The notes under the pieces: generated by a model
The model's database searches: none
What the model was told of the DNA's origin: nothing
What the model saw: the letters and a program-made list of their open reading frames with translations, nothing else
DNA from: Thalia democratica
Taxonomy: Eukaryota
DNA: 64,000 nucleotides
NCBI GenBank assembly: GCA_965202585.1
Contig: OZ241828.1
Span: 53,630,001-53,694,000, forward strand
Reading direction: 5' to 3'
Position numbers and translations under genes: made by a program
In this document: positions 1 through 64,000 of the stretch, in pieces
Numbering within the stretch: position 1 is the first letter of the stretch
How the letters are laid out: each line of letters starts with the position of its first letter

Positions 1-1976
1 AGCTAAACATTAAAAGTAGTCTAACAAAAATTCTACACAAGTTTTCGCTAAGTAATAAGTTAAAATTTAAGAATAATGCAAAAACTGTGGACTAAACATG
101 TGTCAAAGTGCACTATTTTTTATAAGCTTTTTTGATTTTTTGAAACAAACTTTTACTCAAAATGTTAGTAGACGTGTAGTTCTAAAATATATTCAAAAAT
201 AAATTAAATTTTAAGCAGTGAAATTTTGTTTATTTCAAAATTAAAGTGGTATCTAATTAAAACAGGCATTAATCATTAGATAACTTGGAGTCCTTAATCA
301 ATTTTCAAGTTTATTTGGTTTGGTAGATGGAATTGGTTGGATCTGCAAAATCATTTTGTTTTTATATGTTCCATTTAAATTGGTAAAACGCAGTACCATA
401 AATTAGAAAAAAATGTCTAAAAATTACTTAAAACTTTATAAAAATAATTTAGTTGTATAAAATAAAAGCTAAAATACATAATAATAATTTAGTTATACCT
501 TTTGACTTTAAGGCATATGCATATCAATAAATTTTATTTGTATAAAAAGTTTTAATTTAAAACACAAATATTGACTTGTCGTTGTTTTTTAAAATAAATA
601 GTTATAAAAAACTTGTATGGCTTGTTTTACTGTTTTTTAATAGATACTGACTTTTTTTTTTGGTAAATTTCAAAAGACAAAATTATTAAGTTATGTACTG
701 TAGAACAATCAAAATTTTTAGTTTATGATAATATTTCAATTAAATAAACGTATACTTATTTTTTTCCGAAATACTTTTATTACTACAATACAGTTTAAAA
801 CTACAAAAAGGGTTAAAAAAAACGAATTAAAAGAGTATTAGAGTTAAAAAGGATGCTTCTATATGTTTTTTTTACATTGGTATTCATTGAATTTTTTTTA
901 TCGGTGAATAAAGAAAACATATACTAATTTTTTGAGGTTAATGTCTCTCAAAATTAAAAAAGAACAGACATAATACCTTATAGTATTAAAAGAATTCTTT
1001 TATAAAAAAAAGAGTTTAGCACAAAATATTTTTTTTAAAGTTATAAAACGTTAACAAGCTTACGAGAATTTAATTAAGCAGTTAAGAAATAATCCGCTTT
1101 ACAGGGCTAAAGATTAACTTAAAAGTTTATAGTTAAAGATACTTCAAAAAACTTTATGTGTTTCTTTATTGATAAAAGGACTTGTTTTTAAATTATTATT
1201 ATATCTTATGGTCAATATATAAACCTTAATTTATATAGTATACTTGTATTGTTACAATTTTCTATTTCTTGCATACTTGAATGTCTTGTTTTTTCTGTAA
1301 CATGTAAGAAATTTTTAGTAAATTAAAAACCTAATAACATGCCAAACTATAAGCAATCATAAAAAGAATTTGTAATATGTGTTAACAAATTTTACTGAAA
1401 CTATATAAAAAAGTTTATTTCTAAAACAACTTTTCTAAGTTAAAGACTCTGAACACGTGATTAATTGAAAAAAATACTCAATAAACTAAGTAATGATTTC
1501 AAAAGAACTAAAAAGCGAATTTTTAACTTTAAAAGTTTATAAAAAACAGTGAAAGTTAAAATAATAAAGTTTTTGTGTTACTTTATTTAGACAAAAACAA
1601 AAAGTTGATTTTAGTTAAAATTGAAAAGTTTTAAGGTATGACTATTGTTCTAAAAAGCTTTTGTCAATTTTTCTTATTGCCATAACACTTGTGCAAATAA
1701 CAATATGTTATCTGTTTCAACTAAAGCCCTGTTGTCTACCTAAATATCAACAAGCTGAATACAAGGTGTTTTTTCAAACAGGAAAAAGCATTTCCAAACG
1801 CCTGTCTATTGCAAAAGTAAGATAAACACAGTAATTGACTCTCACTTGCCAAGGCTTCAGCTTGAAATGTTGTATATATAAGAAATCAGTTGATTTGTAT
1901 ACACAACTTTTCACTACGATTTCCGCCGCTCGGCTCAAAACTTAATTAAGACCAGAAACCCTTGGTAGCGTTATCG

Positions 1977-2020
1977 TCTTACGGTCGGTCACCGTTCCAC
2001 TACAATTTCGCCATTTTAGC
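1977..2020 (-). promoter_or_regulatory. YY1-type motif with nearby donor; possible 5' end of a divergent minus-strand gene
   Basis: CGCCATTTT at 2009-2017 (AAAATGGCG on minus) followed on minus by cc|gtaaga at 1982. Confidence 0.3.
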
Positions 2021-2699
2021 ACTAAACTTGGAAACTGACTGTTGCTTGTTGTTTGAGTCAAAAACTGAAACTAAAAAAAAAAAATTGTAGATACGTAAAC
2101 GAGAAAAAGTAAAAAATAAAGCTCAGAAGTTTTCGATTCTGCATTAAATATGTAAAACAACTAAACTTTGAAAATCCTGTTTAGTTGTTGTTGTTGTTTA
2201 AGTGTGTATTTTTATTATTTTGTTATGAGGTACTTTCAGCATAAGCTGTCGGAGCTGACGACCGTGTAACACGCAAAATACGTGGGAAAAAAACAAACAA
2301 AGATGAATCAAACTTTCACATTATAACTTGCTATAAGCCAAAAAATTGCTAAAAGTTTAGTGTTGATTTTTTTAAAAGTTTAGCTAAATTGCTATTTGAA
2401 TTTTATTAAAAATGATATTTTGTAAAAATATTGTTAAAAAGTAAACTTTATAAGTTTTGTTTTAAATCAAGACAAATTAAGAACCTGAAACAAGTCTACA
2501 CTTGTGAGTGCACACACTGATTATAATAAGACAAGTTTGTTTTTCGAAAACTAAGTAACAATTTAAAAATTACATTTTTCTGCTACACCGTTAAATTTAA
2601 AACTTTAAATGTTATCAAGTATTTTAAAAATGTGTAAAAATATTAGCTTTTATTTAAAGTAAGCTTAGTGCGACTAAAACTAGTCGAAAAAATTCAAAA

Positions 2700-3192
2700 T
2701 ACACCTCCCGGATCGCTTTATTGATTCATACAAAATGTTCTTAAGTTTAACTTTTAACCTCAAAAACAAAACAGACCTTTCGCGTAATCTATGCCACATT
2801 TATTGTCTCGGAAGCCGTTACACATTGCGCAGTCACCGGCGCGCGCGAAACACCTTCGGACATTTTACGTCAGGCTGGCAAAACTCGTGTTCAAAGGACA
2901 GAAACAAACAGCAACGAATTATACTTTCGATTTCTCACGATTTGCGAGCATGAGGTGTTTGGCGAAGGTTGAGCTAAATACACACGACGACGCATGCAAC
3001 AAAGGAAACGGTCAAACAATAATTCTTTCACTGAGCAGCCTTATTTACTAACTACTCCCCGCTTACAAAGGCCCGGGGCAATAACATTGGGTTTTGAGCT
3101 CAACCGGGCTTTGGTGCTGTGTGTCTGGTGATTGACGCTAAAATTGTTGATTTAGTGTAGTGTAATCAAAGAGCAAGCCATAAGAAGTACTT
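2700..3192 (+). promoter_or_regulatory. GC/CpG-rich promoter-like island with possible non-coding first exon
   Basis: CpG-rich patch (ccggcgcgcgcg) in AT-rich background ending at a consensus donor tt|gtgagt (3193); no credible ORF. Confidence 0.35.
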
Positions 3193-6100
3193 GTGAGTAA
3201 TCGTTTGATTAGGAATATTTTTAATCCAAAAAAGTATACACATAGAAGCAGCTAAAATATTAACAAAGAAGGAAAAGTTATGCAGTTTGGTGATTGAAAT
3301 GGTATATTCTGTGCGAGAAAAATAGTTTATTCTTTCTTTCTCAAATAGGATACTGCTATTGATTTAACGCCGTAAATTACACGAGTTTTAACCGAAAGAA
3401 AATAAATTAATTTCGTATAAAACATATTGTGGCAGAACAAAGAACGAATAAAGCGCAATTAAAAACGCGATGAGCCATTAGTGATATATAGGCAACATTT
3501 TGCCTTGTGCCATTAGCCCAAATAATTCAAATCGTTTATGTGTGCAATATTTATTTTTGTTGCTGCCAAAAAGCATATGTACCCGGTTATTTTACAATTA
3601 CGCTTAGAGTTTTTTTTCTCCAACGAATTCTTAGCGTTGTTTTTGTAAGACATTTGCTTTTATTACATAAAACTAAAAAATAAAACAATCGATTTTTTTA
3701 CACAAGCTTCTTTGATTACTGCAGTATTTTGATTGCGCTTCAGTACAATATTTAAAATCGTTTTACGTATATTATAACGTGTTTTTGTAAATTTGATGAA
3801 GAATTTCAAGTGCAGGTTAATGACCTTCAGGTTCGATGTTCGCGTTTTGTGAGGAGGTTTTGTGTTTAATTGTCTGTGAAAACTTGGTGTAAGCAAATGC
3901 TATGTAAGTGATTTGATTTAGTTTAAAAAATATAACTAAATTTAACTTGTTTAAAAAAATTTTAATTAGCAGCTTTGTCTGAAAAAGTCTTCCATTGCAT
4001 GTTGATTAAGTAGTAAAGTAGAAAATTGAAAAAAACCTTATTCAAATGCTTAAAGTATTTTTAGTGCACAAGCTTTATTTTAAAAACGTTGACTAAAATT
4101 TGTGCTTAGTGTTTGTCAAAACAGCGAAAAATAAAATTCAACGTATAAAATATAAAACTTGAAGTCTAAAAGAAATTTAAATAAATTTGTTCAAATGTTT
4201 TTTTTATAGCAAAAATACTAAGACCAAGTAAAATTAAAAACAAAGAAGCAAGCAATTGGTGAGACAGCAGCAATAAATCTCAAAGTAGCAGATGAAAGTG
4301 AATTAAGAAGATACTTATATTGAATAATTCGAGTAATCCATCAAATGTTGCGATCTCTTAAGAGCCTTAATTTATCATTAAAGAAGAAAAATAATAGCTC
4401 ATACAGTATGGTCTATCGCAAACGTCGTTATTTATAAACAGCGTAATTTTCTGCAGAGCATAATTAAATTTTGATACATTAAGTAAAATTGGTTCAAGCT
4501 GACAGCCTTAGCCTTACAACCTATTATTTATGTAGTGTAAAAATAAAAATTATTGAACATCTTGAACTAGTGTGATCTAAACAAAAATTAATCAATATTG
4601 TTTGAAATAGTCTTAAAAAACTGTAAAATAAATAAATCATTTCGTTTAAATAATGGTTTGTAGTTACAAATTAATTTTTTTGTTTGAATTTTATTTATCA
4701 GTTATATGTTACTTCTTATTCTCTACATTACATAAAAATGTTCTTTTTCGAAATAAAGTCATGTTTTCAAAAATTAAACAAGTTTTTAATTAAGAACTTC
4801 TAATGACCTTTTAAGTTATCAACAACGTAATCTCAGAATCATTTGACAGTGTGCATTTAAGATTAGTGGCAGGCTTAATCTTAGTTAAAAGAAAATCTAA
4901 TCAGCAGCACGCTACATGTAGTGATTCGAATTCTGATTCTTAGCAGAAATGCTTCCTATAAAAGATAATATCAATGAACTCTGTTTAACTTTTTGGAATG
5001 TGTTTGTAAAATTTAGACTTGAAGAGGGTATATTGAAATTTTATAGTCGAAGTACTTTCTACTATACTGTTGTAAAACTGTATAAGTATTTTTTAATTTT
5101 TAGCACAGGTTTAACTCATTAGCGCAAAAATATTTCGTTCCGTGACAATGCTAAAATTCAACTTAATATTAGCATGAGAGAATAAGCTTAAAAAACTTTA
5201 GATAAATATTGTTACTGATGTAGTTTGAACTTTTCAAAAAAAATTAAATTGTCACGAAAGTATATTTGAGCAGTAAAATAAATGATAGCTGATGCTTGTA
5301 GAACGTCTTACTTTCAATTCTAGCTAATTTTTAAAGTTTACTAAGATTAAAAAACCTCGATAAACATAGTCTTTTGGTTGTCAAAAGACTTACGTGAGCT
5401 TTTTTATAATTAACTGACATTAGACAAATAAAGTTGACAAATGACATGATATTTTTTACTTAGGTTTATTTTATTTTTCAAGGTACCTTATGAGTACTGA
5501 TAATTTACTTTGAACATTTTGTTAAAGTACTTTAAAAAAATGGTTTTTATTGTATATTTTAAAATAATTTTTTAGAACTTAGAAAGTTTTCTTACGAAAA
5601 TTAAGTAAACTTTTGCGCTTAGAAAACAATTTTTTTTTAGTTTTTTAAAATACCACTTCTTATTAATCAAGTACATATATTTACACTTAGACTGAAGCAC
5701 CCGAGTTCAATTACTAAAACTGCGATCACTCAAATATTTATTAATTTCAACTCTATTTATCTTTTAAGTACAAGTTGTTCTTGATAAAAAAGTTTAAGGA
5801 AAACTGTGTAGCTTCAGAAATGAAAAAGGAATAATTTAAGGTTGAAAGCAATTTGAAAGGGGAAGACAAAGGTAATTTATCATTTTGACGTTCATTTTGC
5901 TTTTTAAACTTTTTCCTTGCATGCTTAATGTTTTATTTGTTTTTTACTCAAAAAGCTAGCTGCCTTAGAGCCAAAGTTTTAAAGTATGCGTAATAAGTGT
6001 TTTTACTACTTAACTGATTGTATGAACTTCAAATAGTTTTGTTTAATATCTGAAACTTATAAAGCTTTGAAAACCAAGATTTTTTTTAACAACTTGCTTA

Positions 6101-9100
6101 AAAATAAACGTGAAAATTCGTGTGTTTTATTTAACGTATACTTTATTTTATAACACACTTAATGTTAAATATGTAAAATGCAAAAAAAAAAAACTCAATA
6201 TAGAGTTTAAGTTAAAATATGTTAAAAATCTTTCATAATTGATGATGTTATTTATATTGTAGTTTTGTAATTACTGTCTTAAGAACGTAAAACAGTATAG
6301 CTAAGAATAGTTGTTTAAAACATTAAAAATAAGTTTTATTAATACGAGATAATAGGTAACTTTAAAATATTCATTAGCTATTTATGTTTTAAATCAACTT
6401 GTTGTATAAAAAGAAATATATTGAAACACTTTTTTGAATAGTTAAAAATATCAAAATTAAAAAAATCAAGTAATTACAGATTTGTTTGACTCTAATCTCT
6501 TTATCAATAGTCATAAGGAGCATATGCATGATTTAGTGGCAATTAATTTGTCTCGGCATCTTGAGGAGCACTTAATCTTGCTTCTGCTCTCAAAACTCTC
6601 TCTGGCAAATTATTAATGACACAGCCTCGTCGACGACAAACGAATCTGAACAAATATTGTCCTAGCCACCACATGAGAAAGTTTGTTTTCCAAAAGTCAC
6701 ATATGGCTAATCATTAAGCTCAATAAGCAGAATAGCTACTCTAATGCTTTGCAAAGCTTAAGATTTATGTAACACATTTTGAATTATTTGCTGAAAATAA
6801 GTTAAGGATTTTAGACTCATACTTTTCTATTCAAGTTGTTTTTTCAAACAACCAGTGAAAATGCAAAACTTCATACAGAATACCAACTTGTATGCACTTT
6901 TTGCACGAATAACTTCATTCTTTTCAACGGATAAGAAATACTTTTGTTAAGAAACTTGTAGCTGCTTTATTCTCGCTACTCAAGTGTAAACAAGACCGGA
7001 AACGAGAACAGCACCTGAAGCCACGAACAGTGCGAGCTTGAAGCGCTTTGGAGTGCTCAACAGGCTTTTCTGCGCTCTCAAATTAGCAACATAATGAAGT
7101 GGCGACTGGGTAGCTGGGGGGTTGTCACAAGTGCTGGAGTGTTTGAAAAGTAGACAGCCCTCCATTGTTGAGCTGTGTATTGTGCGCTCGAATTCCACGC
7201 CTCGCACACAACAAATTGCTGAATTGTTTTTTATTGTAAAGCAAACATGTCCTTATTTGGTTTTTAACTTTATATTTCATACTAATGTACAGCCATTCTA
7301 CGAGCTTCAGAATTTACTTTCAAGCTATTTAAGAAAATAAGCAATTGTGTGTAATAGATAAAAAAAAACTAAATCGATATTAGGTAAACGTTTATATTAT
7401 CATAAAAGGAGTTAACTTAGATTTTTTTAACAACTTTTTGCAAAATACAGAACTTAAACACTTCAACTTATATAAATTTGGCTCTTTCCCACCCTAACTG
7501 CACAATTACTACGTCATAATGATAAAAACTTCCGCTTCAAAACAATCTCTTTCGAATCTAGAGCTGTTAGTCATTTTTATATAAAATTATACTTTAAGTA
7601 TGATAACAGGACAAAAAATTATTTACAAAACTAATAAATTCTAAAGCTTTCGTAGAAAAATTATTTCAGGAAATTTAGTTTCAAGAAACATTATACTTAA
7701 TGTATTATATTTACAAAATACTCATATACTTTTATTGTTTTTTTTTATGTTTAAATATACCTAAAAGATGAATACATTTTTCAAGTTGACGTTGTTTCAT
7801 AAATACACGTCAAGACATCCAATAAATGTTTACTTTCAGTGTGGCTTTCGCCTTTGTTTTCATATTTACAGGCGAATTTGCACGGATTGCCATTGCGAAA
7901 AAGAGCTGAGCTTTTTTTTTTCAGTCTTGCAAGGTTAAACAAGATCTGAAAATCGCTCCAAACTTGGATCGTCGTCTAAGCAATAAGTTGTCACAACACC
8001 GAAGCAACCAAATCGCAGTTGAACGGCGTGACGGAATGGCTGTCAAGTTTGGACGTTTCGCACTTTCAACTTTCAGGCGCCCTGCAAACTGCGACTTGAT
8101 ATTTCGCTTGTCATCCCCGCACGGAGTCGCGAAGGCGTTTGATGTGCCGCGACGTTCGTATCGCAAAGTTTCTTCGATGTTCGCTTTTTTTATTATTCTG
8201 GACTTTTTGCAAATCTTGAAATACTCGGGGTATAAAAAAAAACTAGAGTCTGATTATGTTTTTCAGATAAATGTTTACTGTATTTTTATGAAGTTTAAAA
8301 GGTAAAACAAAATATGCTAAATAAGTTTAGCTTGTAAAGTATCATTAAAAATGTTATATAGAATTAAATTGACTAAACAAAAAAGACAAACTTGAAACAT
8401 TATATCTGGTACATAACAGTAGATTATAACTTTTATTGTAAAAAAATCGTTTAAGATTTAGAGTACGTTAATTCAATACTAACTATAATCGATATTAAGT
8501 TAATAAATAGTATTAAAAAGCTTTTAATAACTGAACAAAGACGGCAAAAAGTAATTTGTACTTTTCTGTGTCCACAACCGAACTCGATTAGCCAAATCAG
8601 ATTACTTTAAATGGTATTTGGAGAACAAGGTTCAAAAAGCGAGAAATCCTTTTATGTTCTGCTGCCTATTGTACTCGCTCATAATCTACATTGTAAGGAG
8701 TCGGAGTAGCACATCACTGCACAGCACTTATCTCGCAGCTACAAGTTTTTCTGCTAAGAGAGCCCACGGCCCTTTTTGTTTTCTATTTGCTTTTCGGCAC
8801 GGCCTCATGTTTGCCGATTGTCATACTTTTTATTGAGCTTTTAGCTGGGATCATTCGCCTAACTTATTATTGCCTCGGTAGATTATCTGCCGCGATACGT
8901 TTTATTTGCTTGTTTGCTGAAAAACTGAATTGGACAAATGCTTTTAAACAGTTTAAGTATTTAAAATAATTGGCTGATGTCAAACTTTTGGGCATTTGTA
9001 AAAATTATTTAATTTTTACAAGCTACCTAGAAAAATAAACTTTATTTAAACTAAATTAAGCTATAGTATTTGCACACTACAAATTAATTTTTAATTTATT

Positions 9101-11270
9101 GGATTAACAATACGGAAATAAAACAAATCATAAATAAAAACGGCTAATAAAATTTTATTTAGCATATGGTAGTTATTGAAGATAATTTCATGAAAGAGTT
9201 GGTTCACTAAAACGCTTTTATAATATTTTAATTTTTTAATGTTAACGTTAGTTTAAAAAACTTTCTATAAGTTGGTTGATTGAAAAATATGTAATTAAAC
9301 TTAAAGCGGCACTGTTTACTATTTTATTTTTCGAAGTTTAAGCAGTCGTTTTAAAGGAAAATAACTTACAATAATATCAAATAATTATTTTAAGAAAAAA
9401 AGGAGAAGCTAATATTGTTATGACTTTTTGTCTTAACTGCTTGCAGTTGTACTAAAGTTATGAGCACTTAAGACTTCACTTTATAAATCAGTGAACTAAA
9501 ATATTTCGAAGCATTACTTTTGATATATAACGTTTTAAAATTTTAAATAAAGCTAGTAAAAACAGATTTTTATATATGTTTTTTTTGTAACATTGATTTG
9601 GAGTATTTTGACAACAAAACTGGTATTAGTATTGTAAAAAGTTAGAAACGTAAAGCATTAAGTCTGACTTAAGTATGACTCTTGATATGCCTTTTCTCTG
9701 TGTTGTAAAAATACTTTCGTTTTATTGTTTTGCTAAACAGTTTTCTCCTTTAAATCAAAACGTATATGAACAAAAACGGCAACTGTTTGACAAAAGACTG
9801 GTAAACATTGTAAAATTCTAAACAGTGATTCATTAAAAAGTAGTAAAAGTTTTATTACCAATAAATACCTAGTGAAAAGTGGTTACACATAGTATATTTA
9901 CATATGTAAAGGTGTCCTGTTTTATAATTTTAAAATAACTAAACGTAATGTTTTATGAACAAAATTCGCTATCAAAAATTATAGACAGCTTGATTTCAAG
10001 AGAAAAACTACGTACAATTCAAGCTTCTGTTTACGAAACAGCATCTAGTCGATGTGTTTAAAACTTTTTGTAAATTGCAAAGCTGATTAAAACAGAAATA
10101 TGTGTATTGATTGACATGATTAAATAATTTTGTTTTGCTTATGTCCTCTTACTCATATTTCATTATATTCATTGATCTTATCTCGCATGTACAAAAACTT
10201 CATCTAAATTAATTTTTGTGTTACTTTTCTTTCTTGTTACATGTCACAGGTACTTAGTGTTAACGTAAGCTTAAAAAACCAAAAATCGTTTTAAAAACAC
10301 AGTTCATACAGTTTTGTAGCTTTAACGTTTTGTTTTGGTAAATAAAATTAAGCTTTACTACTTTAATAAAATATGGTATATGAAAGATAAACAAATAAAT
10401 GAACACTCATATATAGATAGTAGAAAAAGAAGTAAAGTATGTTCAAAAACTTATTTTTTAATGGTTACTAGAATAAGCTGTGACAAATGCAAAAAAATTA
10501 CACAGGATTACTGACGGATACCAAGCCTTGGTAACCAGCAATCTTACAAATCACTAAATTGTAGCATTGGTTAGCTAATAACAGAAATCACAAAACCTGT
10601 GGCTTGTAAGAACCATATAATTATAATTTGTGAACAAGCTGACCACTATACTTAGTCTTTTTAAGACATTCAAATTGCTTTCACATAATTCAAAAAAGAA
10701 AATTTCCCATCAAAAACATTAATAAATTAACTGTTTTATACATATATTTTTTGTTATTAAACATAGCTACAACAAATATTTTATTTAGAATAGTATCGGC
10801 TAACATATTTCAGAAAATTTAGCATTTTGCATGTTTATTTTTTTTAATTTGTACTAATGATGTAGTTTGGTTTTGTTTTTCAAAGTAAACTAGTAGTTTA
10901 CATTAAAAATTTGCTTATAACTAAACGACTTTTTAATTATATCTTTTGTGATAAAACTTTTTAACTAATTTTCAGAAAATTGTAGCTTAAAATTAACTAA
11001 ACGTTTGCAACAATTAAAAAAAAGTTTAAATATTAATTTTGAAAAGCAATACCTTTTGAGATAAAAGATTTGTAATTAACTTAAAGAAAATCAAATAACA
11101 AAAATAACTAAACATTAACAGTCATTTTAACAAATATTTTGGTTCTAATATTTATGTAAACTTTTTTTGTTTAAGTTATTTGTTTTTAACGAAAATAAAA
11201 AATCACATAAATATTACATGTAAACTATCATTTTCTATTTTAAGTTTTTAAACTACGTCGTAAAAACATG

Positions 11271-11315
11271 GTGTTTGACAAGTTTGGATTTTATCGTCTA
11301 TTGGAGCGAAAAAAA
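11271..11315 (+). repeat. Short interspersed repeat, copy A
   Basis: 38/45 ungapped identity to the reverse complement of 56780-56824 (hand alignment). Confidence 0.7.
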
Positions 11316-14300
11316 GTGGTCAGCTGGGATTAGGATGGATGAAAAAAACGCTTTTAAACTTAATGCAACGCAGTAATCATACGAACTTCGACTGCTTGTT
11401 TACCATTTAAGTTAAATTACTTTCTCTTAAGGTTGATATTTTAATTCGCCTGTCTATGAAATAAGCAGTATGCTGTCCAGGAGACTTTTACAACCTACTA
11501 GGCTAGCTATCTATTCTATGTGTATATAAGCATATCTTATTATTTTTTGTTAAATTAGCACACTTAGTTTTAAGCATACGTTTGTAATTAGGCAGATATA
11601 ATTTAACTTGTAGCATAAATTTTGATAAATTAGCACAGAAAAGTATAAAGAAGAAAAATAAACATTTTTTAAAATTATAACTAAATATTGTATCTATAAA
11701 AAGAAGTATAAAAAATATTAGAAAATTGAAAACTTCAAAGACTTACTTTCTTATAAAAAAGATTAGTATTTATCTCAAAAGCATTTACTTTCGTAAAAGA
11801 TGATGATGGCTAAAAATCTGAATCTGTAAAATTTAAAATACTAGTTTTTAGTCAATCAATGGTCTATTTGCAATTTTCATTATAGCTAATTCGTTTTAAA
11901 CAATCTAATGTTTACTGTTGTTCATAAAAAGACACTGTTGCCAGTCCTTCCGCGTGGTTCCCACCCTTTCTTACGTCATAATAAAACATAGGGGGTCTTG
12001 TTGTGACTCTTTTCCAATTGAGCGGCCAACCAAAGCAAGAAATGGTCTTCGCCGGAGCCTGAAAGCTGTAACCCGAGTAGAACGTGTTTTGGGTTCAGCA
12101 GAAAATTTTCTGACCCCAGAAAGATTTTGAATCGATCTCAGCGATTTTACTAGCTTTATTGAGCGCAATTTGCAAACTAAAACACACTTAAGCGTAATTT
12201 GATTTTCTTGTTTGACTGTAAACATTGGTTGGCCGGCTCTAAATTTTTTGTTTGCTCTTTTTGATTATTGTTTGGGTCAGAGGCCTTTTTTTTCAGACTA
12301 TCCATCTTAGACAATGATTTAACTTACGTCTATAAAATGGTTTCAACTTTTATTGAGCTAGAAGTTTTTATTGTTAGGAGTAGAAGTTGAAAGTACATAC
12401 TTTAAGCATCATGATTTTTACTAAAAAAGTGGTTTAAACTTAAATTTTTTTTATTCTTGATTTAGAATTTTTTTTTTACAAAACAAAATTTCTCACCTAA
12501 ATTTGTTTTATTTAATACAGTTTAATGGAGAATAATGATAAACGTTATATTTTTAGTACTTATTTAAGCAGAAATATCGGTATTTTTAAATTTAAAAAGC
12601 TTAGAGATTTAGTTTATAACAGATTAGGTATTATTTGTGTTTAAGGTATGAACTTTTTTATGTCGTGTTATATTTCCAAAAACTAAAAAAAAATTCAAGT
12701 CATACTTTTTATCATATATTGAATTAAGCAACAGTAACTATAAATAATACGAGAAATATATACTAGTCTTAAAGTTACATTGGATCAATAAAGATTATTA
12801 CTTACAGCACCGATCAAAATAGTTTTAGTTAAAAACCTTTGTAAAATTTTAGTTTAAACTTTGTACTTTTCAAGTGTAAAAATCACTCAAGTACAAACGA
12901 TTGTTTAAAACTTAATTAAGGAGCTTAATTTTGTCACACACTTTGATACACTTGAGCGTTAGTGTTTATTAAAGTGTAAATCGTTTAATTTTTTGTTTTT
13001 AGCAACTGATTAAGTTTTAAATAAAACAAATTTAGTTAAGAATTGGTAATTAAAAAAAAAAAAGTAAGCATTTTATTCTTTGTATACACAAAAAAAATAA
13101 TATAAACACAACTTTGTAAAAATTTATGTATTTTTTTAGTATATCAAAAAAAAAGAAAAACAATGAGAAAAGTCAATTAATGTTTAATGATTTTTTTTGT
13201 TCAGTTGATAATAAATAAAAAAACTAAGACTTATTTTTTAAAATATTATAAATTAAGTTGTACTTTAAATTTAAAAGCTAAAAATACAGTATGAAAATTA
13301 AAAAAAAGTTGCTAAACTTCCTTATAAAAAGAAAAACAAACAAAATAGATACTGCACATGAGTCAAAAACTGACAGACCTGCATTTCAAATTGAGGGGTT
13401 GAAATTTTGATAAGCTGTAAAATTTAGCAGTTATAAAATAAAACTGCTGTGATGTTAGGTTAATATAAGATAGAATGCAATAAAGTGACAGTCAGCTTTT
13501 TGGGTGGCATTTCAAGTCAGTTTTACGACACAGTGGTCAATTCAAATCATGAGCTGAGAATTGAGCTTCAGTTTTGATTTTACGACTGCTTTTTATGCTT
13601 AACCACTACCTTTTCATGTTTGCCCTTTATATTTATTTTGTTGTCGTAAAATGATAAGCTTGAATCTACAACCTGCTACTCTACCTTTTACAGGGAAAAA
13701 ACTTGTTTTTTTTAAAGTCTACTGAAGCCTTAGATAAAATTCTGAAGTAGAGTTGTGCTTTGCTGTATTAAAGTAGATATCATTAAAGCAAATACTTATA
13801 GTTTTTAATTTCAAGAAAAATTAAATACTTTTACATTTATACTGCGCAATCACATACTTTGACTTGATTGGTTGCTTGTGATTTAAAAAAGTTTAAAAAT
13901 CAACTTTCGAACAACGGCTTTAACCTTCACATCGATTATGAATAATTCCGGTTTTATAATGCGACTCGCCTGTCAAGCACTAAAAATCAAAATTTTCACC
14001 GAGAAAGATTCTTTTCTTATTTTCTTGTGTCGGCAGTATCCTGTTGGATGCACCTTTGGTCGCAAAAACTAGCCACTCTATAATCTTTTGCCATTTTTAG
14101 GTTAAATTCATTAAAATCTGCACAAGGGTCACTACCACCTGAATAAGTTGATGTAAATTAATTAAATTCTTATTGATTTTGAAGGGAAAGCTAGAAATGC
14201 CTGCTTGCTCAGAGCTGATCAAATTTTTGAATGAAAATGTGTATTTGTTTGTACATTCCAAGCTAAACAAACATTTTTGTCAAAAAGTTTACTATTGTTT

Positions 14301-15292
14301 TGTTTACAAAAAAAAAGGAAACCAGTAGCTGTTTTTATTATGTCATGTGGATTGCATAATAAAAAGATTAAAAAGGTTATAAGCCGTAACAGTTTTGATT
14401 TTTATATTTTTATATTTGTTTTTTAATTTAAAGCAAATTATTTTAAGGTTAAATTTGTTACTATAAACAAAATTTCTTAAAAAGAAAGTCAAAATAAATA
14501 AATATATATATCTAAGGAATTTTCTGTAAAAACATTATGTTTACTAATTTTTTTTTATTTTTCATTAAAGTTTTAAAACAAACTTCTACTAAACATTTTT
14601 AATTTAATATTTTTAGAGAAAGTTCCTTAGGTATATATATATTTATTTATTTTGATTTTTTTTTAAGAAATTTGCTTTTAATAACAAGTTTAACCTTAAA
14701 ATAATTTGTTTTAAGTTAGAAAACAAATATAAAACAAAAATCCTAGTTTTAACTATTTTGTATTAAAAAGTCTTTGTAAGAGTAGTGTTGAAACTTTTAT
14801 AGTTATTGAAATTTAAAAAAATTAGCCAGTTATCAAAACAATTTCAGAAACTTTTTTATACTTTATTAGTAGTAGGCCAGATTTTAGCAAAACTTCAAAA
14901 GTAAGTGTAAGCAGATACTTAAACAGGTTAACAATATTATAACAACTCTATGAACAATATCTAAAATAAATCTGTAGATAATTAACTTAAGGTTTTCTAG
15001 TGATGAACGAGTCAATCTTATTAGTTTGCGACAAAATTGTGCTTGTCGACCAAAAAGAGAGAAGTAATAATTTTCAAAAACACTCCTTGCAGTTTGTGTT
15101 TGCAGTAAACTTTTATACATAAAGCAAAAACCACCGAAAACAGCAGTTATAAAAACACAACTGAGCATAAAAAAGTCTAGTCAGATATATAGAAGCCTGT
15201 TCAGCTGTTTAGCACAAATACTTCAGAAGAACCATATGCCCCGCACGGTCTTTAATCCTATTTCGGGACGAGCTAGCTGTGTCCTGCGACAA

Positions 15293-15346
15293 ACAAAAAG
15301 CCGGTCCGGCCGGCGCACAAAAAGCGGTTAATCCACAAAAAGCGGT
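15293..15346 (+). repeat. Local direct repeat CACAAAAAGCGGT x2 plus one degenerate copy
   Basis: Exact 13-mers at 15316 and 15334; ACAAAAAGCCGGT at 15293. Confidence 0.6.
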
Positions 15347-16549
15347 CTGCCGTGTTAAAATACTATATTTTTATGTGTGCGCGAGTTCGCACTATGACAT
15401 CATAATCCCGCGCAGCTTGACGCAAGCTTTCTCATTGCTGTGAGTCGTCCTTTTTAAGCTCGTACAGCGGATCTAAAGGCCAATGAGGGTATCTGTCCAC
15501 ATTGTGGGTGGGACTTTCGGCCGACTGTGGTGTTTAGTTGTAAAAAATAAAAATTTATTTGCTACTCAATGTTATTTGTTAAAAAAAAAATGAAAACATG
15601 TTTTATACGTTTTGCTTTGTAGTAATTTTTTTATTTATTTAAATCAATGTATGTTCTATGTTAACAAGTATTTAAGAGCTCCACAAATAAAAAAAGACCG
15701 TAATAAAACAGTTTCTACAATTTAACACTGTTTAAATATTTTAACATTACATTACCTTTGTTTTTTATAAAGTTAACTAATTTTTAAACAAAAAATTAAA
15801 ACAAGTAATTTAAAGTTGGCAAACTCTCATCACCGTTATCTGCAACTTTGTTTAATGAAACTTAATTTTTCATGACAGCTCCTCTGAGAGTTTGATTAAA
15901 AAGTAGGCCACCTTTCGCGATTTTAAGTAAACGCATTAAAGACAGTTTAAAATAATCGAGCCGTTGAAAGCATTCTTGTGTTGCCGTGATCAATTCTTTA
16001 TTTAGTTTTATAAATTATGAAGTCGGCTTCATTTCACCACCAGCAAATGCCTTCAAATCGATTTCGAATAAGCCGCTTAAGCTGTGTCAGCTGCTGTAGT
16101 CAGAACGCACCCGATTAAACATTTTGTTGTTATATTAGGTTGTGTACCCAAAATAAACACGAAAGTATCAGGCTGTTGGTTTTAGAACAATTAATCTGTA
16201 ACAGCTTTTAAGAAAGACTAAGCGGTGGTATTTCAAGATTAACACATGTGTTGTTAAAAATCTAACACAATCAACTTACTGTTTTACACAAGTTACAAAG
16301 TTGACAGCACTATTTAAAAGTAAATACAGCGCTTAAGCATTATTTTGTAAGTGGCGATTAATTCATGGCTACCTCAGTTAACTTTGCAGTTTATTCGAAA
16401 AGCCTCAGAAAGCCGCTTATCCGGGCGGTTTGTGCAAATTGTTTTAGTTCAAAACAAACAGTTCGGGTGCTGAGCCTCGGCATTAATAATTGACCGGTTC
16501 GCTTTGACATTGCGCCTCGGAGATTTCGTTCGTCATTCAACATTCACAG

Positions 16550-16572
16550 TGATGTGCCAGCAATTTCCAAAG
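16550..16572 (+). other. Alternative candidate start exon (MCQQFPK|)
   Basis: cattcacag acceptor, ATG at 16552, AAG|gtgagc donor, phase 0 compatible with 28989. Confidence 0.28.
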
Positions 16573-19500
16573 GTGAGCTGAGACAATAACAATCATAATT
16601 TGCACCGTTACTCCAGGAAAGCTTAATTGCGAGGTTTTCCCACTTCAAAGCAATAGAAACCGCAAGCGCGAGCTGCAAACAGTTATCGTCGAAAGTTTTG
16701 CCTTAATTTACAAAGGAATAAACGCACAAATGAACTTGCGTAAACTTCGGCTGTCATTTTGAACTAAATATAAACTGTCTGCATTATAAAGCAGCGAAAT
16801 CAGATGAAAAACACAAACAAAAATTCGCTGTAAATTGTGACAATTTCCATGCACTGTGGCTTTAAATTGAAAACAATAGAAAATTAAAAAAGATTACAAG
16901 TATTTTTATTTATTTTAAAATCAGAAAAAACACTTTTTATACGAACTTTTTGGTAAAATTGTTTTTTCATCATTATTTTGTTAAATTTTCAATAATCGGT
17001 TGAAAAAAGAACAGATGTTCAAATTAATTTCAACGACCTTCAAGTGGGGCCTGCTCATAATTTACAGTTGAATTCGATTGGCCGCGCTCATTGTCGTGGT
17101 GCTTAAGCCAATTATTTTCTAGTGTTTTCAACGACTCGTCATCTCGAGTATAAATTATTTAAATCATTATTACGTCACTTTTGACGGCGAAGGCGAGCTA
17201 TTTCAAAAGAACTTGTTTGTGATTTTTAAGTTTAAATTTCTGTTTCGAAACCGCTTTGTTTTTCTCTTTCTTACTTTCATGTATTACGGAAGCAATAAAA
17301 CAAAGACACGACTTAACGAGCGTTTAAAATGAAAATAGAGAAAAATATTTCGTTTCCTTTAGGCCTGCAATGTACGTATCAAACCACACACTGACGGAAA
17401 ATAATCTTCTTTTTCTCGGCGACAGCTCTTTGCAAATTTGTATCCGAAAGCTTTACGAAATCCTGCTTTTCGGTCGGCAAAGCCACCCAGAGCTGCCGTG
17501 TGTTGTGTTAAATATTAATTCCAAGCTACGAGCTCACAACAAATTTGAATGCTCAGCCGAGTCCAAAGCTCTTACTAAGCTGGATTACGTGAGGATTACT
17601 GAAAGGAGCTGAATGAAAATTTAATGATGGAAAACTTCAAAAGCGCCGTGTATATTTGCTTCCCAACATTTCACTTTTCACTAGATAATGTTTTTATATG
17701 GGCTCTTGTATAAAAGATCGAGGCTTAAAGTTTTGAAATAGTTTTTGTTGAAATATTTGAGTTTGTTAGCTTGAAAATCGTTTTTTTTTCGTTATACTTA
17801 GCAAATATTTAAAACCACACGAAAAACTATGTTTTTTAAGATAATTTTTTTGTTAAAAAAAAAACTATTTGCAGTTACAGAAACTTACTATTTTCTTGTT
17901 ATAATGTAAAGTGTGTGTGGTCTCAATATTTGATAGTTGTTTTAGATAACAACGTGAAGCTTGCTAAAATTCGAACAATTAAATAAAAAATTAATCACTG
18001 CGATGCATCATAATTACGACGTCTTTTCTAAAGTTCATATAAATCCGAACAGTTGCAAATAAATTTATTTTATAAAGCTTCAAGCGAAGTAGTGAGCTCA
18101 TTTCGACAGTGTTATGCCATCACAATATTGTTGCACCTGTAACGAAGTGAAGTTTAAAATGTTTAGGCATGCAAGCATTTATCATGCAGAAATATATAGT
18201 TAATTTCAAGTGGTGCGATCGCTCAATTCAAAAATTGCAACCGCAAGCAGTTTGACTTATCATTTTGCTAATAGGTAACATTTTTATAAATGTATTTTGT
18301 TTTTTGTTGTTTTAAAATCTTAAAACTTTAAACGTTTTCTACAATAAGTACAAGAGTTCTTTTCAAATAAAACAGATTTACTTTTATTTTACTAAGTTAT
18401 TAAACAGTCTGTTGGTTAAAACTTTGTTATTTTTTGGTTGTTTAATTAGATACTCGATGCAACAAATGTATTTTAAATTAAACTCTTATTGAATTTTTGT
18501 GGACTATTAAGAGTTAAAACAAAAAAGAAAACGGATTTATAAAACATTTTCTATAATTTGGAACAGTTTAAAATTTGCTGTATTTTAATAAAAATCTGTA
18601 TTTTTATCATAAAACTTACTTTTAGCAATTAATTTTATAATATTTTGTTAAACTAGAAAAATATTTTTAGTTATCTGTATTAGTTTTGTATGAGAAACGA
18701 CTTAATACATTTATTTTTCCTTAATTTACAAGGTTATTACAAAAAAATTAAAAATAACAAAATAACAGTTATCAAGTTAAGGGTGTAACTACTAATGTAA
18801 TTAAGTTTAGCGTTAAAATTTACGTGTGAAAATTAATTAGGAACGTTTCATACAAATTTGTTATTGAATACTTTTAGACTCAAAAGTTAATAAGTTATGT
18901 CTCTTACTACCTTTAAAATTATATAGAAATATCAGAATAACACTTAAGCATAAGTAGAAAAACTAATTTAATTATCACTGCATCAACAAATTAAGCATTT
19001 AAAAATACTTCGGATACAATTAATGTATTAACTAATATTTTAACACCCATTATAACTTAGCTTATAAATTTGCTGTTATAATAATCTTTGTTTTGTTGTT
19101 TATTGTTTTGTTGTGTTATACGTCTTTTTATTATCTGTTTGTAAAATTTTTAAGATTTGTTAAGTTTTAGAATCAAAGTATTCAAATAATAGTCTTAGTT
19201 TGCATTTTACATAAACTATAAAAAGATACTTTACTAAAAATTGATTATGAAAAACTAAAAATAACTTCAGCGTTAACTTTTTTAGGATAATTTTTTTAAA
19301 AGAAGTTTAAGTAGAACTGATTCCGTTAGAAAAATATTTTAGCTCCAATATAGTTATAAAAGGAAAAGTAGTATATGCAGACCATGTGACCATTTTTTGT
19401 TATAAAATTCGTTTGGTATGCCACTTATGAAAAATTGTCGTCCAATGATTCAGAAGTTGTAACAAAACTAAAAAAACTAATCTTTGTTTAGTATATTCGA

Positions 19501-21398
19501 CATCAGCTAAGTTAAAAAAAAGTTTGATACAGTACTTCGTAAGATCAACAATCTATTAGATTAAGGTACAAAAACATCTTTACGCAAATAGAAAAGTTTT
19601 ATCATGGTATGCATTTTAAATGTTTGTATTTAATTTACATTATCTTATTAGAAGATAAAAACTACAATGACTCAAAAAAATTCGTACAAATAAGCACAAT
19701 AGCGCATAAACCAGTAGCTTAGCCAAACAAAAAGGTGGGAGGCGTAATTAGCAATAACCGTAATCCAAAAACCAACGGAATTTAATTTAGAAAGTAGAAA
19801 CGTGATAACAAAGTTTCAAGTGGACAAACTATACACAGAGCAGCGTTTGGCCACAAAGACACACAAAATTCTAGTGATAAGACTTTGTTGAGATTTGAGA
19901 GTTTTTGGTGGGCAAATATCCACCATCCAACTAAGCTACAGCCAGGCAGCCACACGAAAGCAAATATTTGAACAACTTTCGGTCTCAAAATCTTTTTCTT
20001 TTCACTGAATGCATACGAAACTTCTAACTCCCTTTTCTTATTGCGGGGCTTTCGTTTTGCTTTCAAATTACAGTTTTTTTTTTTTGCATTGTTACAGCAG
20101 CAATGAAACATGATTCTGTTTCATATTTCAGAGCACGTTTAAGGATATTGGTTTTTATGTTGAACAGTTTTTTATTTTTATATGTAAATACTTGTGTTTC
20201 ATAGTTTTTTATAAAATTTTTGTGCTTTATTTTGCGTTGTCAATTTATTTAGAAAAATGTTTAGCACAAGTGCCTCGCTAATTACATGTAATTAATTAAA
20301 TTATGCTGTAATGAGCAGTTTATTTTATAAATTACTTAAACGTAATTGAAAAAACATTCTCACAGAGTTTTGAGCTAAATGCAACATTTAAAAGTATCAA
20401 ATTTTTTTTAAAGCACACCAAATTCAAATAAAAATGTAACACATTAATAGCTTTATTATATTTCTTTAAACAGTTTAATACGAATTTTTTTTAGTAGTTG
20501 TCGAAGTTTATAATGTAACTTAAATAAAGTTCAACATACTTATATAGTATAGAATTAGCTTAAGCTTTAGTTTTTTATTGACATAGCAAAACAAAGTTAT
20601 TTTAAACTATAATAGTTGTTTTTATAAACTTATTACTTTTCTTGTTATACTGAAAATATAAAATCCAGACAAATTGAAGTGTGGAAAGGCAGTAGTTTGG
20701 ATAATCACAGCAATTATGCGGCTGAAGTTGACACAGTTCAATGGTTATGTTTAATTTTTACAATATCAAAAGATATCATTCCAAATTTTATTACACTTAT
20801 GTCAGACCTGTATGAGAAAAGAAAAAGTAATGAACGGTGACTTGTTTGCAATTGTCTTGCTTAAAACTAAGACAAACTTTTAAGATTAATTATACCTAGA
20901 GTAGTGTTTAACTGTTTTGTTAAGTAAAAAATTTAAATAGTTTACATTCTGTTGATTAATATAAAGTCTTTTGCAAAGCCTTAATAAAAAAATATTCTTT
21001 GCTTTTTTTACTATACATAAATAAGAAATAATAGCAAAAACTTGCTTAACCTTTTGTTGGCAAAACTTGTTTAATATAACTTAATTTCTTAAGTCTAACT
21101 AATATTTTTTGGCAAAGCTTTTTTTATATAGATTTTTTTGACAATACGAGACTTAAAGTAAATTTTTTAGTTTGAATTTAGTAACTTTGTTTTTAAGTTT
21201 ATGTGGTTGCTAAAAAAGCGGTTGAGTTTTGTATTATTACAATACAAATTTCATCTCACATCTAAACTAAATAAAACTTTAATCTTTCTAAAAAATGATT
21301 CAAAGCAAAAGAAATTTTATGAAGCATCGTTACATTTGAAACTGTTTTAGTTTCCACTTGGCCAGTCATTGGACATTTGTGAACTCTTGCTTGACTCT

Positions 21399-21426
21399 GT
21401 TGCTATATAAAAGGCGTTATAGCAAC
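21399..21426 (+). promoter_or_regulatory. TATA box embedded in a 9-bp inverted repeat of RFX-like half sites
   Basis: GTTGCTATA-taaaaggcgt-TATAGCAAC; TATATAAAAGG at 21404-21414; ATTGG about 35 bp upstream. Confidence 0.3.
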
Positions 21427-22662
21427 CCCACTAAGCAACCACTGAAGCTTAACTAATATAAGGCTCTTACGATGCAGCTGATTCCTGCTGATAAAATAGA
21501 GATGGATTTGATGTTTATTAAAAAATTGTAGCTGAGAACACCTGTGTTAGCTTGGTTACAAAAGTTTGAAGCTCGTAACGAGTTTTAAAAGTATTTCCAA
21601 CTTCTTTAGTTGTCACAGTTTTAAAGAAAAAGTAGTTTTTAAAATTATTTTTATTAAAACTTTAAAAAAGAGCAAATTTTTAAAATATCAGTTTATACAG
21701 CAAAGTTTTTATTGCTTATTCATCTAAAATAAACTCTATATATATGCGTACATTGCTTTTTTGTGTTCTTCTTGTTTATGTTTTTATAATTTGTGTTAGT
21801 TAAAAAATTTTTTCCCCTTGATTCTGTTTGTAAATGTTTATAGTACAAAATTCTATAACAATCCATAAATATTAGTTTTGGTTTTGAATAAAGTTTAGTT
21901 TAACATTTTTATTTGAAACTGTGGCCATTATCTATATAAGCTCTTTGTATAAAAAAATTCAATTTATATGTAAATAAATATATACATGATGCTTTTAAAT
22001 TTACTTGCAAGCCAATGTAAAATTCTAATTATTATACGTATAGTTTTATTAATTTATGATTGGTTTATAAACAAACCAGTTGTGTGCAAATAACGAAAAC
22101 AAAAAATGTTCAAGTGACAAATAAAAAAAATATTTTTTATAAATAGCACATTGGCTTGCAAAGAACAAAATCTTGGAAAAAATATTCTGCATTATTTGAT
22201 AAGTATAGTTAACATTTATCTAACTCTTGTTTTTAAAATTAAACAAACATATTTCAATAGCTAAAAACATTGAACTTTACAAGTGTCTATTTGATTGAAG
22301 TATTCAGTTAGAACTGTGTTACAATAGATTGTAATATTGCTTGTTAGATATTAAATGAGGTATATAGTGTTATATTTTTATCAAACTTTGTATGACAAAC
22401 TTTTAAAAATTAGTTTTTTTATATAATATTTTTTAAAGCAAAAGTTAAACTGTTAATACTAACTATTTGTTGTATTGAATTTACATTCTTTTAAAACAAA
22501 GTGTTGATAACTAACACTGAATTTTAGATACAAATGCTGTTTGAGAGTACTGAAATATAATATATTAGGTTATAAAATGCTTAAAAAGCAATACTTTTAA
22601 CTTCACAAGTAAACGCAAGCTAGATTAATAAATTAAGTTAGTATTTTGTTTTTATGATCCAG

Positions 22663-22680
22663 CTACAGCAAATTAAAATG
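22663..22680 (+). other. Candidate mini-exon ending in the start codon (aaaATG|gtatgt)
   Basis: T-rich tract plus ccag acceptor, A at -3, strong GTATGT donor, phase 0 compatible with 28989. Confidence 0.3.
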
Positions 22681-25600
22681 GTATGTATAAAATTTCAAAA
22701 AAAGGTAAGTAGTATGAACATAGCATTTTATCTTAAGGTTTGTATTGTGAAAAGAAATAAAATCATTTAAGGCTTTAAGTTAATATATTCGAAAAGATCC
22801 TTAAAAAACAAAACTGTAATTTTTTAGTTTTTTAAATAAACGTTTATGTCTGTGTGTAAAATAACTTTACAAGGCAGTCAAACAATATGGATCAAATGAT
22901 AGCAAACAATAAAACAAGTTGTGATTTTATCATTCTTAAAGTGTTTTTGATAGGAGCAAAAGCGGCATTTTCATATTACAAGAAAACAGACGACTTTCGC
23001 TTAATCAAACAACTTTTCTGGGCAGAGTCTCGACAGCGCCGCGCAGTGGCAACTTTCTACCCAAGCGTGACGTTCTGAATGCAAGAGAACCAGTTCAGTG
23101 GAGGAAGAAATGCGGCAGGAAAAAAAAAGAAAACTGCCGGCTTCAGTCGTGCACTCGACTCATTATTTTTACAGCGCAACTTAAGTGAAAGCGAGATAGC
23201 AGTGTTCATCTTGTAAACAATTGCTTTTTTTTAGTTGTAGTTTATCTTTGTTTTTGTGCATTGAAGTTGATTTGAAAATATAAAAACCAATTCGTTCCAG
23301 CTTTTAGTTTACCACAGTTTAGCTTAAAAGTTAGTCAAGTTAGTGTTTGGTTTGCTTTGCTTTTAGGATAACCCCGCACTCGTAGACACATGTGTTTATA
23401 CTAGGATTAACACCTCAATTGTTGCAAGACTTCTGGGTACCTATTAGAAGCAATTGAAACCGGTATCTAGCACGTTGCAGTGTATTTCAAACGTATTCGG
23501 GATTAGCGTTGCGATTGAGTTCTACGCAACCGTAAACAATTTGAATAACTTAGTCTTAATGTTCATACTTCGATGTGCTTTCGGTTAAGCTTTAATTTCA
23601 GAGATTCAAAAATATTTTGAAGAAAAAAGTTAAAAGTCCAGTTTGTATACATAACAACTTGTGTTGAATTTTGTGCTAATTTGTTTTGCCTAGGCTTGAA
23701 TGAGAATCGCATTCATTTAGCAACAATTACAAGCTAACTTGACATTGAAATTTAAAAGTTTTTGGAAATACTTAATAATTCATTATTAATTAGATTATGA
23801 ACTGTGTTGTCCATTCAAAAGCTATGTGTGGTGAAATTTAATAATTAGTTATGGTTTACTAAAGTATTCATATTTGTTTACTGAAAAAGTTTTGTTTTAA
23901 ATTGAACTATGTTTTATTAAAAAAAATTACAATAAAAAGTTCTTCAACAAGTTTTATAAAAAACCAAAAAAAATCTTAAAGTGACAAACTTTTTGTGTAT
24001 GAGTTGCTTTTCAAAAGGTTAAGCAGTTTTGATGTTTACAAACACACACAAGTTGCTCAGCAATTTTCCTTCTTGTTTTAGTATGACAAGCAACATAAAT
24101 TATTATTGCTGACAGATGTGAAACGTACACTTAGCTCCTTACTGCAACATGCTTTAGTCTTGCACTTATGTTGCTTTTGTTGACACCAATTCGTTTGTTT
24201 ACTGTAAAGCAAACTACAATTTGTTCTTATTATACCTGGATGCCTTGTCACCACTGTAATGAGCACAGCCTAAATTTAATTTAAGTTAGATTGACCTCTC
24301 ATAATTGGTGTGAGCTTACTTGGTGGTCATTTATTTTTTAATAAAGTGTTTTATGTAACAAACTTTACTTCAGCTTGTAACAGTAACATTTCTACATTTT
24401 ACAGAGTGTTAAATAATGTTTTAAAGTATTCTAACTGTTCAAACAACTAACAAAAAATAACTTTCTTTGTATGAAGTTTAATGAGGAAAACACAGAACAG
24501 TTATATCAGTTTTGAAAAGCAAAGAGCAAGAGACAAATTGAAAAGTTTGTGCTTTATTAATGTGGAAACTATGAATTACAAAATGTTAACACACAAATGG
24601 TCAAAATCCAGCAGTTGGTTACCAAGCAACGTCATAATATTACTTCTACTACTTGTAAACTGTAAGTTTCTGTTATTATCTGAATAAAATAAGCATATTT
24701 TATTTAAATTGTTTAGAAATACTTTAAGTTAAGTGGTTTCATAACAATAACAATGAAGTTTATATATATGGTACTTTGAAATAATCTGTTTTTACAAACT
24801 TATGCAAAATTTCATTTTTAAAAGTTGCTTAATAAACTTTAATAGTAATTAAAGTTATGATAAATATTTTTTGATTATGTTATCAAAAAAGAAGCTAAGT
24901 TGTAGACATGCTAGCTTTAAAGTAAAGTAAAGTTTATGCCAAAAAACTCATTGTAAAATTTACAAAAAGTCAATAAAACATACTTTAGGCAGCAAGTGCT
25001 GGCAAAAGTTATTTTGTAAATATTTAATGCTCATATTTTTAATTTGAACTTTCATCTGCTTTCTGTCAAAACTTAAGTAACTATTACATTAATATAATTA
25101 AAAAAGCTCTCAACTTGTAAGGACTGAAACTAATTTGTCAAATAAAAATTTTGTTGCTTGATGTTTTTAATACTGTAAGTAGTATGAAGTTATTTTATTT
25201 ATGAAATTGCCAATAGAGAATTATAGCTCTTTAAAATTATTTATTTTTTTGTTTCAAACAAAGAAAACTGCAAACAAAAACTGTTACATTATGAGCTACA
25301 CTTTTTTTTTGCCACAGTTTATTTCTCAAAACAACTGTTAGTCACTGGCTTTCCAACCTGTGAAAACAGTTTAGCATTTACTTCTGCAGCTGAGAGGGTT
25401 GCGCTGCTAGTTTGTTTACGCTGTCAAATTTTCATAAACAAGCCAGTCGAATAAAATTAAAAAGCGTTTGTATGTTTACCCTTTCCGCCGAAAGTGTTTA
25501 AAGTTTATTTGAAAGTTCTTTTGTGAGTTTCAAACAAAAAAGTTTGCTTTTCGTTCAAAGCTCACTGATAGCGGTAAACTGTATGTTTATGAGAGTGCGA

Positions 25601-25837
25601 TCTTGCTAATATTTTCACCTAAACTGTTGTACTTAGGTTAATGCGCTAATTGACATGTGAATTAATGCTTAATGCTAAAAACAGTGTCGTTAAAAGTTCA
25701 GTGCGGATTTGCAGGGGTAGCTGTCAATCCACATATTGTGTGTTGCTCTTTTGAAGATATTGTGGCTAATTGCTTTAATGGCAGTAAAAGTATTGCATTT
25801 CAGTTAGCTAGCTGTTAATAGTCTGTTCTGCATAATT

Positions 25838-26066
25838 GGATTACGCCTTTTGCAAGCGTTTTAAAACAGATTTTAATCAATTAAACTGGCTGTTTACATT
25901 TGCAGTTAAAATGTAAGTGTAACACAAAAATGAAAAGTTTAAATACCTGAAATTTTTAACATGACTTTTATTGCACACATGTGTTGTTTAAAAAGGAATA
26001 AGCGGTTAACCTAATCCATAGAAATGCCGGCGGATTAAATCGGCAGATAACAGCTTTTCAGGATTA
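25838..26066. promoter_or_regulatory. Cluster of K50-homeodomain (Otx/Pitx-type) TAATCC sites; putative enhancer
   Basis: GGATTA 25838, TAATCC 26012, GGATTA 26032, GGATTA 26061; AGATAA at 26045. Confidence 0.4.
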
Positions 26067-28988
26067 TAGCGTTAGCCTCTCTGAATTTATCGACGGCTTG
26101 TTTAATGACTAAAATTTCCGATGAATAATAAAAAAAAAAATTAACTGTATCTTAAAATTAGTTATTTATATTTCAAGTTAATGTTCGTTTTTTTATGTTT
26201 CAAAACGCTAACGAGACGAGAGACGGCTTGAAAACTTTCAATTAAACAAGAAGTGAGTAACAAAAGAATTTGGCCAAAGACAACACTCTGTTGTGTTTTG
26301 TCTCTTGCTTCTGTGTACTTTGTGTTCAAATGTCACGGATGAGGTGACACGAAACAATCTCCAGCTAACGAATACGCAGCGAGCTTTCCACTAACAAGCT
26401 CTAACCTTTACCGTTTTGGTCCCATGTCCGTGCAAAAGGTCAATTAACCGCTTACAAATTGTTTTATCCCGTCAGCTGTTCGAGCCGCTTGCAACTCGGT
26501 CTGTTTTAAGACGTTACACTAATTGGATGATGTTTTCCAGCGACAGACGACGTGGTGTCGAAAGGCGAGCGTTTGTTTCAACAAGCTCTTTCGCGTCGCT
26601 TAAACGTTGTTGCAATCAAAATACCGAGCAGCTCACGCTTCGCTTTCTAACCGGCGCACATAGCACCATTTTCAGCGATAAAATCTAATCTGGCAGTATC
26701 GCCCGCTCGCAGCTATTGTGGTGTGATCAATTGGTGCGCTTTTATCTTCTGCTACTGCTGTGTTAGGTGCACCAACGACAGTTTTCAGGGGAATTGCTGT
26801 TGCTGTTTGTTTTGTGAGAAAAACTCAGAGGCTTTTGAACAAGCAGCACAAATTTTGTCTGACCGCTCAAGCGCGAAGTCACGTGCCAGACTTTCCACCA
26901 TACAAGCGTTAAGACAAGTCAGAACTTTTCTTTAGGAATGAACAAGCGCTAAAGCTCGGTGTACGAGCTTCGCCTTTTAGTTCAAAATCAATAAAAATGT
27001 TCAAAGATCTACCTGATATAAGTAGCAGCTCTTGCTAATTATTTATTTATGATTTGCTTGTTTCGCTACACCATTTAGTTTAAACTCATCATTTCAAGCA
27101 ACCCTGTTTGCACCGTAAAAACTTTCAATGGCATAATTTACACGCTAGTGCGAGATTGTTGTTTTAGTAACTTTTAATTACACGCCTGCACAACTTGCGC
27201 CCTCAAACTCAGCATTTTACTTTCAAGCACACTGCAGCAAGAAGCTTGAGCATGTAAGGTGCTTACGCGAAACATTTCATAAGCATGTAGCTGTGTACCT
27301 TTTCAAACCATATGCTGTGAGAGCGACGGAATTAATTTTTTTTAGACAATGTTAACAAAACGCTGCGGCGCAAAAGCGACTTTTTGTCTAGTTGGAGCTT
27401 ATCTGCGAGACTAAGAAGTAAAGCGGCATTAAAATTTAATGTACGGCAGCGTTGCTGCTGGGGTATTTCCACTCTGACAGAAGTTCACTGCCTGTCTGAT
27501 GTTAAACAGTTTGATATCAAATAAAAATTATATTCAATGGAATTCGAGTAAGTTTAGAATTGGAGAACTTTTAATATTTTTGTAAAAAAATTTTTTTTAA
27601 TGCATTTGTGGATGTTGGAAACGAACATTAACATTAGTTCACGCTTTAAAACATCTATTAGTTTCTTAAAACTCGTTATCAGAAATCGCATAAAGCTATA
27701 CGAATCAATAGCTGGTGTATGTACGACGAAAGCAAAACAGATTTAATCAATTTTTGCGAGTTCAATAAAGCAAACCAAATTGGTTATAATGTTCTTTCTT
27801 ATCTTCGCACAAAATTTCACAGTCACTGTTATATCGTTAGACAAAAATGATTTGATCTCTCTTTCAGCCGCACGACTTTTCATGACTGGTTGTTACACCG
27901 TAAAAGGTGGCATATGTTTTGCAGAAGTAATTAAAAAGTTGTAAACACGTCACAAGCTTTCATCTGACCCACTGTTTGTTTAGCACAGTGCGGTTAGTAA
28001 CTTGCACATAAAAGTGATTTATCCATTGTGTTTGTACGAGCCGTTTTGTTTACTTTGCTCGCCCGCTCATCAAAGATGCTGCGCTTCAAGTACAAAAGGG
28101 AACATTGAAATTCTAGCAACATGTTTCTAACGACTTGTAGCTTTGCCCCGACGTCTAATTGGACGTGAAAAGATGACAAGACGCGACAAAACTTTCCCTG
28201 GCAAAAAATATTCAAAAGTTTTGAAATTCTTTTCATCGTGACTTTGCGTTGCGCCTCGAATTATGCGGCAGTGAAAATTTTGTCGACTCGATTTGTAATC
28301 GTTTCAATCGTCACGGTCCGTCGCGCACCGAAAGAGCAAGTTGCAAGGCAACGCAAAGGCTATCGCCCGTAGCCATTATTACGTCACAACCGTCGAAGTT
28401 TACACGAATGATGACAAGCTCGGTGTTCGGTGTTTTCACTGTGCAAGAGTGCTCGAAACTTGTAGTGGTTCGAGTGCGACTCTTTCCTTGTAAATGACCA
28501 ACAACTGAGAGTGAGAAACACCTTTTATGGAATTTGATGATTTTCTCTTTTGGTTAGCATTACCTAATGTGCCAGACTGATTGTCAAGAGGCCAATTCCG
28601 CACATATTAGCTGATAAAACTTAATAAAAACAATTGGAAAGCACTTAAAAATGTTTCATACGCAAAATAAAATTTAGTTTGAACTGCTTAATGATTGCTC
28701 GTGCTAGCCGACGATCTGGTAATCTGACTTCTATTGCCAACTGCGTGAAAAGGCGATATTTCAAAGTTGGAGGTGGCATCAAGAGATAAACGGGGATTTG
28801 TTAACTTCACAGTTGCGAGATTGGTAATCCGATTAAGGCGATTATGAGCGCTGCAATTATGATTTAGTTGGAAGTCAGCAGTAGTAGCTCGTAGCACGGT
28901 CAATTTCATCTGCAGTGTGTGGGCCAGTTGCTTCAATTAACCGTTCATTTTTATCGTTTCCCATTTTGCTGATACTTTGACACATTAG

Positions 28989-29028
28989 AACAATTGTGTT
29001 TTTGTTTTTGCACTATTTGTGATTGTGT
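28989..29028 (+). CDS. ADGRL: Candidate signal-peptide exon (NNCVFVFALFVIV, phase 0 to 1)
   Basis: ttgacacattag acceptor, gtaaat donor. Joins the lectin exon in frame to give NNCVFVFALFVIVSQTASA|YSQ, a hydrophobic core plus an A-x-A cleavage site. Needs an upstream phase-0 ATG exon. Confidence 0.55.
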
Positions 29029-30350
29029 GTAAATAAATGATAACTGAATACTTAAATATAATGATATACATTACTACATTATTTATCTTATAAGCTACTA
29101 AAAATAAAAATAAAGGTACATGACGCATCTTTTTCAAACAAAATAACCTTGTAAATACTGCTACGACATTACAAATTTATTAAGCCGTGTTTGTTTTGCT
29201 TAGCAGTAACACAAAACGAACTTTTTTAATCAATGAGACATAAAAATGTTTTTGTGCTTTTTTCGCTACATGATATAATTCAATTAATTTAAATATTTTT
29301 TAAAGGACGAAAAACAGCAAATTCTCAAATTAAGATAAATTAACAGCGAAAATTATTCAGGGAAACAGCAAAGTAAATAGCTGAACTTTTTATGAGCTAC
29401 ATAATGCCTTTGCGAAAGACTATCAATCTGTGCTGACTTTTAATTAATAGCAAAAGCTTGCGGTTTTGCCTTGCAGATAAATAGAATGTTTTTCAAAAAA
29501 TGATTAAAGCGCGCATTTCTTTATTTTCATATTTTTTCATACAACTACCATGCTTAATTATATTAGCGTAGCACCTAATGTTTAGACCATATGAGTGCAG
29601 AGAAAATAATAGAGGCTTTCAATTTATTACTCTTAAGGCAAACATTTTAACATGCCAACAGTGTATGATGGATTGAGCAATGAAACTTGAAGGAGTTGAT
29701 TATTTACGCAATTATTCAGATTATTTTGTGTTTCTTATCTTTGCATCTCCTGCTGGGGTTTAACAAATGCTTGTAATCTACTTTGGAACTTCAATTTAAA
29801 TGTAATTTCTTCATTAAAAGTTAAAGTTGACATCATATATATTTTTGTAAAATTTCACAAACCATATAAATATTTTTTAAGATCTCACAATTAAATTCAC
29901 AGTTTTTGAATTAGTATTATAGGCTATTTACGAAGCAGAGTAATTTACAGCCCGTAAATGTTTTTAATAAATGAATAATTCATGCAAGCTGCTGATACCC
30001 ACTTAATAATTCACCGCACTCAACAAAACTGGCAAGCACCAGCTTTTAGATTTTTGTTCCAACAAAGTAGTTGTTTGGGTCAGCGTTCTCAACTTGTTTT
30101 CACATTGATTTAAAAGGTCATCAAAATCCCTCTCCTTCGCCATTGAGAGTGTAGCTTACAACAAGTTTTAACGTTACAACATTGTTTTGGGCATGAAACG
30201 TTCTGTTGAACTTTAAAACAAGTATATGCAACGTTAAGTCGAAAAAAAGAGTGTTGCGTAACTTTAATTGGTATTTGTCGTTAATTTTTAAGGTTTAATA
30301 CAAACAAAATTAAAATTTAAAAATAATAATTGTTTTATAACTATAAACAG

Positions 30351-30579
30351 CCCAAACAGCATCAGCCTACAGCCAGCAAAAGTACTACTGTGACCAGTCC
30401 GAAGTTCTGATAGACTGCCAGACGTACAGACCCAACCACCGCTTGTCAATTTCAAGGGCAGAATACGGAGGATCCCAACTCAGTTGTAACAAATTGTCAC
30501 ACAACCAAGGAATTAGTGGACTGAGAGACATGAGCTGTTCGCTGCCGTCTGACAAGGTCCTTCATAAAGTGAAAGCAAT
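30351..30579 (+). CDS. ADGRL: Exon: end of signal peptide and N-half of SUEL/Gal-lectin domain
   Basis: aaacag acceptor, gtgagt donor; QTASAYSQQKYYCDQSEVLIDC..AEYGGSQLSC..MSCSLP; phase 1 to 2. Confidence 0.9.
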
Positions 30580-33500
30580 GTGAGTTTGTGAAGTTATTTT
30601 AAATACTTGAAAAAATGTATTTTTAGACACAATGAACTTTATAACTACTTTTATCGTTTTTAGCGGAAAAGATCCTTTTTAATTTAAGTAAAAATACCTC
30701 GGCAGTAGAAACATGAAAGCGCTTAGTTTGACATGTCAAAAAAAAGTGCGTAAATGCAAAGTAAACTGCCCATTCAATTGCGTTAGTTGAGAAATTACTC
30801 TTGCACAAACGCCCAAAATTTATATCTCTTGTTTCGCTCAAACTTTCGATGGCAGTTTTTTCAGAAAAAACACAAGTCGTTTACATGCCGCTAAAGTAAA
30901 ACCAGCAAACCACTCTCAATTAAGCCGATCTGCGCAGATTGCTTGTATTATCCAAACTTCAACGCTCAAAGTCACATAGCAAAGGGGAGATTGTGTACAC
31001 AGCAGTATGTAGTTTTTGTGTTTCACAGCACACGGATTTTAAAGAAAAGTTTTCTAGAACGGCGCTTTAGTAGATTACAGTTTTATACTCTTTGTTTTCG
31101 ATACTCGCGCTAGTACTCCGTCTCATTTACCCGCTGTTGTGTTTGTTTGTCCACGGCGCAAATCGGTGTTGTGATAGATCGAAAGCAGCGGGGGGATAAA
31201 GATAGAGGGTATTTGCGAGGAACCTAAATATAAATAAATATGTGTATATGTGTTGTGATCGAGAGTGCGTGTCCCAAACAGGTTTATCGTGTTTCGACTG
31301 CAAACAACAGGCAGCGGAGTTCGTGACGATTCAGAGCGGATTTGCATGAGAACATGCCTCTTAGAACCTCGCTCTCTTGTTTAATAATCTCCGTTTTCAG
31401 CAGTCGCTTTTTGCGTTTTTTAGCCTTTTCGCGTAGTATATCAAAATCGCGCTGTTACTGCTGAAAAATATTTCTTAATAATCTCGCTATCAAACTAGCG
31501 ACGACTGATCTGCAGATAAGAGCAGAGGCGAGACATTAATGTTATTAAATTTTCGCATGCCATCAGCGCGCGGCTTGGCTGCGAGCGATTTTACTTATTC
31601 GGCATCCTACTTTTTTTTGAGCAGTAGCTTTTCTGCTGAATTTTTCTCAAAATTTACTAGCACCTCTGTTTAACGACTTATTAACTTTATTGAACACACA
31701 AATTGCCGTTTAAGCGCCGAGGTTATCCGTGTTTAGATGTTATCTGTGTTTACGCGAGAGTTGTAACTTGGTGTTTTGATAACACGGCCACACATGGCTC
31801 GTATTTATTTGTACAACTTGCTGCAGGTGCGACGGCAACGCTTACTGCAAGTTCGAGGTGTCGGGCTCCCTGTTCGAAGACGGAAACGCTTGCTTCAACA
31901 CGGAAGGAAAGTTCCTCAACCTCGTGTACGAGTGCAAGCCCCTGGGTGAGTTGTTTTAAACTTTTTGATATTTATTTTTCACAATGCTACAACAAAGAGC
32001 TAAAGCTTGCGTGTGATAGCCAATTATAAAGCTTTAACCCTTGAGCGGCAATTTGATAAAACAGCCAACTTCTGACGACTGCTTACATTCTGGTGATTAT
32101 GACGTCACATGCGCGGTAGAAGTCCATTTAGGTGTTGGGTTACGCGAGATTACGGCTTGTTATGGCGCATGTGCCAAGTTTATTATATTTTTCACCTCTA
32201 TCTGAGTGTGTGAGCGAGAATTGGTCAAATTAGAAACACGACACCGCGCAAAGGTGCATCAGACGCCCATTTGCCACCGTAGAGCAGGTTGAAGTCGACG
32301 GCAAATTTCGCTGATTACCACGTCATAATGGCTGCGACCGGCGGCAACTTATGCGACGCTTTGATATGGAGACTTTGGTAGAAGTTTAGTCAAGTTTTTC
32401 TTTTTATACAAAAATTCGTTTTGAGTGCGCTTTCAAACGCAGACTTTTCCTTTCAAGGCTGAGCGGGCTGTGGGATTGTGTGCTTTTGCTACAATAACAC
32501 TGAACGAGTATAAAAACATGCGCATAGTTTTGTGCTTCTTAAAAGTTATTTTTGTACAAGCTCTGAGACTCACCTTTTGTAAATTTTCTGTTTAGTTGTA
32601 ATTTGGTTGTAATTTTTGGGGTTAAAAGTAACTTGTTTTTAATGATTCTAGTAAAGTATTTTTAAAAATTTTTCATTAGAAAAAAAATACAAAAAAAGTT
32701 CATTTCTAAAAAAAATAGTATTTAATTAAGCTTATAGATATACAAAAAAAAATATTTTAAGAGTAATAAAATACCGTTTAAAGGTATAAGTTTTATAACA
32801 TTTATAACAAAATTGAGTTGTTTCTTTAAGTTATATAAGTAAACTGAACTTTTTTACTGCAAAAATAGTTTTATACTCCTTACGTTTTTAAAGCATCAAA
32901 GTCATACAACTTTATCATTATTTGTTTATAATAAAGTTTTATCTCTTTAATGTATAAAATGTCAAGCTTGTTTAACCTTAGGTTAATTCAGTGCACATTA
33001 AAAAGATACTTTTTCCTCTCAGAAATATGTTCAATTGAATAATGCTAATTGAGTTATGAGATTCGCCAAATTCACAAATTATTTTCACTGGTCTACTTCA
33101 CAGCTGTCCAGGTCATTTCCTTCTTTGTTACGTCATAATAACATAAATTTGTTTCCTTTCTCATGTTACAATTGCCTTTTTGAGTGGCAGTGTCTTTTTC
33201 AAAAGATAAATTATATTTCAGTATACTTTTAAAGTAAATATCTATTTGTAAATGTTTTTTTCAAATCGCGACTCTCGTATAAGACGTATCTGTTTTTTAC
33301 TACTTTCTTTGATGTCTACTTTTTATGTGGTTAAAATACCTTTTCATTATTTTTTAGGCTTTTCTAGCACAGTTAAAGTTTTTAGGTTGTCTACTTAAGA
33401 TCATGAGTGGCTTACTCATAAATGACGTGTATAACTGTAGCACAGCTTCTAGTTATAAGTTGAATTACTGTGCTTAAAGTTTATACAACAACAATAGTCA

Positions 33501-36500
33501 AAACAATGCACTAATAAAAGCAGCATTACCTAAAACCTGTTTGAACATTTTAATTAAAGATTTTGTTTTAACGGTAATTTGGTATAAAGAACGTTCGTTG
33601 CTAATTATAGATTCTTTTTCGCAGTCTATTGTCCAACTAAATCTCGGATTACTGAAAGCCTAATTCAAAGCAAAGAAGAGACTCACTGTAGAGACCCATA
33701 CACAAAGTTAAATTGTCTGCGCGACTTAACCCGATCGTTTGCTTAAAGCAACGAGCTCGAAACGAAAAGTTTAATCTTTCCATTGTGACGTCATAATTCG
33801 AAGCATTGAAGCGCTGACGTTGAATTTCGACATTGCGACATCAAAGAACGATGGGCCGCGGTGCTGTGTGTCGGTCCGTCTAAATGACATTGTTGCCGGG
33901 TGCACTTTTTCATCGTTGTTTTGTTTTTACAAATGCCGTTTGCGCACCTGAAGAAAATAGTTTGTGTAGCATTGTCACAAACACTTACACGTGTTTGCCC
34001 TGTTGCCTGCCACGATGCTATCTGCTGGCATGATAAAGCTAAGCGGATAATTGTCACCGTTGTTTCAATGCTTATGCGCGAAAGATAGCGATCTAATCAG
34101 TTTAACAAATTTTTTATTATTCTGTTAATATAGACTTAGTAAGTTTTAGCTTCTTTCAATTAAATACGTACAAAATTAAGAGGTTTTTATTTATATTTTT
34201 TGTGTTTGCAAAGACTTGACTGACCTTCAGTTTTCCTAATAGTTGAGATAGGTTTATACCATTAAAGTTTTTGAAATGCTGTTGTTTTTATACGTTTTTA
34301 TTTTGATTTGTTACCACAAATAAAGCCAGCGTCAATTCACCTATTTGTAAAAAAATAATACTTTGTTACCAAAACTTCAAAACCACCATCAACGTGTAGT
34401 TATTAGCACAGAAATAAAAAGGCAGCTGTATTTACGAACGTAACAGATCTCTCAGGTAGCCGACAAAAAACGATGTATCGCTGTTGACACCGGTTGAACG
34501 GCAACAACGCATGCACAACTTAACTTATTGATTTGTTTCCAATTCAATCGCGTCAATCAAAATCGTCCGTCATCACTGTAGTACCTTTCCGTGTCAAAGC
34601 ATTCTACTTGGTGTCACTGAAACGCGTAAAACAAGAGATTTTAAAGCTGATACCGCTGCTGTACGGTTGCAAACATGCTTCTTTCCTCGTTAATATGCGC
34701 GGCAGGCTGTCTGTTATTGGCGCTGACACAATATGGTGCAGTTTTGTCGCGTTTGTTTGTTGAAGTGACCTCCGTGCGCGCCATATGCGTCCCGGACGAG
34801 CTTACCTGCGCCCGCGTGCTTCGCCAGTCGCGAGCCGATCTGTCCGGACGTGAACTCGACTCACCTGTCCTACATCTGGCGTGGCACGTCTCACGTGGGC
34901 CGAGATGACCTTCGCTTTCCCTTTCAAGTTGTCAGAAGCGGCGCAACCTGCGCTAATACAGCCAATTTATTTTGATTTTGATCGAAATCTTGCTGTTTGT
35001 CCACTTAAAAGTTTACAGCGACGTCGCAATCAACACCGGCCGGCGATTAAAAGCTTGTAACGCGCAAATTGGCAATTAAATAAGTTTAGTCTAATATTTG
35101 CTGGTAATAAGTGTAGACGCCTCTTTTTTGGTTTTAGTTTTATTTTGTTTTCTGTTTTCAAAGCATGAGAAAGTTTTCAGTCGCAAAGTTGTAAAAACAC
35201 ACACTCGAGCTTTTCCTGCTTTTAAGCTTTATGACTCTCGAAGCACATTATACAATTTGAAATTTTGCTCAATTCCTTTAAAGTTTCATCATGCATTGTT
35301 ATTAATTTTTACTGTCGCTTTAACTGCCTTTTGAAGAAGCTTTTAGTTTTAAAACTTTTGAAAGCATAATTGTTTCTAAACTGTTTTTTACTACTTGAAA
35401 CTTCATGTTAGTCGCTTCAGGGGAAAACGGCAACGTATTTACAAGTCTGTGTTTTTATACGTGTATCATAAAATTTCCTCTCATTCTTAAAATACAAAAA
35501 CAAACTATTTACAATTAGACCAGTTGCTGTTTCGGTTACTGCTGGTTTTGATTAAAAAAATTAAAGTTTTTGCTTTATTATTACTGGAGGCAAAACACAG
35601 TGTGATTTTGTTGGCTTTGTGAGCGCACAATGAGAAGAAAGATCACAGGCTCAACAACGCATACACAAAATAATGCTCAAGTACATTATGAGTAATAAGA
35701 AGGCAGAATAAGAAGGACATCGAGGTCCGTGGAGTGGTGCTTAACGGCAGCGTTTAATACAGCCCTCGTTTAACGGCTAAATCTTGAAAAGCTTAAATTT
35801 GTGTTTTGAATTAGTTTTTGTTTTGAAAAACACGAACGAGCTACCATTTTTAAACGATTTTTTTGGAAATTAATTTTACTCTAAGCGCACCTGCTTTCAA
35901 AGGAGATTAGTTTGTACTTTTGTAAAGTTTTGAGCAGATTTACTAGCTGGGTTTACATAGATTGTAAAACAAATGTTTATGTTTAGTGTTTGTAAAATGC
36001 GACCAAGTTAAGTTAAAATTTGTAACAAACTGTTTTTTGAAAAAATAGCATGCATGTATATTATCTGTATTAAAAACTTATAACTACATATTGACTTTTT
36101 TTTAGACCAAAAAATTATTTTTCTGAAATTGCTACTGATAAGTTTTATCTGTTTAAAAATATTTTTATTTAAACTTTTATGTTTCAACAGAGCCATGTAA
36201 CGAAGGAATCCGTTCCATTGATAAACTAGACACTTTTCTTGTTGTTGACCGAGACAATAACAGAATACACAACCCAGGCATGTGGATGAAAGACCCCGAA
36301 GTCGATAATAACGAAATGAAAGACACCAAGTAAGCAAAAAATAAACTAATTAAAAATAAAGACTAAAGTTAAATAAATTTTCAAATAATCACTAGTTTTG
36401 TTTAACTTGAATCAAGCAAAAAAAATATTTTTGAAAAAACAAAAAAACTTTTTTCTTTATGTTTGTTGTTGATTATTTTGCTTACATCTCTGTTAACTGC

Positions 36501-39500
36501 TGCCAATACACTTTAAAAGTTAAGCGAAACAACCGATTTTGCTCGCCTATTTCATTAAAATAGCATTAAATTCGAAAAACTAGCAAGTCCTTAAAGACCC
36601 TGAAACCGCATTTCGTTGCAGTGAGATTTTATCTTTTCGTTTTTGTTTTGCTGAAGCGCAACGTGTTGTTGTGTTATGAAACGGCTTCCCGGCTGCTTTG
36701 CACCCAAACAACTTGCATCCCCACCGCATGTGTTTTGCACTGCTAATCCCGAATAAGTTAATGGCAGGTCACGTCTTTTGCAATAGCGCCTGGACGAGTT
36801 TTAATTAGATTTTTTTGTTGTCTCTCTTTCGCGCAGAGATTATCCACTTAGCACCTTGCTCGCAGTGTGGTGGTGTGTCAAACTGGAAGAAACTTGTGTT
36901 TCGGTGTCTGGATGAACATTGAAAACTCTTGTAACCTGACGTTAATACTTTTATTAAAATAAGGGGAGTTTCTAGCGCTTTGCTAGTTTAAAGTTGAAAC
37001 AAGTGAAACTGTGAAAGTAGAAGTTTTGACACATGCTAGCGTGTAATGCTTTGTTTTATGCTTTCAAAACTGTCGCGACAGTCTTAAAACATATATATGT
37101 ATTTTTCAAGTTAAACTTTTTCAAAGTATAAGCTACTGAAGATCAAGGGTATATTGAACTTTGAAACGTGAATGACATCTTTATTTAAAGTTGTTGGCGG
37201 TTGAAACAACATATGACTCTTTAGCATTGTCTTATTGAATTTCGGAACTTAAAATAAGCTAGAATGATTGACAAGTAGCGTATTTAGTTAAGCATTTTAA
37301 ATAATTCATTAATATTTAATCTAAAAATTGCCTACCTGTGAAGAAAGTAGTCATTTCCGTATGCTTGTTCTATGCTGTTCTGAAAATTGATTATTCGCCA
37401 GTTATGAATTCACTATAAGCGACTAATTGATGTAAGGCTTTATGAAATAATAATTTCAATACCCTTAAGCGGCAAGAATATTGCATTAAATTTGAAAAAA
37501 TGCGACTCTTTTAGTAACTTTGGCCAAATAACCTCTTATAGACTGGCATCATTAATTGACATTAATAACTGCACGCTTATAAAGCTTTTGGTTAAATTTA
37601 GATAAAATTTACCAGCTTTTAATTTAATCAATAGTTCGTCGAAAAGTAAGTTTCAATATTAAAAATTTCACAGCTACATTTACTTTCTGCAATACAACAA
37701 CGGCCTGGAGAACTTGTGGGTTTACGACAACATTCACGATTTGACGACGGGCGAAGTGACGACATTTCAAAACATCCCCACAAGTCCCGGCCCCGACGGA
37801 ACCGGAATGGTCGTCATCGGGAATGATCTCTACTACAACAAGGTTCGTTTGTTGGTTTTTTAAAATGTGTGATTTCAACTAGTGTGCAAAATACCTGCTT
37901 CAAAAAATTGATTTGTTTGAGTTACAATTCGGTACATCACAGTACTAATTTAAAATTTAACTAAAACAACTTCTCGTTGACCAAAATGCGCAGAGCATTC
38001 GGCTTGTTGCATTATAAAATTGAAATAAAAGTTTACGGATGACTTTCTGAGGGGGATCTCATCACAGCGGGTCACGTATTTCGCGTGAAATCAGGGTTGG
38101 GCATCCTTCATGTGGATTATGACACTGCGTTTATTAATCACTGCAACTTTAAGCACTTTTTGAGCTAACTCGTCTTTACCTGGCTAATTTATCGCGCACG
38201 CAAACTATGTGCAAAAAGTAATTATTAGCTCACAGAGCGGCCGTGCACAGTTTGTATCTTTATGAAAACATCTAGTGCTTAATGTGCCAGATAATCAAGC
38301 TTTAATTTGCAGCATGTACTTGAAGATTTTTTCTAATTTTAACAGGGCTAATTTTCGCATAATTCGCCGACGCGACAAGTTTTTAAAAGCTAATTATTTG
38401 GGTAAAATTGTTTATCTACAAAGTTGACAATATGAAATTTATAAACGATTTCACAGTAGTTAGTGTTATTATGATAGCATCTGTATAAACTGGCACACAA
38501 TTTTTGGTAATAAGTTTATTATTATAATTTTTTTAACATATGAATATTTTTATTGCATATAAGCGTTAAATGACTAAATTTTTAATTCAACAGAAACGCA
38601 CGAGAACAATCTCCAGGTTCAGGTTAGGGGGCGACCCTAACAACGGAGTGTCTAGGGATCTTTTCAAGGCGAACTACGGGAACACGAGCCCCTACTACCC
38701 CATGGTCAGCACCGACATCGACTTCAACGTGGACGAGACCGGTCTGTGGGTCATTTACGCCACCGAGGAAAACAACGGGAATATTGTTTTGAGCAAGTGA
38801 GTTAATACCGTGAACTGAAAAAAAATATTGCAGAAAATGTTTGACTGAATTAAAAGGCTTTTTTTTTTAGTTATATAGAGAAAGTAAATAATTGTTAATG
38901 AGTTTGTCGTACAATATAAATGTTTAAAAAACTAAAATTTGATATTTGATAAAAAGTTTATAATTAGTGTGTGAAAAACTACAAAAAAAGCTTGAAAATT
39001 TTGAAAATATAGTTAAGACTGAAAGTATTTAGCCGCGGCTTTTCAAACAAAAAAATTGTCAAAATCAAAGAAAAGTTCACGCTTTATGTAGTAAGAAGCG
39101 TAGGTAACAAATTTCCAATTTCTTTTATTTAGTTTTTTCGCTTGACATTTCACTGCTATATATGACTAATGCAAGAGGATTGTTTTGCCTGAAAAACTTT
39201 TAACGCACACATTTCGGCTAATAAAACTTATAAACTTTCCACTTCAAGGCTTTGTTTGTTGCAACTTTGACAGGTAGAAGAGTCGCTTTCCCACAAGCAA
39301 CTGCAAATTAAATTCGAAAATTCATCGCTTTTGTCTTTTGTCGAATGCACAGAGCGTTCGCAAAGCAGCTCGCTCGACACCAAACTTGAATTAAATTAAT
39401 TGAGCAGCAGCTTTTGTGTATTTAGTTGTGTGTACAAGCGTTTTCAGTTGAGAGCTGCCCCAGCCTTTTTAAAATGTTAAACAGTTTTGATAGCAGTCGT

Positions 39501-42500
39501 AATCTCGTGTTGACAAAACATTTTCGGCTTTTATCTTATCGAGCAACGTGAAAAAGTTGAAGTGCTTTGCTGATAAAGATGTTTGGTATGAAAATGCGAC
39601 TTAATTTTATGAGATACACTGCTACCGTAAACTAACTTGTTTGTGCGAAAACACGACTTCAATTATTACGCAATGTATACTTTTTCTGTTATTTTCCTAC
39701 CTTGTCTTTTGCTTTTTACAAAAAAGCAATTTCAAAAAAATACTTTGTAAAAAAATAATCTGCGAAGAAAAACAAACCGTAAAAACAAACAAAAAATACA
39801 CTGTTTAAAAGCTTTTATCTGTTTCGAGACGTTACAAGTACATATGTCTCTGTTCGGGTGTTAAACAAACACTATTATTTGTTGTTTTTAACATTAAAAC
39901 CCAAGACAAAGTTTAACTTCAGTTTTCTTAGCAGCAAAACTTTTATTGAGTAATAGTAAAAGTTTTCGATACAAACCCGTTAAACTCTGTATGAATTGTT
40001 TTCTACTGCAAAAGTGGATATTTTAAACAACAACATCAAAATAAACAAAGAGCGTTTGTAGAGAAAAGTAAAACAGGGGCATACTAAAAAATTAAATTCA
40101 TGGTTGTTAGGAGCTCCGATCAAAGATAATGTGATATTTTGATTTGTTTGTTTGATTATAAAATATGTAGGATACTGAATTTTATACGCTTAATGTTTGG
40201 CACCAAACTCTGAAGTCGCTTGTATGTTTTCCAAAAGCGAAAATATTTTTCTGAAGAGAGCACCATGCCGCTGAAGCAATTACGTCAATAAACATCGAGG
40301 ATTCAGTTTCAGGACGCTTGCGATAAAGTTTCGCACAAGCTGAAACGGTTTGAATAGTTTCAAGACTTTCTAGAAAAAAAAAATTGGCAGCCTTGTACAC
40401 ACTATGATCAATAATCGAGTTTAATCGAGTTTTAATTGCAATCACTCTTGTAATGTCTTATCAGAAAAACGCTCTAAATTGATTTGGCTACCGCACCACG
40501 TCACAGAACATGCCACTGACGTTTGCTTGGCACATCCGCTGAAAATGATTCTATACCGGGCTTGTCCAATCGAATTATCGCAGCGCTTATCTATCAGCGA
40601 TCCTTTCTATTGATTATTTGTGTGTGTTTGCGCGCGAATCGAACAAAACTGCAAGGATTTTGAGGTTTTAATTTAGCACGGCTCCTTGAGTTTGTTTTCG
40701 TCTGGAAAGTGAAACGAGTTTAAATTTGAAAAACTTCATTCAAACAGACAGCTGTTCACAACTGAGTGCTGCAGACTTTTTGGGCGACACTTAAAAGTGC
40801 TTGAGACTTTGGCTTTTCCCGTTTCTAAACTTTCCCGTTTTTTTCAGGATTGACAGGAACGACCTGAGCATCGAGGAGTCGCACAACACTCCTTACGACA
40901 AGATGGCAGCTCTGAACGCGTTCATGGCCTGCGGGGTCATGTATGTGGTGAATGGGACTTCCCTGAAAATCGACTACATGTACAACACCACCACTTCGCA
41001 AGGAAAAAGGGTGAGTTTTAGATATACATACACATTTTTAGATATTTTTTTGTGTTTAGTGTTTTATTTATTTTCAATAAAATGTTTGTCTCAAGGTGTT
41101 AAGTAAATAAATTATTTACTATCACATGCTACAAACAGGTGAACATCGACGTTCCTGGTGTTTTAAACACGACAACGTCCATCAAGTACAGCTACTACAA
41201 CCACCAGTTGTACGTGTTTGAAAGCAACGGCTACGCCACCCTCTACCAAGTCAACTACAACCACAACGAAGACGACACACCAACCATAACAACCAGCACT
41301 CAAGCGAAACCCGATCCGACCCGAAACCCAATAAAAACATCCACTAAACTTGGTTAGTTATACTAAAAACTTTCAAAGTAAAAACATAATGCGTAATCCA
41401 TGGAATAACCTTATATTTTTGAGCACAAGCGCTAATTTAAACAAAGTTTGCTTTAAAAGTTCAAATTCGAGTAAAAGCCTTCTCAAATGTGTTGTTTCAC
41501 AACAATCGCCAGAGCAAACACGGCAGGTCGACCAATTCGCTCTCCATCATTCTACAAACCGTTTGTTCCTCAAGTGCCCGCGACCCTTCCTCCCTAATTC
41601 ACGGCAAACAAAGCAGGGTATTATGACGTCACAATTAGCCGCTGATTAGCCATCGCACTCGAGTGTATTCTTGTCGCGCCGTTCTTTTTTATGTTTTCCT
41701 AATGCTCGCTCTCTCAGCTGTGTTGCCGACCCGCACACGGGCCAGCCACCCCAGTTTTCGGAAAAATCCTTGAAAACTTGGCAGTTTTGTCGACTTTTCG
41801 CCAAAATGCGTATTGGCGGTACTTGAGAAACGAGCGGTAATTTTTCAAGTTTAAAAGCGCTTTTGTGTGCTTTTTGACATGAAATAAAAAAACGTTGTGC
41901 GAAAAGTTTGACTTTTTATACATGTTAAGCGAAAACTTTAGGTGAACTTAGTCCCATGAGATTGATGCTACGGAAATGTATAGATTTTTATAAAATGTTA
42001 AATAAAGTTTTTGTTTATAGTTTAAGCTTAATCCCCCCTGAACAAAAAAACATACGAGTTTAAACATTTTTAAAATATACTTTGTTCTTTGTTTTTTTGT
42101 GATAAAAAAGGACTTTAAACTAATATTGCAGGATGTGCTTAAAACGCTGTCTTAATTTGAATTTAATACCTGTCTATTTTATTACAGTAAGTTATTAAAG
42201 TTAATTGCCGCGTTTTGGCTAGGCTTGAAATAAAAAAAAATTGAAAATTGTTAAAAATAGTTATATATATAAAACATAAAAACACTCTTTACTTAATAAC
42301 TTACATTACATTTTTTTATTTTTGAAATTGGCTTAACAACTTAATATAATTTATTTACTTATAGATATTGAACATCCTTTGTATTGCAAACCTGTGAGCT
42401 CACAAGGATTTGAATGGGAGAGAGTTGAGACCGGCCAGTCTGCGACGGTTGCTTGTCCAGGTAAAAAATTGAAGAATTGTAAATTTATTAAAAAAAAAAA

Positions 42501-45500
42501 CAACAGTACAGCTTTTATGCACTTGAACTGTAATTGAAATAAAAAAAGTAATGTTTACCAAAAATATAGCTCTAATGTAATAAAACATCATTTTTGTATA
42601 AATCAGTACTTTGTACTAATTACCAAAATCATAACGTTTTGTAGCACAAAGCTAATCAAACGCTTTCGAACCCAAACCGCTTTAAAAAACGATTGTTGTT
42701 AGAAACAAAAACAAAAGGAGCAAACTAGCGAGCCGATAACCGGCATTGAATAATTAATACGGGCGGCGTCAAAATCAAGCAAAAGTGGTGAGTGATTCGT
42801 GCTGTGCACATGTCGCAAATCCGTCATTTGCACTACTTCCACCGAGGGTGGCTGAAAAATAATAGCTCTTCGATGAAACATTTAGCACTCAACGCATCAA
42901 TTAAAGACTGGTGGCACGCGCCATAATCTAGTATTTAAATGCTGTGGCTTTGTTTCATTTTGCGAGTGGCCGTGCCAAAATTTTAGCTGCATAAGTGATG
43001 GCTTGATGTAAAAATGTTTCTGACCTTTTAAAAGCAGCTTTATACTCGTTTTGCACAGAGTAACGGTTTTGCATACTAAAAAACATTAATAGTTTGTTCC
43101 ATAACTCTCTCTTTCTGTAAGCTGTATGTAAATGGATTTGATTAACATTAATTAATTGAATTCAATGTAATTTACAGGGTCTGACAACGGAGTAACAGGT
43201 CACGCCACATGGAAATGCGTGGCAGTTGACACTGAAACAGCCGCGTTCTCACCAGAAGGTGCCAACTTCGAGCATTGCACCAGCGACTGGCTCGTACGAC
43301 TTTCAAGCGAAGTAAGTGAAATTTCACAATGATAACTGAGACAAATAAAGTTGCTTTGAGAAATATCACTGTGTAGCATGTATGCAACAAAGCGCGTATA
43401 ACATGTCACAACGTCTAATTGAATCAAGCTGCGCTCAATTTTCTCAATTCAAACTTTTCTATGTAGAAGTTTTTGAACACGGAGAGGCGTGCAATGTGAT
43501 CATGTCTCGCGTAATTGCATTAATTTCGGCCCGCGAATGCATCTTTAGCTTTTATGGCAAAGTGAATTTCTCAGGGATTTTGTTTGTTTTATGAACAGCG
43601 TTTTTATCTTATTTGTTACTGCTTTGCGTTTTTCTTTGGGTTTTATATTTAGCATATGCAATTCAAGTTTTGTTTTTAGGTGACTCAAGAATCAGTAGTT
43701 GATAAAAGTAGAGATTTAGAAAGGCAACTGCAAACTAAGAAACTGATCTTGAGACCTTGGGACGTAGTAGCTACAATCGACTTGTTAAATGGTAAGTTTC
43801 TGGCTTTTTACTGTTAAGTAAACCTACATTGTTTCTTTTTTTATGTTTAGCTAATCGTTTTTCGTTTTACAAGAAATTAAAAAGAAAAAATGCTGTTGCT
43901 CAAGATTGTGCAACACTTAATTGTGTTTTGTTCAAAGTAAATGTCGCTGAAAATGTCTCAAATTTATTTGTTAAAAAAAAACGTATTATAATAGATAAAA
44001 TTCTAAATGCCGGTGCTTTGACATTTGACTCTAGAGCAATAAAATAATTCTGCGATATGCAACAACAGTTTGACATTTGACCAAAAATAGTGCGATTTAA
44101 ATCGAAAAATATAAATTAAAAGTATAAACTATCAGTGAAGTAACAACGTTCCCAAGAGAGCAGACAGCATTAATGCTGAAGAAAGCTTTTCAGCTGACCA
44201 CTGGCTTTTTAGCTGACCTTCGCGTACGCGCGGTATTCATGACAAAAATCAATAAAAATGTAACAAAATTATCACGGAAACACTGTTTCATGTGCTTCTT
44301 GATGCGCACGCGAGTCGGAAAAAGTTGAGAAGATCGATATTTTGCACGCTCGAGTGGGTTTGCGAGATGCTGCCGGGAGATAAGACGAAGCACAGAATAA
44401 ATTTGCATCTCAGTCTAAAGCATACAATAAATACTGTAAAAACTTAAACAAATTTATATTACTTTAGAATTAAGTTTAAAAAACTGTTATTTTTTTGTAC
44501 AGAAATTCTCGATGCCACCGAAGACAAGAAGCTTCTGACTGCGAACGCGATAGCTGACAACTTCGTCAAGATCGCAGACGTGCTCCTAGACGAGAACTTG
44601 GAAGACAAGTGGGATCAGTTGAATGTGCGCGCAAAGGTGAGGTTTCGTTGTAAATGTTTCAATCACACATTTGTGCGCAGCTACTTTCTTTATGCTGTCG
44701 TGATTGATAATGATCGCGCATGTTACTCATGCCACGGTGACATATTGGCAGGCGGCCATTTCAGTGGCCTCGAAGTGGCACATGTGTCACTGTTAAGTTT
44801 TCAAGTGTTTGCTGTTGTCGATTGTTTTTATTTTAATTTATGTAACTCTTATTAGAGCTTTGAAACTTATTTGAACTTAAAGTTTAAGATTAACATTTTT
44901 ATTTGAAAAAATAATAAACTTTTTAAAATAATTTTCCTTATGTTCTAGAGAGAGCAAGCCAGCCGAATAATCGAAGTCATGGATCGCATCGGCCGCCTCC
45001 TCTTCTCCGACATCAGCCCGGGAGTGAACACCCTGCCCTACAGGTCCACCTTCCTGTCCACCCATGTCAAGCTCGAGATGAAAACTCAAAAGCAGCTCGA
45101 ATTAAACGAGGCGGAGTTCCGTCCCAACGTTCACACCCACGTTAATTTCCAGTCTTCGGACCACAGGGGTCAGCTGACGGGCTTGCTGATGGTGGCCTTT
45201 CACAAGCGATTGGGCAAGTACATGGCAGACGAGCGTTCCATGGGGTCCCAGTCAAAGTTCCCAGTCGATTCGGAGCTGATCAGCGTCTCCAGCATCTCTT
45301 CATCTACGGATGATAAATCAAAGTCAAACGAGAAGGTTACGATTAAATTCGGCGGAGAACTGTTCAGCAAGGTGAACCTTGAGCAATCTTGCGCTTTCTG
45401 GAACGTCACTTCAGTTGAAAACACAAGGTTTGTCTTGGTTATTTAAAAAAAAAAACCAGAAAAAAAATCTTACTGTGATTAAAATTGTGTTTATTTAATA

Positions 45501-48500
45501 AATTCAATAATTCATTTTTTTAACAGAACCCTAAACGGAATATGGTCACCAAAAGGGTGCGCCACGGAGAAGCATCAAGACGGCAGCGTGACGTGTACTT
45601 GCGACCACGCCACCGCCTTCGCTGTTCTCACGTCCAACGACGGGGAGTTCCCGCTGTCGTGGCAACAGAAAATGAGCACCGTAGACCCAACTCCGGGATT
45701 TCCCCCGACCTCGGACGGCCAAACAGAAACAGATGAGGTTGAAGTAGAAGAAGTTCAGTTTGAGGGTTTGTCGATTATCAGAGTGGGTTTGGTGTTTTCA
45801 ATACTGATCCAAATGGTTGTTCTCGTCACCCTACTATTTTACAGGTTTATACAATAGTATTTTTGCAAAAAAAAAATAAAAAGTGTGATAACTTGCTAGT
45901 ATTAAAACCTTTAATCCAATTTTTTCGACCAAAAACACTTAGGTTAATTAACTCTTTGAAAACTAACAGCCACAAACTGGATTCCAACACGATCCACAAA
46001 AACATCGTCGTCTGTTCGCTCGTCACCGGCATTTTGTTCGCGTTTTTCGTCAACCAGACTTCAAACAACCAGTGGTGCTCCATGGTCAGTGTCCTGCTCC
46101 ACATTGGCATTTTGTCTTCGGCCTGCTGGTCCACTCTGTCCTGCTACCACCTCATGTCGGACCAGGGCGAGAACAAGCGGTACAAAACGTACTACTTTGT
46201 CGGCTACGGTGCCCCCGTTTTGTGCGTGGTCATAACAGCAGCCATCGACAAGAGCGTTTATGATGGAAAGAAGATGTAAGTGTTTTGTTTCCTATTCTTA
46301 AAGTATTATAATTTAATGCATAAAAATTAAACGTGACAAATACTTTTAAACTTCTCTTACGGTAAACGTGATACAATAATTGCATTATACTCATTTACAT
46401 TAACTAACATTAACGCTACAGGTGTTGGGTCGACCCTGGTACAAGCTCAATTTACGGAGTTGTTGTACCGTTGCTGGTGGCCGTGGTCATTTCTGTTTGT
46501 TGCGTTGTGGTCGTTTTGAAAAACTTGAAGTCTCCCATGTCTTCTGCGAGGACTGCTCTCACGCACAAGCGTAAATCAATCAGGTTAGAACATTAAGTTT
46601 GTTGTTGCAATTAATAGGTCTTTTGATAAAATGTTTTTTTTTTACAAAATGTGTGTTTAAGGTAGACATATAAAAAACTAACAAATGTGAAAATTACCTG
46701 ATATATTCTGTCATGATAAACGAAAAAACTTTGTCTTTAGAAAAATGACCCAGCAAACCTGCTTCATATACGCATTGATGGCAGCGAAGTGGAGCTCATT
46801 GATACCTTGGATGTCGACCAACAGCAGCCAGATTGTGACCGCCTGGCTCTTCTGCATATTCACCATCATCTACTCGCTCGCCTGCCTGGTCTGCTTCTGC
46901 ATACTCGATGAAAAAGTTTGTTTGAAATTCTAAATTTTTTTAATTGTTCACACAGCTTCATATTGAATTTGATAAAAAAAAAAAAAAGAAAGTTAAACTC
47001 AGTTGCTTATTGTAACAAAATTTAACTTTATTTTTTCTTCAGGTCAGAAGCAAATGCTGCAAATGGCTGCACAACATCAAAAAAGACCAGGACTTTAACC
47101 GCAGGCACCACCACCACCCTGTGGGACCGGACGGAAGGCGGAGACCGTTCGGAGCTACCGACAGTCAGATCAACCCGAACAGCGGCTACCCGCTCCACGC
47201 CGTGAGAACGACAATGCAATCAAACACGTCGAACGGGTATCCGGTAAACGCTAGCAGCGAATCGCCTACCGGTGAGTATTGTTGGAAAAACTTTGATATT
47301 AGTCTCTTTTTGTCTGTTTCGATTGTTTTTTTCTAACTTAAAAAAATTATTAGATTTACTTGAAAACTGACCAAATATTTTTTTTAGATTACCGACAGCC
47401 CTTGTCGTCTACTTCCACCCACGTGGCTCCGAGGACGCACTACGGCGACGAGATCACGCGGCCGCTCATGCAGCTTGCCCCTTCTAGCTGCTCGTCCCTC
47501 CAGCACTGCGACCTCATCGCCAGTTGCCACGGCATCCACGGCTCCACCGCGGCCCCCTGCTGCCACGGCAACTGCCAGCGCGGCCTCGAGGGCAAGTTTC
47601 ACCAGCAGCAGAGGTACTCGACCAACAACGCGAACAGCTGGAACAACTACGTGCAGAGCGGACCGATCGGGCACCGCACCACCATCGCCACCAGCAGCGG
47701 CGGGAAGCAGGTCCAAGTCACCCTGCCCTCGCCGAGCTGCAGCCACTGCCGCGCGAACGACATGCAGGGTGGTTCCCCTCACTACTACGAGCAGCCGCGC
47801 AACCCCACTTCCACGGTCCCCATGTGCTCGTACCAGCCGAAGATCGCCTCCCCGACCAGCACCGTGACCAGCGTCCACCCGTACGACCACCTGCACCAGC
47901 AGGACAGGTTCGCGCCCCAGCCGAGGCAGCAGAGGTGCAGGTGCGGGCCGTTGCATATGCAAAGTGCCAGCCCGCCGCACTCGACCTGTTCCACCATGAC
48001 GTCGTCGAAGCCGGGGCACTTGTACGAGACCCTCGGACCCTTCAGGTCCAATGACGAGACTTCGCCCGTTCAGCATCAGCCCGTGGACGACTCGGTCGGT
48101 CTGGACTTTCACCAGCAAGTCAGACGACAGGTGCTTTAGGTTCTAATTTTGTGTGTTTTTGCGTACATTAGTTTTGTATGATAATTTTGTTTTAAACAAA
48201 TATATTTCATAAAAGCAATAAAATTAAACAAATAAAGTGTTGCTCAATTCTTTTAACGTTTTTTAAATTTTTTTCTTGTTTCTTTTTACACAGGAGTTTT
48301 AAACTCAACCTCGTTGTTTACAGTCGCTGCAATACCAGAGTGCCAATTACCGGCCGGAACGCCAGAACATCGACTGTGACGTCATAACCAGGCACCCCTC
48401 GTCCCGCTTCCACTACTCCCAACACCGCACTCTGCCCGAGGACTCGCGCCACCCCATACTGGAAGAAGACCAGCTGCTGATGCGGGGCGACCCCCACAGG

Positions 48501-49205
48501 CACCACCCCTCTCGCGTCATGACGACCAGCTTCGGCCATGACAACCTCATGTCGCAGCACGCGTCCCGCGACGTTCTGCTGGCCGCCGGCCCATCCTTCC
48601 ACGGGCACCATCTGGGCGGCGGGGTGCGCCACGGAAACAAGTACGGCCAGCATCACCATGGAAACCACGTCCACCACCAGCAGCAGGGATCAGGTCGCAG
48701 CTCGGACCCGCTTTCGACCGACCAGGGCTACGACACCGACTCTTGCCAGCAGCTTCAGTTCGGTCGACACGCGGCGACGTCGTCTTCCAATCAGCAGCGG
48801 CGCAAGGAGAACGTCATTACGACGTCATCGGCCAACTCGTCGCGCACCACCGAAGACGACGAGTCGTCGGAGAACGACCTAGAAGTGGAGAAGATAAACC
48901 GCCACAACGAAGCGCTGCTGTCGCCCGCCGACTCCGAGTCAATGATCGAGACATCGAGGGGCGGCAGGCTGAGCGGCACGGACACAGTGACGTCGTGGGC
49001 CGCCGTGAAGCCGCCCAAGTCCAGCTCGCACCACCACTTTGAGGGAAACCACCACCAGGCGCACCAGAGGCACTCGCAGCACTTCTCACAGGGGGGAAGT
49101 TCCCAGCTTCCGAGCTCCTACACCCTCCCCGAGACGTCCGAGTCGGCCACCAAGGCGAAGATCGACCTGAGGGCGGGCGGAGTGAACATGATCACTAACC
49201 TGTGA
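30351..49205 (+). CDS. ADGRL: Latrophilin-like adhesion GPCR (lectin-OLF-HRM-GAIN/GPS-7TM-PDZ motif), 19 coding exons in this span; signal-peptide exon(s) upstream
   Basis: Manual splicing of 19 GT-AG exons gives an uninterrupted frame (5006 nt = 2 + 1668 codons). Translated motifs: 8-Cys SUEL lectin, GMWMKDP / [18 protein letters not shown] / NAFMACG (olfactomedin), CAFW..W...GC...CTCDH (GPS), seven hydrophobic helices with NTIHKN and CW, C-terminal ITNL. Confidence 0.95.
31827..31945 (+). CDS. ADGRL: Exon: C-half of SUEL lectin domain
   Basis: ctgcag / gtgagt; CDGNAYCKFEVSGSLFEDGNACFNTEGKFLNLVYECKPL; phase 2 to 1. Confidence 0.93.
33782..33797. repeat. Exact copy of the 16-bp near-palindrome ATTGTGACGTCATAAT (CRE core)
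   Basis: Identical to 49205-49220 and to the reverse complement of 41620-41635. Confidence 0.85.
36191..36329 (+). CDS. ADGRL: Exon: start of olfactomedin domain
   Basis: ttcaacag / gtaagc; EPCNEG...NPGMWMKDP; phase 1 to 2. Confidence 0.92.
37674..37842 (+). CDS. ADGRL: Exon: olfactomedin domain
   Basis: tttcacag / gttcgt; YIYFLQY...PDGTGMVVIGNDLYYNK; phase 2 to 0. Confidence 0.92.
38594..38796 (+). CDS. ADGRL: Exon: olfactomedin domain
   Basis: ttcaacag / gtgagt; [38 protein letters not shown]; phase 0 to 2. Confidence 0.95.
40848..41010 (+). CDS. ADGRL: Exon: olfactomedin domain
   Basis: ttttcag / gtgagt; TPYDKMAALNAFMACGVMYVV..IDYMYNT; phase 2 to 0. Confidence 0.95.
41139..41352 (+). 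CDS. ADGRL: Exon: end of olfactomedin domain and Thr-rich linker
   Basis: aaacag / gttagt; SIKYSYYNHQLYVFESNGYATLY..TPTITTST; phase 0 to 1. Confidence 0.93.
41620..41635. repeat. Exact copy (reverse orientation) of ATTGTGACGTCATAAT
   Basis: ATTATGACGTCACAAT read directly. Confidence 0.85.
42365..42460 (+). CDS. ADGRL: Exon: hormone-receptor motif (HRM), first half
   Basis: cttatag / gtaaaa; LYCKPVSSQGFEWERVETGQSATVACP; phase 1 to 1. Confidence 0.9.
43178..43311 (+). CDS. ADGRL: Exon: HRM, second half
   Basis: tttacag / gtaagt; GHATWKC..FSPEGANFEHCTSDWL; phase 1 to 0. Confidence 0.92.
43680..43791 (+). CDS. ADGRL: Exon: GAIN subdomain A
   Basis: tttttag / gtaagt; VTQESVVDKSRDLERQ..PWDVVATIDLLN; phase 0 to 1, required for frame continuity. 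Confidence 0.85.
44503..44636 (+). CDS. ADGRL: Exon: GAIN subdomain A
   Basis: tgtacag / gtgagg; NFVKIADVLLDENLEDKWDQL; phase 1 to 0. Confidence 0.92.
44949..45427 (+). CDS. ADGRL: Exon: GAIN subdomain B to first half of GPS
   Basis: gttctag / gtttgt; RIIEVMDRIG..VDSELISVS..VTIKF..SCAFWNVT; phase 0 to 2. Confidence 0.93.
45527..45844 (+). CDS. ADGRL: Exon: GPS, tethered-agonist (Stachel) segment, acidic linker, TM1
   Basis: ttaacag / gtttat; GIWSPKGC..TCTCDHATAFAVLT..LSIIRVGLVFSILIQMVVLVTLLFY; phase 2 to 2. Confidence 0.95.
45970..46275 (+). CDS. ADGRL: Exon: TM2-TM4
   Basis: ctaacag / gtaagt; NTIHKNIVV..WCSMVSVLLH..YYFVGYGAP..AAID; phase 2 to 2. Confidence 0.95.
46422..46583 (+). CDS. ADGRL: Exon: ECL2, TM5, ICL3
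   Basis: gctacag / gttaga; CWVDPGTSSIYGVVVPLLVAVVISVCCVVVVLK; phase 2 to 2. Confidence 0.93.
46741..46915 (+). CDS. ADGRL: Exon: TM6-TM7
   Basis: tctttag / gtttgt; FIYALMAAKWSSLIPW..VTAWLFCIFT..CFCILDEK; phase 2 to 0. Confidence 0.93.
47043..47271 (+). CDS. ADGRL: Exon: helix 8 and proximal cytoplasmic tail
   Basis: ttcttcag / gtgagt; VRSKCCKWLHN..RRHHHHP; phase 0 to 1. Confidence 0.92.
47388..48130 (+). CDS. ADGRL: Exon: cytoplasmic tail (Cys/His/Gln/Pro-rich)
   Basis: tttttag acceptor, long GC-rich open frame. Donor most likely CAG|gtgctt at 48130; AA|gtcaga at 48118 is an in-phase alternative. Confidence 0.88.
48324..49205 (+). CDS. ADGRL: Terminal coding exon: His-rich tail ending in class I PDZ-binding motif MITNL*
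   Basis: gtttacag acceptor, phase 0, 294 codons to TGA; the x-T-x-L terminus parallels the vertebrate latrophilin VTSL end. Confidence 0.9.
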   Translation, partial: SLQYQSANYRPERQNIDCDVITRHPSSRFHYSQHRTLPEDSRHPILEEDQLLMRGDPHRHHPSRVMTTSFGHDNLMSQHASRDVLLAAGPSFHGHHLGGGVRHGNKYGQHHHGNHVHHQQQGSGRSSDPLSTDQGYDTDSCQQLQFGRHAATSSSNQQRRKENVITTSSANSSRTTEDDESSENDLEVEKINRHNEALLSPADSESMIETSRGGRLSGTDTVTSWAAVKPPKSSSHHHFEGNHHQAHQRHSQHFSQGGSSQLPSSYTLPETSESATKAKIDLRAGGVNMITNL

Positions 49206-49220
49206 TTGTGACGTCATAAT
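49205..49220. repeat. Exact copy of ATTGTGACGTCATAAT overlapping the stop codon
   Basis: TGA(49203-49205) followed directly by TTGTGACGTCATAAT. Confidence 0.85.
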
Positions 49221-49271
49221 GAATTTTAAAAACTTGCACATCGCATTCCAAATTTCTCCTTTTTTGATTTC

Positions 49272-49277
49272 ATTAAA
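49272..49277 (+). terminator. Possible proximal polyadenylation signal (ATTAAA); a canonical AATAAA lies at 50975-50980
   Basis: Hexamer match downstream of the stop in T-rich sequence; weak evidence in an AT-rich genome. Confidence 0.25.
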
Positions 49278-52200
49278 AGGCCAATTTTTTCCTTGACTTT
49301 TGAATTTGAACAAAAATATTTACTACTTAATATGAAAATTTTCAACATATTCTACAGTTTATGTATATACATGACTTTTCTACACTTTTACTATACTTCA
49401 GTCGCGTATTTACTTAGAATTAAAAACTTAACGTTTTTACTTGATTTAAAACAATTTTCTAGTACTTTCTGCTTGTTTGTTAGCCTTTTTACAAATTAAA
49501 ACAATTTTTTCTAAGTTGTGTTAAAAACTGTGCTCAGGTAGCAACTCAAGGCACAAAACAAATCATCTTTTATTGGCTACTTTTTGTGCTTTTTAGTTTT
49601 AATTTCAAGTTTTTGACAAACTTTAAGTTTACCCGTCTAGTAATCATGATTTTTATTTTTATGGTGTAAGTTATTATTTTTCAAATTTTGTTTCTCCTTA
49701 GCGAAATTTTTTATATAATTTACACTTTTATACTTTCGTTTTGTTTTAAAAACAATTGAAAAAAAATTGACAAAAAACTTGAGTGGTTAATCTTATGTTA
49801 TGTAGTTTTTACTTGACAAGACAAGATTCATTTATTTTGTGTGAGCAAAAAAAGCTGAGAAAATCTATTGATTTTGTTAAAAATTGCTTATGCATTTACA
49901 AAAAGTCAGTGCTACTAACTGCGTTTTTTTAATTTAAAAGAAAAATTAAGTACAAAAACTTTTGTGAATTAAGCTCTCTCTTAAAATAACTTAGTAATTC
50001 ATATATATTTCCACATTGTCAGAAATTTAAACAAAACACTTATGAAAAGTCTAAGAGTACTTTATTAAAAAAATATAGTTTCATAAATTACATTTATCAA
50101 CCATGAATGTTTGAAGCCAATTGACATTTTATTTTAAGCTTTTTAAAGCGCTCTGTATTGATTTTTAACCTTCTGATAAGTCGAAAAATGAACCAGTTTT
50201 GTAAACTAATCATTCTTTTTAACTTTAAATGCGTCATGTTTTGATTAGAGGTAGTATAAGTTCATAAAGTTTTAGTTAAGTAAAACAAGCAACTAATGAT
50301 CTTTTAATATAAATAGTTCTAGCTATATTAAATGCTAAAATCTTAAAATTTTAAAGAAAATTTTTGCATAGTAAGATTTATTACTTTTTTATAAGTTTGT
50401 AAACATTTTCTTTATTAGTTTTAATTCTTTTTTTATTGCACTATAATTGCATAATTAACTTTATGAGGTGATATTAAGATTAATTTCAGGGTTAACTTTA
50501 AAATTACTTTATAACAACAACTTTACTTTTTCCACAAAGAAAATCATACATTATATTGAATCAAGTTGCAAAATTTAGTTTAAAAACCCAAAATTGTTAA
50601 ACAAGTTTAGCCTAAAGTTTTTCTACTGTTTAAACATAAAATTATATACACATATAAGTTGTTTGTTGTAGAACTCATAGTAATGAATTTATGAAATTGT
50701 AAACCTCAGAGCTACAGTAAGTAATTATTATGGTGAGGCATGTAAAATTTTAAGTTCTACATGATCTCGTTGTTTACCTAAAATACTACTTAAGTTTAAG
50801 TTTATTTTAGTTGCTGATATGTCTTTATTAGGCTTTTGTAGAAGTAAAAACAATTTTTATTTTCTCCGTCTGATTAACTAGTCGGTATTTAATGTTTATG
50901 CAAACACGTAAAAGTTAACTTTCGAAATAGTTTAGGTAGAGAGCTACTTTTACAAACAATTAATTTAGTTACAAAATAAACTAAAACGATATTAACCAGC
51001 TAAAGTACAAATTAAAACTCGTAATGCAAAAGTAACAGTAATAACGCGAATACAAAATAATTAGTTTTTATTTTTCATTTAAGAGAACAAAAAATCAATT
51101 TAAAAATTGTGAATATAAACTTGAAACTACTGTTTAGCTCTTGTAAAGTAATGAACTAGCTTTATAATCTTTTAACAAAATTAATTAGACACATAATGCA
51201 ATTAATCACGTGTAGATTTTGTTTATTTTATCTTGGTTGTAGTTAAAGTTCAAACTTAAATGTCAAACTATAAAAATTTTAGTTATTTTTACATAAAAAA
51301 AGCGCTAAGGTCGATTTACTTTTTCTAAACTGTTTTCTTATAAATATATTTTTGGCACAAACTTCAATCAAAGCTATATTAAAAACATATTACTAGCTAC
51401 ATTACACTTACTTTAACTGATTTAATATAATTTCAAAAACACTTAAGAAAACTTTAAACTGTTTACTACACTTTTAAGAAAAATCACAAGCGCTTGCCAA
51501 ATACCTCTCAGTAGCTAATCGTTTTCAGCTCTAATATGTTTTTATTCACAATAACTTAGCACCGAAAAACAAACACCCTTGATATAAAGCGCAAATAATA
51601 ACTATTTGTTTTCGGTAAAGCGCGCATAGCAAAAACAAAGTGTTGGCAGGAGATTAATGCTAAAAGCAGCGCGACGCAGGCGACCAGATCGAAACGAAAA
51701 CAACAGATTTGCTCTTCGGGGTCACGCGCCCCTTCAGCCCCCTCAGAAGACGAATATCCGCCGATGCTATCTGTTTTATTACCGGCAACAGATTGAGGAG
51801 ATTACCATGGAAAAGTCTTCGATCTGTAAAACCGTCGGAGCGCGCCGCACCCCAATGTTTGAGAAGTAAAGCGTTTTTGCCGAGAAAAACATTTTTGTTA
51901 TTGTTTTGGCTCTCGCCAGACTTTTTGTTTGGTAAACATCACGGACTGCTGGTCGCAAGCGCACTCAAACCAGCCTGCAATCAATCACCGCGAAAGCTCC
52001 CACCGTAGTGACCCTTGGTAATACGCTGAAATAAATCAAGCCCGCGTTACCTTCCTGCGAGATTAATCATGAAATTATTTGCGCTGTTTGTTTGCATGTG
52101 TTGCGTATTCGGCAGGTAATGATAATCAACGGTTTTGTAGCGAGCTAGTCGGTGAGCGCAGTAAAAGAATAGTTAAATTTGAAGATGCAATTTTGTTTGT

Positions 52201-55200
52201 TACCTAGTTGTGTAATATAGTAATTAATGTGCGTATGATTATATTTTATACCTTTAAGTTTTGTTTTTAATAGAAAAATACACTTCTATTATTACAAAAT
52301 ATTTGAGTAATAAACTTTTAAAATGATGTTATTAAAGTTTACTAGCAGAGTTGCTAAAAGTTAACATTTTATTTACTTATGTTTTTTGTTTAACATTTAT
52401 ACATTTTAGAACATATAAAAGTTTATATAACTAGCTTTATAGAACAACAATAAATTATGTTTGTAATGATATTAAATTGTCAATAATTTGTTTTAAGCAT
52501 ACTAAAAGTTGTTTCTTTATTCAATTACTTAGTTTCTACTATATACCATATAAAACTATTGTTCTAAGGTACTAAAAGTATTTCTTACAAAACAAAGTCT
52601 ATTATTTTACAACTCATTGTTGATCGCTATTTGTAGTCTTTGTTTTTGCAAAGTTTTTCCCACCAAAAGCTTTAACAACAAGTTTATATCGGACACTTAA
52701 AATCACACATTAACACTATTAATATCACAACTTTCTATTGTTTTTCACAAAAAGAGAAAAACATCATTTATTGTTTCAAATTATCACAAATACCGTCACT
52801 CCGTCACATGCCAAATAGCGAAAAAGCTATTAAAAGAAATCGAATCTCATGACAAGCGAAAACAAAGCTTAATCGTTTCTTATCACGTCACAATGGCCCA
52901 CCAAATCCTCTGCAAAGCATCATTCCTCGCCTTTGGATGTCTTGATGAGGCAAGATCCGCTGCAAGTGACGTCACAGCTGCTTTCATGTGCTTTATGACG
53001 TGACAATAGCTGCTTGCGGCTTGTCACCGTTATCGCCTGCACTTTCGGCTGATGCCTCCGTGCCCTTCCGGCCGACCAGCACGTCAGGGTGAGGCGTGGT
53101 TGCAAGCGCAGGGGTCAGTGAGAGTTTGTCAGATGTTTTGGTGATTCGAACATGTGGTGCAGTTAGGGTAGTTTAATTGTTATCACAAAAGTTTATTATA
53201 AAAACGAGTTATTAAAACAGTAATGACGCTTTGTTACAATGTTAGCTGATATTTAAATATGAGGTAAAAAAAAGAAATATTACATTTTTCATATCTAATT
53301 TTTGTTGTAATTTATAAATGAAGCAGATTTTAATTTCGAAAAACTTATTTTTATAAGAAAATCTTAATTAATTTAATCTTTTTATAAGTTTATTTTTGGT
53401 TTTAATCTTATATCACTTTATTACCATTTATTCCAAAAAAAAACAACAATTTATTTTCCATTCATCATTTCAAGAATGTAATAAACGATATATAATTGCA
53501 GACTTAAATAAAACATAATGAAAGGTCAAAAGTAATTTGCTTTTAAGTTTTACCTTACTTCGATTGGCAGTTTTAAATCTATTTACTTTTTAAAATTCTA
53601 AAAGTTAGTACTTAATAACAACATTAAAATTTAGTTATAAACATAAGAACTGAAAATAAAACCAACAATTCAACATACAAAATAACTTAAAGCTTTTTAT
53701 TTTTCGGAAATTTTTATCAGCAAGTACAATAACTTGATTAAAATTCAGAAAAACTAAAAAAAGAAAGAGTTTTAAATTTGATCAAAAAATAAATATGAAA
53801 GGTGGACAGTAGGCTCAAGCGAAGGATTATGATGAAAACTCGTTAATTCACTACTTTAAGCTCAGTAAGACTTTCTGCCAGTTATAATCGCTTAAGGTTG
53901 TGTTAATTTCACGTAAGACCAAGTTAGAAAGTATTTATTTTTGTATAACTGTAGCTTGACAGTTAAAACTTTATAAAAAAATAACGTGAAACTTTTAAAG
54001 TGGTACAACTTAGAGACATACAATAAGTTTACAAAATAAAAAAAGTTGAAATTAAATTTTTTTCATGAAAATTCTTTCCATAACCTTTTTAAGTTGAAAT
54101 GTTTTGAATTTACTTTTACGGATTTCATACATAAAGAGGTAGTCATTAAGCAATTTCTTAATAAACATCAAATCCATCTCACTTTCAGCTGGATCCGCCC
54201 GTATCATAAAACTTTGCCTTTTAGAAATTTTTAAGGTTACGATGACTTTTCCGTTGTTAAAAGCAGCAAAACAACTCAGCGAGAGTTCGCACCTGTCCAG
54301 TGACTGTTCAACTGGAAATTCGAGTTAAATCAAAGTTACCTCTTAATTATTCCCATGCGCGACTCACACAACTTAGGCCAAAACTTTTCGGTAATTTATA
54401 GCCGAGCAATACATCAAAACCTCGCTGAAATATCGCAAGCGAATCGAGTGCTGGCGTTGTTTAATGTTTCGGTAATTTCGAGTTGACAGCGAAAGGTCAC
54501 TTTTTGTGGTGTTTATGACATCACGATGCTTTTAACTGACGATTTTCACAGCAAAGAAAAGTCAAGCGTGTGATAAAATTTTAAGTGTGTTTTCCAAACA
54601 CTGATTGTTTTGAAGCTAGCCACAAAATGGTTGCTTAAATGTTGCCTAAAGAGAGGTTTAGATCAATTTTGAAACCAGAAGTAAGATGAATTTGTGTGTT
54701 GCTAACAAAATTTAATCAAAGTAGTGTTCAAATATTTACATGAATATTAAAAAAATTATCACCTTATCCTAAACATTCTGCAATTTGGTTTTTACAATTA
54801 TTGCTTTAAACATATCCATTGCTCTATACAATTGATGTATATGTATATAGAATATATCAATTTAATGTAAACAAACTTCGAACAGGTACCAAAGTTACCG
54901 CATTATAAAAAACTCGTGCATTATGCTCATTTTCTATTGTTTACTATGAACTAAATATTTCTTACTTCTGTTTCTAAGACGTTAAATAAATTTATTCAAT
55001 AAAACACCTTTATAGTTTGTAAAAAAATTTGAAACATATTTTTAAGACTTAAGGTACCTATACTTTTTTAGTGTTTTTCAAAACTGTTTTGTTTCAAAAA
55101 ATCATGTTCTCGATGCAGTATGCCTTACAAATTAAGAATAAAAATATTTTATTAAGTTTATACTTAGGAAATAATATAAGCTTACATTTAAAAAATAATG

Positions 55201-56779
55201 TTATAAGATTTGGAACTTATGTCAATTTTATATTTAAGTACAACTTGTTGACATCAAAAGATTTTTAAAATGCACTAGTGTTAACGGAAAAATATTACAT
55301 TATTTTTTTGATTGCTAGCATATAAACCTTAACTGATACATTTTCAAATCACACATTTTAATTTAATTAGTCAATAGTTTTCAAAAACCAAACTAGACAC
55401 TTAAAAATTAATTGTGCAACTTTAATTATGATTGTTAAATATTTAATTTACTTTGAAAAATAACCAAAGCATCTTGTACTTTACTTAATAATACTTGTAA
55501 AACACTGCGTCCCGCTAGCAACACCTCGATTAATCATGATGTCAATATCCAAGCAGCCCACGCTCTGCAGCTGATTGAAACCACGACTTTCTCTGTCGAT
55601 AAATCGGTACAAAAATGGTAAAAAAGTTTGTAAAAACTCTTAATATACACAAACGGCACAGATGAGTTGAAAGTCGGAGCAAATCCGTTAAAAAGCAGGC
55701 TGTATTCTTGTGTACCGAGCTTAAGTCTTATGTGACGTAATAATACTTCACAGCTTGAGTCTTAAGAAATCTAATAAGCCTTATAACAATTGTCGGAGGA
55801 TGTATTTATAGCTTCCATGAATTCAGTTTAACAAAACATGCTCCTTTTTGTTTTTTTTTTTCAATCATAAAAAACTTTAACTGAATGAAACCCTTTTACT
55901 GAAAAAACCTAACAGTATAACTTTATATATATACTTTTGTAAGAAAAATAAGATATATATGGCGAGATTTACGCAAGTAAAACTTTAAAAGCTGTAAATT
56001 TATTAAAGGTAATTAAAAGTAGTGCGTACACAAATTTATCATATAAATGACTAAGCAAACTATGAACTTATTTCAGTAGAAATGAAATAATTCTGTTTGG
56101 GCTACGCTTCTGTAATTTAGACTTATGCGAAACCTGATCAAGTGGAAACTATACTAAACATTGATCTAAGTCTAAAGTTATGAACTTTATCCAAAATGTA
56201 AATAATGCTTCAATTAGTAGAAGTTTTAAACTTTTGTTTGTTGTTGGTTTTTCATCAATTTAGACTTTAAAAAACCTGAACTTTTGAGTAGACCATTACT
56301 TTCTAACAGATATTTGGCAAAAACTTTCTATGAGTATCTCTTTTAAAACAGTACATAGAGCGTTTAAGGAAGTATTAGTAAAACTTTTAGCAATTTTTTA
56401 GTTAAATAGTAAAAAAAAACTTTACTTACGACGTATAGAAACTTTATATATTCTTAAGTCGTATACTACTCTAGATTAAAGTATTGAATATCGATATATA
56501 GACTTATTTGTTTTATGAATTTATTAAATAAAAATGTAAAAAGTTTATCAATTAGTTATATAGTTAAAACTATAAGTTTTACTCGTGAGAAAAAGCTACT
56601 AACAAAGAATATTTTGCTATAGTCTTAATCAGAATCTCTAGTAAGTTTCGTAACTAAGATAAGCATTTTAAAAATTGTTTGAGACCTTTACTGAAGTTTA
56701 TTTTTACAAAAGAACAATTGATTAAAGTAAAGCAAGTTTTAGTTTTTGTGTTTTTAAATCCAAATAAACCTCACGAAAT

Positions 56780-56824
56780 TTTTTTTCGCTCCAATAGATA
56801 GGAAAATCTTAAATTGTCAAACAC
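56780..56824 (-). repeat. Short interspersed repeat, copy B
   Basis: 38/45 ungapped identity to 11271-11315; shared core TCTATTGGAGCGAAAAAAA. Confidence 0.7.
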
Positions 56825-59800
56825 TATTTTTTTTTAGTTTTCAACATTCAAAAAACGATATTATTTACTGTAAAATGACAGCATATTAAAATAATTAAAT
56901 CAAAAATCTTTTAAAATTTGCTTTTCATTTTTCAGTCTAGTCTTAGTTCACCAGCAAGTTTATTTTCTTTTCCGTAGGCTCTTTTTGGACTACGTTTAAA
57001 ACTTAACTCAGTCAATGTTTAATTAAAGTGTAGTATATTTTGTAAAACATAATTTAAGCAAAGCTTTTAAAAATATAGTTGTTTATGGGCTTTTATACTG
57101 CATTTAGTTTTACAAAGATGTAAGTTTAAAATACATAAAATACTAGGTTTTGTCATTTAATGCTTAATGAGTAAAAAATCAAAAACTAAAATTTTCAAAT
57201 TCAGAGATATAGTTAAAAGCATTTAAAAAAAGTTTTACCAGCAGCACATATATTATAACAAATGTTTAGTATTATTTTAATCGTAAGTAAATATTTACCG
57301 TTTTTTTTGATTAGAAACGTAATCAGTTATGATTCATAGAAGTTTATTTTTAATTTTGTATTACCACCTTTGATTATATTATCTCGTGTTTAAAAAATTC
57401 AAGAAGAATGAGCCTGTTTAATATTAATGACTTAATTGTTATATTTTAATCTTAAAGACTATAAAAAAAGTGTAAAATGTTTTTTAACTGTAACAACTTA
57501 AAATACTTTTGTATCATTCGTAAAACGTCGTCTTTTTACATAAATATCTATAAAACGGGTAAGTATCTAAGAAAGCAGTTTTGCTCAACTTAATTTGTCA
57601 AACAGTTTATCTCCAGGTGCATATTCAAACATATTTTTGATTAGATAATAAAAAACTAAAAATAACAAGTTTATAACTTATTAAAAGTTTTGATAAAATA
57701 TTTTATAAGTCTTGTACGTTACACATTTAAATGTGTTACTAACAAAAAAGATTTTAGCGACTCAAAGCGTTCAAAATATTTCCACTTTCCATCATTAGTT
57801 TGCATAGCCTTAAGCAATTTCAGCGATTCGACATCGGCTGTGAGATCATAAACGCTTGATTATTAATTTAAACGAGCAATATTAAAAGTTTCAACATTAT
57901 TTTGTGTATGCATAATTGTATCAAATAAACTATTCTTACACAAAATTACCGTTTTGTTTTGTACTAAAATTAGCTAAGATGAAATTGATTGTTTTTTTCT
58001 AAAATATATTTTTGCTAATATAGCTAAACATGTTATTGATAGCATAGCTTAACATATAGATTTTCTGTAACTGTAACAAAAAATTAGAAAACTTTGTAAA
58101 CTCTGTAAACATTTGCAATAAACCACAAAAAGTTTTTACTACTATTTTGATCACACTTTTACGGTTTAAACATAAACTAAATCGAACATTAAATTTTGTA
58201 CTAAAACAAATTTACCTTATTTTAATGACAGTTTAAAAGATAAAAAAATTTACTTTAAAATAATTAATATTTTAGCACTATTTAACACAAGTAAACAGTT
58301 CAAACCTATAATATTTTACACGCGTTCAGTGTTTTTACTAAAATACATTTAACGATTCAGTTTTTATAGTCATAATATCAAAATATTACCAACGCAATGT
58401 TTATTATTCAAACAAGTTTTTACAATTGTTTATTATGCATATTTTTTTTTGTTAAAGAGTTTACAGAGTAAAAAGTTGTATTTGCTTTGTTTGGGTTTAA
58501 AAACATATAGAAACTATCTTCTTTTCAATATATGGCACAACAGCACTAAACTAATACTTTATACAATTAAAACTATGTTATACACAACAAAAATTGTCAA
58601 TAATAATTTTTGTTCCCATAATATTTATTATTAAATCAAGTCTTAATATCTAGTATTTGTTTAGAAAAAGGTGTGACCTTTTTTTAAGTATATGACAAAA
58701 ACTAGTTTCTCACAGAATTTTAATTGTTTTTATTAAATTTGTACTCTGAATGAATTTTTAAGCATTATTTCTCATCACTCGTATTTAGAATGTAGCTTAT
58801 AAAATAATTAATTAAGCTTATTTGTTTAATCGATTTAACTTTTCTTTAATTTTTATATTTTTATTTGTAGTTCTTTACGGACATTTTTTCAAACATAACC
58901 CTAAATTTTTGACTTCACTTCAAGCTTGAAAGTAAAACTAAATTCTTTAAAAAACTTCATACAATTTAAGAATTTTCAACATAAGTCTTTTTAGTTATCC
59001 GAGTCTTGATACTTCATTATCAGCACCATCTAGCAATTTACAAAGTTTAACTTGATCAGAATCGCTAATAAACTTAATTCGGTACATAAACGGTCAATTT
59101 GTAAAACAAAACCGAAACGACACACATTTTGTCGGGCAGCAACTGTTAAGTCTCTTTGAAACATGAGATTGCAAACTGAAAACAACTTGAAAAAAGTGTT
59201 TTTTTACTAAGGTACAAGTTTGTACAAAGCCGTTTATTAAACTTTAACTGGTTTCCTATTACAATAAATTAGCCACTTTTATTGTGCGTAAGGCTTCCAT
59301 CAGACAGCAATAAAGCAAACAATTGCAAAAATTATATCGAGTAATCGTTTTAAAAACGAGAATAAACGGTCTTTTATATTCATTTTTATATGAAGATGGT
59401 GATTAGGTATAGAATTCTATCTTAAAGTGACTAAGATTCTCTAACAAGCGTTCTGAAATCTTATACAAAAATTAAAATGATAAAATATTAAATTGTATTA
59501 AAATGCGGCGTAATTTTGCAGAAAAAGCATTAAATTTTTTGTAACAGTAAGAAATAAGTTTGTAGTTGAAAAATGGTATGGGCTGTAGATAACTCCACAG
59601 TGGGAAGCGAAAACAAAAACTATAAAAACTATTAATTTTTTGTATAATTTTTAAAGTTTAAACTTTTTGTTGTTAAATTTTAAAATTGTAAATGTACACA
59701 AGCTAGTAAAGTATTATGATATATTCTAAAACAGTATTTTTATCAAAACACAATGAGTATTTTAAAATAGACACACTTATTTCCAATGGTAGTTGCAATT

Positions 59801-61230
59801 ACTAAAATGAAAATATTTATCTTTATTTTAAAGAAGTATATATTAAAAAGTCTATCAAGTGGAACATTAAAGAAATCATATAAAAGTTTTAGATAATCAA
59901 TAAGAAAACAGTACAAGTGTTTCTCAAATATTTCTTTAAAGAAACAAAACGAAGTTACGAGACTTCTTCTAAACGAACAAACTAAAGTTTAAAATTGCTT
60001 TCAACTAAACTTAAACTTTTATCAATACAAAAAGTTGCGCAACCTTATGTTTGTCACAAACTTTTTTTGAGAGGTGAACTTAATTACTTGGTAATCCCGG
60101 GCAGCTTTGTAAGGTAACTACGTTGAAACTACAACACTTTTCGAAGGACAATAAACATAATCCCGCTCTGTTATCCTTACACCTTTTCAGTTTGTTTTGC
60201 GTTATACTTTGTCAAGCTAAACCAATTATAATAGATTTTAAGGTCTAGCAATTTTTTAAAAGTTACAAAAAGTATAAGGTTAGATTTTTATGTTTTTAAA
60301 AAGTATTTTAACTAATCTGAAAGTGATTTGGTCAAAAACCCTTCTTAAAGTCTATAGTGTTTTTTTTTTGAAACATTTGATTTTTTTTTAAGTCTTCTAC
60401 AGCGCTTAAGCTATATTTTCTATGTTTTTTTTCTAACTAAAACTTTGCTAAAGCTGTTTAAAAAAAATTATGATAACCCACAAAACTAAAAAACAATTAT
60501 TGGTTTTGATTAAAAAAGATAATTTTTTAGTGATATGCATCACCAAAAATTTACATTGTTGTATTTGCATGAGTATACTTGAAACAAAAATCTACAGAAT
60601 TTTCAATGTAATTAAGTTAAATGCACTATAATTATATTAGCCATGAATTTGAAATAAAAATTGTTTTGGTGTAAAACGTCAACAAAACAACAATTTATAT
60701 TCGTCAATCCCATTAAGTGTGACAGGACAACACGAAATAATTAAATTTGACATTTGTAATGTGCATGGGAAAATTGAATGTATTAATAAAAACAGAATGT
60801 TGCATAAAAATACGATACAAAAATCCATACTTTCTTGATTTAAATTTTTAAATTACAGCAGTAATGTGAAATCTTACATTCTGAGAAAATTATTCGAATT
60901 GACTAAGGTCCTTAAAAGTTATTTTCAGTAAAACAGACAAAACTTTCTTTTGTTGTTTACATGATGCATTGACAAGAAAGTTTGTCTAAAAGCAATGCAA
61001 GTATTTAAATTTCTTGTTGCAATACAATACCTTTTATGTAGCTTAGACAGTAAGCTGATTTTATGTATAAAAGCTTATAGTTTTCAATTTAGTTGACTTA
61101 GTGCTAAAATAAAGGAATGATGTTTAAGAAAAGTTTTGAATTTAATAGATTTAAACAAACATAGAGTTGAAGTCTAAATAAAATTACTTTTTATTATAAG
61201 TGACCTGACCAATGTGCATAGTACTTTTTA

Positions 61231-62340
61231 TCATATGGGTTGCTGTGCGGGTTTTCTTAAAACTTTAGAAACACTGGCTAAGAACATAAATCGTTTTTAA
61301 AACTTTTTGAATTTCCGTTTAAAAATGTTTCTTTAAATAAAACTTTCATAAAAATATCATAAAAATATTCATTTAAGGTGTATTAAATTACTGAAATTAA
61401 ACATATCATCTTGAAAACAGAATTCAATAACTTTGATACAGTAATTTATTATGCAGAATTAAATAATACTGATTACACTATATCGTTGAGTTATATTTAG
61501 TTTTACGGATTTATTTTTTTAAATGTTAGAAACAAACGGAATTGTGAAAAATAATGGTTTTATGCTCTACTACGCTCTAGCGGTTAAACTGGAAAACTGT
61601 TGTTTATCATTTACCAAAAAAAAAGCATCACAAAATAAATTTTAAACTATTTTTACACATCATTAAAGTTATAAACGTATAATTTATTGTATACATTTAA
61701 AAAAGAAGTCAACTATGGCAGTAGTAATATCTTTAAATAAAAAGAAATACATATAAAGCTTTGTATTAACCAAAATCTAGTATTTAGTAAGTATAAGTTT
61801 TTTTTGATAGTTGTAGGCTTGTTAAGACCGCACTAAAGTTTAAAAACCATAAGTAATAATTTTTAATTTTCTTCTTTAGATTGTTATTACATCCAGAAGT
61901 ATTTGTATACGTACAACAAGTCGTATTAACTCTTTATATAAACTTTAGAAGGTTTTTTACTGTTTTTTTTTTACTACTAGCGTCCTATTTGTATAAAAAA
62001 AAAAACTTTGTTTAGTTGTAAAAAAAGAATTTAAAAACATATTGTCTTTTACTATAAAGAAGCAAACCCAAGCTTGTTTAATTTAGCTTTTTTTAGTTTT
62101 CTTTAAACTGCTATACTAGCTTTTAATTGATTTAACCAACTAGCTTTTTCTATAATTTATTTTACCAAATGTTATAAACAAAGATTTTAATTTCTCTACT
62201 TTAAAATCTTATAAAGATTAAGAATGAAAAGCATCGTTTAACAAACTGCTTTCAAATGTTATACATAGTAAGGGGTTGTTGCACCTAACTTATTAGAGAA
62301 CTGACCTTTGGGTTCATACCATGTTCTCATTATTCTGTCT
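61231..62340 (-). other. Possible last two coding exons of a convergent minus-strand gene (62340-62306 and 61277-61231)
   Basis: taactag|..AAG|gtcagt and ttatgttcttag|..TGA splice in phase to DRIMRTWYEPK-ASVSKVLRKPAQQPI*; no recognised homology and no upstream exon found. Confidence 0.18.
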
Positions 62341-64000
62341 CTAGTTATTAAGCTCTTTGATAGATAACTTTTATAAAGTCTTTAATTTTTGTAGGTTTTT
62401 AATTAATGACAAGCAAATTAGTTTGATTATTTATTTACCAACCTGTTTATAATTAAAAAACATTTGTACTTTATAACTAACTAGTTTCAAAACATTTTAC
62501 TCATGCTTGATGAGTTAAGTAAAAATGAATACAAATAAGATTAAGTTATATTGTTACATTTATTCGAGTATGCTTTAAGATAGTTCTGTATAAAAAACTC
62601 TTAACTTTAGATAAGCTTGGTAATGTTTTTTTTTTCAATCCATTTTAAATGCGTTTTTACAATATAATGTATTATTGTTGTTGAAATAAAATCAAAAGTT
62701 TAATAATCATCTTGAATAAAATATAACATCTATTCATTTAAGATAAACTTAGTTATATTAAATTTAATAGAACAAAATACATTATCTTAACTTTGGAAAT
62801 TCTCTTTGCATAATTGCACAATAAAGCTTTTACATACTTTAATAAAAGCAATAACTACAATACAACAAAATGACTTCAATTCGTTTTAAAATATATGTTA
62901 TTTAGATTTTAGAAGAACAAAATTTTTGTTTTCAAATATACTACTCTTAAGTGATTTTTTTAATTGTTGGCTCTAAAATGACTTGTGTAAAAAATAAATT
63001 TTGATTTATATGACTAGAAACATCTGCTTTGACATAATCTTAAACCAAACAACAAATAAGTTTATGATGTCAATTGCTTAAGATTAAAAGTCTCACGGGT
63101 AACCCTATCCTCTAACTTTTATCGACAACCAAGTTTCAAACTTCTAATTCTAAGATGACTATATGTGTAAAACAGCCTTTTCTGCAATTTTGAAACGTTT
63201 GTTATTCAGAATTTAATACTTAGCCACAATTCCAGGGCTCAATCAAAAAACATTAGTTTGATCCAATAATTTTTTATCCTTAACGGCTTTTGATTAACTT
63301 TGTTTTACTTGAAAATAAAGTATTGAGTATAAATCCAAGCTTTAAGCAAAACCAACTGTTTTATTTTTAAATGCTATAAAAATCATGAAAAAAGAATTCA
63401 AAATTATAGTTGTATTATGTATATGTGTTTGAATAGCTATGGCTAATTCCTGTGTTATGTGAATGATACTAAAGAAGGTAGTATGCTTTTCGAAAGTTGT
63501 TTAAAAAACATCTAGTTAAGTAATAATTACTACAGTTCTACTGATTTAGTTGTTAAAAGCTCTAAAATACAGCTTTAAGTATATTGTGATAGATAAGAGG
63601 CATTAAAAATTTTTAGATAATCAAGAAAAAAACTTAAAAAGTTGTAAATCTATCAATTAAAAAAAAAGTAATTGTTTGATTTCCTTACACGGAAGAACGT
63701 TTATTTGTACACCAATGTTTAAATTTTAACTAATTTTAACATTGTTTACGTTCAAAATCTTTTTAATTATATGACTGTTATTTAGGTCTTTTAGGGGACA
63801 GATTTCGTACCAATAAGTAGTTTAAAAATAAAGTGTTTTTAGTTACGTCATAATTGTAAAAAAGTAGTGTACATTTGAATCCTAAATCAATTTGTACAAA
63901 AATCAATTAAAAGCCCTGCTAATATAAATGTGCTTTGTTGTATTAAAACAAAATATATTTAAACTCCTATGCGCAAGGGAATTTAGTTATCGTTCTAAAA

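Follow-up and report, generated by a model that had tools for sequence, protein, structure and literature searches.

The 64-kb stretch of salp DNA analysed here (the window; all coordinates are positions within the whole stretch) carries a 16-bp palindrome, ATTRTGACGTCAYAAT, that recurs in intergenic DNA, introns, two coding exons and the 3′ UTR of a latrophilin-like gene. A preliminary description of the window left three options for this motif: the site of a bZIP-type or other dimeric factor, a genome-wide structural signal, or the footprints of an old mobile element. We asked whether the copies exceed chance, in what setting they lie, whether they are conserved in relatives, and what might read them.

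Copies of the palindrome and their excess over chance

The exact 16-mer occurs three times in the window, at 33782, 41620 and 49205 as previously described, and was not found in any of 100 dinucleotide shuffles. With up to two mismatches we counted 12 copies against 0.2 expected from local shuffles in 200-bp blocks. With up to three mismatches the count was 18 against 1.13 expected, or 2.3 under the stricter local shuffles in 200-bp blocks. Given the latter figure, about two of the weakest copies may be due to chance, the candidates being those at 18111, 17166, 54512 and 55729. Overall, the 16-mer is about 60 times more frequent within the window than chance would have it, with a copy density of roughly one per 3.5 kb. 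The copies, together with one perfect half-site, are the following:

7505–7520: ATTACTACGTCATAAT, upstream of the latrophilin-like gene
11967–11982: TTTCTTACGTCATAAT, in a GC island
15391–15406: ACTATGACATCATAAT, in a GC island; the centre is CA for CG and looks like a CpG-transition relic
17166–17181: ATTATTACGTCACTTT, a weak copy with three mismatches
24629–24638, + strand: perfect half-site ACGTCATAAT, in the first coding (signal-peptide) exon, 23 nt ahead of the 5′ splice site 24661/24662
28375–28390: ATTATTACGTCACAAC, in a GC island of intron 1 (24662–30350)
32096–32111: ATTATGACGTCACATG, with a perfect left half, 150 bp past exon 31827–31945 in a GC island that is intronic and non-coding
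32314–32329: ATTACCACGTCATAAT, with a perfect right half and perfect wings on both sides, in the GC island that also contains the 32096 copy
33124–33139: TTTGTTACGTCATAAT, intronic, not in a GC island
33782–33797: exact 16-mer ATTGTGACGTCATAAT, midway along the 4.2-kb intron that separates exon 31827–31945 from the exon starting at 36191, within the non-coding GC island 33621–34110
41620–41635: exact 16-mer ATTATGACGTCACAAT, some 265 bp downstream from the last olfactomedin exon, in an intronic island that is non-coding and conserved
48373–48388: ACTGTGACGTCATAAC, two mismatches, in the last coding exon, encoding D-C-D-V-I-T
49205–49220: exact 16-mer ATTGTGACGTCATAAT; it overlaps the stop codon TGA (49203–49205) of the latrophilin-like gene by its first base only, and the remainder opens the 3′ UTR
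52879–53007: cluster of CTTATCACGTCACAAT (52879), the bare core GTGACGTCAC (52966) and TTTATGACGTGACAAT (52992) in a single intergenic GC island
54512–54527: TTTATGACATCACGAT, three mismatches with a CG-to-CA centre, a weak copy or relic
55729–55744: TATGTGACGTAATAAT, a weak copy with three mismatches
63839–63854: TTAGTTACGTCATAAT, right half perfect

Every degenerate copy in the preliminary description corresponds to a real one. Some starts were offset by 1–6 bases, since it was the start of the conserved half that had been marked and not that of the 16-mer (7511 for 7505, 11971 for 11967, 15393 for 15391, 33128 for 33124, 48374 for 48373, 52880 for 52879, 52993 for 52992, 54513 for 54512, 55731 for 55729 and 63842 for 63839). 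The site listed at 52966 is a genuine core but a bare one without wings, and the half-site at 24629 had been missed.

The wings had been said to extend beyond a normal CRE octamer, and the counts agree. YAAT follows 14 of the 43 ACGTCA hexamers (expectation about 2%), the half-site ACGTCAYAAT is present 14 times against 0.3 expected, and both wings are found on three of the six full TGACGTCA cores, against an expectation of about 0.0004 per core. The wings are thus real and no by-product of the core. Perfect cores are themselves in excess in the window (6 against 0.45 expected); over composition, TGACGTCA is enriched 11-fold and TTACGTCA 3.4-fold. A logo built over all ACGTCA occurrences reads ATTRTK-ACGTCA-YAAT. 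The ACGT centre is kept in 14 of the 18 copies with up to three mismatches, and the core variants T(G/T)ACGTCA and TGACATCA also occur.

The two halves of the palindrome are conserved independently. Across 19 copies the symmetric flank bases at 5–7 from the dyad are maintained, positions 2–4 matching in 15–18 and positions 13–15 in 17–19 copies. The outer ATT wing sits at the right distance even where the inner half is degenerate (TTAC, CCAC, CTAC or TCAC, in the copies at 7505, 32314, 28375, 17166 and 55729), which argues for a two-sided reading and not for a monomer half-site. Taken alone, the arms ATTRTGAC and GTCAYAAT are unenriched (73 and 72 against 86 and 82 expected); with both orders searched, enrichment appeared only at spacing 8, the exact palindromic spacing. 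Where a copy is asymmetric, its better half is usually on the + strand (9–10 of 12–13 copies), a marginal excess that, if real, would be unexpected for a symmetric reader of DNA. A second island motif, AAGCGCTT, was not significantly enriched (4 against 2.1 expected), and no common context was found for GCTCGTA.

A genome-wide structural signal is a possible option. The arms, at eight bases each with no spacer between them, do not have the length needed for a stable cruciform or hairpin.

Repeat context, GC islands and transcripts

We compared the copies all against all with 200 bp of flank on each side and found nothing in common beyond the motif, in line with the earlier remark that they share no flanks. 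Comparison of the window with itself gave four trivial matches and essentially no internal repeats. No single repeat family accounts for the copies, and the 16-mer lies far above the expectation from its 8-mer core. These results bear directly on the proposal that an old mobile element left the copies behind, as footprints or as remnants of its ends. An element carrying the motif does exist somewhere: in a group of eukaryotic metagenome contigs (L058, L080 and relatives) the same 16-mer stands at the inner end of the 139–170-nt arms of a repeated inverted-repeat element. Three of the salp copies, moreover, look like CpG-transition relics. Around the salp copies, however, no inverted-repeat arms were found at the seven sites searched, and there are neither terminal repeats nor target duplications. 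The separated arms show no enrichment outside the palindromic spacing, and the reading frame is undisrupted by the copies inside coding sequence. Summed contig depth at five copies (27.9–33.9 kb) is about 105–131, corresponding to single-copy DNA, against 250–385 in a nearby low-complexity stretch. The mobile-element reading is not supported and, within the window, largely refuted; we consider it hardly tenable.

The copies concentrate in GC-richer islands, as first noticed: 13 of 20 lie in islands, which together make up 34% of the window. With the motif itself masked, GC content around non-exonic copies rises to a peak of 0.43 within 100 bp, the background being 0.30, while GC around control CpG-containing words is 0.32–0.41. 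The peaks are about 200–300 bp wide and the copies sit centrally in them. The observed/expected CpG ratio is 1.2 in the islands and 0.85 in the background. A copy is present in 8 of the 21 non-coding islands, and most islands have none. No non-coding RNA genes were detected in the islands by Rfam at gathering thresholds or by a tRNA scan.

This distribution raises the question of whether the palindrome could be a genome-wide mark of functional GC-rich islands, that is, exons and conserved non-coding blocks. Under such a reading an abundant dimer would bind it for an architectural or co-transcriptional purpose, for example nucleosome phasing, insulation or the slowing of RNA polymerase II for exon recognition, and not as a gene-specific enhancer. 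The high density, the occurrence of copies alike in all the settings named above and the proportion of non-coding islands with a copy are what such a mark would produce. Nevertheless, the majority of islands do without the motif, no copy in the window lies right at a splice site, and within the gene's coding sequence of roughly 4 kb there is just one full core. We regard an architectural mark as possible but unlikely.

Transcript data place several copies in RNA. RNA contigs cover exons 30351–30579 and 31827–31945, and their unaligned upstream part at 30351 matches 24632–24661, which places the first-exon junction. None of the contigs lies over the islands at 28.4, 32.1–32.3 and 33.8 kb, and in the two intronic islands examined no transcript was seen to start. 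Such contigs are weak evidence of absence, as weakly expressed transcripts would be missed and starts are not resolvable. At least three copies (24629, 48373 and 49205) are on the sense strand of the mature mRNA, and the pre-mRNA also contains the intronic ones. The motif might accordingly be read in RNA, as a splicing or stability element or through pairing between copies in the pre-mRNA, with the palindromy serving either transcribed strand; the marginal excess of better halves on the + strand, which is the gene's strand, would also fit. The orientation bias is equally present, however, upstream and downstream of the gene, beyond demonstrated + strand transcription, and a single-strand reader would have no need of a two-sided palindrome with both wings. 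The pairs at positions 4/13 are mixed (A..T, G..T, A..C) without preference for RNA-pairable combinations, and the hairpin would be a 6-bp, mostly A-U stem with a 4-nt loop. We consider an RNA-read signal improbable.

Conservation in close and distant relatives

Close relatives about 10% diverged were available as loci L005 and L008. The island at 41441–41720 is 88–100% identical to L008, compared with 55–75% for the flanking intron and about 90% for the coding exon. The comparison of island conservation covers this one host island, whose conservation equals that of coding exons. The motif at 41620 is identical in L008 at 16 of 16 positions. A 1-bp indel between the species inside the island argues against coding; a coding function was likewise rejected for the motif-bearing islands in general, whose ORFs look non-coding. 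In L005 the stop-codon copy (49205) reads CTTGTGACGTCACAAT, with a T to C change at the Y position that stays within the consensus, and a 2-nt insertion there also alters the first wing base. The exonic copy at 48373 is identical in L005. Hence, one host island and three copies are conserved in relatives about 10% diverged. A search for the close-relative counterpart of the 33.8 kb island, with its spurious ORF as the query, gave no match, and a JGI metagenome scan with the GAIN-domain exon found no relative. Organism B (run X3) differs by about 1–2%, too little for judging single-site conservation. A motif-scan match labelled as a human-gut metagenome contig (L018) was left out of every comparison.

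Conservation of the island also weighs on a further alternative, that the palindrome marks meiotic recombination hotspots, with the GC peaks as a trace of GC-biased gene conversion. The fission-yeast hotspot motif M26, 5′-ATGACGT-3′, is contained in the salp motif and acts through a bZIP dimer, Atf1-Pcr1 (PMC9775316, PMC2396409), and the GC peaks are indeed centred on the copies. Yet the 41.6 kb island is far more conserved than its flanks, which indicates purifying selection, whereas biased conversion should raise substitution. Furthermore, hotspot motifs tend to erode and this one has been kept. A hotspot mark appears highly improbable.

The distant latrophilin loci L001–L004 gave no DNA-level alignment with the window, their olfactomedin domains being 37–52% identical in protein, and the stop-codon copy is absent at the corresponding place in L001–L004, L006 and L007. 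In the latrophilin loci of four distant relatives, about 74 kb in total, the core TGACGTCA was counted only twice, each time in L001, and ACGTCA is as frequent, or nearly so, as composition predicts. The suggestion that ascidian, or tunicate, DNA is generally rich in the motif is not supported by these four loci. In ORF-poor unrelated metagenome contigs, YAAT follows 5.6% of ACGTCA against 1.2% expected, so that weaker wings exist around CRE cores there.

A putative dimeric reader and its known counterparts

Of the options first put forward, a dimeric bZIP-type site fits best, considering the strict palindrome, the wings at fixed spacing, the core variants and one conserved non-coding host island. 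We estimate a probability of roughly 55% that the motif is bound by a dimeric factor, probably a bZIP, which reads the flanks in an extended, Maf-like manner and works in conserved regulatory islands. The reader is most likely an abundant paired DNA-binding protein, for the present a candidate. The bZIP assignment draws on motif resemblance; a reader protein and a transcriptional role of the islands are likewise inferred.

According to this model, a sequence-specific protein would bind the DNA as a symmetric dimer, the likeliest reader being an ATF/CREB-class bZIP whose contacts or DNA-shape preference would reach 8 bp from the dyad. Basic regions of bZIP proteins usually contact about 5–6 bp per half-site, and the outermost wing bases would therefore need an extra contact or an indirect effect of DNA shape. 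The site would mainly be part of non-coding islands, intronic or intergenic, that are short (about 200–500 bp), single-copy and richer in GC and CpG. Such islands would act like conserved cis-regulatory modules; a few more copies fall within coding sequence or where the 3′ UTR begins.

A bolder and rather doubtful proposal is that an extended CRE palindrome was multiplied in the salp lineage until it marked, at the DNA level and genome-wide, the functional GC-richer islands (here conserved non-coding blocks) of a very AT-rich genome. Read by a bZIP-type dimer with Maf-like extended specificity, it would constitute a lineage-specific architectural or 'island definition' system and not ordinary enhancer sites.

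Should the 16-bp site occur every few kb genome-wide and in conserved islands, its reader would rank among the animal's dominant DNA-binding factors. Functional genomics is nearly absent for this group, and such a factor would make its regulatory architecture easy to approach. Probes that include the wings are sharper than the octamer in pull-down and footprinting experiments and in counts across the genome.

Looking in the literature for the 10- to 12-mers, and in tunicate papers for TGACGTCA, we came upon no description of the motif, and the two published Salpa genome papers do not mention it (PMC5174732, PMC10686999). Among known systems, the CRE/ATF site TGACGTCA, bound by CREB/ATF-class bZIP dimers, has an 8-bp palindromic core with a central CpG that is identical in the salp motif, and the R and Y beside the salp core match the usual RTGACGTCAY preference. 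The salp motif tolerates the hybrid cores TTACGTCA and TGACATCA, as do ATF2/Jun-type sites. It differs in three more conserved bases per side (ATT/AAT), which bring it to 16 bp. Classical cAMP-responsive CREs lie close to transcription starts, within a few hundred bp, whereas the salp copies, at about one per 3.5 kb, are mostly intronic, in intergenic islands or within the transcribed gene and not beside a demonstrated transcription start. We also considered the PAR-bZIP D-box (RTTAYGTAAY) and rejected it: TTACGTAA is absent where about 2.6 are expected, and only the hybrid TTACGTCA is enriched.

Abundant short palindromes are known from elsewhere. The Drosophila DRE TATCGATA, read by DREF/BEAF-32, is such a promoter and insulator element. 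Like it, the salp motif is short, palindromic and typical of a lineage, has CG at its centre and occurs at a great many single-copy sites, with a dimeric, in the salp putative, factor. The sequence is different, the reader family is probably another one, and the promoter association of DRE need not extend to the salp motif. The fission-yeast M26/CRE hotspot (ATGACGT, Atf1-Pcr1) likewise has a CRE-like core; a bZIP dimer reads it, and its chromatin-opening role lies outside classical promoter activation (PMC9775316, PMC2396409). In its A-form the salp motif contains the M26 heptamer; that the host island is conserved nonetheless argues against a hotspot with biased gene conversion.

For a bZIP dimer that would read so far out, the best precedent is the C-MARE of MafB and MafA homodimers (TGC-TGACGTCA-GCA). 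The MafB homodimer reads the 14-bp palindrome TGCTGACGTCAGCA via half-sites TGCTGAC (PMC7606469). Like the salp motif, the C-MARE is a long palindrome on a CRE core, and its own flanks at 5–7 from the dyad are read directly by the bZIP (PMC7606469). The two motifs have T at -7 and A at +7 in common. They differ in the flank, which is TTR/YAA in the salp instead of TGC/GCA, with one more conserved A/T further out. No copy in the window has TGC...GCA, so that by sequence the motif is not a MARE.

Abundance and symmetry of the 16-bp palindrome

The palindrome ATTRTGACGTCAYAAT consists of a CRE core, TGACGTCA (the CREB/ATF site), and the outer wings ATTR and YAAT. As the preliminary description had stated, three exact 16-mers are present in the window, at 33782, 41620 and 49205, and none occurred in 100 dinucleotide-preserving shuffles. 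With up to three mismatches we counted 18 copies against 1.13 expected. Since local composition swings from 24% to 48% GC and could matter, shuffling was also restricted to 200-bp blocks, which gave 12 copies versus 0.2 at up to two mismatches and 18 versus 2.3 at up to three. Chance may account for about two of the weakest copies, but not for the remainder. All positions listed in the preliminary description exist, with offsets of 1–6 bases; at 52966 the core stands with neither wing. A perfect half-site at 24629 was missing from that list.

The wings beyond the CRE octamer are real. The core occurs six times against 0.45 expected, and three of the six carry both ATTR and YAAT, where composition predicts about 4 in 10,000; the 16-mer is thus enriched far over the expectation from its 8-mer core. 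For the 43 ACGTCA hexamers in the window, the next base is Y in 33 cases and the full YAAT comes next in 14 (~2% expected), and the column frequencies over all 43 yield the logo ATTRTK-ACGTCA-YAAT. The 10-mer ACGTCAYAAT (14 versus 0.31 expected) heads an unbiased 10-mer enrichment list. For ACGT-centred octamers, TGACGTCA is enriched 11-fold and TTACGTCA 3.4-fold, no others stand out, and TTACGTAA is absent from the window.

The far ATT wing is correctly spaced even where the inner half reads TTAC, CCAC, CTAC or TCAC (7505, 32314, 28375, 17166, 55729). The 8-base arms are singly unenriched (73 and 72 versus 86 and 82 expected), and the pair is enriched at the exact palindromic spacing only. 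Together, these observations indicate a reader with two-fold symmetry and not a monomer site. The central CG is replaced by CA in three near-copies, all on the same strand (15391, 18111, 54512), and no other substitute for the central CG is seen more than once, so that some copies may be decaying by CpG transition and these three may be relics of former sites.

Genomic setting of the copies

Copies had been placed in intergenic DNA, introns, an exon and the 3′ UTR, and this placement holds (for example, 41620 is intronic and 48373 exonic). The host gene is latrophilin-like, lies on the + strand and is partly defined by metatranscriptome contigs (runs X7 and X8); homology-style ORFs run on to its stop codon. 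No copy in the window adjoins a splice site.

Host gene features, example GC-richer islands and motif copies in the window
7505–18111: copies outside the recognised gene, in DNA with no convincing ORFs
24583–24661, +: first coding exon, ATG at 24583 (MLTHKWSKSSSWLPSNVIILLLLLVN...), 5′ splice site 24661/24662, from RNA contigs
24629: half-site ACGTCATAAT inside the signal-peptide exon ending at 24661, codons N-V-I-I
Intron 1 of the latrophilin-like gene: 5.7 kb
28375, 32096, 32314, 33124, 33782, 41620: intronic copies
30351–30579 and 31827–31945, +: exons, junction 30579–31827, from RNA contigs
36191, +: start of the next exon, from RNA contigs
48373: copy in the last coding exon
49203–49205: stop codon
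49205: copy starting on the final base of the stop codon
52879–63839: copies outside the recognised gene, in DNA with no convincing ORFs
6861–7310, 16301–16760, 26191–27520, 34371–35130, 51491–52200: example islands

The islands are short GC-richer non-coding blocks (GC about 40–46%) in AT-rich DNA. About 21 unique ones recur every 1–4 kb, mostly 250–700 bp long and two exceeding 1 kb. The motif had been described as lying mostly inside such islands, and 13 of 20 copies indeed do, with GC-richer islands covering 34% of the window; only 8 of the roughly 21 non-coding islands contain it. For the 14 non-exonic copies, motif-masked GC reaches its maximum, 0.43–0.44, in the nearest 100 bp to each side and has dropped to ~0.30 at a distance of 300 bp; words containing CpG, taken as controls, gave 0.32 (ACGT) to 0.41 (CCGG). 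CpG observed/expected is 1.2 in islands versus 0.85 in the AT-rich background. No RNA contig coverage was seen over the intronic islands at 28.4, 32.1–32.3 and 33.8 kb.

Conservation, distribution and repeat context

Short marine-metagenome contigs (L005, L008, L009) of a relative about 10% diverged were retrieved by protein word searches that took the last exon and an olfactomedin exon as queries.

Identity between the window and L008
Coding exons: 90–98%
Ordinary intron: 55–75%
Non-coding island 41441–41720: 88–100%
16-mer at 41620: 16/16

Just upstream of the 41620 motif four of five bases differ, and its host island carries a 1-bp indel between window and L008. The island's identity together with this indel marks it as a conserved non-coding element; between the two salp species, the GC-richer intronic block 41441–41830 is conserved like neighbouring coding exons. 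Such strong conservation speaks against a recombination-hotspot role modelled on fission-yeast M26 (PMC9775316), which we regard as very improbable. The exonic copy at 48373 is identical in L005, and the stop-codon copy is kept there as CTTGTGACGTCACAAT, with T-to-C at the degenerate Y position and a 2-nt insertion changing the outermost wing base only. Separately, the exon at 48811–48830 reads AACGTCATTACGACGTCATCGG and L005 has ...ATCATGACGTCAT..., a Thr-to-Met difference that gives L005 a full TGACGTCA, so that a core was gained or lost at an amino-acid cost.

The same searches also gave latrophilin loci of far more distant species (L001–L004, L006, L007), in which the C-terminus GG(V/I)NM(I/T)TNL* is conserved and the motif was not found after the stop codon. 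L002–L004 contain no TGACGTCA in about 54 kb, with ACGTCA counts as composition predicts; L001 has two cores and a roughly 2.6-fold ACGTCA excess. These counts suggest that, within the limits of four species, the enrichment is restricted to one lineage and is not a general tunicate property; the suggested richness of ascidian sequences in this motif finds no support in L001–L004. Unrelated to the motif, L001:8600–8850 holds a 31-bp tandem repeat with GGCGCGCC.

At least 120 JGI metagenome contigs carry the exact 16-mer, a figure that could be due to chance. L018, labelled human-gut metagenome, was left out of all scripts, and 119 contigs were analysed among the matches listed; the three richest checked among these are ORF-poor and eukaryotic-looking. 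In the 490 kb of these 119 contigs there are another 81 TGACGTCA cores versus about 6 expected, and CRE cores often stand in tandem with 11–12-bp spacing. YAAT follows 5.6% of their 359 other ACGTCA hexamers versus 1.2% expected, so that CRE cores elsewhere also tend, weakly, to have these wings; the tendency is far stronger in the salp window (22–33%).

Metagenome contigs of one eukaryote contain a repeated inverted-repeat element (L058:1784–2552, L080:275–981, also L011, L039 and L064; arms 139–170 nt, spacer 429 nt) that resembles a foldback or MITE-like element. Both of its arms carry the 16-mer at their inner ends, next to a second CRE-like site. No comparable structure or inverted-repeat arms were found around the salp copies. 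As already described, their flanks are not shared: pairwise comparison of 200 bp on each side found similarity across the motif alone. Whole-window self-comparison gave four trivial matches, and Rfam and tRNA scans were empty. Summed source-organism contig depth over islands holding five copies (27.9–33.9 kb) is about 105–131, i.e. single-copy, compared with 250–385 over a low-complexity stretch nearby. The flanks, the self-comparison, the lack of inverted arms and the single-copy depth rule out membership of one repeat family, and the earlier suggestion that the copies are footprints of an old mobile element is hardly credible.

A candidate dimeric reader

In the simplest model, a dimeric DNA-binding protein, most likely bZIP, would read the CRE core and, to each side of it, three to four flanking bases, and copies in islands would belong to cis-regulatory modules. 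Such modules are suggested by where the copies lie, since the GC-richer islands are single-copy and rich in CpG and one of them is conserved. We assign a probability of about 0.55 to a putative dimeric, probably bZIP, reader acting in cis-regulatory islands. This reading does not account for the copies within coding sequence or for a marginal excess (p about 0.1) of the better half, ACGTCAYAAT, on the + strand, seen in 9–10 of 12–13 asymmetric copies, including extragenic ones. Both leave room for a broader role, architectural or island-marking, which we consider rather unlikely. Reading of the motif at the RNA level seems improbable.

Neither the Salpa genome papers (PMC5174732, PMC10686999) nor full-text literature searches yielded a description of the motif. 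Maf proteins offer a precedent for such a reader: the MafB homodimer reads TGCTGACGTCAGCA via half-sites TGCTGAC (PMC7606469); the geometry is the same, but the salp motif has TTR where the Maf site has TGC and by sequence is not a MARE. Its core is identical to that of the textbook CRE. New are the extension to 16 bp, the density of this longer form, its conserved non-coding island setting and its apparent restriction to one lineage.

What the first reader, a model, noticed from the sequence alone, without database searches (positions are those of the whole stretch)
45970..46915. 7TM core has lost most conserved activation residues: possible signalling-atypical latrophilin
Against recalled ADGRL1: TM3 WLCLEGVHLY becomes WSTLSCYHLM (E3.50 to S); ICL2 is shortened and lacks the hydrophobic LLLVEVF segment; TM5 N5.50 is S; TM6 LLGLTWAFG becomes LMAAKWSSL (G6.50 to A, a Lys in the helix); TM7 FNAFQG becomes FTIIYS (Q7.49/G7.50 lost). 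H2.50, W6.53, the TM4 GY..P and the TM3-ECL2 disulfide remain, and the frame is intact. Together with the HA|T site, the long linker and the expanded PDZ tail, this suggests a receptor repurposed for adhesion/scaffolding or G-protein-independent signalling. Fast tunicate-type divergence is the main alternative.
Basis: partly seen in the sequence, partly recalled or inferred. Interest (0 to 1): 0.8.

Follow-up and report, generated by a model that had tools for sequence, protein, structure and literature searches.

The report
Divergent but constrained tunicate latrophilin 7TM
This is an expressed, strongly conserved tunicate latrophilin receptor whose membrane core has replaced most residues that other latrophilins use for activation; much of that change is shared with sea-squirt orthologs, so it is a lineage trait and not a one-off oddity.

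Summary

- **Residues lost and kept.** Against 161 non-tunicate relatives, the gene departs at E3.50, G3.51, Y3.55, N5.50, G6.50, T6.52 (now Lys), G6.56, N7.46, Q7.49 and G7.50. It keeps the scaffold positions, including W6.53, and ICL2 is 5 residues shorter.
- **It is a working gene.** Spliced contigs in marine metatranscriptome runs use exactly the predicted GT..AG introns. Against an orthologous contig from a related species, dN/dS over TM2-TM7 is about 0.02 (dS 1.3), and all atypical residues are identical there.
- **The divergence is stepwise.**
  - Ciona, Clavelina and Styela orthologs already lack N5.50, G6.50, N7.46, Q7.49 and Y3.55.
  - E3.50 is also lost in two relatives known from marine metagenome contigs.
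  - G7.50 to Ser and Lys6.52 occur only in this species and its close relative.
- **A second latrophilin exists.** A paralog on contig C2 keeps E3.50, the LGLTWMFG motif, N7.46 and G7.50.

The receptor is atypical at sequence level and stably so, but loss of G-protein signalling is untested, and fast tunicate divergence explains most of the changes. The scan's other notes on this gene concern other features, not this one.

The parts
30347..31956 (+). N-terminal rhamnose/SUEL-lectin exons (about 30347-30580 and 31783-31956)
   Evidence: SUEL_Lectin is weak on the exon piece (E = 0.09). tblastn aligns this region to the lectin part of the Ciona and Clavelina orthologs, and those orthologs carry PF02140.
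37663..41354 (+). Olfactomedin domain in four exons (37663-37860, 38570-38797, 40837-41019, 41133-41354)
   Evidence: Pfam OLF scores 24.1, 57.8, 49.9 and 18.2 bits and covers profile positions 30-245.
42376..43329 (+). HRM-like exons (42376-42462, 43171-43329)
   Evidence: Only 42376-42462 is aligned: tblastn to the Clavelina ortholog. 43171-43329 is assigned from the translated sequence alone. No Pfam HRM hit on the one piece scanned, 43171-43329. This part is inferred.
44502..45427 (+). GAIN-domain exons (44502-44636, 44949-45427)
   Evidence: GAIN is weak (17.1 bits). The exon junctions are confirmed by spliced contigs in RNA runs.
45527..45844 (+). GPS (CTCDHA|TAFAVL), tethered agonist, 59-residue stalk and linker, and TM1
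   Evidence: Pfam GPS scores 37.3 bits. The linker length is compared. The junctions 45427/45527 and 45844/45970 are present in RNA-run contigs.
45970..46275 (+). TM2-TM3-ICL2-TM4 exon. H2.50 is kept, E3.50 is Ser (46139-46141), and ICL2 is shortened (46148-46195).
   Evidence: Pfam 7tm_2 scores 44.5 bits. The best solved relative is ADGRL3 at 53.9 bits. dN/dS is 0.012 against L036.
46422..46583 (+). End of ECL2 (Cys-Trp), TM5 and ICL3 exon. N5.50 is Ser (46492-46494).
   Evidence: 7tm_2 is marginal (14.3 bits). Alignment; splice junctions.
46741..46915 (+). TM6-TM7 exon. G6.50 is Ala, Lys sits at 6.52, W6.53 is kept, N7.46 is Thr, Q7.49 is Tyr and G7.50 is Ser.
   Evidence: No Pfam hit and 10.4 bits to ADGRL3. 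The exon is aligned through the tunicate intermediates. dN/dS is 0.024. Junctions are in RNA-run contigs.
47043..49205 (+). About 650-residue cytoplasmic tail in three exons (47043-47271, 47388-48130, 48324-49205), ending in the PDZ-type ligand ...MITNL and the stop codon
   Evidence: The spliced CDS has no internal stop. The tail is 80-89% identical in L036. The same C-terminal motif is present in Clavelina, L037 and L041.

Best explanation
The window encodes the ortholog of the gene annotated 'ADGRL3' or 'ADGRL3-like' in Ciona, Clavelina and Styela. I call this the A-type tunicate latrophilin. It is a transcribed receptor under strong purifying selection.

**What is shown**
- The 7TM core was remodelled in steps.
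  - On the stem of the tunicate A-type clade, Y3.55, N5.50, G6.50, T6.52, N7.46 and Q7.49 were replaced.
  - Three related sequences also lack E3.50: the marine metagenome contigs L036, L037 and L044. In the two of these that span TM3 to TM6 (L036, L037), G6.56 is also replaced and ICL2 is shorter.
  - In this species and its close relative, G7.50 became Ser and position 6.52 became Lys.
- A paralog in the same genome keeps more of the canonical microswitch residues.

**What is inferred**
- The receptor still uses the aGPCR fold and the link between tethered agonist and W6.53. The Stachel core T-x-F-x-x-L, the TM3-ECL2 disulfide, LHxxxL..W, GxGxP, P5.42, W6.53 and F7.42 are all kept.
- The layer beneath W6.53 and the G-protein-facing ICL2 have been rebuilt with small and polar residues (S3.50, C3.51, H3.53, S5.50, K6.52, T7.46, Y7.49, S7.50).
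- Its activation energetics or effector preference therefore probably differ from vertebrate ADGRL1-3. The conserved long tail with its PDZ ligand probably supplies a scaffold output.
For: **Orthology**
- The best full-length relatives are Ciona savignyi, Clavelina lepadiformis, Ciona intestinalis and Styela clava latrophilins with lectin, OLF, GPS and 7tm_2 domains.
- Where the C-terminus is available (Clavelina) it ends ...MITNL as here.
- The tree places the gene inside that clade with 100/99 support.

**Expression and splicing**
- Marine metatranscriptome contigs and contigs from a run of 'organism A' carry GT..AG joints at all eight predicted junctions.

**Constraint**
- Against the orthologous contig L036, the exons are 84-86% identical without gaps, while the introns are about 50% identical.
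- dN/dS over TM2-TM7 is 0.021 with dS = 1.27, and every atypical residue is identical.
- L036 has only this one match in the own genome, so it is an ortholog and not a paralog.
- Of the 38 coding differences between laid contigs and the window that the tool listed (160 more were not shown), 32 are synonymous. All 9 that fall within the TM2-TM7 exons are synonymous.

**History and paralog**
- The position table gives the stepwise history.
Against: - No functional data exist.
- Q7.49A, G7.50A and G6.50 mutations strongly reduce basal and peptide-induced activity in ADGRD1 and ADGRF1 (PMC9046087). G6.50 and G7.50 are regarded as common features of tethered-agonist activation (PMC13197933). A complete loss of classical G-protein activation therefore remains possible.
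- The TM6-7 exon is too diverged to align significantly on its own.
- dS is near saturation, so the exact dN/dS value is imprecise, although pN/pS = 0.04.
- The spliced protein could not be folded with the tools, because no reference exists for a spliced sequence.
Confidence: 0.6

Rival explanations
1. This is the reader's view: the gene is a G-protein-independent adhesion or scaffold receptor. After duplication, the canonical coupling role stayed with paralog B. The A-type copy lost productive G-protein activation and now acts through its extracellular lectin/OLF adhesion domains and its long PDZ-ligand tail.
For: - E3.50, N5.50, G6.50, Q7.49 and G7.50 are lost, and ICL2 is 5 residues shorter.
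- Mutating these positions impairs other aGPCRs (PMC9046087).
- Paralog B keeps E3.50, G6.50, T6.52, G6.56, N7.46 and G7.50.
- The tail is conserved and keeps T-x-L at its end.
- Latrophilins are known to have outputs that do not need the 7TM or that work through scaffolds (PMC3776922, PMC11540312, PMC10830413).
- A related ortholog, L037, has Lys at the GPS +1 position, so it has no cleavage nucleophile.
Against: - The 7TM is the most conserved segment measured. It is 94% identical at protein level with no indels and dN/dS 0.02, and this includes ICL2 and ICL3. The tail is 80-89% identical. A helix bundle that only anchors the protein should tolerate more change.
- The Stachel core and W6.53 are kept.
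- E3.50 and G6.50 are only 73-78% conserved among human aGPCRs, and several G-protein-coupled aGPCRs lack the TM6 kink motif (PMC8584163, PMC9046087).
- Paralog B is itself diverged: 214 bits against a non-tunicate median of 371, N5.50 is Thr, Q7.49 is Leu, and its Stachel reads SSFAIQV.
Confidence: 0.28
2. The gene is a decaying or relaxed copy, a pseudogene in the making, left over after duplication.
For: The HMM score is very low: 144 bits against a minimum of 216 among 161 non-tunicate relatives. The TM6-7 exon has no Pfam hit.
Against: - The frame is intact and all splice sites are canonical.
- Spliced transcript contigs are found in marine metatranscriptome runs.
- dN/dS is 0.02 against a species whose introns no longer align.
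- All 9 listed contig differences within the TM2-TM7 exons are synonymous.
Confidence: 0.02
3. The apparent losses are an alignment or gene-model artefact, caused by wrong exon borders or a misaligned TM6/TM7.
For: On its own, the TM6-7 exon aligns to ADGRL3 only at E = 6.
Against: - RNA-run contigs fix the exon borders.
- The intron phases before TM2 and TM6 and after TM7 are the same in paralog B.
- The ascidian and L037 intermediates bridge the alignment with W6.53 and F7.42 in register.
- Two independent alignments, HMMER and MAFFT, agree.
Confidence: 0.03

Closest known systems
Tunicate latrophilins annotated 'ADGRL3' (Ciona intestinalis) or 'ADGRL3-like' (Clavelina lepadiformis XP_076812163, Styela clava), plus Ciona savignyi H2Y6J5
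   Same: - Same architecture: lectin, OLF, GAIN/GPS and 7TM.
- The Clavelina sequence has the same long tail with the ...SSDPLSTDQGYDTDS... block and the MITNL end.
- Extended Stachel-TM1 linker.
- Shared loss of Y3.55, N5.50, G6.50, T6.52, N7.46 and Q7.49.
   Different: - Only 32% identical over GPS-7TM.
- The ascidians keep E3.50, G6.56 and, except Ciona intestinalis, G7.50.
- Here these positions are Ser, Leu and Ser, position 6.52 is Lys, ICL2 is shorter, and the GPS reads HA|T where ascidians have HL|T or HM|T.
Vertebrate ADGRL1-3 (solved ADGRL3, for example 7SF7 and 7WY5)
   Same: - ADGRL3 is the best solved relative of the TM2-4 exon.
- Same domain order.
- The T-x-F-x-x-L Stachel core, W6.53, the disulfide and the C-terminal T-x-L PDZ ligand are all present.
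   Different: - About 27% identity over GPS-7TM to the best non-tunicate latrophilins.
- Lacks E3.50, N5.50, G6.50, N7.46, Q7.49 and G7.50.
- ICL2 is 5 residues shorter.
- Stachel position 7 is Thr, not Met.
- The Stachel-to-TM1 segment is about 29 residues longer.
- No Pfam Latrophilin (PF02354) tail.
Paralog B in the same genome (G000:C2, about 50313200-50334000, minus strand; near-identical copy on C1502)
   Same: Lectin, OLF, HRM-like, GPS (HL|S) and 7TM. The intron phases around TM2, TM6 and TM7 match. It is sister to the A-type clade in the tree (97/94).
   Different: - 23% identical to the window gene.
- Keeps E3.50, LGLTWMFG, N7.46 and G7.50.
- Its best non-tunicate match is a vertebrate ADGRL3 at 37%.
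- Its Stachel is SSFAIQV.
- It has a normal-length linker.
C. elegans LAT-1 and mouse LPHN3 dual-mode signalling
   Same: These are latrophilins with documented outputs that do not depend on G-protein activation. They include N-terminus-only functions and recruitment of scaffolds through the tail (PMC3776922, PMC11540312, PMC10830413).
   Different: Those receptors retain the canonical microswitch residues and also signal through G proteins. For the window gene, no mode has been tested.

Membership tests
Latrophilin (ADGRL) subfamily of adhesion GPCRs | N-terminal rhamnose/SUEL-type lectin domain | tested here: inconclusive
   The exon piece scores only 13.6 bits (E = 0.09). It aligns to the lectin region of orthologs that carry PF02140.
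Latrophilin (ADGRL) subfamily of adhesion GPCRs | Olfactomedin domain (chordate-type latrophilins) | tested here: met
   Four exons cover OLF profile positions 30-245, scoring up to 57.8 bits.
Latrophilin (ADGRL) subfamily of adhesion GPCRs | GAIN domain with GPS motif directly before TM1 | tested here: met
   GPS scores 37.3 bits. GAIN is weak at 17.1 bits. The motif is CTCDHA|TAF, with His at -2 and Thr at +1.
Latrophilin (ADGRL) subfamily of adhesion GPCRs | Family-B 7TM (Pfam 7tm_2) closest to ADGRL, and placement in the ADGRL clade | tested here: met
   The TM2-4 exon scores 44.5 bits to 7tm_2. The best solved-structure match is ADGRL3. The tree places the gene inside the tunicate latrophilin clade, next to vertebrate ADGRL (the chordate node has 89/99 support).
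Latrophilin (ADGRL) subfamily of adhesion GPCRs | Latrophilin cytoplasmic C-terminal region (PF02354) | tested here: not met
   No Pfam hit on any tail exon. Only the terminal T-x-L PDZ-type ligand is shared, as seen directly in the sequence.
Canonical tethered-agonist-activated, G-protein-coupled aGPCR | Stachel consensus TxFxxLM and HL|T/S cleavage site | tested here: inconclusive
   The Stachel is TAFAVLT: T1, F3 and L6 are kept and M7 is Thr. The cleavage site is HA|T. Cleavage itself cannot be tested here.
Canonical tethered-agonist-activated, G-protein-coupled aGPCR | Toggle Trp W6.53 and aGPCR signatures LHxxxLxxFxW (TM3) and GxGxP (TM4) | tested here: met
   W6.53, LH...L...W (with Phe replaced by Ala) and GYGAP are present. 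Signatures are from PMC8584163.
Canonical tethered-agonist-activated, G-protein-coupled aGPCR | TM7 signature FxxxxxxQG7.50 and TM6 G6.50 | tested here: not met
   TM7 reads F-CIFTII-YS and position 6.50 is Ala. Among the 161 relatives, Q7.49 is present in 156, G7.50 in 155 and G6.50 in 149.
Canonical tethered-agonist-activated, G-protein-coupled aGPCR | Central polar core (H2.50/E3.50) and N5.50 | tested here: not met
   H2.50 is kept, E3.50 is Ser and N5.50 is Ser.
Canonical tethered-agonist-activated, G-protein-coupled aGPCR | Measurable G-protein activation | not testable with these tools
   This needs cell-based BRET or reporter assays.

The most novel reading that the evidence does not exclude
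A whole clade of tunicate latrophilins, most extremely this one, may have evolved a different activation core: S3.50, K6.52, T7.46, Y7.49 and S7.50 in place of E3.50, T6.52, N7.46, Q7.49 and G7.50. This core has been kept for a long time under strong selection. The receptor would then either couple by a mechanism that does not need the TM6/TM7 glycine kinks, or signal only through its tail, with G-protein coupling left to paralog B. Either way it would be a natural experiment on which aGPCR microswitches are dispensable.
Probability: 0.3. Interest if true: 0.6.

Novelty: new variant of a known kind. Interest (0 to 1): 0.42.

Why it matters
Structural work on adhesion GPCRs names W6.53, Q7.49/G7.50 and the G6.50 kink as the core of tethered-agonist activation. 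Here a latrophilin ortholog lacks four of the five canonical 'x.50' reference residues that were checked (TM2, 3, 5, 6 and 7). It has nevertheless been held almost unchanged at protein level while synonymous sites and introns saturated.

It also sits beside graded intermediates (Ciona, Clavelina, Styela and a planktonic relative) and a paralog that keeps more of the canonical residues. This gives a ready-made series for testing which residues are needed for G-protein coupling and which for folding, adhesion or scaffolding.

It also cautions against reading Ciona 'ADGRL3' as functionally equivalent to vertebrate ADGRL3.

The practical weight is moderate. Tunicates are known fast evolvers, and no function has been measured.

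Tried and rejected
- **Single-exon searches of TM6-7.** Pfam and solved-structure searches gave nothing significant. They were replaced by a multi-species alignment.
- **Origin of the A/B duplication.** The ML tree joins paralog B to the A-type clade (97/94). AU tests do not reject B + vertebrates (p = 0.078) or A + vertebrates (p = 0.091). Both branches are long, so a tunicate-specific duplication is favoured but not settled.
- **B-type orthologs in other tunicates.** None could be retrieved. The search for homologous proteins only accepts candidates near the query length, and spliced sequences have no reference. Kamesh 2008 (PMC2396169) reports three LEC homologs in Ciona at about 25% TM identity, which fits an old paralogy.
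- **Structure prediction of the spliced 7TM.** Left out, because there is no reference for a spliced protein and long sequences may not be typed.
- **Branch-site dN/dS.** Not feasible. dS is already 1.3 to the nearest relative, and only protein sequences were available for three of the four named ascidian orthologs.
- **Pseudogene and artefact readings.** Rejected.
- **A third latrophilin combining OLF with a 7TM.** Sought and not found. Other OLF hits lie megabases away from any 7tm_2 hit.
Full report
**What is at the coordinates.** The window is AT-rich eukaryotic DNA (31% G+C) with short introns and GC-richer exons. It lies on contig C4 of an 802-Mb assembly.

A gene runs on the + strand from about 30.3 kb to 49.2 kb. 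Its parts, in order:
- lectin exons
- four olfactomedin exons (Pfam OLF up to 57.8 bits)
- HRM-like exons
- GAIN exons
- a GPS exon (37.3 bits)
- the 7TM exons
- a long tail

The finding's range, 45970-46915, holds three exons with AG/GT borders:
- 45970-46275: TM2, TM3, ICL2 and TM4
- 46422-46583: TM5
- 46741-46915: TM6 and TM7

**Is the alignment right, and is the pattern unusual?** The TM2-4 exon matches solved ADGRL3 chains best (53.9 bits). HMMER places a 5-residue deficit at the cytoplasmic end of TM3 and ICL2. The TM6-7 exon alone is too diverged for Pfam and reaches only E = 6 against ADGRL3.

I therefore aligned it together with tunicate intermediates and 14 other sequences, and then with 161 non-tunicate relatives. 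The consensus residue is present in the 161 as follows:

| Position | Consensus present in | Window gene |
|---|---|---|
| E3.50 | 156 | Ser |
| G3.51 | 141 | Cys |
| Y3.55 | 136 | Met |
| N5.50 | 147 | Ser |
| G6.50 | 149 | Ala |
| T6.52 | 150 | Lys |
| G6.56 | 150 | Leu |
| N7.46 | 154 | Thr |
| Q7.49 | 156 | Tyr |
| G7.50 | 155 | Ser |

The gene keeps H2.50, C3.29, H of the LH motif, W3.46, GYGxP, the ECL2 Cys-Trp, P5.42, W6.53 and F7.42.

A profile built from the 161 relatives scores the window's 7TM at 144 bits. The median is 371 and the minimum 216. The comparison set was gathered by similarity to this gene and to its Clavelina ortholog, and it contains some redundancy. The counts are therefore indicative, not a census.

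**It is a real, expressed gene.**
- Two marine metatranscriptome runs from one sample hold part of the stretch, as does a run of 'organism A'.
- When laid on 44400-49300, their contigs skip eight intervals with GT..AG ends, exactly at the predicted exon borders: 44636/44949, 45427/45527, 45844/45970, 46275/46422, 46583/46741, 46915/47043, 47271/47388 and 48130/48324.
- The CDS joined at these points runs 1,097 codons to ...MITNL and the stop, with no internal stop.
- The tool listed 38 coding differences between laid contigs and the window (160 more were not shown). Of these, 32 are synonymous. All 9 that fall within the TM2-TM7 exons are synonymous.

**It is under strong purifying selection.**
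- A 41-residue fragment at 95% identity led to a 4.3-kb metagenome contig, L036.
- L036 aligns to window 45965-49965 at 75% overall. It has no other match in this genome, so it is the ortholog from another species.
- The exons are 84-86% identical without gaps, the introns are about 50% identical, and every splice site is kept.
- Nei-Gojobori over TM2-TM7 (214 codons) gives dN = 0.026, dS = 1.27 and dN/dS = 0.021. The TM6-7 exon alone gives 0.024.
- All atypical residues are identical in L036.
- The 7TM is the most conserved segment measured, at 94% protein identity. The tail exons are 80-89% identical and carry indels.

**Where the changes arose.** The nearest full-length proteins are latrophilins of four ascidians: Ciona savignyi, Clavelina lepadiformis (XP_076812163, 'ADGRL3-like'), Ciona intestinalis and Styela clava. 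All have lectin, OLF, GPS and 7tm_2 domains. The Clavelina protein ends ...MITNL as here. So do the metagenome or read-assembly contigs L041 and, as ...MVTNL, L037 (a Tara Oceans scaffold with tiny introns).

The position table and the alignment give a stepwise history:
- **All A-type tunicate sequences** have lost Y3.55, N5.50, G6.50, T6.52, N7.46 and Q7.49.
- **The window, L036, L037 and the fragment P0004** have also lost E3.50. The window, L036 and L037 have further lost G6.56 and shortened ICL2.
- **Only the window and L036** have Ser7.50 and Lys6.52.
- **Ciona intestinalis** independently has Ala7.50.
- **L037** has Asn at 2.50, Ser at 7.42 and Lys at the GPS +1 position.

In the ML tree the A-type clade has 100/99 support. 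From the chordate latrophilin node, the path to the window gene is about 3.4 substitutions per site. The paths to Ciona and Clavelina are about 1.7-2.2, and the path to frog ADGRL3 is 0.2. Fast tunicate divergence therefore explains most of the list. The remainder is a further burst on the stem shared with L037, followed by stasis.

**A second latrophilin.** Genome-wide scans with 7tm_2 and OLF place both domains together at only one other locus, C2 at about 50.313-50.334 Mb on the minus strand. A near-identical copy sits on the small contig C1502.

Assembled from exons with canonical splice sites, this paralog B has:
- GPS CKCNHL|SSF
- TM3 WLALESFQIF
- TM6 LGLTWMFG
- TM7 LILNVFLG

It therefore keeps E3.50, G6.50, T6.52, W6.53, G6.56, N7.46 and G7.50. 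It is 23% identical to the window gene, and its best match is a vertebrate ADGRL3 at 37%.

It is not fully canonical:
- N5.50 is Thr and Q7.49 is Leu.
- Stachel position 6 is Gln.
- Its profile score is 214 bits.

RNA-type runs hold about the exonic share of its words.

The tree makes B sister to the A-type clade (97/94). AU tests do not reject the alternatives (p = 0.08-0.09), and both branches are long. Kamesh 2008 reported three LEC homologs in Ciona with about 25% TM identity (PMC2396169), which fits an old paralogy.

**What it probably does.** Published work gives the following background:
- The aGPCR signatures are LHxxxLxxFxW, GxGxP and FxxxxxxQG7.50, and G7.50 is over 95% conserved (PMC8584163).
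- W6.53 senses the tethered agonist and hydrogen-bonds Q7.49.
- G7.50 bends TM7.
- Q7.49A, G7.50A and G6.50 mutants of ADGRD1 and ADGRF1 lose most activity (PMC9046087; review PMC13197933).
- E3.50 and G6.50 are only 73-78% conserved among human aGPCRs, and ADGRG3 couples to Go with a straight TM6.

The window gene keeps the upper, agonist-sensing layer and the fold-defining residues. It has rebuilt the layer below W6.53 and the G-protein-facing ICL2, largely with small and polar residues. Selection on the helices and loops is intense.

My best reading (0.6) is a functional 7TM receptor with a rewired core and a probably altered coupling profile, plus a conserved scaffold-binding tail. It has precedent in the 7TM-independent and scaffold outputs of latrophilins (PMC3776922, PMC11540312, PMC10830413). 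Pseudogene and artefact readings are excluded.

**Novelty.** The lectin + OLF + HRM latrophilin in tunicates is already described (PMC6422961). In the papers I searched and read, I found no mention of the systematic loss of the microswitch residues in this clade, or of its extreme, constrained form here. I file it as a new variant of a known kind, of moderate interest.

Noticed in passing
L037:914-1210 (Tara Oceans metagenome scaffold, ortholog of the window gene): The GPS reads CECNHM|KSF, with Lys at +1 instead of the Thr/Ser/Cys nucleophile. This relative's latrophilin is predicted not to self-cleave. It also has Asn at H2.50 and Ser at F7.42, and its introns are only about 50-180 bp.
   Followed up: partly
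G000:C2:50313200-50334000 (minus strand; L031-L034) and G000:C1502:1-10000 (L035): A second lectin + OLF + GPS + 7TM latrophilin (paralog B) has the unusual Stachel SSFAIQV and an extra intron inside GYG of TM4. The copy on the 17.8-kb contig C1502 differs by only a few residues, so it is probably a haplotig.
   Followed up: partly
G000:C6:43413790-43416966 (L026): Another adhesion-GPCR 7TM, with WMLMEGTLLY and GYGTTTGCWL motifs, resembles the ADGRL/ADGRE type. No OLF exon is nearby. It may be the third 'LEC-like' gene reported for Ciona.
   Followed up: no
G000:C9:28033000-28363000, C9:32143000-32243000 and C9:8832000-8929000: There are dense clusters of 7tm_2 exon hits on both strands. These look like tandem arrays of family-B or adhesion receptors, recalling the 24 unclassified adhesion GPCRs of Ciona.
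   Followed up: no
window 45631 and 45736: Two of the six nonsynonymous contig differences lie just after the Stachel core and in the Stachel-TM1 linker: Thr to Lys in ...LTSND... and Glu to Ala in the acidic run. This fits a weakly constrained spacer. The stretch from the GPS +1 residue into the start of TM1 (the IIRVG / ITWVG block) is 59 residues here, against about 30 in frog ADGRL3 and about 29-43 in ascidian orthologs.
   Followed up: partly
window 48130/48324: All three runs that show spliced contigs (two marine metatranscriptome runs and one run of 'organism A') use a single last-intron junction, 48130 to 48324. That junction keeps the frame through to the MITNL end. No alternative acceptor appeared in the contigs, but contigs drop rare isoforms.
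   Followed up: partly
window 47043-49205: The cytoplasmic tail of about 650 residues is rich in His, Gln, Ser and Pro. It contains blocks conserved from this species to Clavelina and Ciona (SSDPLSTDQGYDTDS, SENDLEVE, YTLP..(S/T)..TKA(K/R)IDL). It has no Pfam match.
   Followed up: no

Follow-up and report, generated by a model that had tools for sequence, protein, structure and literature searches.

The last intron of the latrophilin gene of the tunicate Thalia democratica ends in two AG dinucleotides placed 30 nt apart, and the distal one (AG2, 48322-48323) is the acceptor in every transcript seen. The proximal one (AG1, 48292-48293; CAG-G, the hyphen here and below marking a splice junction) is a conserved acceptor-like AG ahead of the used acceptor, and its use was not observed. 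According to the reading preferred here, to which a probability of about 0.5 is given, AG2 is the default acceptor and has its own branch point within the 30-nt segment, with AG1 being bypassed and no working switch in bulk tissue. An earlier note on this DNA had interpreted the pair as an on/off switch for the PDZ-binding tail of the receptor; the observation itself is confirmed, and the switch interpretation as a whole is partly supported. All positions refer to the window, the whole stretch of 64,000 nucleotides that was analysed (contig OZ241828.1, 53,630,001 to 53,694,000), and all features described lie on its forward strand.

The gene encodes a latrophilin, that is, an adhesion GPCR of the ADGRL type with the corresponding domain set (SUEL lectin, OLF, GAIN/GPS and 7tm_2). 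The OLF and GPS domains were detected on the exons of the window, and the related proteins P0145 and P0157 contain SUEL_Lectin (weak), OLF, GAIN (weak), GPS, and 7tm_2. The closest named orthologues are the ADGRL3-like proteins of the ascidians Clavelina, Ciona, Phallusia, and Styela. A search with residues 180-1250 of the Clavelina protein P0015 retrieved ascidian and vertebrate ADGRL proteins, without a full-length protein of the window's clade, and it was through protein cluster listings that full-length proteins from JGI metatranscriptome contigs were found: P0145 and P0149 (1709 aa) as well as P0157 (1737 aa). When aligned with the window, the mRNA contig L015 falls into 20 blocks (24409-49697, 95-99% identity), which define 19 GT-AG introns and a gene of 20 exons. 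This gene is present in a single copy in the 802-Mb genome, in which no paralogues were found.

The penultimate coding exon (exon 19 of 20, 47388-48130) ends in ...VRRQ in phase 0, as supported by L015 (98.8%) and by contigs of the runs X1, X2, and X7. The coding part of the last exon (48324-49205) comprises 293 aa followed by TGA. Its frame ends in IDLRAGGVNMITNL, with the final CTG at 49200-49202 and the TGA at 49203-49205, so the earlier count of 293 aa from 48324, ending in ITNL, was right. The tail motifs DPLSTDQGYDTDS, SEND.EVE, and TKA[KR]IDL are conserved in tunicates, as is the block TKA[KR]IDL.(x)GG ahead of the C-terminal motif. The end itself, ITNL (49191-49202), with its x-S/T-x-hydrophobic-COOH form, is a predicted class-I PDZ-binding motif. 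The C-termini of the tunicate orthologues are [I/V/T]TNL, and 105 of the 115 vertebrate ADGRL hits end in LVTSL, LITSL, or IITSL; the tunicate and vertebrate ends, [I/V/T]TNL and L[V/I]TSL, agree in having T at -2 and L at 0. The 3' UTR extends from 49206 to at least 49697, the point reached by the alignment of L015.

The coordinates of the exon end, the donor, both AGs, and the stop, read directly from the sequence, are as had been claimed. The exon ends in AGA CGA CAG (RRQ) at 48130 and continues with GTGCTTTAG, the donor GT being at 48131-48132. This donor (CAG-GTGCTT, 48131-48136), placed by the sequence and by the contig joint 48130 to 48324, is one of only two among 19 that have neither A at +4 nor G at +5. 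Directly 3' of the junction lies a GU-rich intronic element (48131-48170, core UUUUGUGUGUUUUUG), recognized by its conservation across lineages. Reading through the donor gives GTG CTT TAG, with the TAG at 48137-48139 and a product ending in ...RRQVL. Towards the other end of the intron, 37 nt ahead of AG1, the branch-point-like TTAAC (48253-48257) fits yUnAy strictly and is the candidate branch point should AG1 be used. It is followed by a long pyrimidine tract (48258-48291) with the invariant core CTTGTTTCTT. Use of AG1 would add GAG TTT TAA (48294-48302), meaning two codons (EF) and a stop. Within the segment between both AGs, TTTAAACTCAAC (48298-48309) encloses this TAA in its motif and, judging by motif, spacing, and conservation, is the likely branch-point region of AG2; the distance from its candidate branch A residues to AG2 is 15-22 nt. 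The pyrimidine tract of AG2 (48310-48321) is short and degenerate, with 11/15 pyrimidines over 48305-48319. The 30 nt upstream of each AG hold 25 pyrimidines in the case of AG1 versus 17 in the case of AG2, and AG1 indeed has the richer tract, as the earlier note had said.

The use of the distal acceptor is documented by RNA contigs, within a comparison of contigs from four runs over 46300-49400. The runs X1 and X2 come from one marine metatranscriptome sample, and X7 from organism A; the latter can be taken as RNA-derived because its contigs skip all four introns. One long contig in each of X1, X2, and X7 omits 193 nt and joins 48130 to 48324 (a joint listed as 48126 to 48320 with 'GT..AG cut +4', which corresponds to 48130 to 48324). 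The bins flanking the intron are at exon-only depth, with 84.2 expected (146 x 60/104) and 84.3 reported in X1, and those of X2 and X7 fit exon-only coverage likewise. It follows that no contig, long or short, lies over 48131-48319. At contig level, X1, X2, and X7 thus show no joint to 48294 and zero depth over 48294-48319 for the AG1 form, and zero depth on 48131-48319 for the retained intron.

Transcripts of relatives agree with this picture. P0145, P0149, and P0157, which come from two related species, all read ...HQQVRRQ-SLQHQ... across the junction. L014 is the mRNA of P0157 and is 99.7-100% identical to the genomic contig L001, where the distal junction is used as well; with a pattern accepting a gap of 0 or 30 nt at the junction, both L014 and L015 gave a gap of 0 nt, whereas the JGI metagenome contigs scanned, a collection without these two records, gave no match to it. 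Altogether, six transcript assemblies from at least three related species or strains use the distal acceptor, and none of them contains the AG1 junction (at contig level), which goes against an on/off switch. No second terminal exon was found in L014 or L015, and the last exon of L015 is 48324-49697. Among the listed members of related protein clusters, none ends in RRQEF or RRQES, and a protein search with the penultimate exon gave only genomic read-through ORFs (RRQVL or RRQVHLGSNFVCFCVQ), none of them ending in EF or ES. Contigs of bulk samples drop rare variants, so these data describe the major form, and a minor or tissue-specific use of AG1 is possible and compatible with them. Of the hallmarks of an alternative 3' splice site, transcripts from the distal site and the conservation of both sites in four lineages were found, and transcripts from the proximal site were not.

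The quality of both acceptors was assessed with a log-odds matrix spanning positions -23 to +3 and built, with leave-one-out, from the small sample of 19 RNA-defined acceptors of the gene. AG2, at 5.7 bits, stands at the median of the 19 true acceptors. AG1 scores 8.8 bits, above 16 of the 19 true sites and sixth among 936 intronic AGs (top 0.6%); no other decoy within 80 nt of a used acceptor has a high score. The description of AG2 as the weaker site therefore stands with respect to AG1 (5.7 vs 8.8 bits), but not by the standard of the gene. Tandem AGs as such are nothing special in this gene, since 9 of the 18 other introns also have an AG no more than 45 nt ahead of the acceptor that is used. 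It is the quality of AG1 together with its conservation that goes beyond chance. In the intron 45845-45969, for example, an AG located 27 nt upstream of the acceptor is skipped, with TTAATTAAC between them.

The spacing of branch-point-like motifs was also compared within the gene. Most of the other acceptors have TTAAC, CTGAC, TTTAC, or TAAAC about 17-23 nt upstream, and TAAAC occupies the branch-like position in the introns ending at 40847 and 46740. In the last intron, TTAAAC and CTCAAC (48299-48309), inside the 30-nt segment, are the only conserved candidates at the usual spacing, and none of the candidate A residues in that segment has a strict yUnAy match.

Genomic contigs of relatives, drawn from marine metagenomes, allowed the arrangement to be compared between four lineages: the window, L005/6 (99% aa identity), L013/16 (95%), and L001/2 (84%). 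The window stretch, or sequence closely related to it, was found in metatranscriptomes from the sea and in contigs of the Tara metagenomes, which suggests a planktonic animal. For organism B (run X5), 48183-48332 is covered by two DNA contigs, which show 4-6 differences. The four lineages share CAG-GAG T(T/C)T TAA AC(T/A) CAAC ... ACAG-TC, so AG1, the TAA, and AG2 are kept in 4/4, in agreement with the conservation that the switch proposal had called for. TTAAAC and CAAC are invariant across them, and so is the tract core CTTGTTTCTT. The 4-8 nt just upstream of the CAG of AG1, in contrast, turn over (ACACAG, CACACAG, CATGCAG, CTTCCAG). A fixed CAG-GAG next to bases that vary and still remain pyrimidine-rich is the pattern expected of a used acceptor. 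The stop is kept but the added residues are not, given that L005/6 has GAG TCT TAA (ES). The tract of AG2 tolerates substitutions between lineages, and the TTAAC at 48253-48257 is kept in L005/6 and is not alignable in L001/2.

The constraint extends to both ends of the intron. Between the window and L001, 44 of the last 55 nt of the last intron are identical, versus 27, 20, 31, and 24 in the four neighbouring introns, which show a saturated 36-52% identity when aligned. The first 40 nt differ from L001 by one indel and two or three substitutions, and the GU-rich element hardly varies between the window, L003/4, L005/6, and L001/2, whereas the four neighbouring introns diverge about 10 nt past the donor in the same alignments. 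The ends of the last intron are therefore far better kept than those of its neighbours, indicating that both are under constraint. The read-through product does not share this conservation, since in L001/2 a 1-nt insertion shifts the frame and a 13-aa extension (RRQVHLGSNFVCFCVQ and a stop) replaces VL. The third protein end that had been proposed at 48139 thus exists in the sequence, but is neither conserved nor covered by any RNA contig.

More distant loci lack the arrangement. The orthologue L007/8 has the intron at the same position and a tail ending in TTNL, and AG1 is absent from it: no AG is found for more than 100 nt upstream of TCTAAACCCAAT, which sits where the window has TTTAAACTCAAC. 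Its intron contains a GUGUGUUUG run about 27 nt in. The TAAAC..CAA of L007 aligns better if its acceptor is equated with AG2, with a 6-nt indel. L009 and L010, tunicate loci that are more distant, have an intron at a similar place, and the AG-stop-AG arrangement is absent from them.

Under the preferred reading, the last intron (48131-48323) would be spliced by default from CAG-GTGCTT to the distal AG at 48322-48323, yielding the 293-aa tail with its ITNL end. The branch point of AG2 would most likely lie in TTTAAAC/CTCAAC (48298-48309), with the candidate A at 48301-48308. In other systems, scanning from the branch point selects the first AG downstream, and AGs located upstream of the branch point, or within about 12-15 nt past it, are ignored (PMC1431707). 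The spliceosome would thus take the first AG past this branch point, and AG1, 5-15 nt upstream of it, would be bypassed despite its fine tract. The in-frame TAA would then be conserved as part of the branch-point motif, and not as a stop codon. This is the simpler explanation of its conservation, and it fits L007/8, which has no AG1 and keeps TAAAC..CAA. The block around AG1 and the GU-rich element after the poor donor may act together as cis-acting splicing sequence for the last intron. The use of AG1 would require another branch point, probably the TTAAC at 48253-48257, so any choice between isoforms would be a choice between branch points. While the acceptor used, the conservation pattern, and the acceptor statistics are direct observations, the position of the branch point and the reason for the retention of AG1 are what we infer from them. 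Counting against the bypass, AG1 outscores 16 of the 19 real acceptors and has its own TTAAC 37 nt upstream; moreover, the bypass leaves the selective retention of CAG-GAG and of the core CTTGTTTCTT unexplained.

That retention is what a regulated acceptor would account for. AG1 may tentatively be seen as a real but conditional acceptor with its own branch point (48253-48257), whose tract is blocked by a repressor in most cells, similarly to the Drosophila gene tra. Where the block was lifted, the product could be a receptor of about 1418 aa ending in ...RRQEF, without the 293-aa tail and its PDZ motif. The score of AG1 (8.8 bits, top 0.6% of intronic AGs) speaks for this possibility, and so do CAG-GAG, the TAA, and the tract core, which are kept in four lineages despite the turnover next to them. 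The conserved core contains UCUU and would suit a PTB-type repressor. The last 55 nt, with 44/55 identical versus 20-31/55 in the neighbours, and the equally conserved 5' flank fit as well, conserved intron flanks being common around regulated splice sites. The stop after EF lies past the last junction, and by the exon-junction rule a stop in the last exon escapes NMD. Precedents exist in tra (PMC5488161) and in the E31/E32 exons of Lphn3 (PMC10830413). Against it, the AG1 junction appears in none of the six assemblies and in none of the listed cluster members; L007/8, L009, and L010 have no equivalent AG and stop; the residues added vary (EF versus ES); and the 3' UTR of an mRNA spliced at AG1 would gain about 900 nt, possibly at the cost of its stability. 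If such regulation does exist, it might possibly represent a convergent and compact counterpart of E31/E32, consisting of a tra-like pair of AGs 30 nt apart in the single latrophilin gene of a planktonic tunicate clade. Its control could conceivably combine branch-point choice with proteins bound to the tract and to the GU-rich element.

The constraint on both intron ends, far beyond that of the neighbouring introns, together with a donor lacking +4A and +5G and the absence of the AG1 product from the assemblies, would also suit a role of AG1 and its tract as a decoy or recognition element that gives no stable product. U2AF or U2 bound there would aid the splicing of an intron with a poor donor; alternatively, occasional splicing to AG1 would give a short-lived mRNA and less receptor. 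Both forms of this idea seem rather unlikely, given that L007/8 splices the homologous intron without AG1 and that neither a stable fold nor covariation was seen in the intron (z = -0.09). That AG1 simply arose by chance or is a relic, functionless and kept by luck in an intron rich in T, is very unlikely. Upstream AGs are common in the gene, and the conservation argument is carried by one deep comparison only, that of the window clade with L001; nevertheless, the 14 nt of CAGGAGTTTTAAAC show no difference at a distance at which neighbouring introns are down to about 36-56% identity, and AG1 is the sole high-scoring decoy within 80 nt of the used acceptors. Hardly credible is the retention of the intron as the way in which the tail is turned off, giving ...RRQVL: the poor donor and the conserved flanks would agree with it, but three runs have zero contig depth on 48131-48319, and neither the position of the stop nor the added peptide is conserved. 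Little weight is given to the idea that AG1 might be the ancestral acceptor, homologous to the CACACAG acceptor of L007, as a local likeness would suggest.

Besides these explanations, several candidates based on RNA structure or on unusual splicing were rejected. An RNA structure hiding AG1 was discarded because the minimum free energy is no better than that of shuffled sequences (z = -0.09), and neither a 7-bp stem over AG1 nor a helix between the exon end and the exon start covaries. The ends of the intron do not pair, which discards a mirtron or embedded RNA as the cause of the conserved flanks, and a search of 47900-48600 against Rfam returned only a chance match, far below threshold. Recursive or two-step splicing via AG1 was dismissed as well, since the AG1 junction would regenerate no donor.

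If some cells did use AG1, the scaffold-binding tail of latrophilin would be switched on and off in tunicates, as it is in vertebrates via separate terminal exons. A receptor without the tail would then seem to answer a need that is either old or convergent, and the switch would be small enough for dissection in a minigene. If AG1 is never used, on the other hand, the intron offers a case of a textbook-quality acceptor bypassed owing to the position of the branch point, and ranking acceptors by their pyrimidine tract in an AT-rich genome such as this would lead to the wrong choice. Whether or not AG1 is used, the unusual conservation of the flanks of the last intron needs explaining.

Among the known systems, NAGNAG tandem acceptors, which are separated by 3 nt, depend on a common branch point, and insert or omit a single codon (PMC3250501), resemble this intron in having two close in-frame AGs at one intron end that are conserved between species. 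Here, however, the distance is 30 nt, each AG probably has a branch point of its own, and the extra segment contains a stop. In the case of mouse Lphn3, every transcript ends in E31 or E32, of which only E31 has the PDZ-binding motif, and this motif is needed for scaffold recruitment and synapse formation (PMC10830413). The earlier note had thus described correctly that alternative terminal exons toggle the PDZ motif of ADGRL3 (PMC10830413). The tunicate gene belongs to the same family and also encodes a PDZ-motif C-terminus with T at -2 and L at 0. Mutually exclusive terminal exons of the E31/E32 type are not present in L014 and L015, both of which have one last exon: mouse Adgrl3 has separate terminal exons whose RNA and function are documented, whereas the tunicate gene has a single last exon and a hypothetical tandem acceptor.

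A closer likeness in layout is that with Drosophila tra, where the proximal site has a tract about 100-fold better for U2AF and brings a stop, the distal and weaker site gives the functional frame, and Sex-lethal bound to the proximal tract decides the acceptor (PMC5488161). As in tra, one intron has two acceptors, of which the proximal one has the stronger tract and brings a stop, and the distal one opens the long frame. In tra, both forms and the regulator are known, whereas here only the distal form is seen, without a known regulator; in addition, only 30 nt separate the AGs, and the stop would trim the tail rather than abolish the protein. The rule of the AG exclusion zone would also be followed in this intron, in that the AG used is the first one past a plausible branch motif and the AG upstream of it is ignored. 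This scanning rule was set in mammalian systems (PMC1431707), and in the tunicate intron the branch point to which it would apply is placed by motif, spacing, and conservation.

The structure of the whole latrophilin gene is given by L015, a metatranscriptome mRNA contig of a near relative, which aligns to positions 24409-49697 of the window as 20 exons separated by 19 GT-AG introns. In this mapping, the first mapped exon occupies 24409-24661 and is followed by a first intron of 5.7 kb, and the gene so defined encodes about 1709 aa, with its 3' UTR extending over at least 490 nt.

Immediately 3' of the last-intron donor lies a GU-rich stretch (48131-48170, core UUUUGUGUGUUUUUG), which is also found in the related genomic contigs L001, L003, and L005. 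Sequence comparison shows this stretch to be near-invariant across lineages, with the remaining introns saturated. The distant orthologue L007 carries a GUGUGUUUG run at a similar offset from its donor (L007:1609-1660), adjoined by TGCATG. The GU-rich stretch may act as an intronic enhancer of the poor GTGCTT donor. Across the same intron, the 3' end of the penultimate exon (48121-48128), reading CAGACGAC, is complementary to GTCGCTG (48323-48329), that is, the G of the distal AG plus the opening bases of the last exon. The pairing is present in three lineages, with one mismatched position in L001, and both of its sides are coding bases; no covariation was found in it among the lineages compared.

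A second case of tandem AGs in the window is found in intron 45845-45969, where CACTTAG/G lies 27 nt 5' of the used acceptor CTAACAG/CC (exon start 45970), the two being separated by TTAATTAAC. An open frame is predicted from either AG, and the L015 mRNA uses the distal one. Intron 47272-47387 holds a decoy, with a CTAAC followed 17 nt further on by an AG that lies 34 nt 5' of the used acceptor. Here the distal AG is the sole acceptor in the RNA contigs, and the decoy AG is not kept in L001.

In the distant orthologue L007, the beginning of the last exon holds three AGs inside a 20-nt span (L007:2085-2125); in the genomic sequence, the first shares its frame with the third, 15 nt away, and no stop intervenes. 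The last intron of L009, a still more distant tunicate orthologue, ends in GACAG CTTCTAAAATTTCAG/GG (L009:3830-3860). Since its two AGs are likewise in frame, 15 nt apart, and free of a stop, they form a possible tandem acceptor of a different kind, with a spacing of five codons.

Follow-up and report, generated by a model that had tools for sequence, protein, structure and literature searches.

Alanine at the P1 position of the GPS autoproteolysis site in the single latrophilin of Thalia democratica is conserved among its relatives

Latrophilins are textbook examples of self-cleaving G protein-coupled receptors of the adhesion class (aGPCRs). The GPS of vertebrate L1 is described in the literature as strictly HLT. 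The side chain of L837 in rat latrophilin-1 sits in a conserved hydrophobic pocket, and the kinked scissile loop is held by features that include two disulfides and the hydrophobic packing of the last strand (Arac 2012, EMBO J, PMC3321182). The mutations H836S, L837A and T838G of rat latrophilin-1 impaired autoproteolysis and left surface transport undisturbed (PMC3321182). Pohl et al. 2026 named as determinants of cleavage the Phe (F803, of the CxFW motif) that stacks on the His base, the Gly before Cys S12.50 and the flaps (PMC13062082). The motif is now written H-X-S/T, with P1 left open, and 10 of the 32 human aGPCRs are without it (PMC13062082). LAT-1 of C. elegans works without cleavage, and the consensus has often been lost in evolution with the GPS still under selection (Promel et al. 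2012, PMC3776922).

The window, which is the whole stretch of 64,000 nucleotides of Thalia democratica DNA analysed here, contains the following parts of one receptor gene.

38570-41354, + strand: exons of this gene that encode the olfactomedin domain (38570-38797, about 40840-41000 and 41130-41260), matching PF02191 with E 1.7e-15, 1.3e-11 and 0.002
43680-44636, + strand: two exons of GAIN subdomain A (43680-43791 and 44503-44636) and the intron between them, from RNA joints
44949-45427, + strand: exon of GAIN subdomain B (beta-sandwich up to CAFWNVTSVENT), from RNA joints
45527-45844, + strand: the whole exon of GPS, linker and TM1, bounded in RNA contigs by the GT..AG joints 45427/45527 and 45844/45970
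45633-45767, + strand: acidic, Pro-rich linker of 45 residues from the Stachel to TM1, with the RNA contig unbroken over 45576-45840
45768-45844, + strand: TM1 (LSIIRVGLVFSILIQMVVLVTLLFY) through to the exon end, from the alignment
45970-47271, + strand: 7TM exons (45970-46275, 46422-46583, 46741-46915 and 47043-47271), from 7tm_2 and RNA joints

Two of the 7TM exon regions match 7tm_2 (PF00002), with E 1.9e-11 for the exon at 45893-46276 and 0.0025 for that at 46414-46593. The GAIN-A exon (44505-44636) matches Pfam GAIN (PF16489) weakly, with an E of 0.0016 and below the cut-off; the aligned Clavelina ortholog scores above the cut-off (29.5 vs 26.5 bits). An ORF at 30347-30580 was compared with Pfam for an N-terminal Gal_Lectin and gave no match. 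With the GPS exon as query, a word-index search of proteins returned no match of exon size. The closest full-length proteins come from Clavelina lepadiformis and Ciona intestinalis, where they are named 'adhesion G protein-coupled receptor L3(-like)', and from Ciona savignyi. These orthologs (P0002, P0151 and P0003, respectively) all carry Gal_Lectin (PF02140), OLF, GPS and 7tm_2. Therefore, its nearest full-length relatives and the domains shared with them identify the gene as the tunicate latrophilin ortholog. With the 7TM region, the GPS, the OLF domain and the orthology all found, the gene is a single latrophilin (ADGRL-type) adhesion GPCR.

The exon borders were obtained from marine metatranscriptome contigs of run X8. 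In addition to the two joints that bound the GPS exon, GT..AG joints were found at 43311/43680, 43791/44503, 44636/44949, 46275/46422, 46583/46741 and 46915/47043, all positions being given after small shifts of the cut site. The joint at 43309-43680 ends in AA..TT as mapped, and a two-base shift turns it into an ordinary GT..AG intron (43312-43679). When the exons are spliced together in this way, the frame is open from GAIN subdomain A to TM6, the GAIN domain being spread over several exons and a stop codon lying within an intron. The continuity of the RNA contig over 45576-45840 places both the GPS site and the long linker in the mRNA, with no hidden intron. Genome search found one copy each of the GAIN-B exon and the GPS exon; a paralog, or a second and canonical GPS exon giving a cleavable isoform, was sought genome-wide and not found. 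Both DNA and RNA of this gene were found in ocean metagenomes and metatranscriptomes, which suggests a pelagic animal.

The GPS site and its landmarks lie as follows.

45390-45401, + strand: C-A-F-W in the preceding exon, comprising the first GPS Cys, the Phe (45396-45398; rat L1 F803 / S10.49) and the first Trp of the GPS; aligns with CSFW of latrophilins
45537-45629, + strand: C-terminal portion of the GPS motif of Pfam (W..GC ... CxC.HAT.FAVL), PF01825, residues 4-34 of the exon piece
45543-45560, + strand: W-S-P-K-G-C, a GPS landmark
45555-45560, + strand: Gly-Cys, with the Gly before Cys S12.50 that is kept in cleavage-competent receptors (PMC13062082)
45594-45602, + strand: C-T-C, a GPS landmark
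45606-45614, + strand: GPS triad His-Ala-Thr, CAC (45606-45608), GCC (45609-45611) and ACC (45612-45614), with the putative scissile bond between 45611 and 45612
45612-45632, + strand: Stachel or tethered-agonist core TAFAVLT (consensus TNFAVLM), with Ala at P2' and Thr at P7'

Translation of 45594-45632 on the forward strand gives CTCDHATAFAVLT, in which P1 (GPS.-1) is Ala, encoded by GCC at 45609-45611. The exon piece matches the Pfam GPS model (PF01825) with an E of 3.9e-9 and 37.3 bits (cut-off 22.5), and the same locus was recovered in the whole-genome scan with an E of 7e-7. An earlier note on this DNA had read P1 of the GPS site as Ala, which is borne out by the translation, the codons and the Pfam match. 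The note had also listed His, Thr and the GPS Cys and Trp residues as kept along with most of the Stachel, and all of these landmarks were located; its description of the canonical P1 as a hydrophobic residue packed in a pocket agrees with Arac 2012 (PMC3321182). The His general base is present at GPS.-2 (CAC; CAT in contig L035, from a TARA sample), and the nucleophile at GPS.+1 is Thr (ACC). The aromatic residue S10.49 that pi-stacks on the His is the Phe of C-A-F-W, and both the Gly before Cys S12.50 and all four Cys of the two GPS disulfides are in place. The position GPS.-1 lacks the aliphatic residue, usually Leu and also Met or Ile, and has Ala instead. Judged by sequence, P1 is the sole departure from a cleavage-competent site. 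P1 is the most variable position of the triad, and the motif is now H-X-S/T, which makes the site less exceptional.

The other tunicate orthologs carry the following triads, in which the slash marks the scissile bond.

Clavelina lepadiformis: HL/T
Ciona intestinalis and C. savignyi: HM/T
The tunicate of Logan contigs L044 and L045: HL/T
A second pelagic lineage, contigs L040, L041 and L042 (TARA and Logan): HM-K

A maximum-likelihood tree of the region from the GPS to TM4 groups the window with contigs L038 and L035 (support 100/99), and the HM-K lineage is sister to this clade (100/98). Both fall with the sea-squirt orthologs and apart from the non-tunicate outgroups; with midpoint rooting, L044 is placed on the outgroup side (92/89). 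As the sea-squirt orthologs have Leu or Met at P1 and the Ala clade is nested within the tunicates, the Ala is on this tree a derived state, most simply from Met or Leu.

The residue at P1 was read in 127 genuine GPS motifs of homologs, drawn from the 150 best representatives of the homolog search. Leu was found in 99, Thr in 12, Met in 10, Ile in three, Val in two and Phe in one, and Ala in none. The 802-Mb genome contains 32 GPS matches, this gene included. Among the 29 exons that are readable at P1, ten have Thr, seven Met, seven Leu, two Ile, two Asn and a single one, that of this gene, Ala. By these counts P1 is clearly the loosest position of the triad in this genome, and Ala is still unique there.

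Several features of the other GPS exons in this genome were observed in passing. Thr is the commonest P1 residue among them, and one exon (L016) has HN/T. On contig C9 of assembly G000, at 8.84-8.93 Mb, a tandem cluster holds five near-identical GPS exons (L018-L022) with the motif CNCNHT/TNFAAFMSPW. The small contigs C146, C1502, C882 and C400 carry GPS exons (L005, L012, L015 and L027) that are near-identical to L006, L010, L014 and L026 on chromosome-sized contigs. In view of this near-identity, the copies on the small contigs are probably unmerged haplotigs, by which the family counts of the assembly are slightly inflated.

Comparison with relatives was carried out on metagenome contigs. 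Three ORFs of the GAIN-B exon were found on such contigs, at 99%, 89% and 78% identity. Four contigs belonging to two further lineages (L035, L036, L038 and L039) reach the GPS exon, and all of them encode H-A-T. The contigs L031, L032 and L037 stop short of the GPS site and give no reading of P1, and the GPS exon turned up no relative when scanned against JGI metagenome contigs, from which records close to this genome may be missing. L038 and L039, about 96% identical to the window in DNA, read CDHATAFAVLK with GCC as the Ala codon; L038 differs from the window at six positions in 45576-45840, and the count for the RNA contig is also six. L035 and L036, at about 75% DNA identity, read CDHATTFAVLT with GCA as the Ala codon. 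Over the GPS exon, the divergent L035 lineage and the window differ at 70 of 315 bases (22%). The triad codons are CAT GCA ACA in this lineage vs CAC GCC ACC in the window, and all three changes are synonymous. Nei-Gojobori estimates against the L035 lineage gave a dS of 1.02 and an omega of 0.126 for the whole GPS exon, with omega values of 0.071 for the GPS motif plus Stachel, 0.175 for the linker between Stachel and TM1, and 0.024 for TM1. The GAIN-B exon has a dS of 1.39 and an omega of 0.081. By these values, purifying selection acts strongly on the GAIN, Stachel and TM1 parts.

That the Ala stems from a mistake in sequencing or assembly, or from a rare allele carried by the sequenced individual, is exceedingly improbable, and nothing was found in favour of it. 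The contig of run X1 (Illumina-type), which may be the source sample, is identical to the window over 45457-45875, and H-A-T, with GCC or GCA for the Ala, is shared by the four metagenome contigs, which are independent and come from three assemblies and one TARA sample. A single-base error is no explanation, because the change from Leu or Met to Ala takes at least two base changes. The earlier note had asked whether reads or orthologs show a Leu that would betray a sequence error; Leu or Met is found in the distant sea-squirt orthologs only, and close relatives and independent samples have Ala. Error and rare allele were rejected, as independent contigs keep H-A-T. The change might also be one of many neutral lesions in a decaying or pseudogenised receptor. 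The tunicate latrophilins are indeed fast-evolving with long branches, and all of them have lost the Met at P7'. However, the frame is open in all checked exons, spliced transcripts are present in the metatranscriptome, the omega lies between 0.02 and 0.18 for every part, one 7TM exon keeps 96% protein identity where its DNA is about 76% identical, and the gene is single-copy. Decay is therefore very unlikely, and the pseudogene reading was rejected on its open frame, spliced transcripts and low omega. The independent contigs keep H-A-T through synonymous change and at low omega, which indicates that Ala at P1 is a fixed, selected state of the clade and not an error, a private allele or a product of decay.

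In the second pelagic lineage, the site reads CECNHM-K-SFALLSSNKVFP (L040:933-1217, L041 and L042). All three contigs agree that Lys stands at P1' in place of the Thr/Ser nucleophile. Lys at P1' would make canonical autoproteolysis impossible in this lineage. The sister lineage's lack of the nucleophile speaks in favour of cleavage being dispensable for this tunicate ortholog group. We tentatively propose that the pelagic tunicates may have dropped GPS self-cleavage of their sole latrophilin by two routes, a selected natural 'L837A' (H-A-T) in one lineage and H-M-K in the other, with the GAIN fold, the Stachel and TM1 under strong purifying selection. If true, nature would here have set up an experiment on latrophilin signalling that is purely non-dissociative (uncleaved).

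For the receptor of the window, we lean towards cleavage that is slow or absent and a protein that works as a single chain. The same change of Leu to Ala impaired cleavage in rat latrophilin-1, which makes impaired cleavage the likeliest outcome here and is a direct precedent for the earlier note's expectation that cleavage may be slowed or lost. The side chain at P1 would normally fill a hydrophobic pocket and help to keep the scissile peptide in its strained, kinked turn. As this pocket would be underfilled by Ala, the N-O acyl shift that the His/Thr pair starts would be slow or fail. Most of the receptor at the membrane would then be a single uncleaved chain. Its function would be that of the uncleaved worm latrophilins: no N-terminal fragment would be shed, and the GAIN domain would still hold the Stachel tethered within it.

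Alternatively, the GAIN domain may tolerate Ala and still cleave itself, at a normal or somewhat lower rate, with a pocket or flaps that have co-evolved with it. We regard this as possible but doubtful. The active site fits it equally well, as His, Thr, the pi-stacking Phe, the Gly-Cys pair and the four Cys are kept over a dS of about 1 at an omega of 0.07. The Ala itself is conserved without drift; however, the conservation of a single residue is weak evidence where about 78% of the exon residues are conserved anyway. The current motif H-X-S/T, with P1 as the most tolerant position of the triad, is in line with a tolerant site, and so is the frequency of residues other than Leu at P1, namely Thr, Met, Ile, Val and Phe in homologs and the mixture counted in its own genome. 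Nevertheless, Ala occurs at P1 in 0 of the 127 homolog motifs, and the sole direct test of the substitution, rat CL1 L837A, left the receptor uncleaved though folded. That result comes from one receptor in HEK293 cells at one time point, which leaves room for slow cleavage or for compensation by the pocket, and GAIN cleavage depends also on the flaps, TM1 and the cell type. The loss of the nucleophile in the sister lineage also stands against a tolerant site, since cleavage is then seemingly not needed in the ortholog group. On these grounds, slow or absent cleavage remains the reading that we prefer.

Comparison of the parts following the scissile bond revealed further differences among the tunicate orthologs. 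The linker from the Stachel to TM1 has the same length (45 residues) in the 22%-diverged L035 lineage; it evolves faster than its flanks and is still constrained. Its start (SN..FP.SW) is common to the sea-squirt orthologs, the linkers of which are shorter. None of the tunicate orthologs seen retains the Met at P7' of TNFAVLM: the window has Thr there, L038 and L039 have Lys, Ciona, Clavelina and L040 have Ser, and L044 has Gln-Ser. In these orthologs, the tethered agonist may act otherwise than in vertebrates. The TM2-TM4 exon is under extreme constraint, with a protein that is 96% identical and DNA that is only about 76% identical between the window (45970-46275) and L032:63-371. In addition, the TARA scaffold L031 (693 nt) represents a GC-rich relative that is 62% identical in TM3-TM4 and in which an intron interrupts a stretch that forms one exon in the window.

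The two natural variants, H-A-T and H-M-K, lend themselves to two questions: whether latrophilin needs cleavage for its function, and whether the pocket for P1 is truly necessary or open to compensation. What is gained is incremental and would not surprise the field. Loss of the cleavage consensus with the GPS still selected has been known since 2012, and uncleaved aGPCRs that signal are also known. What is particular here is the latrophilin family, a residue identical to that of the tested mutant, its conservation under selection and the parallel loss in a sister lineage.

The closest described system is rat CL1/ADGRL1 L837A (PMC3321182). It shares with the present receptor the family, the position GPS.-1 and the replacement of Leu by Ala, with His, Thr, Phe803 and the disulfides intact. 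However, the rat variant is a point mutant that was engineered into a vertebrate receptor, whereas the Ala described here is natural, fixed in its clade and by the sequence comparisons under purifying selection. Compared with rat CL1, the GAIN domain is much diverged, Pfam GAIN being barely detectable, and 45 residues are inserted after the Stachel. The sea-squirt ADGRL3-like orthologs have the same Gal_Lectin/OLF/GPS/7tm_2 architecture, the motifs CDH-x-T-x-F-x-VL-S/T-SN..FP and LD.NTIHKN, and likewise an extended linker between Stachel and TM1 without the Met at P7'; they differ in an aliphatic P1 (Leu or Met) and in shorter linkers. The cleavage-deficient aGPCRs ADGRB3 (RLS), ADGRB2 (HLS, uncleaved), CELSR1/3 and mouse GPR114 (PMC13062082) are similar in that the GAIN/GPS fold is kept and selected though the consensus or cleavage has been lost, and signalling goes on. 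What has been lost in those receptors is either the His base or the nucleophile or the pi-stacking Phe, whereas here P1 alone deviates, and in the latrophilin family. The C. elegans LAT-1 variants H528A and T530A (PMC3776922), which are uncleaved latrophilins that rescue all tested functions, provide a model for an uncleaved tunicate latrophilin. They were engineered at positions -2 and +1 and not at P1, and the worm receptor is without the olfactomedin domain that is found here.
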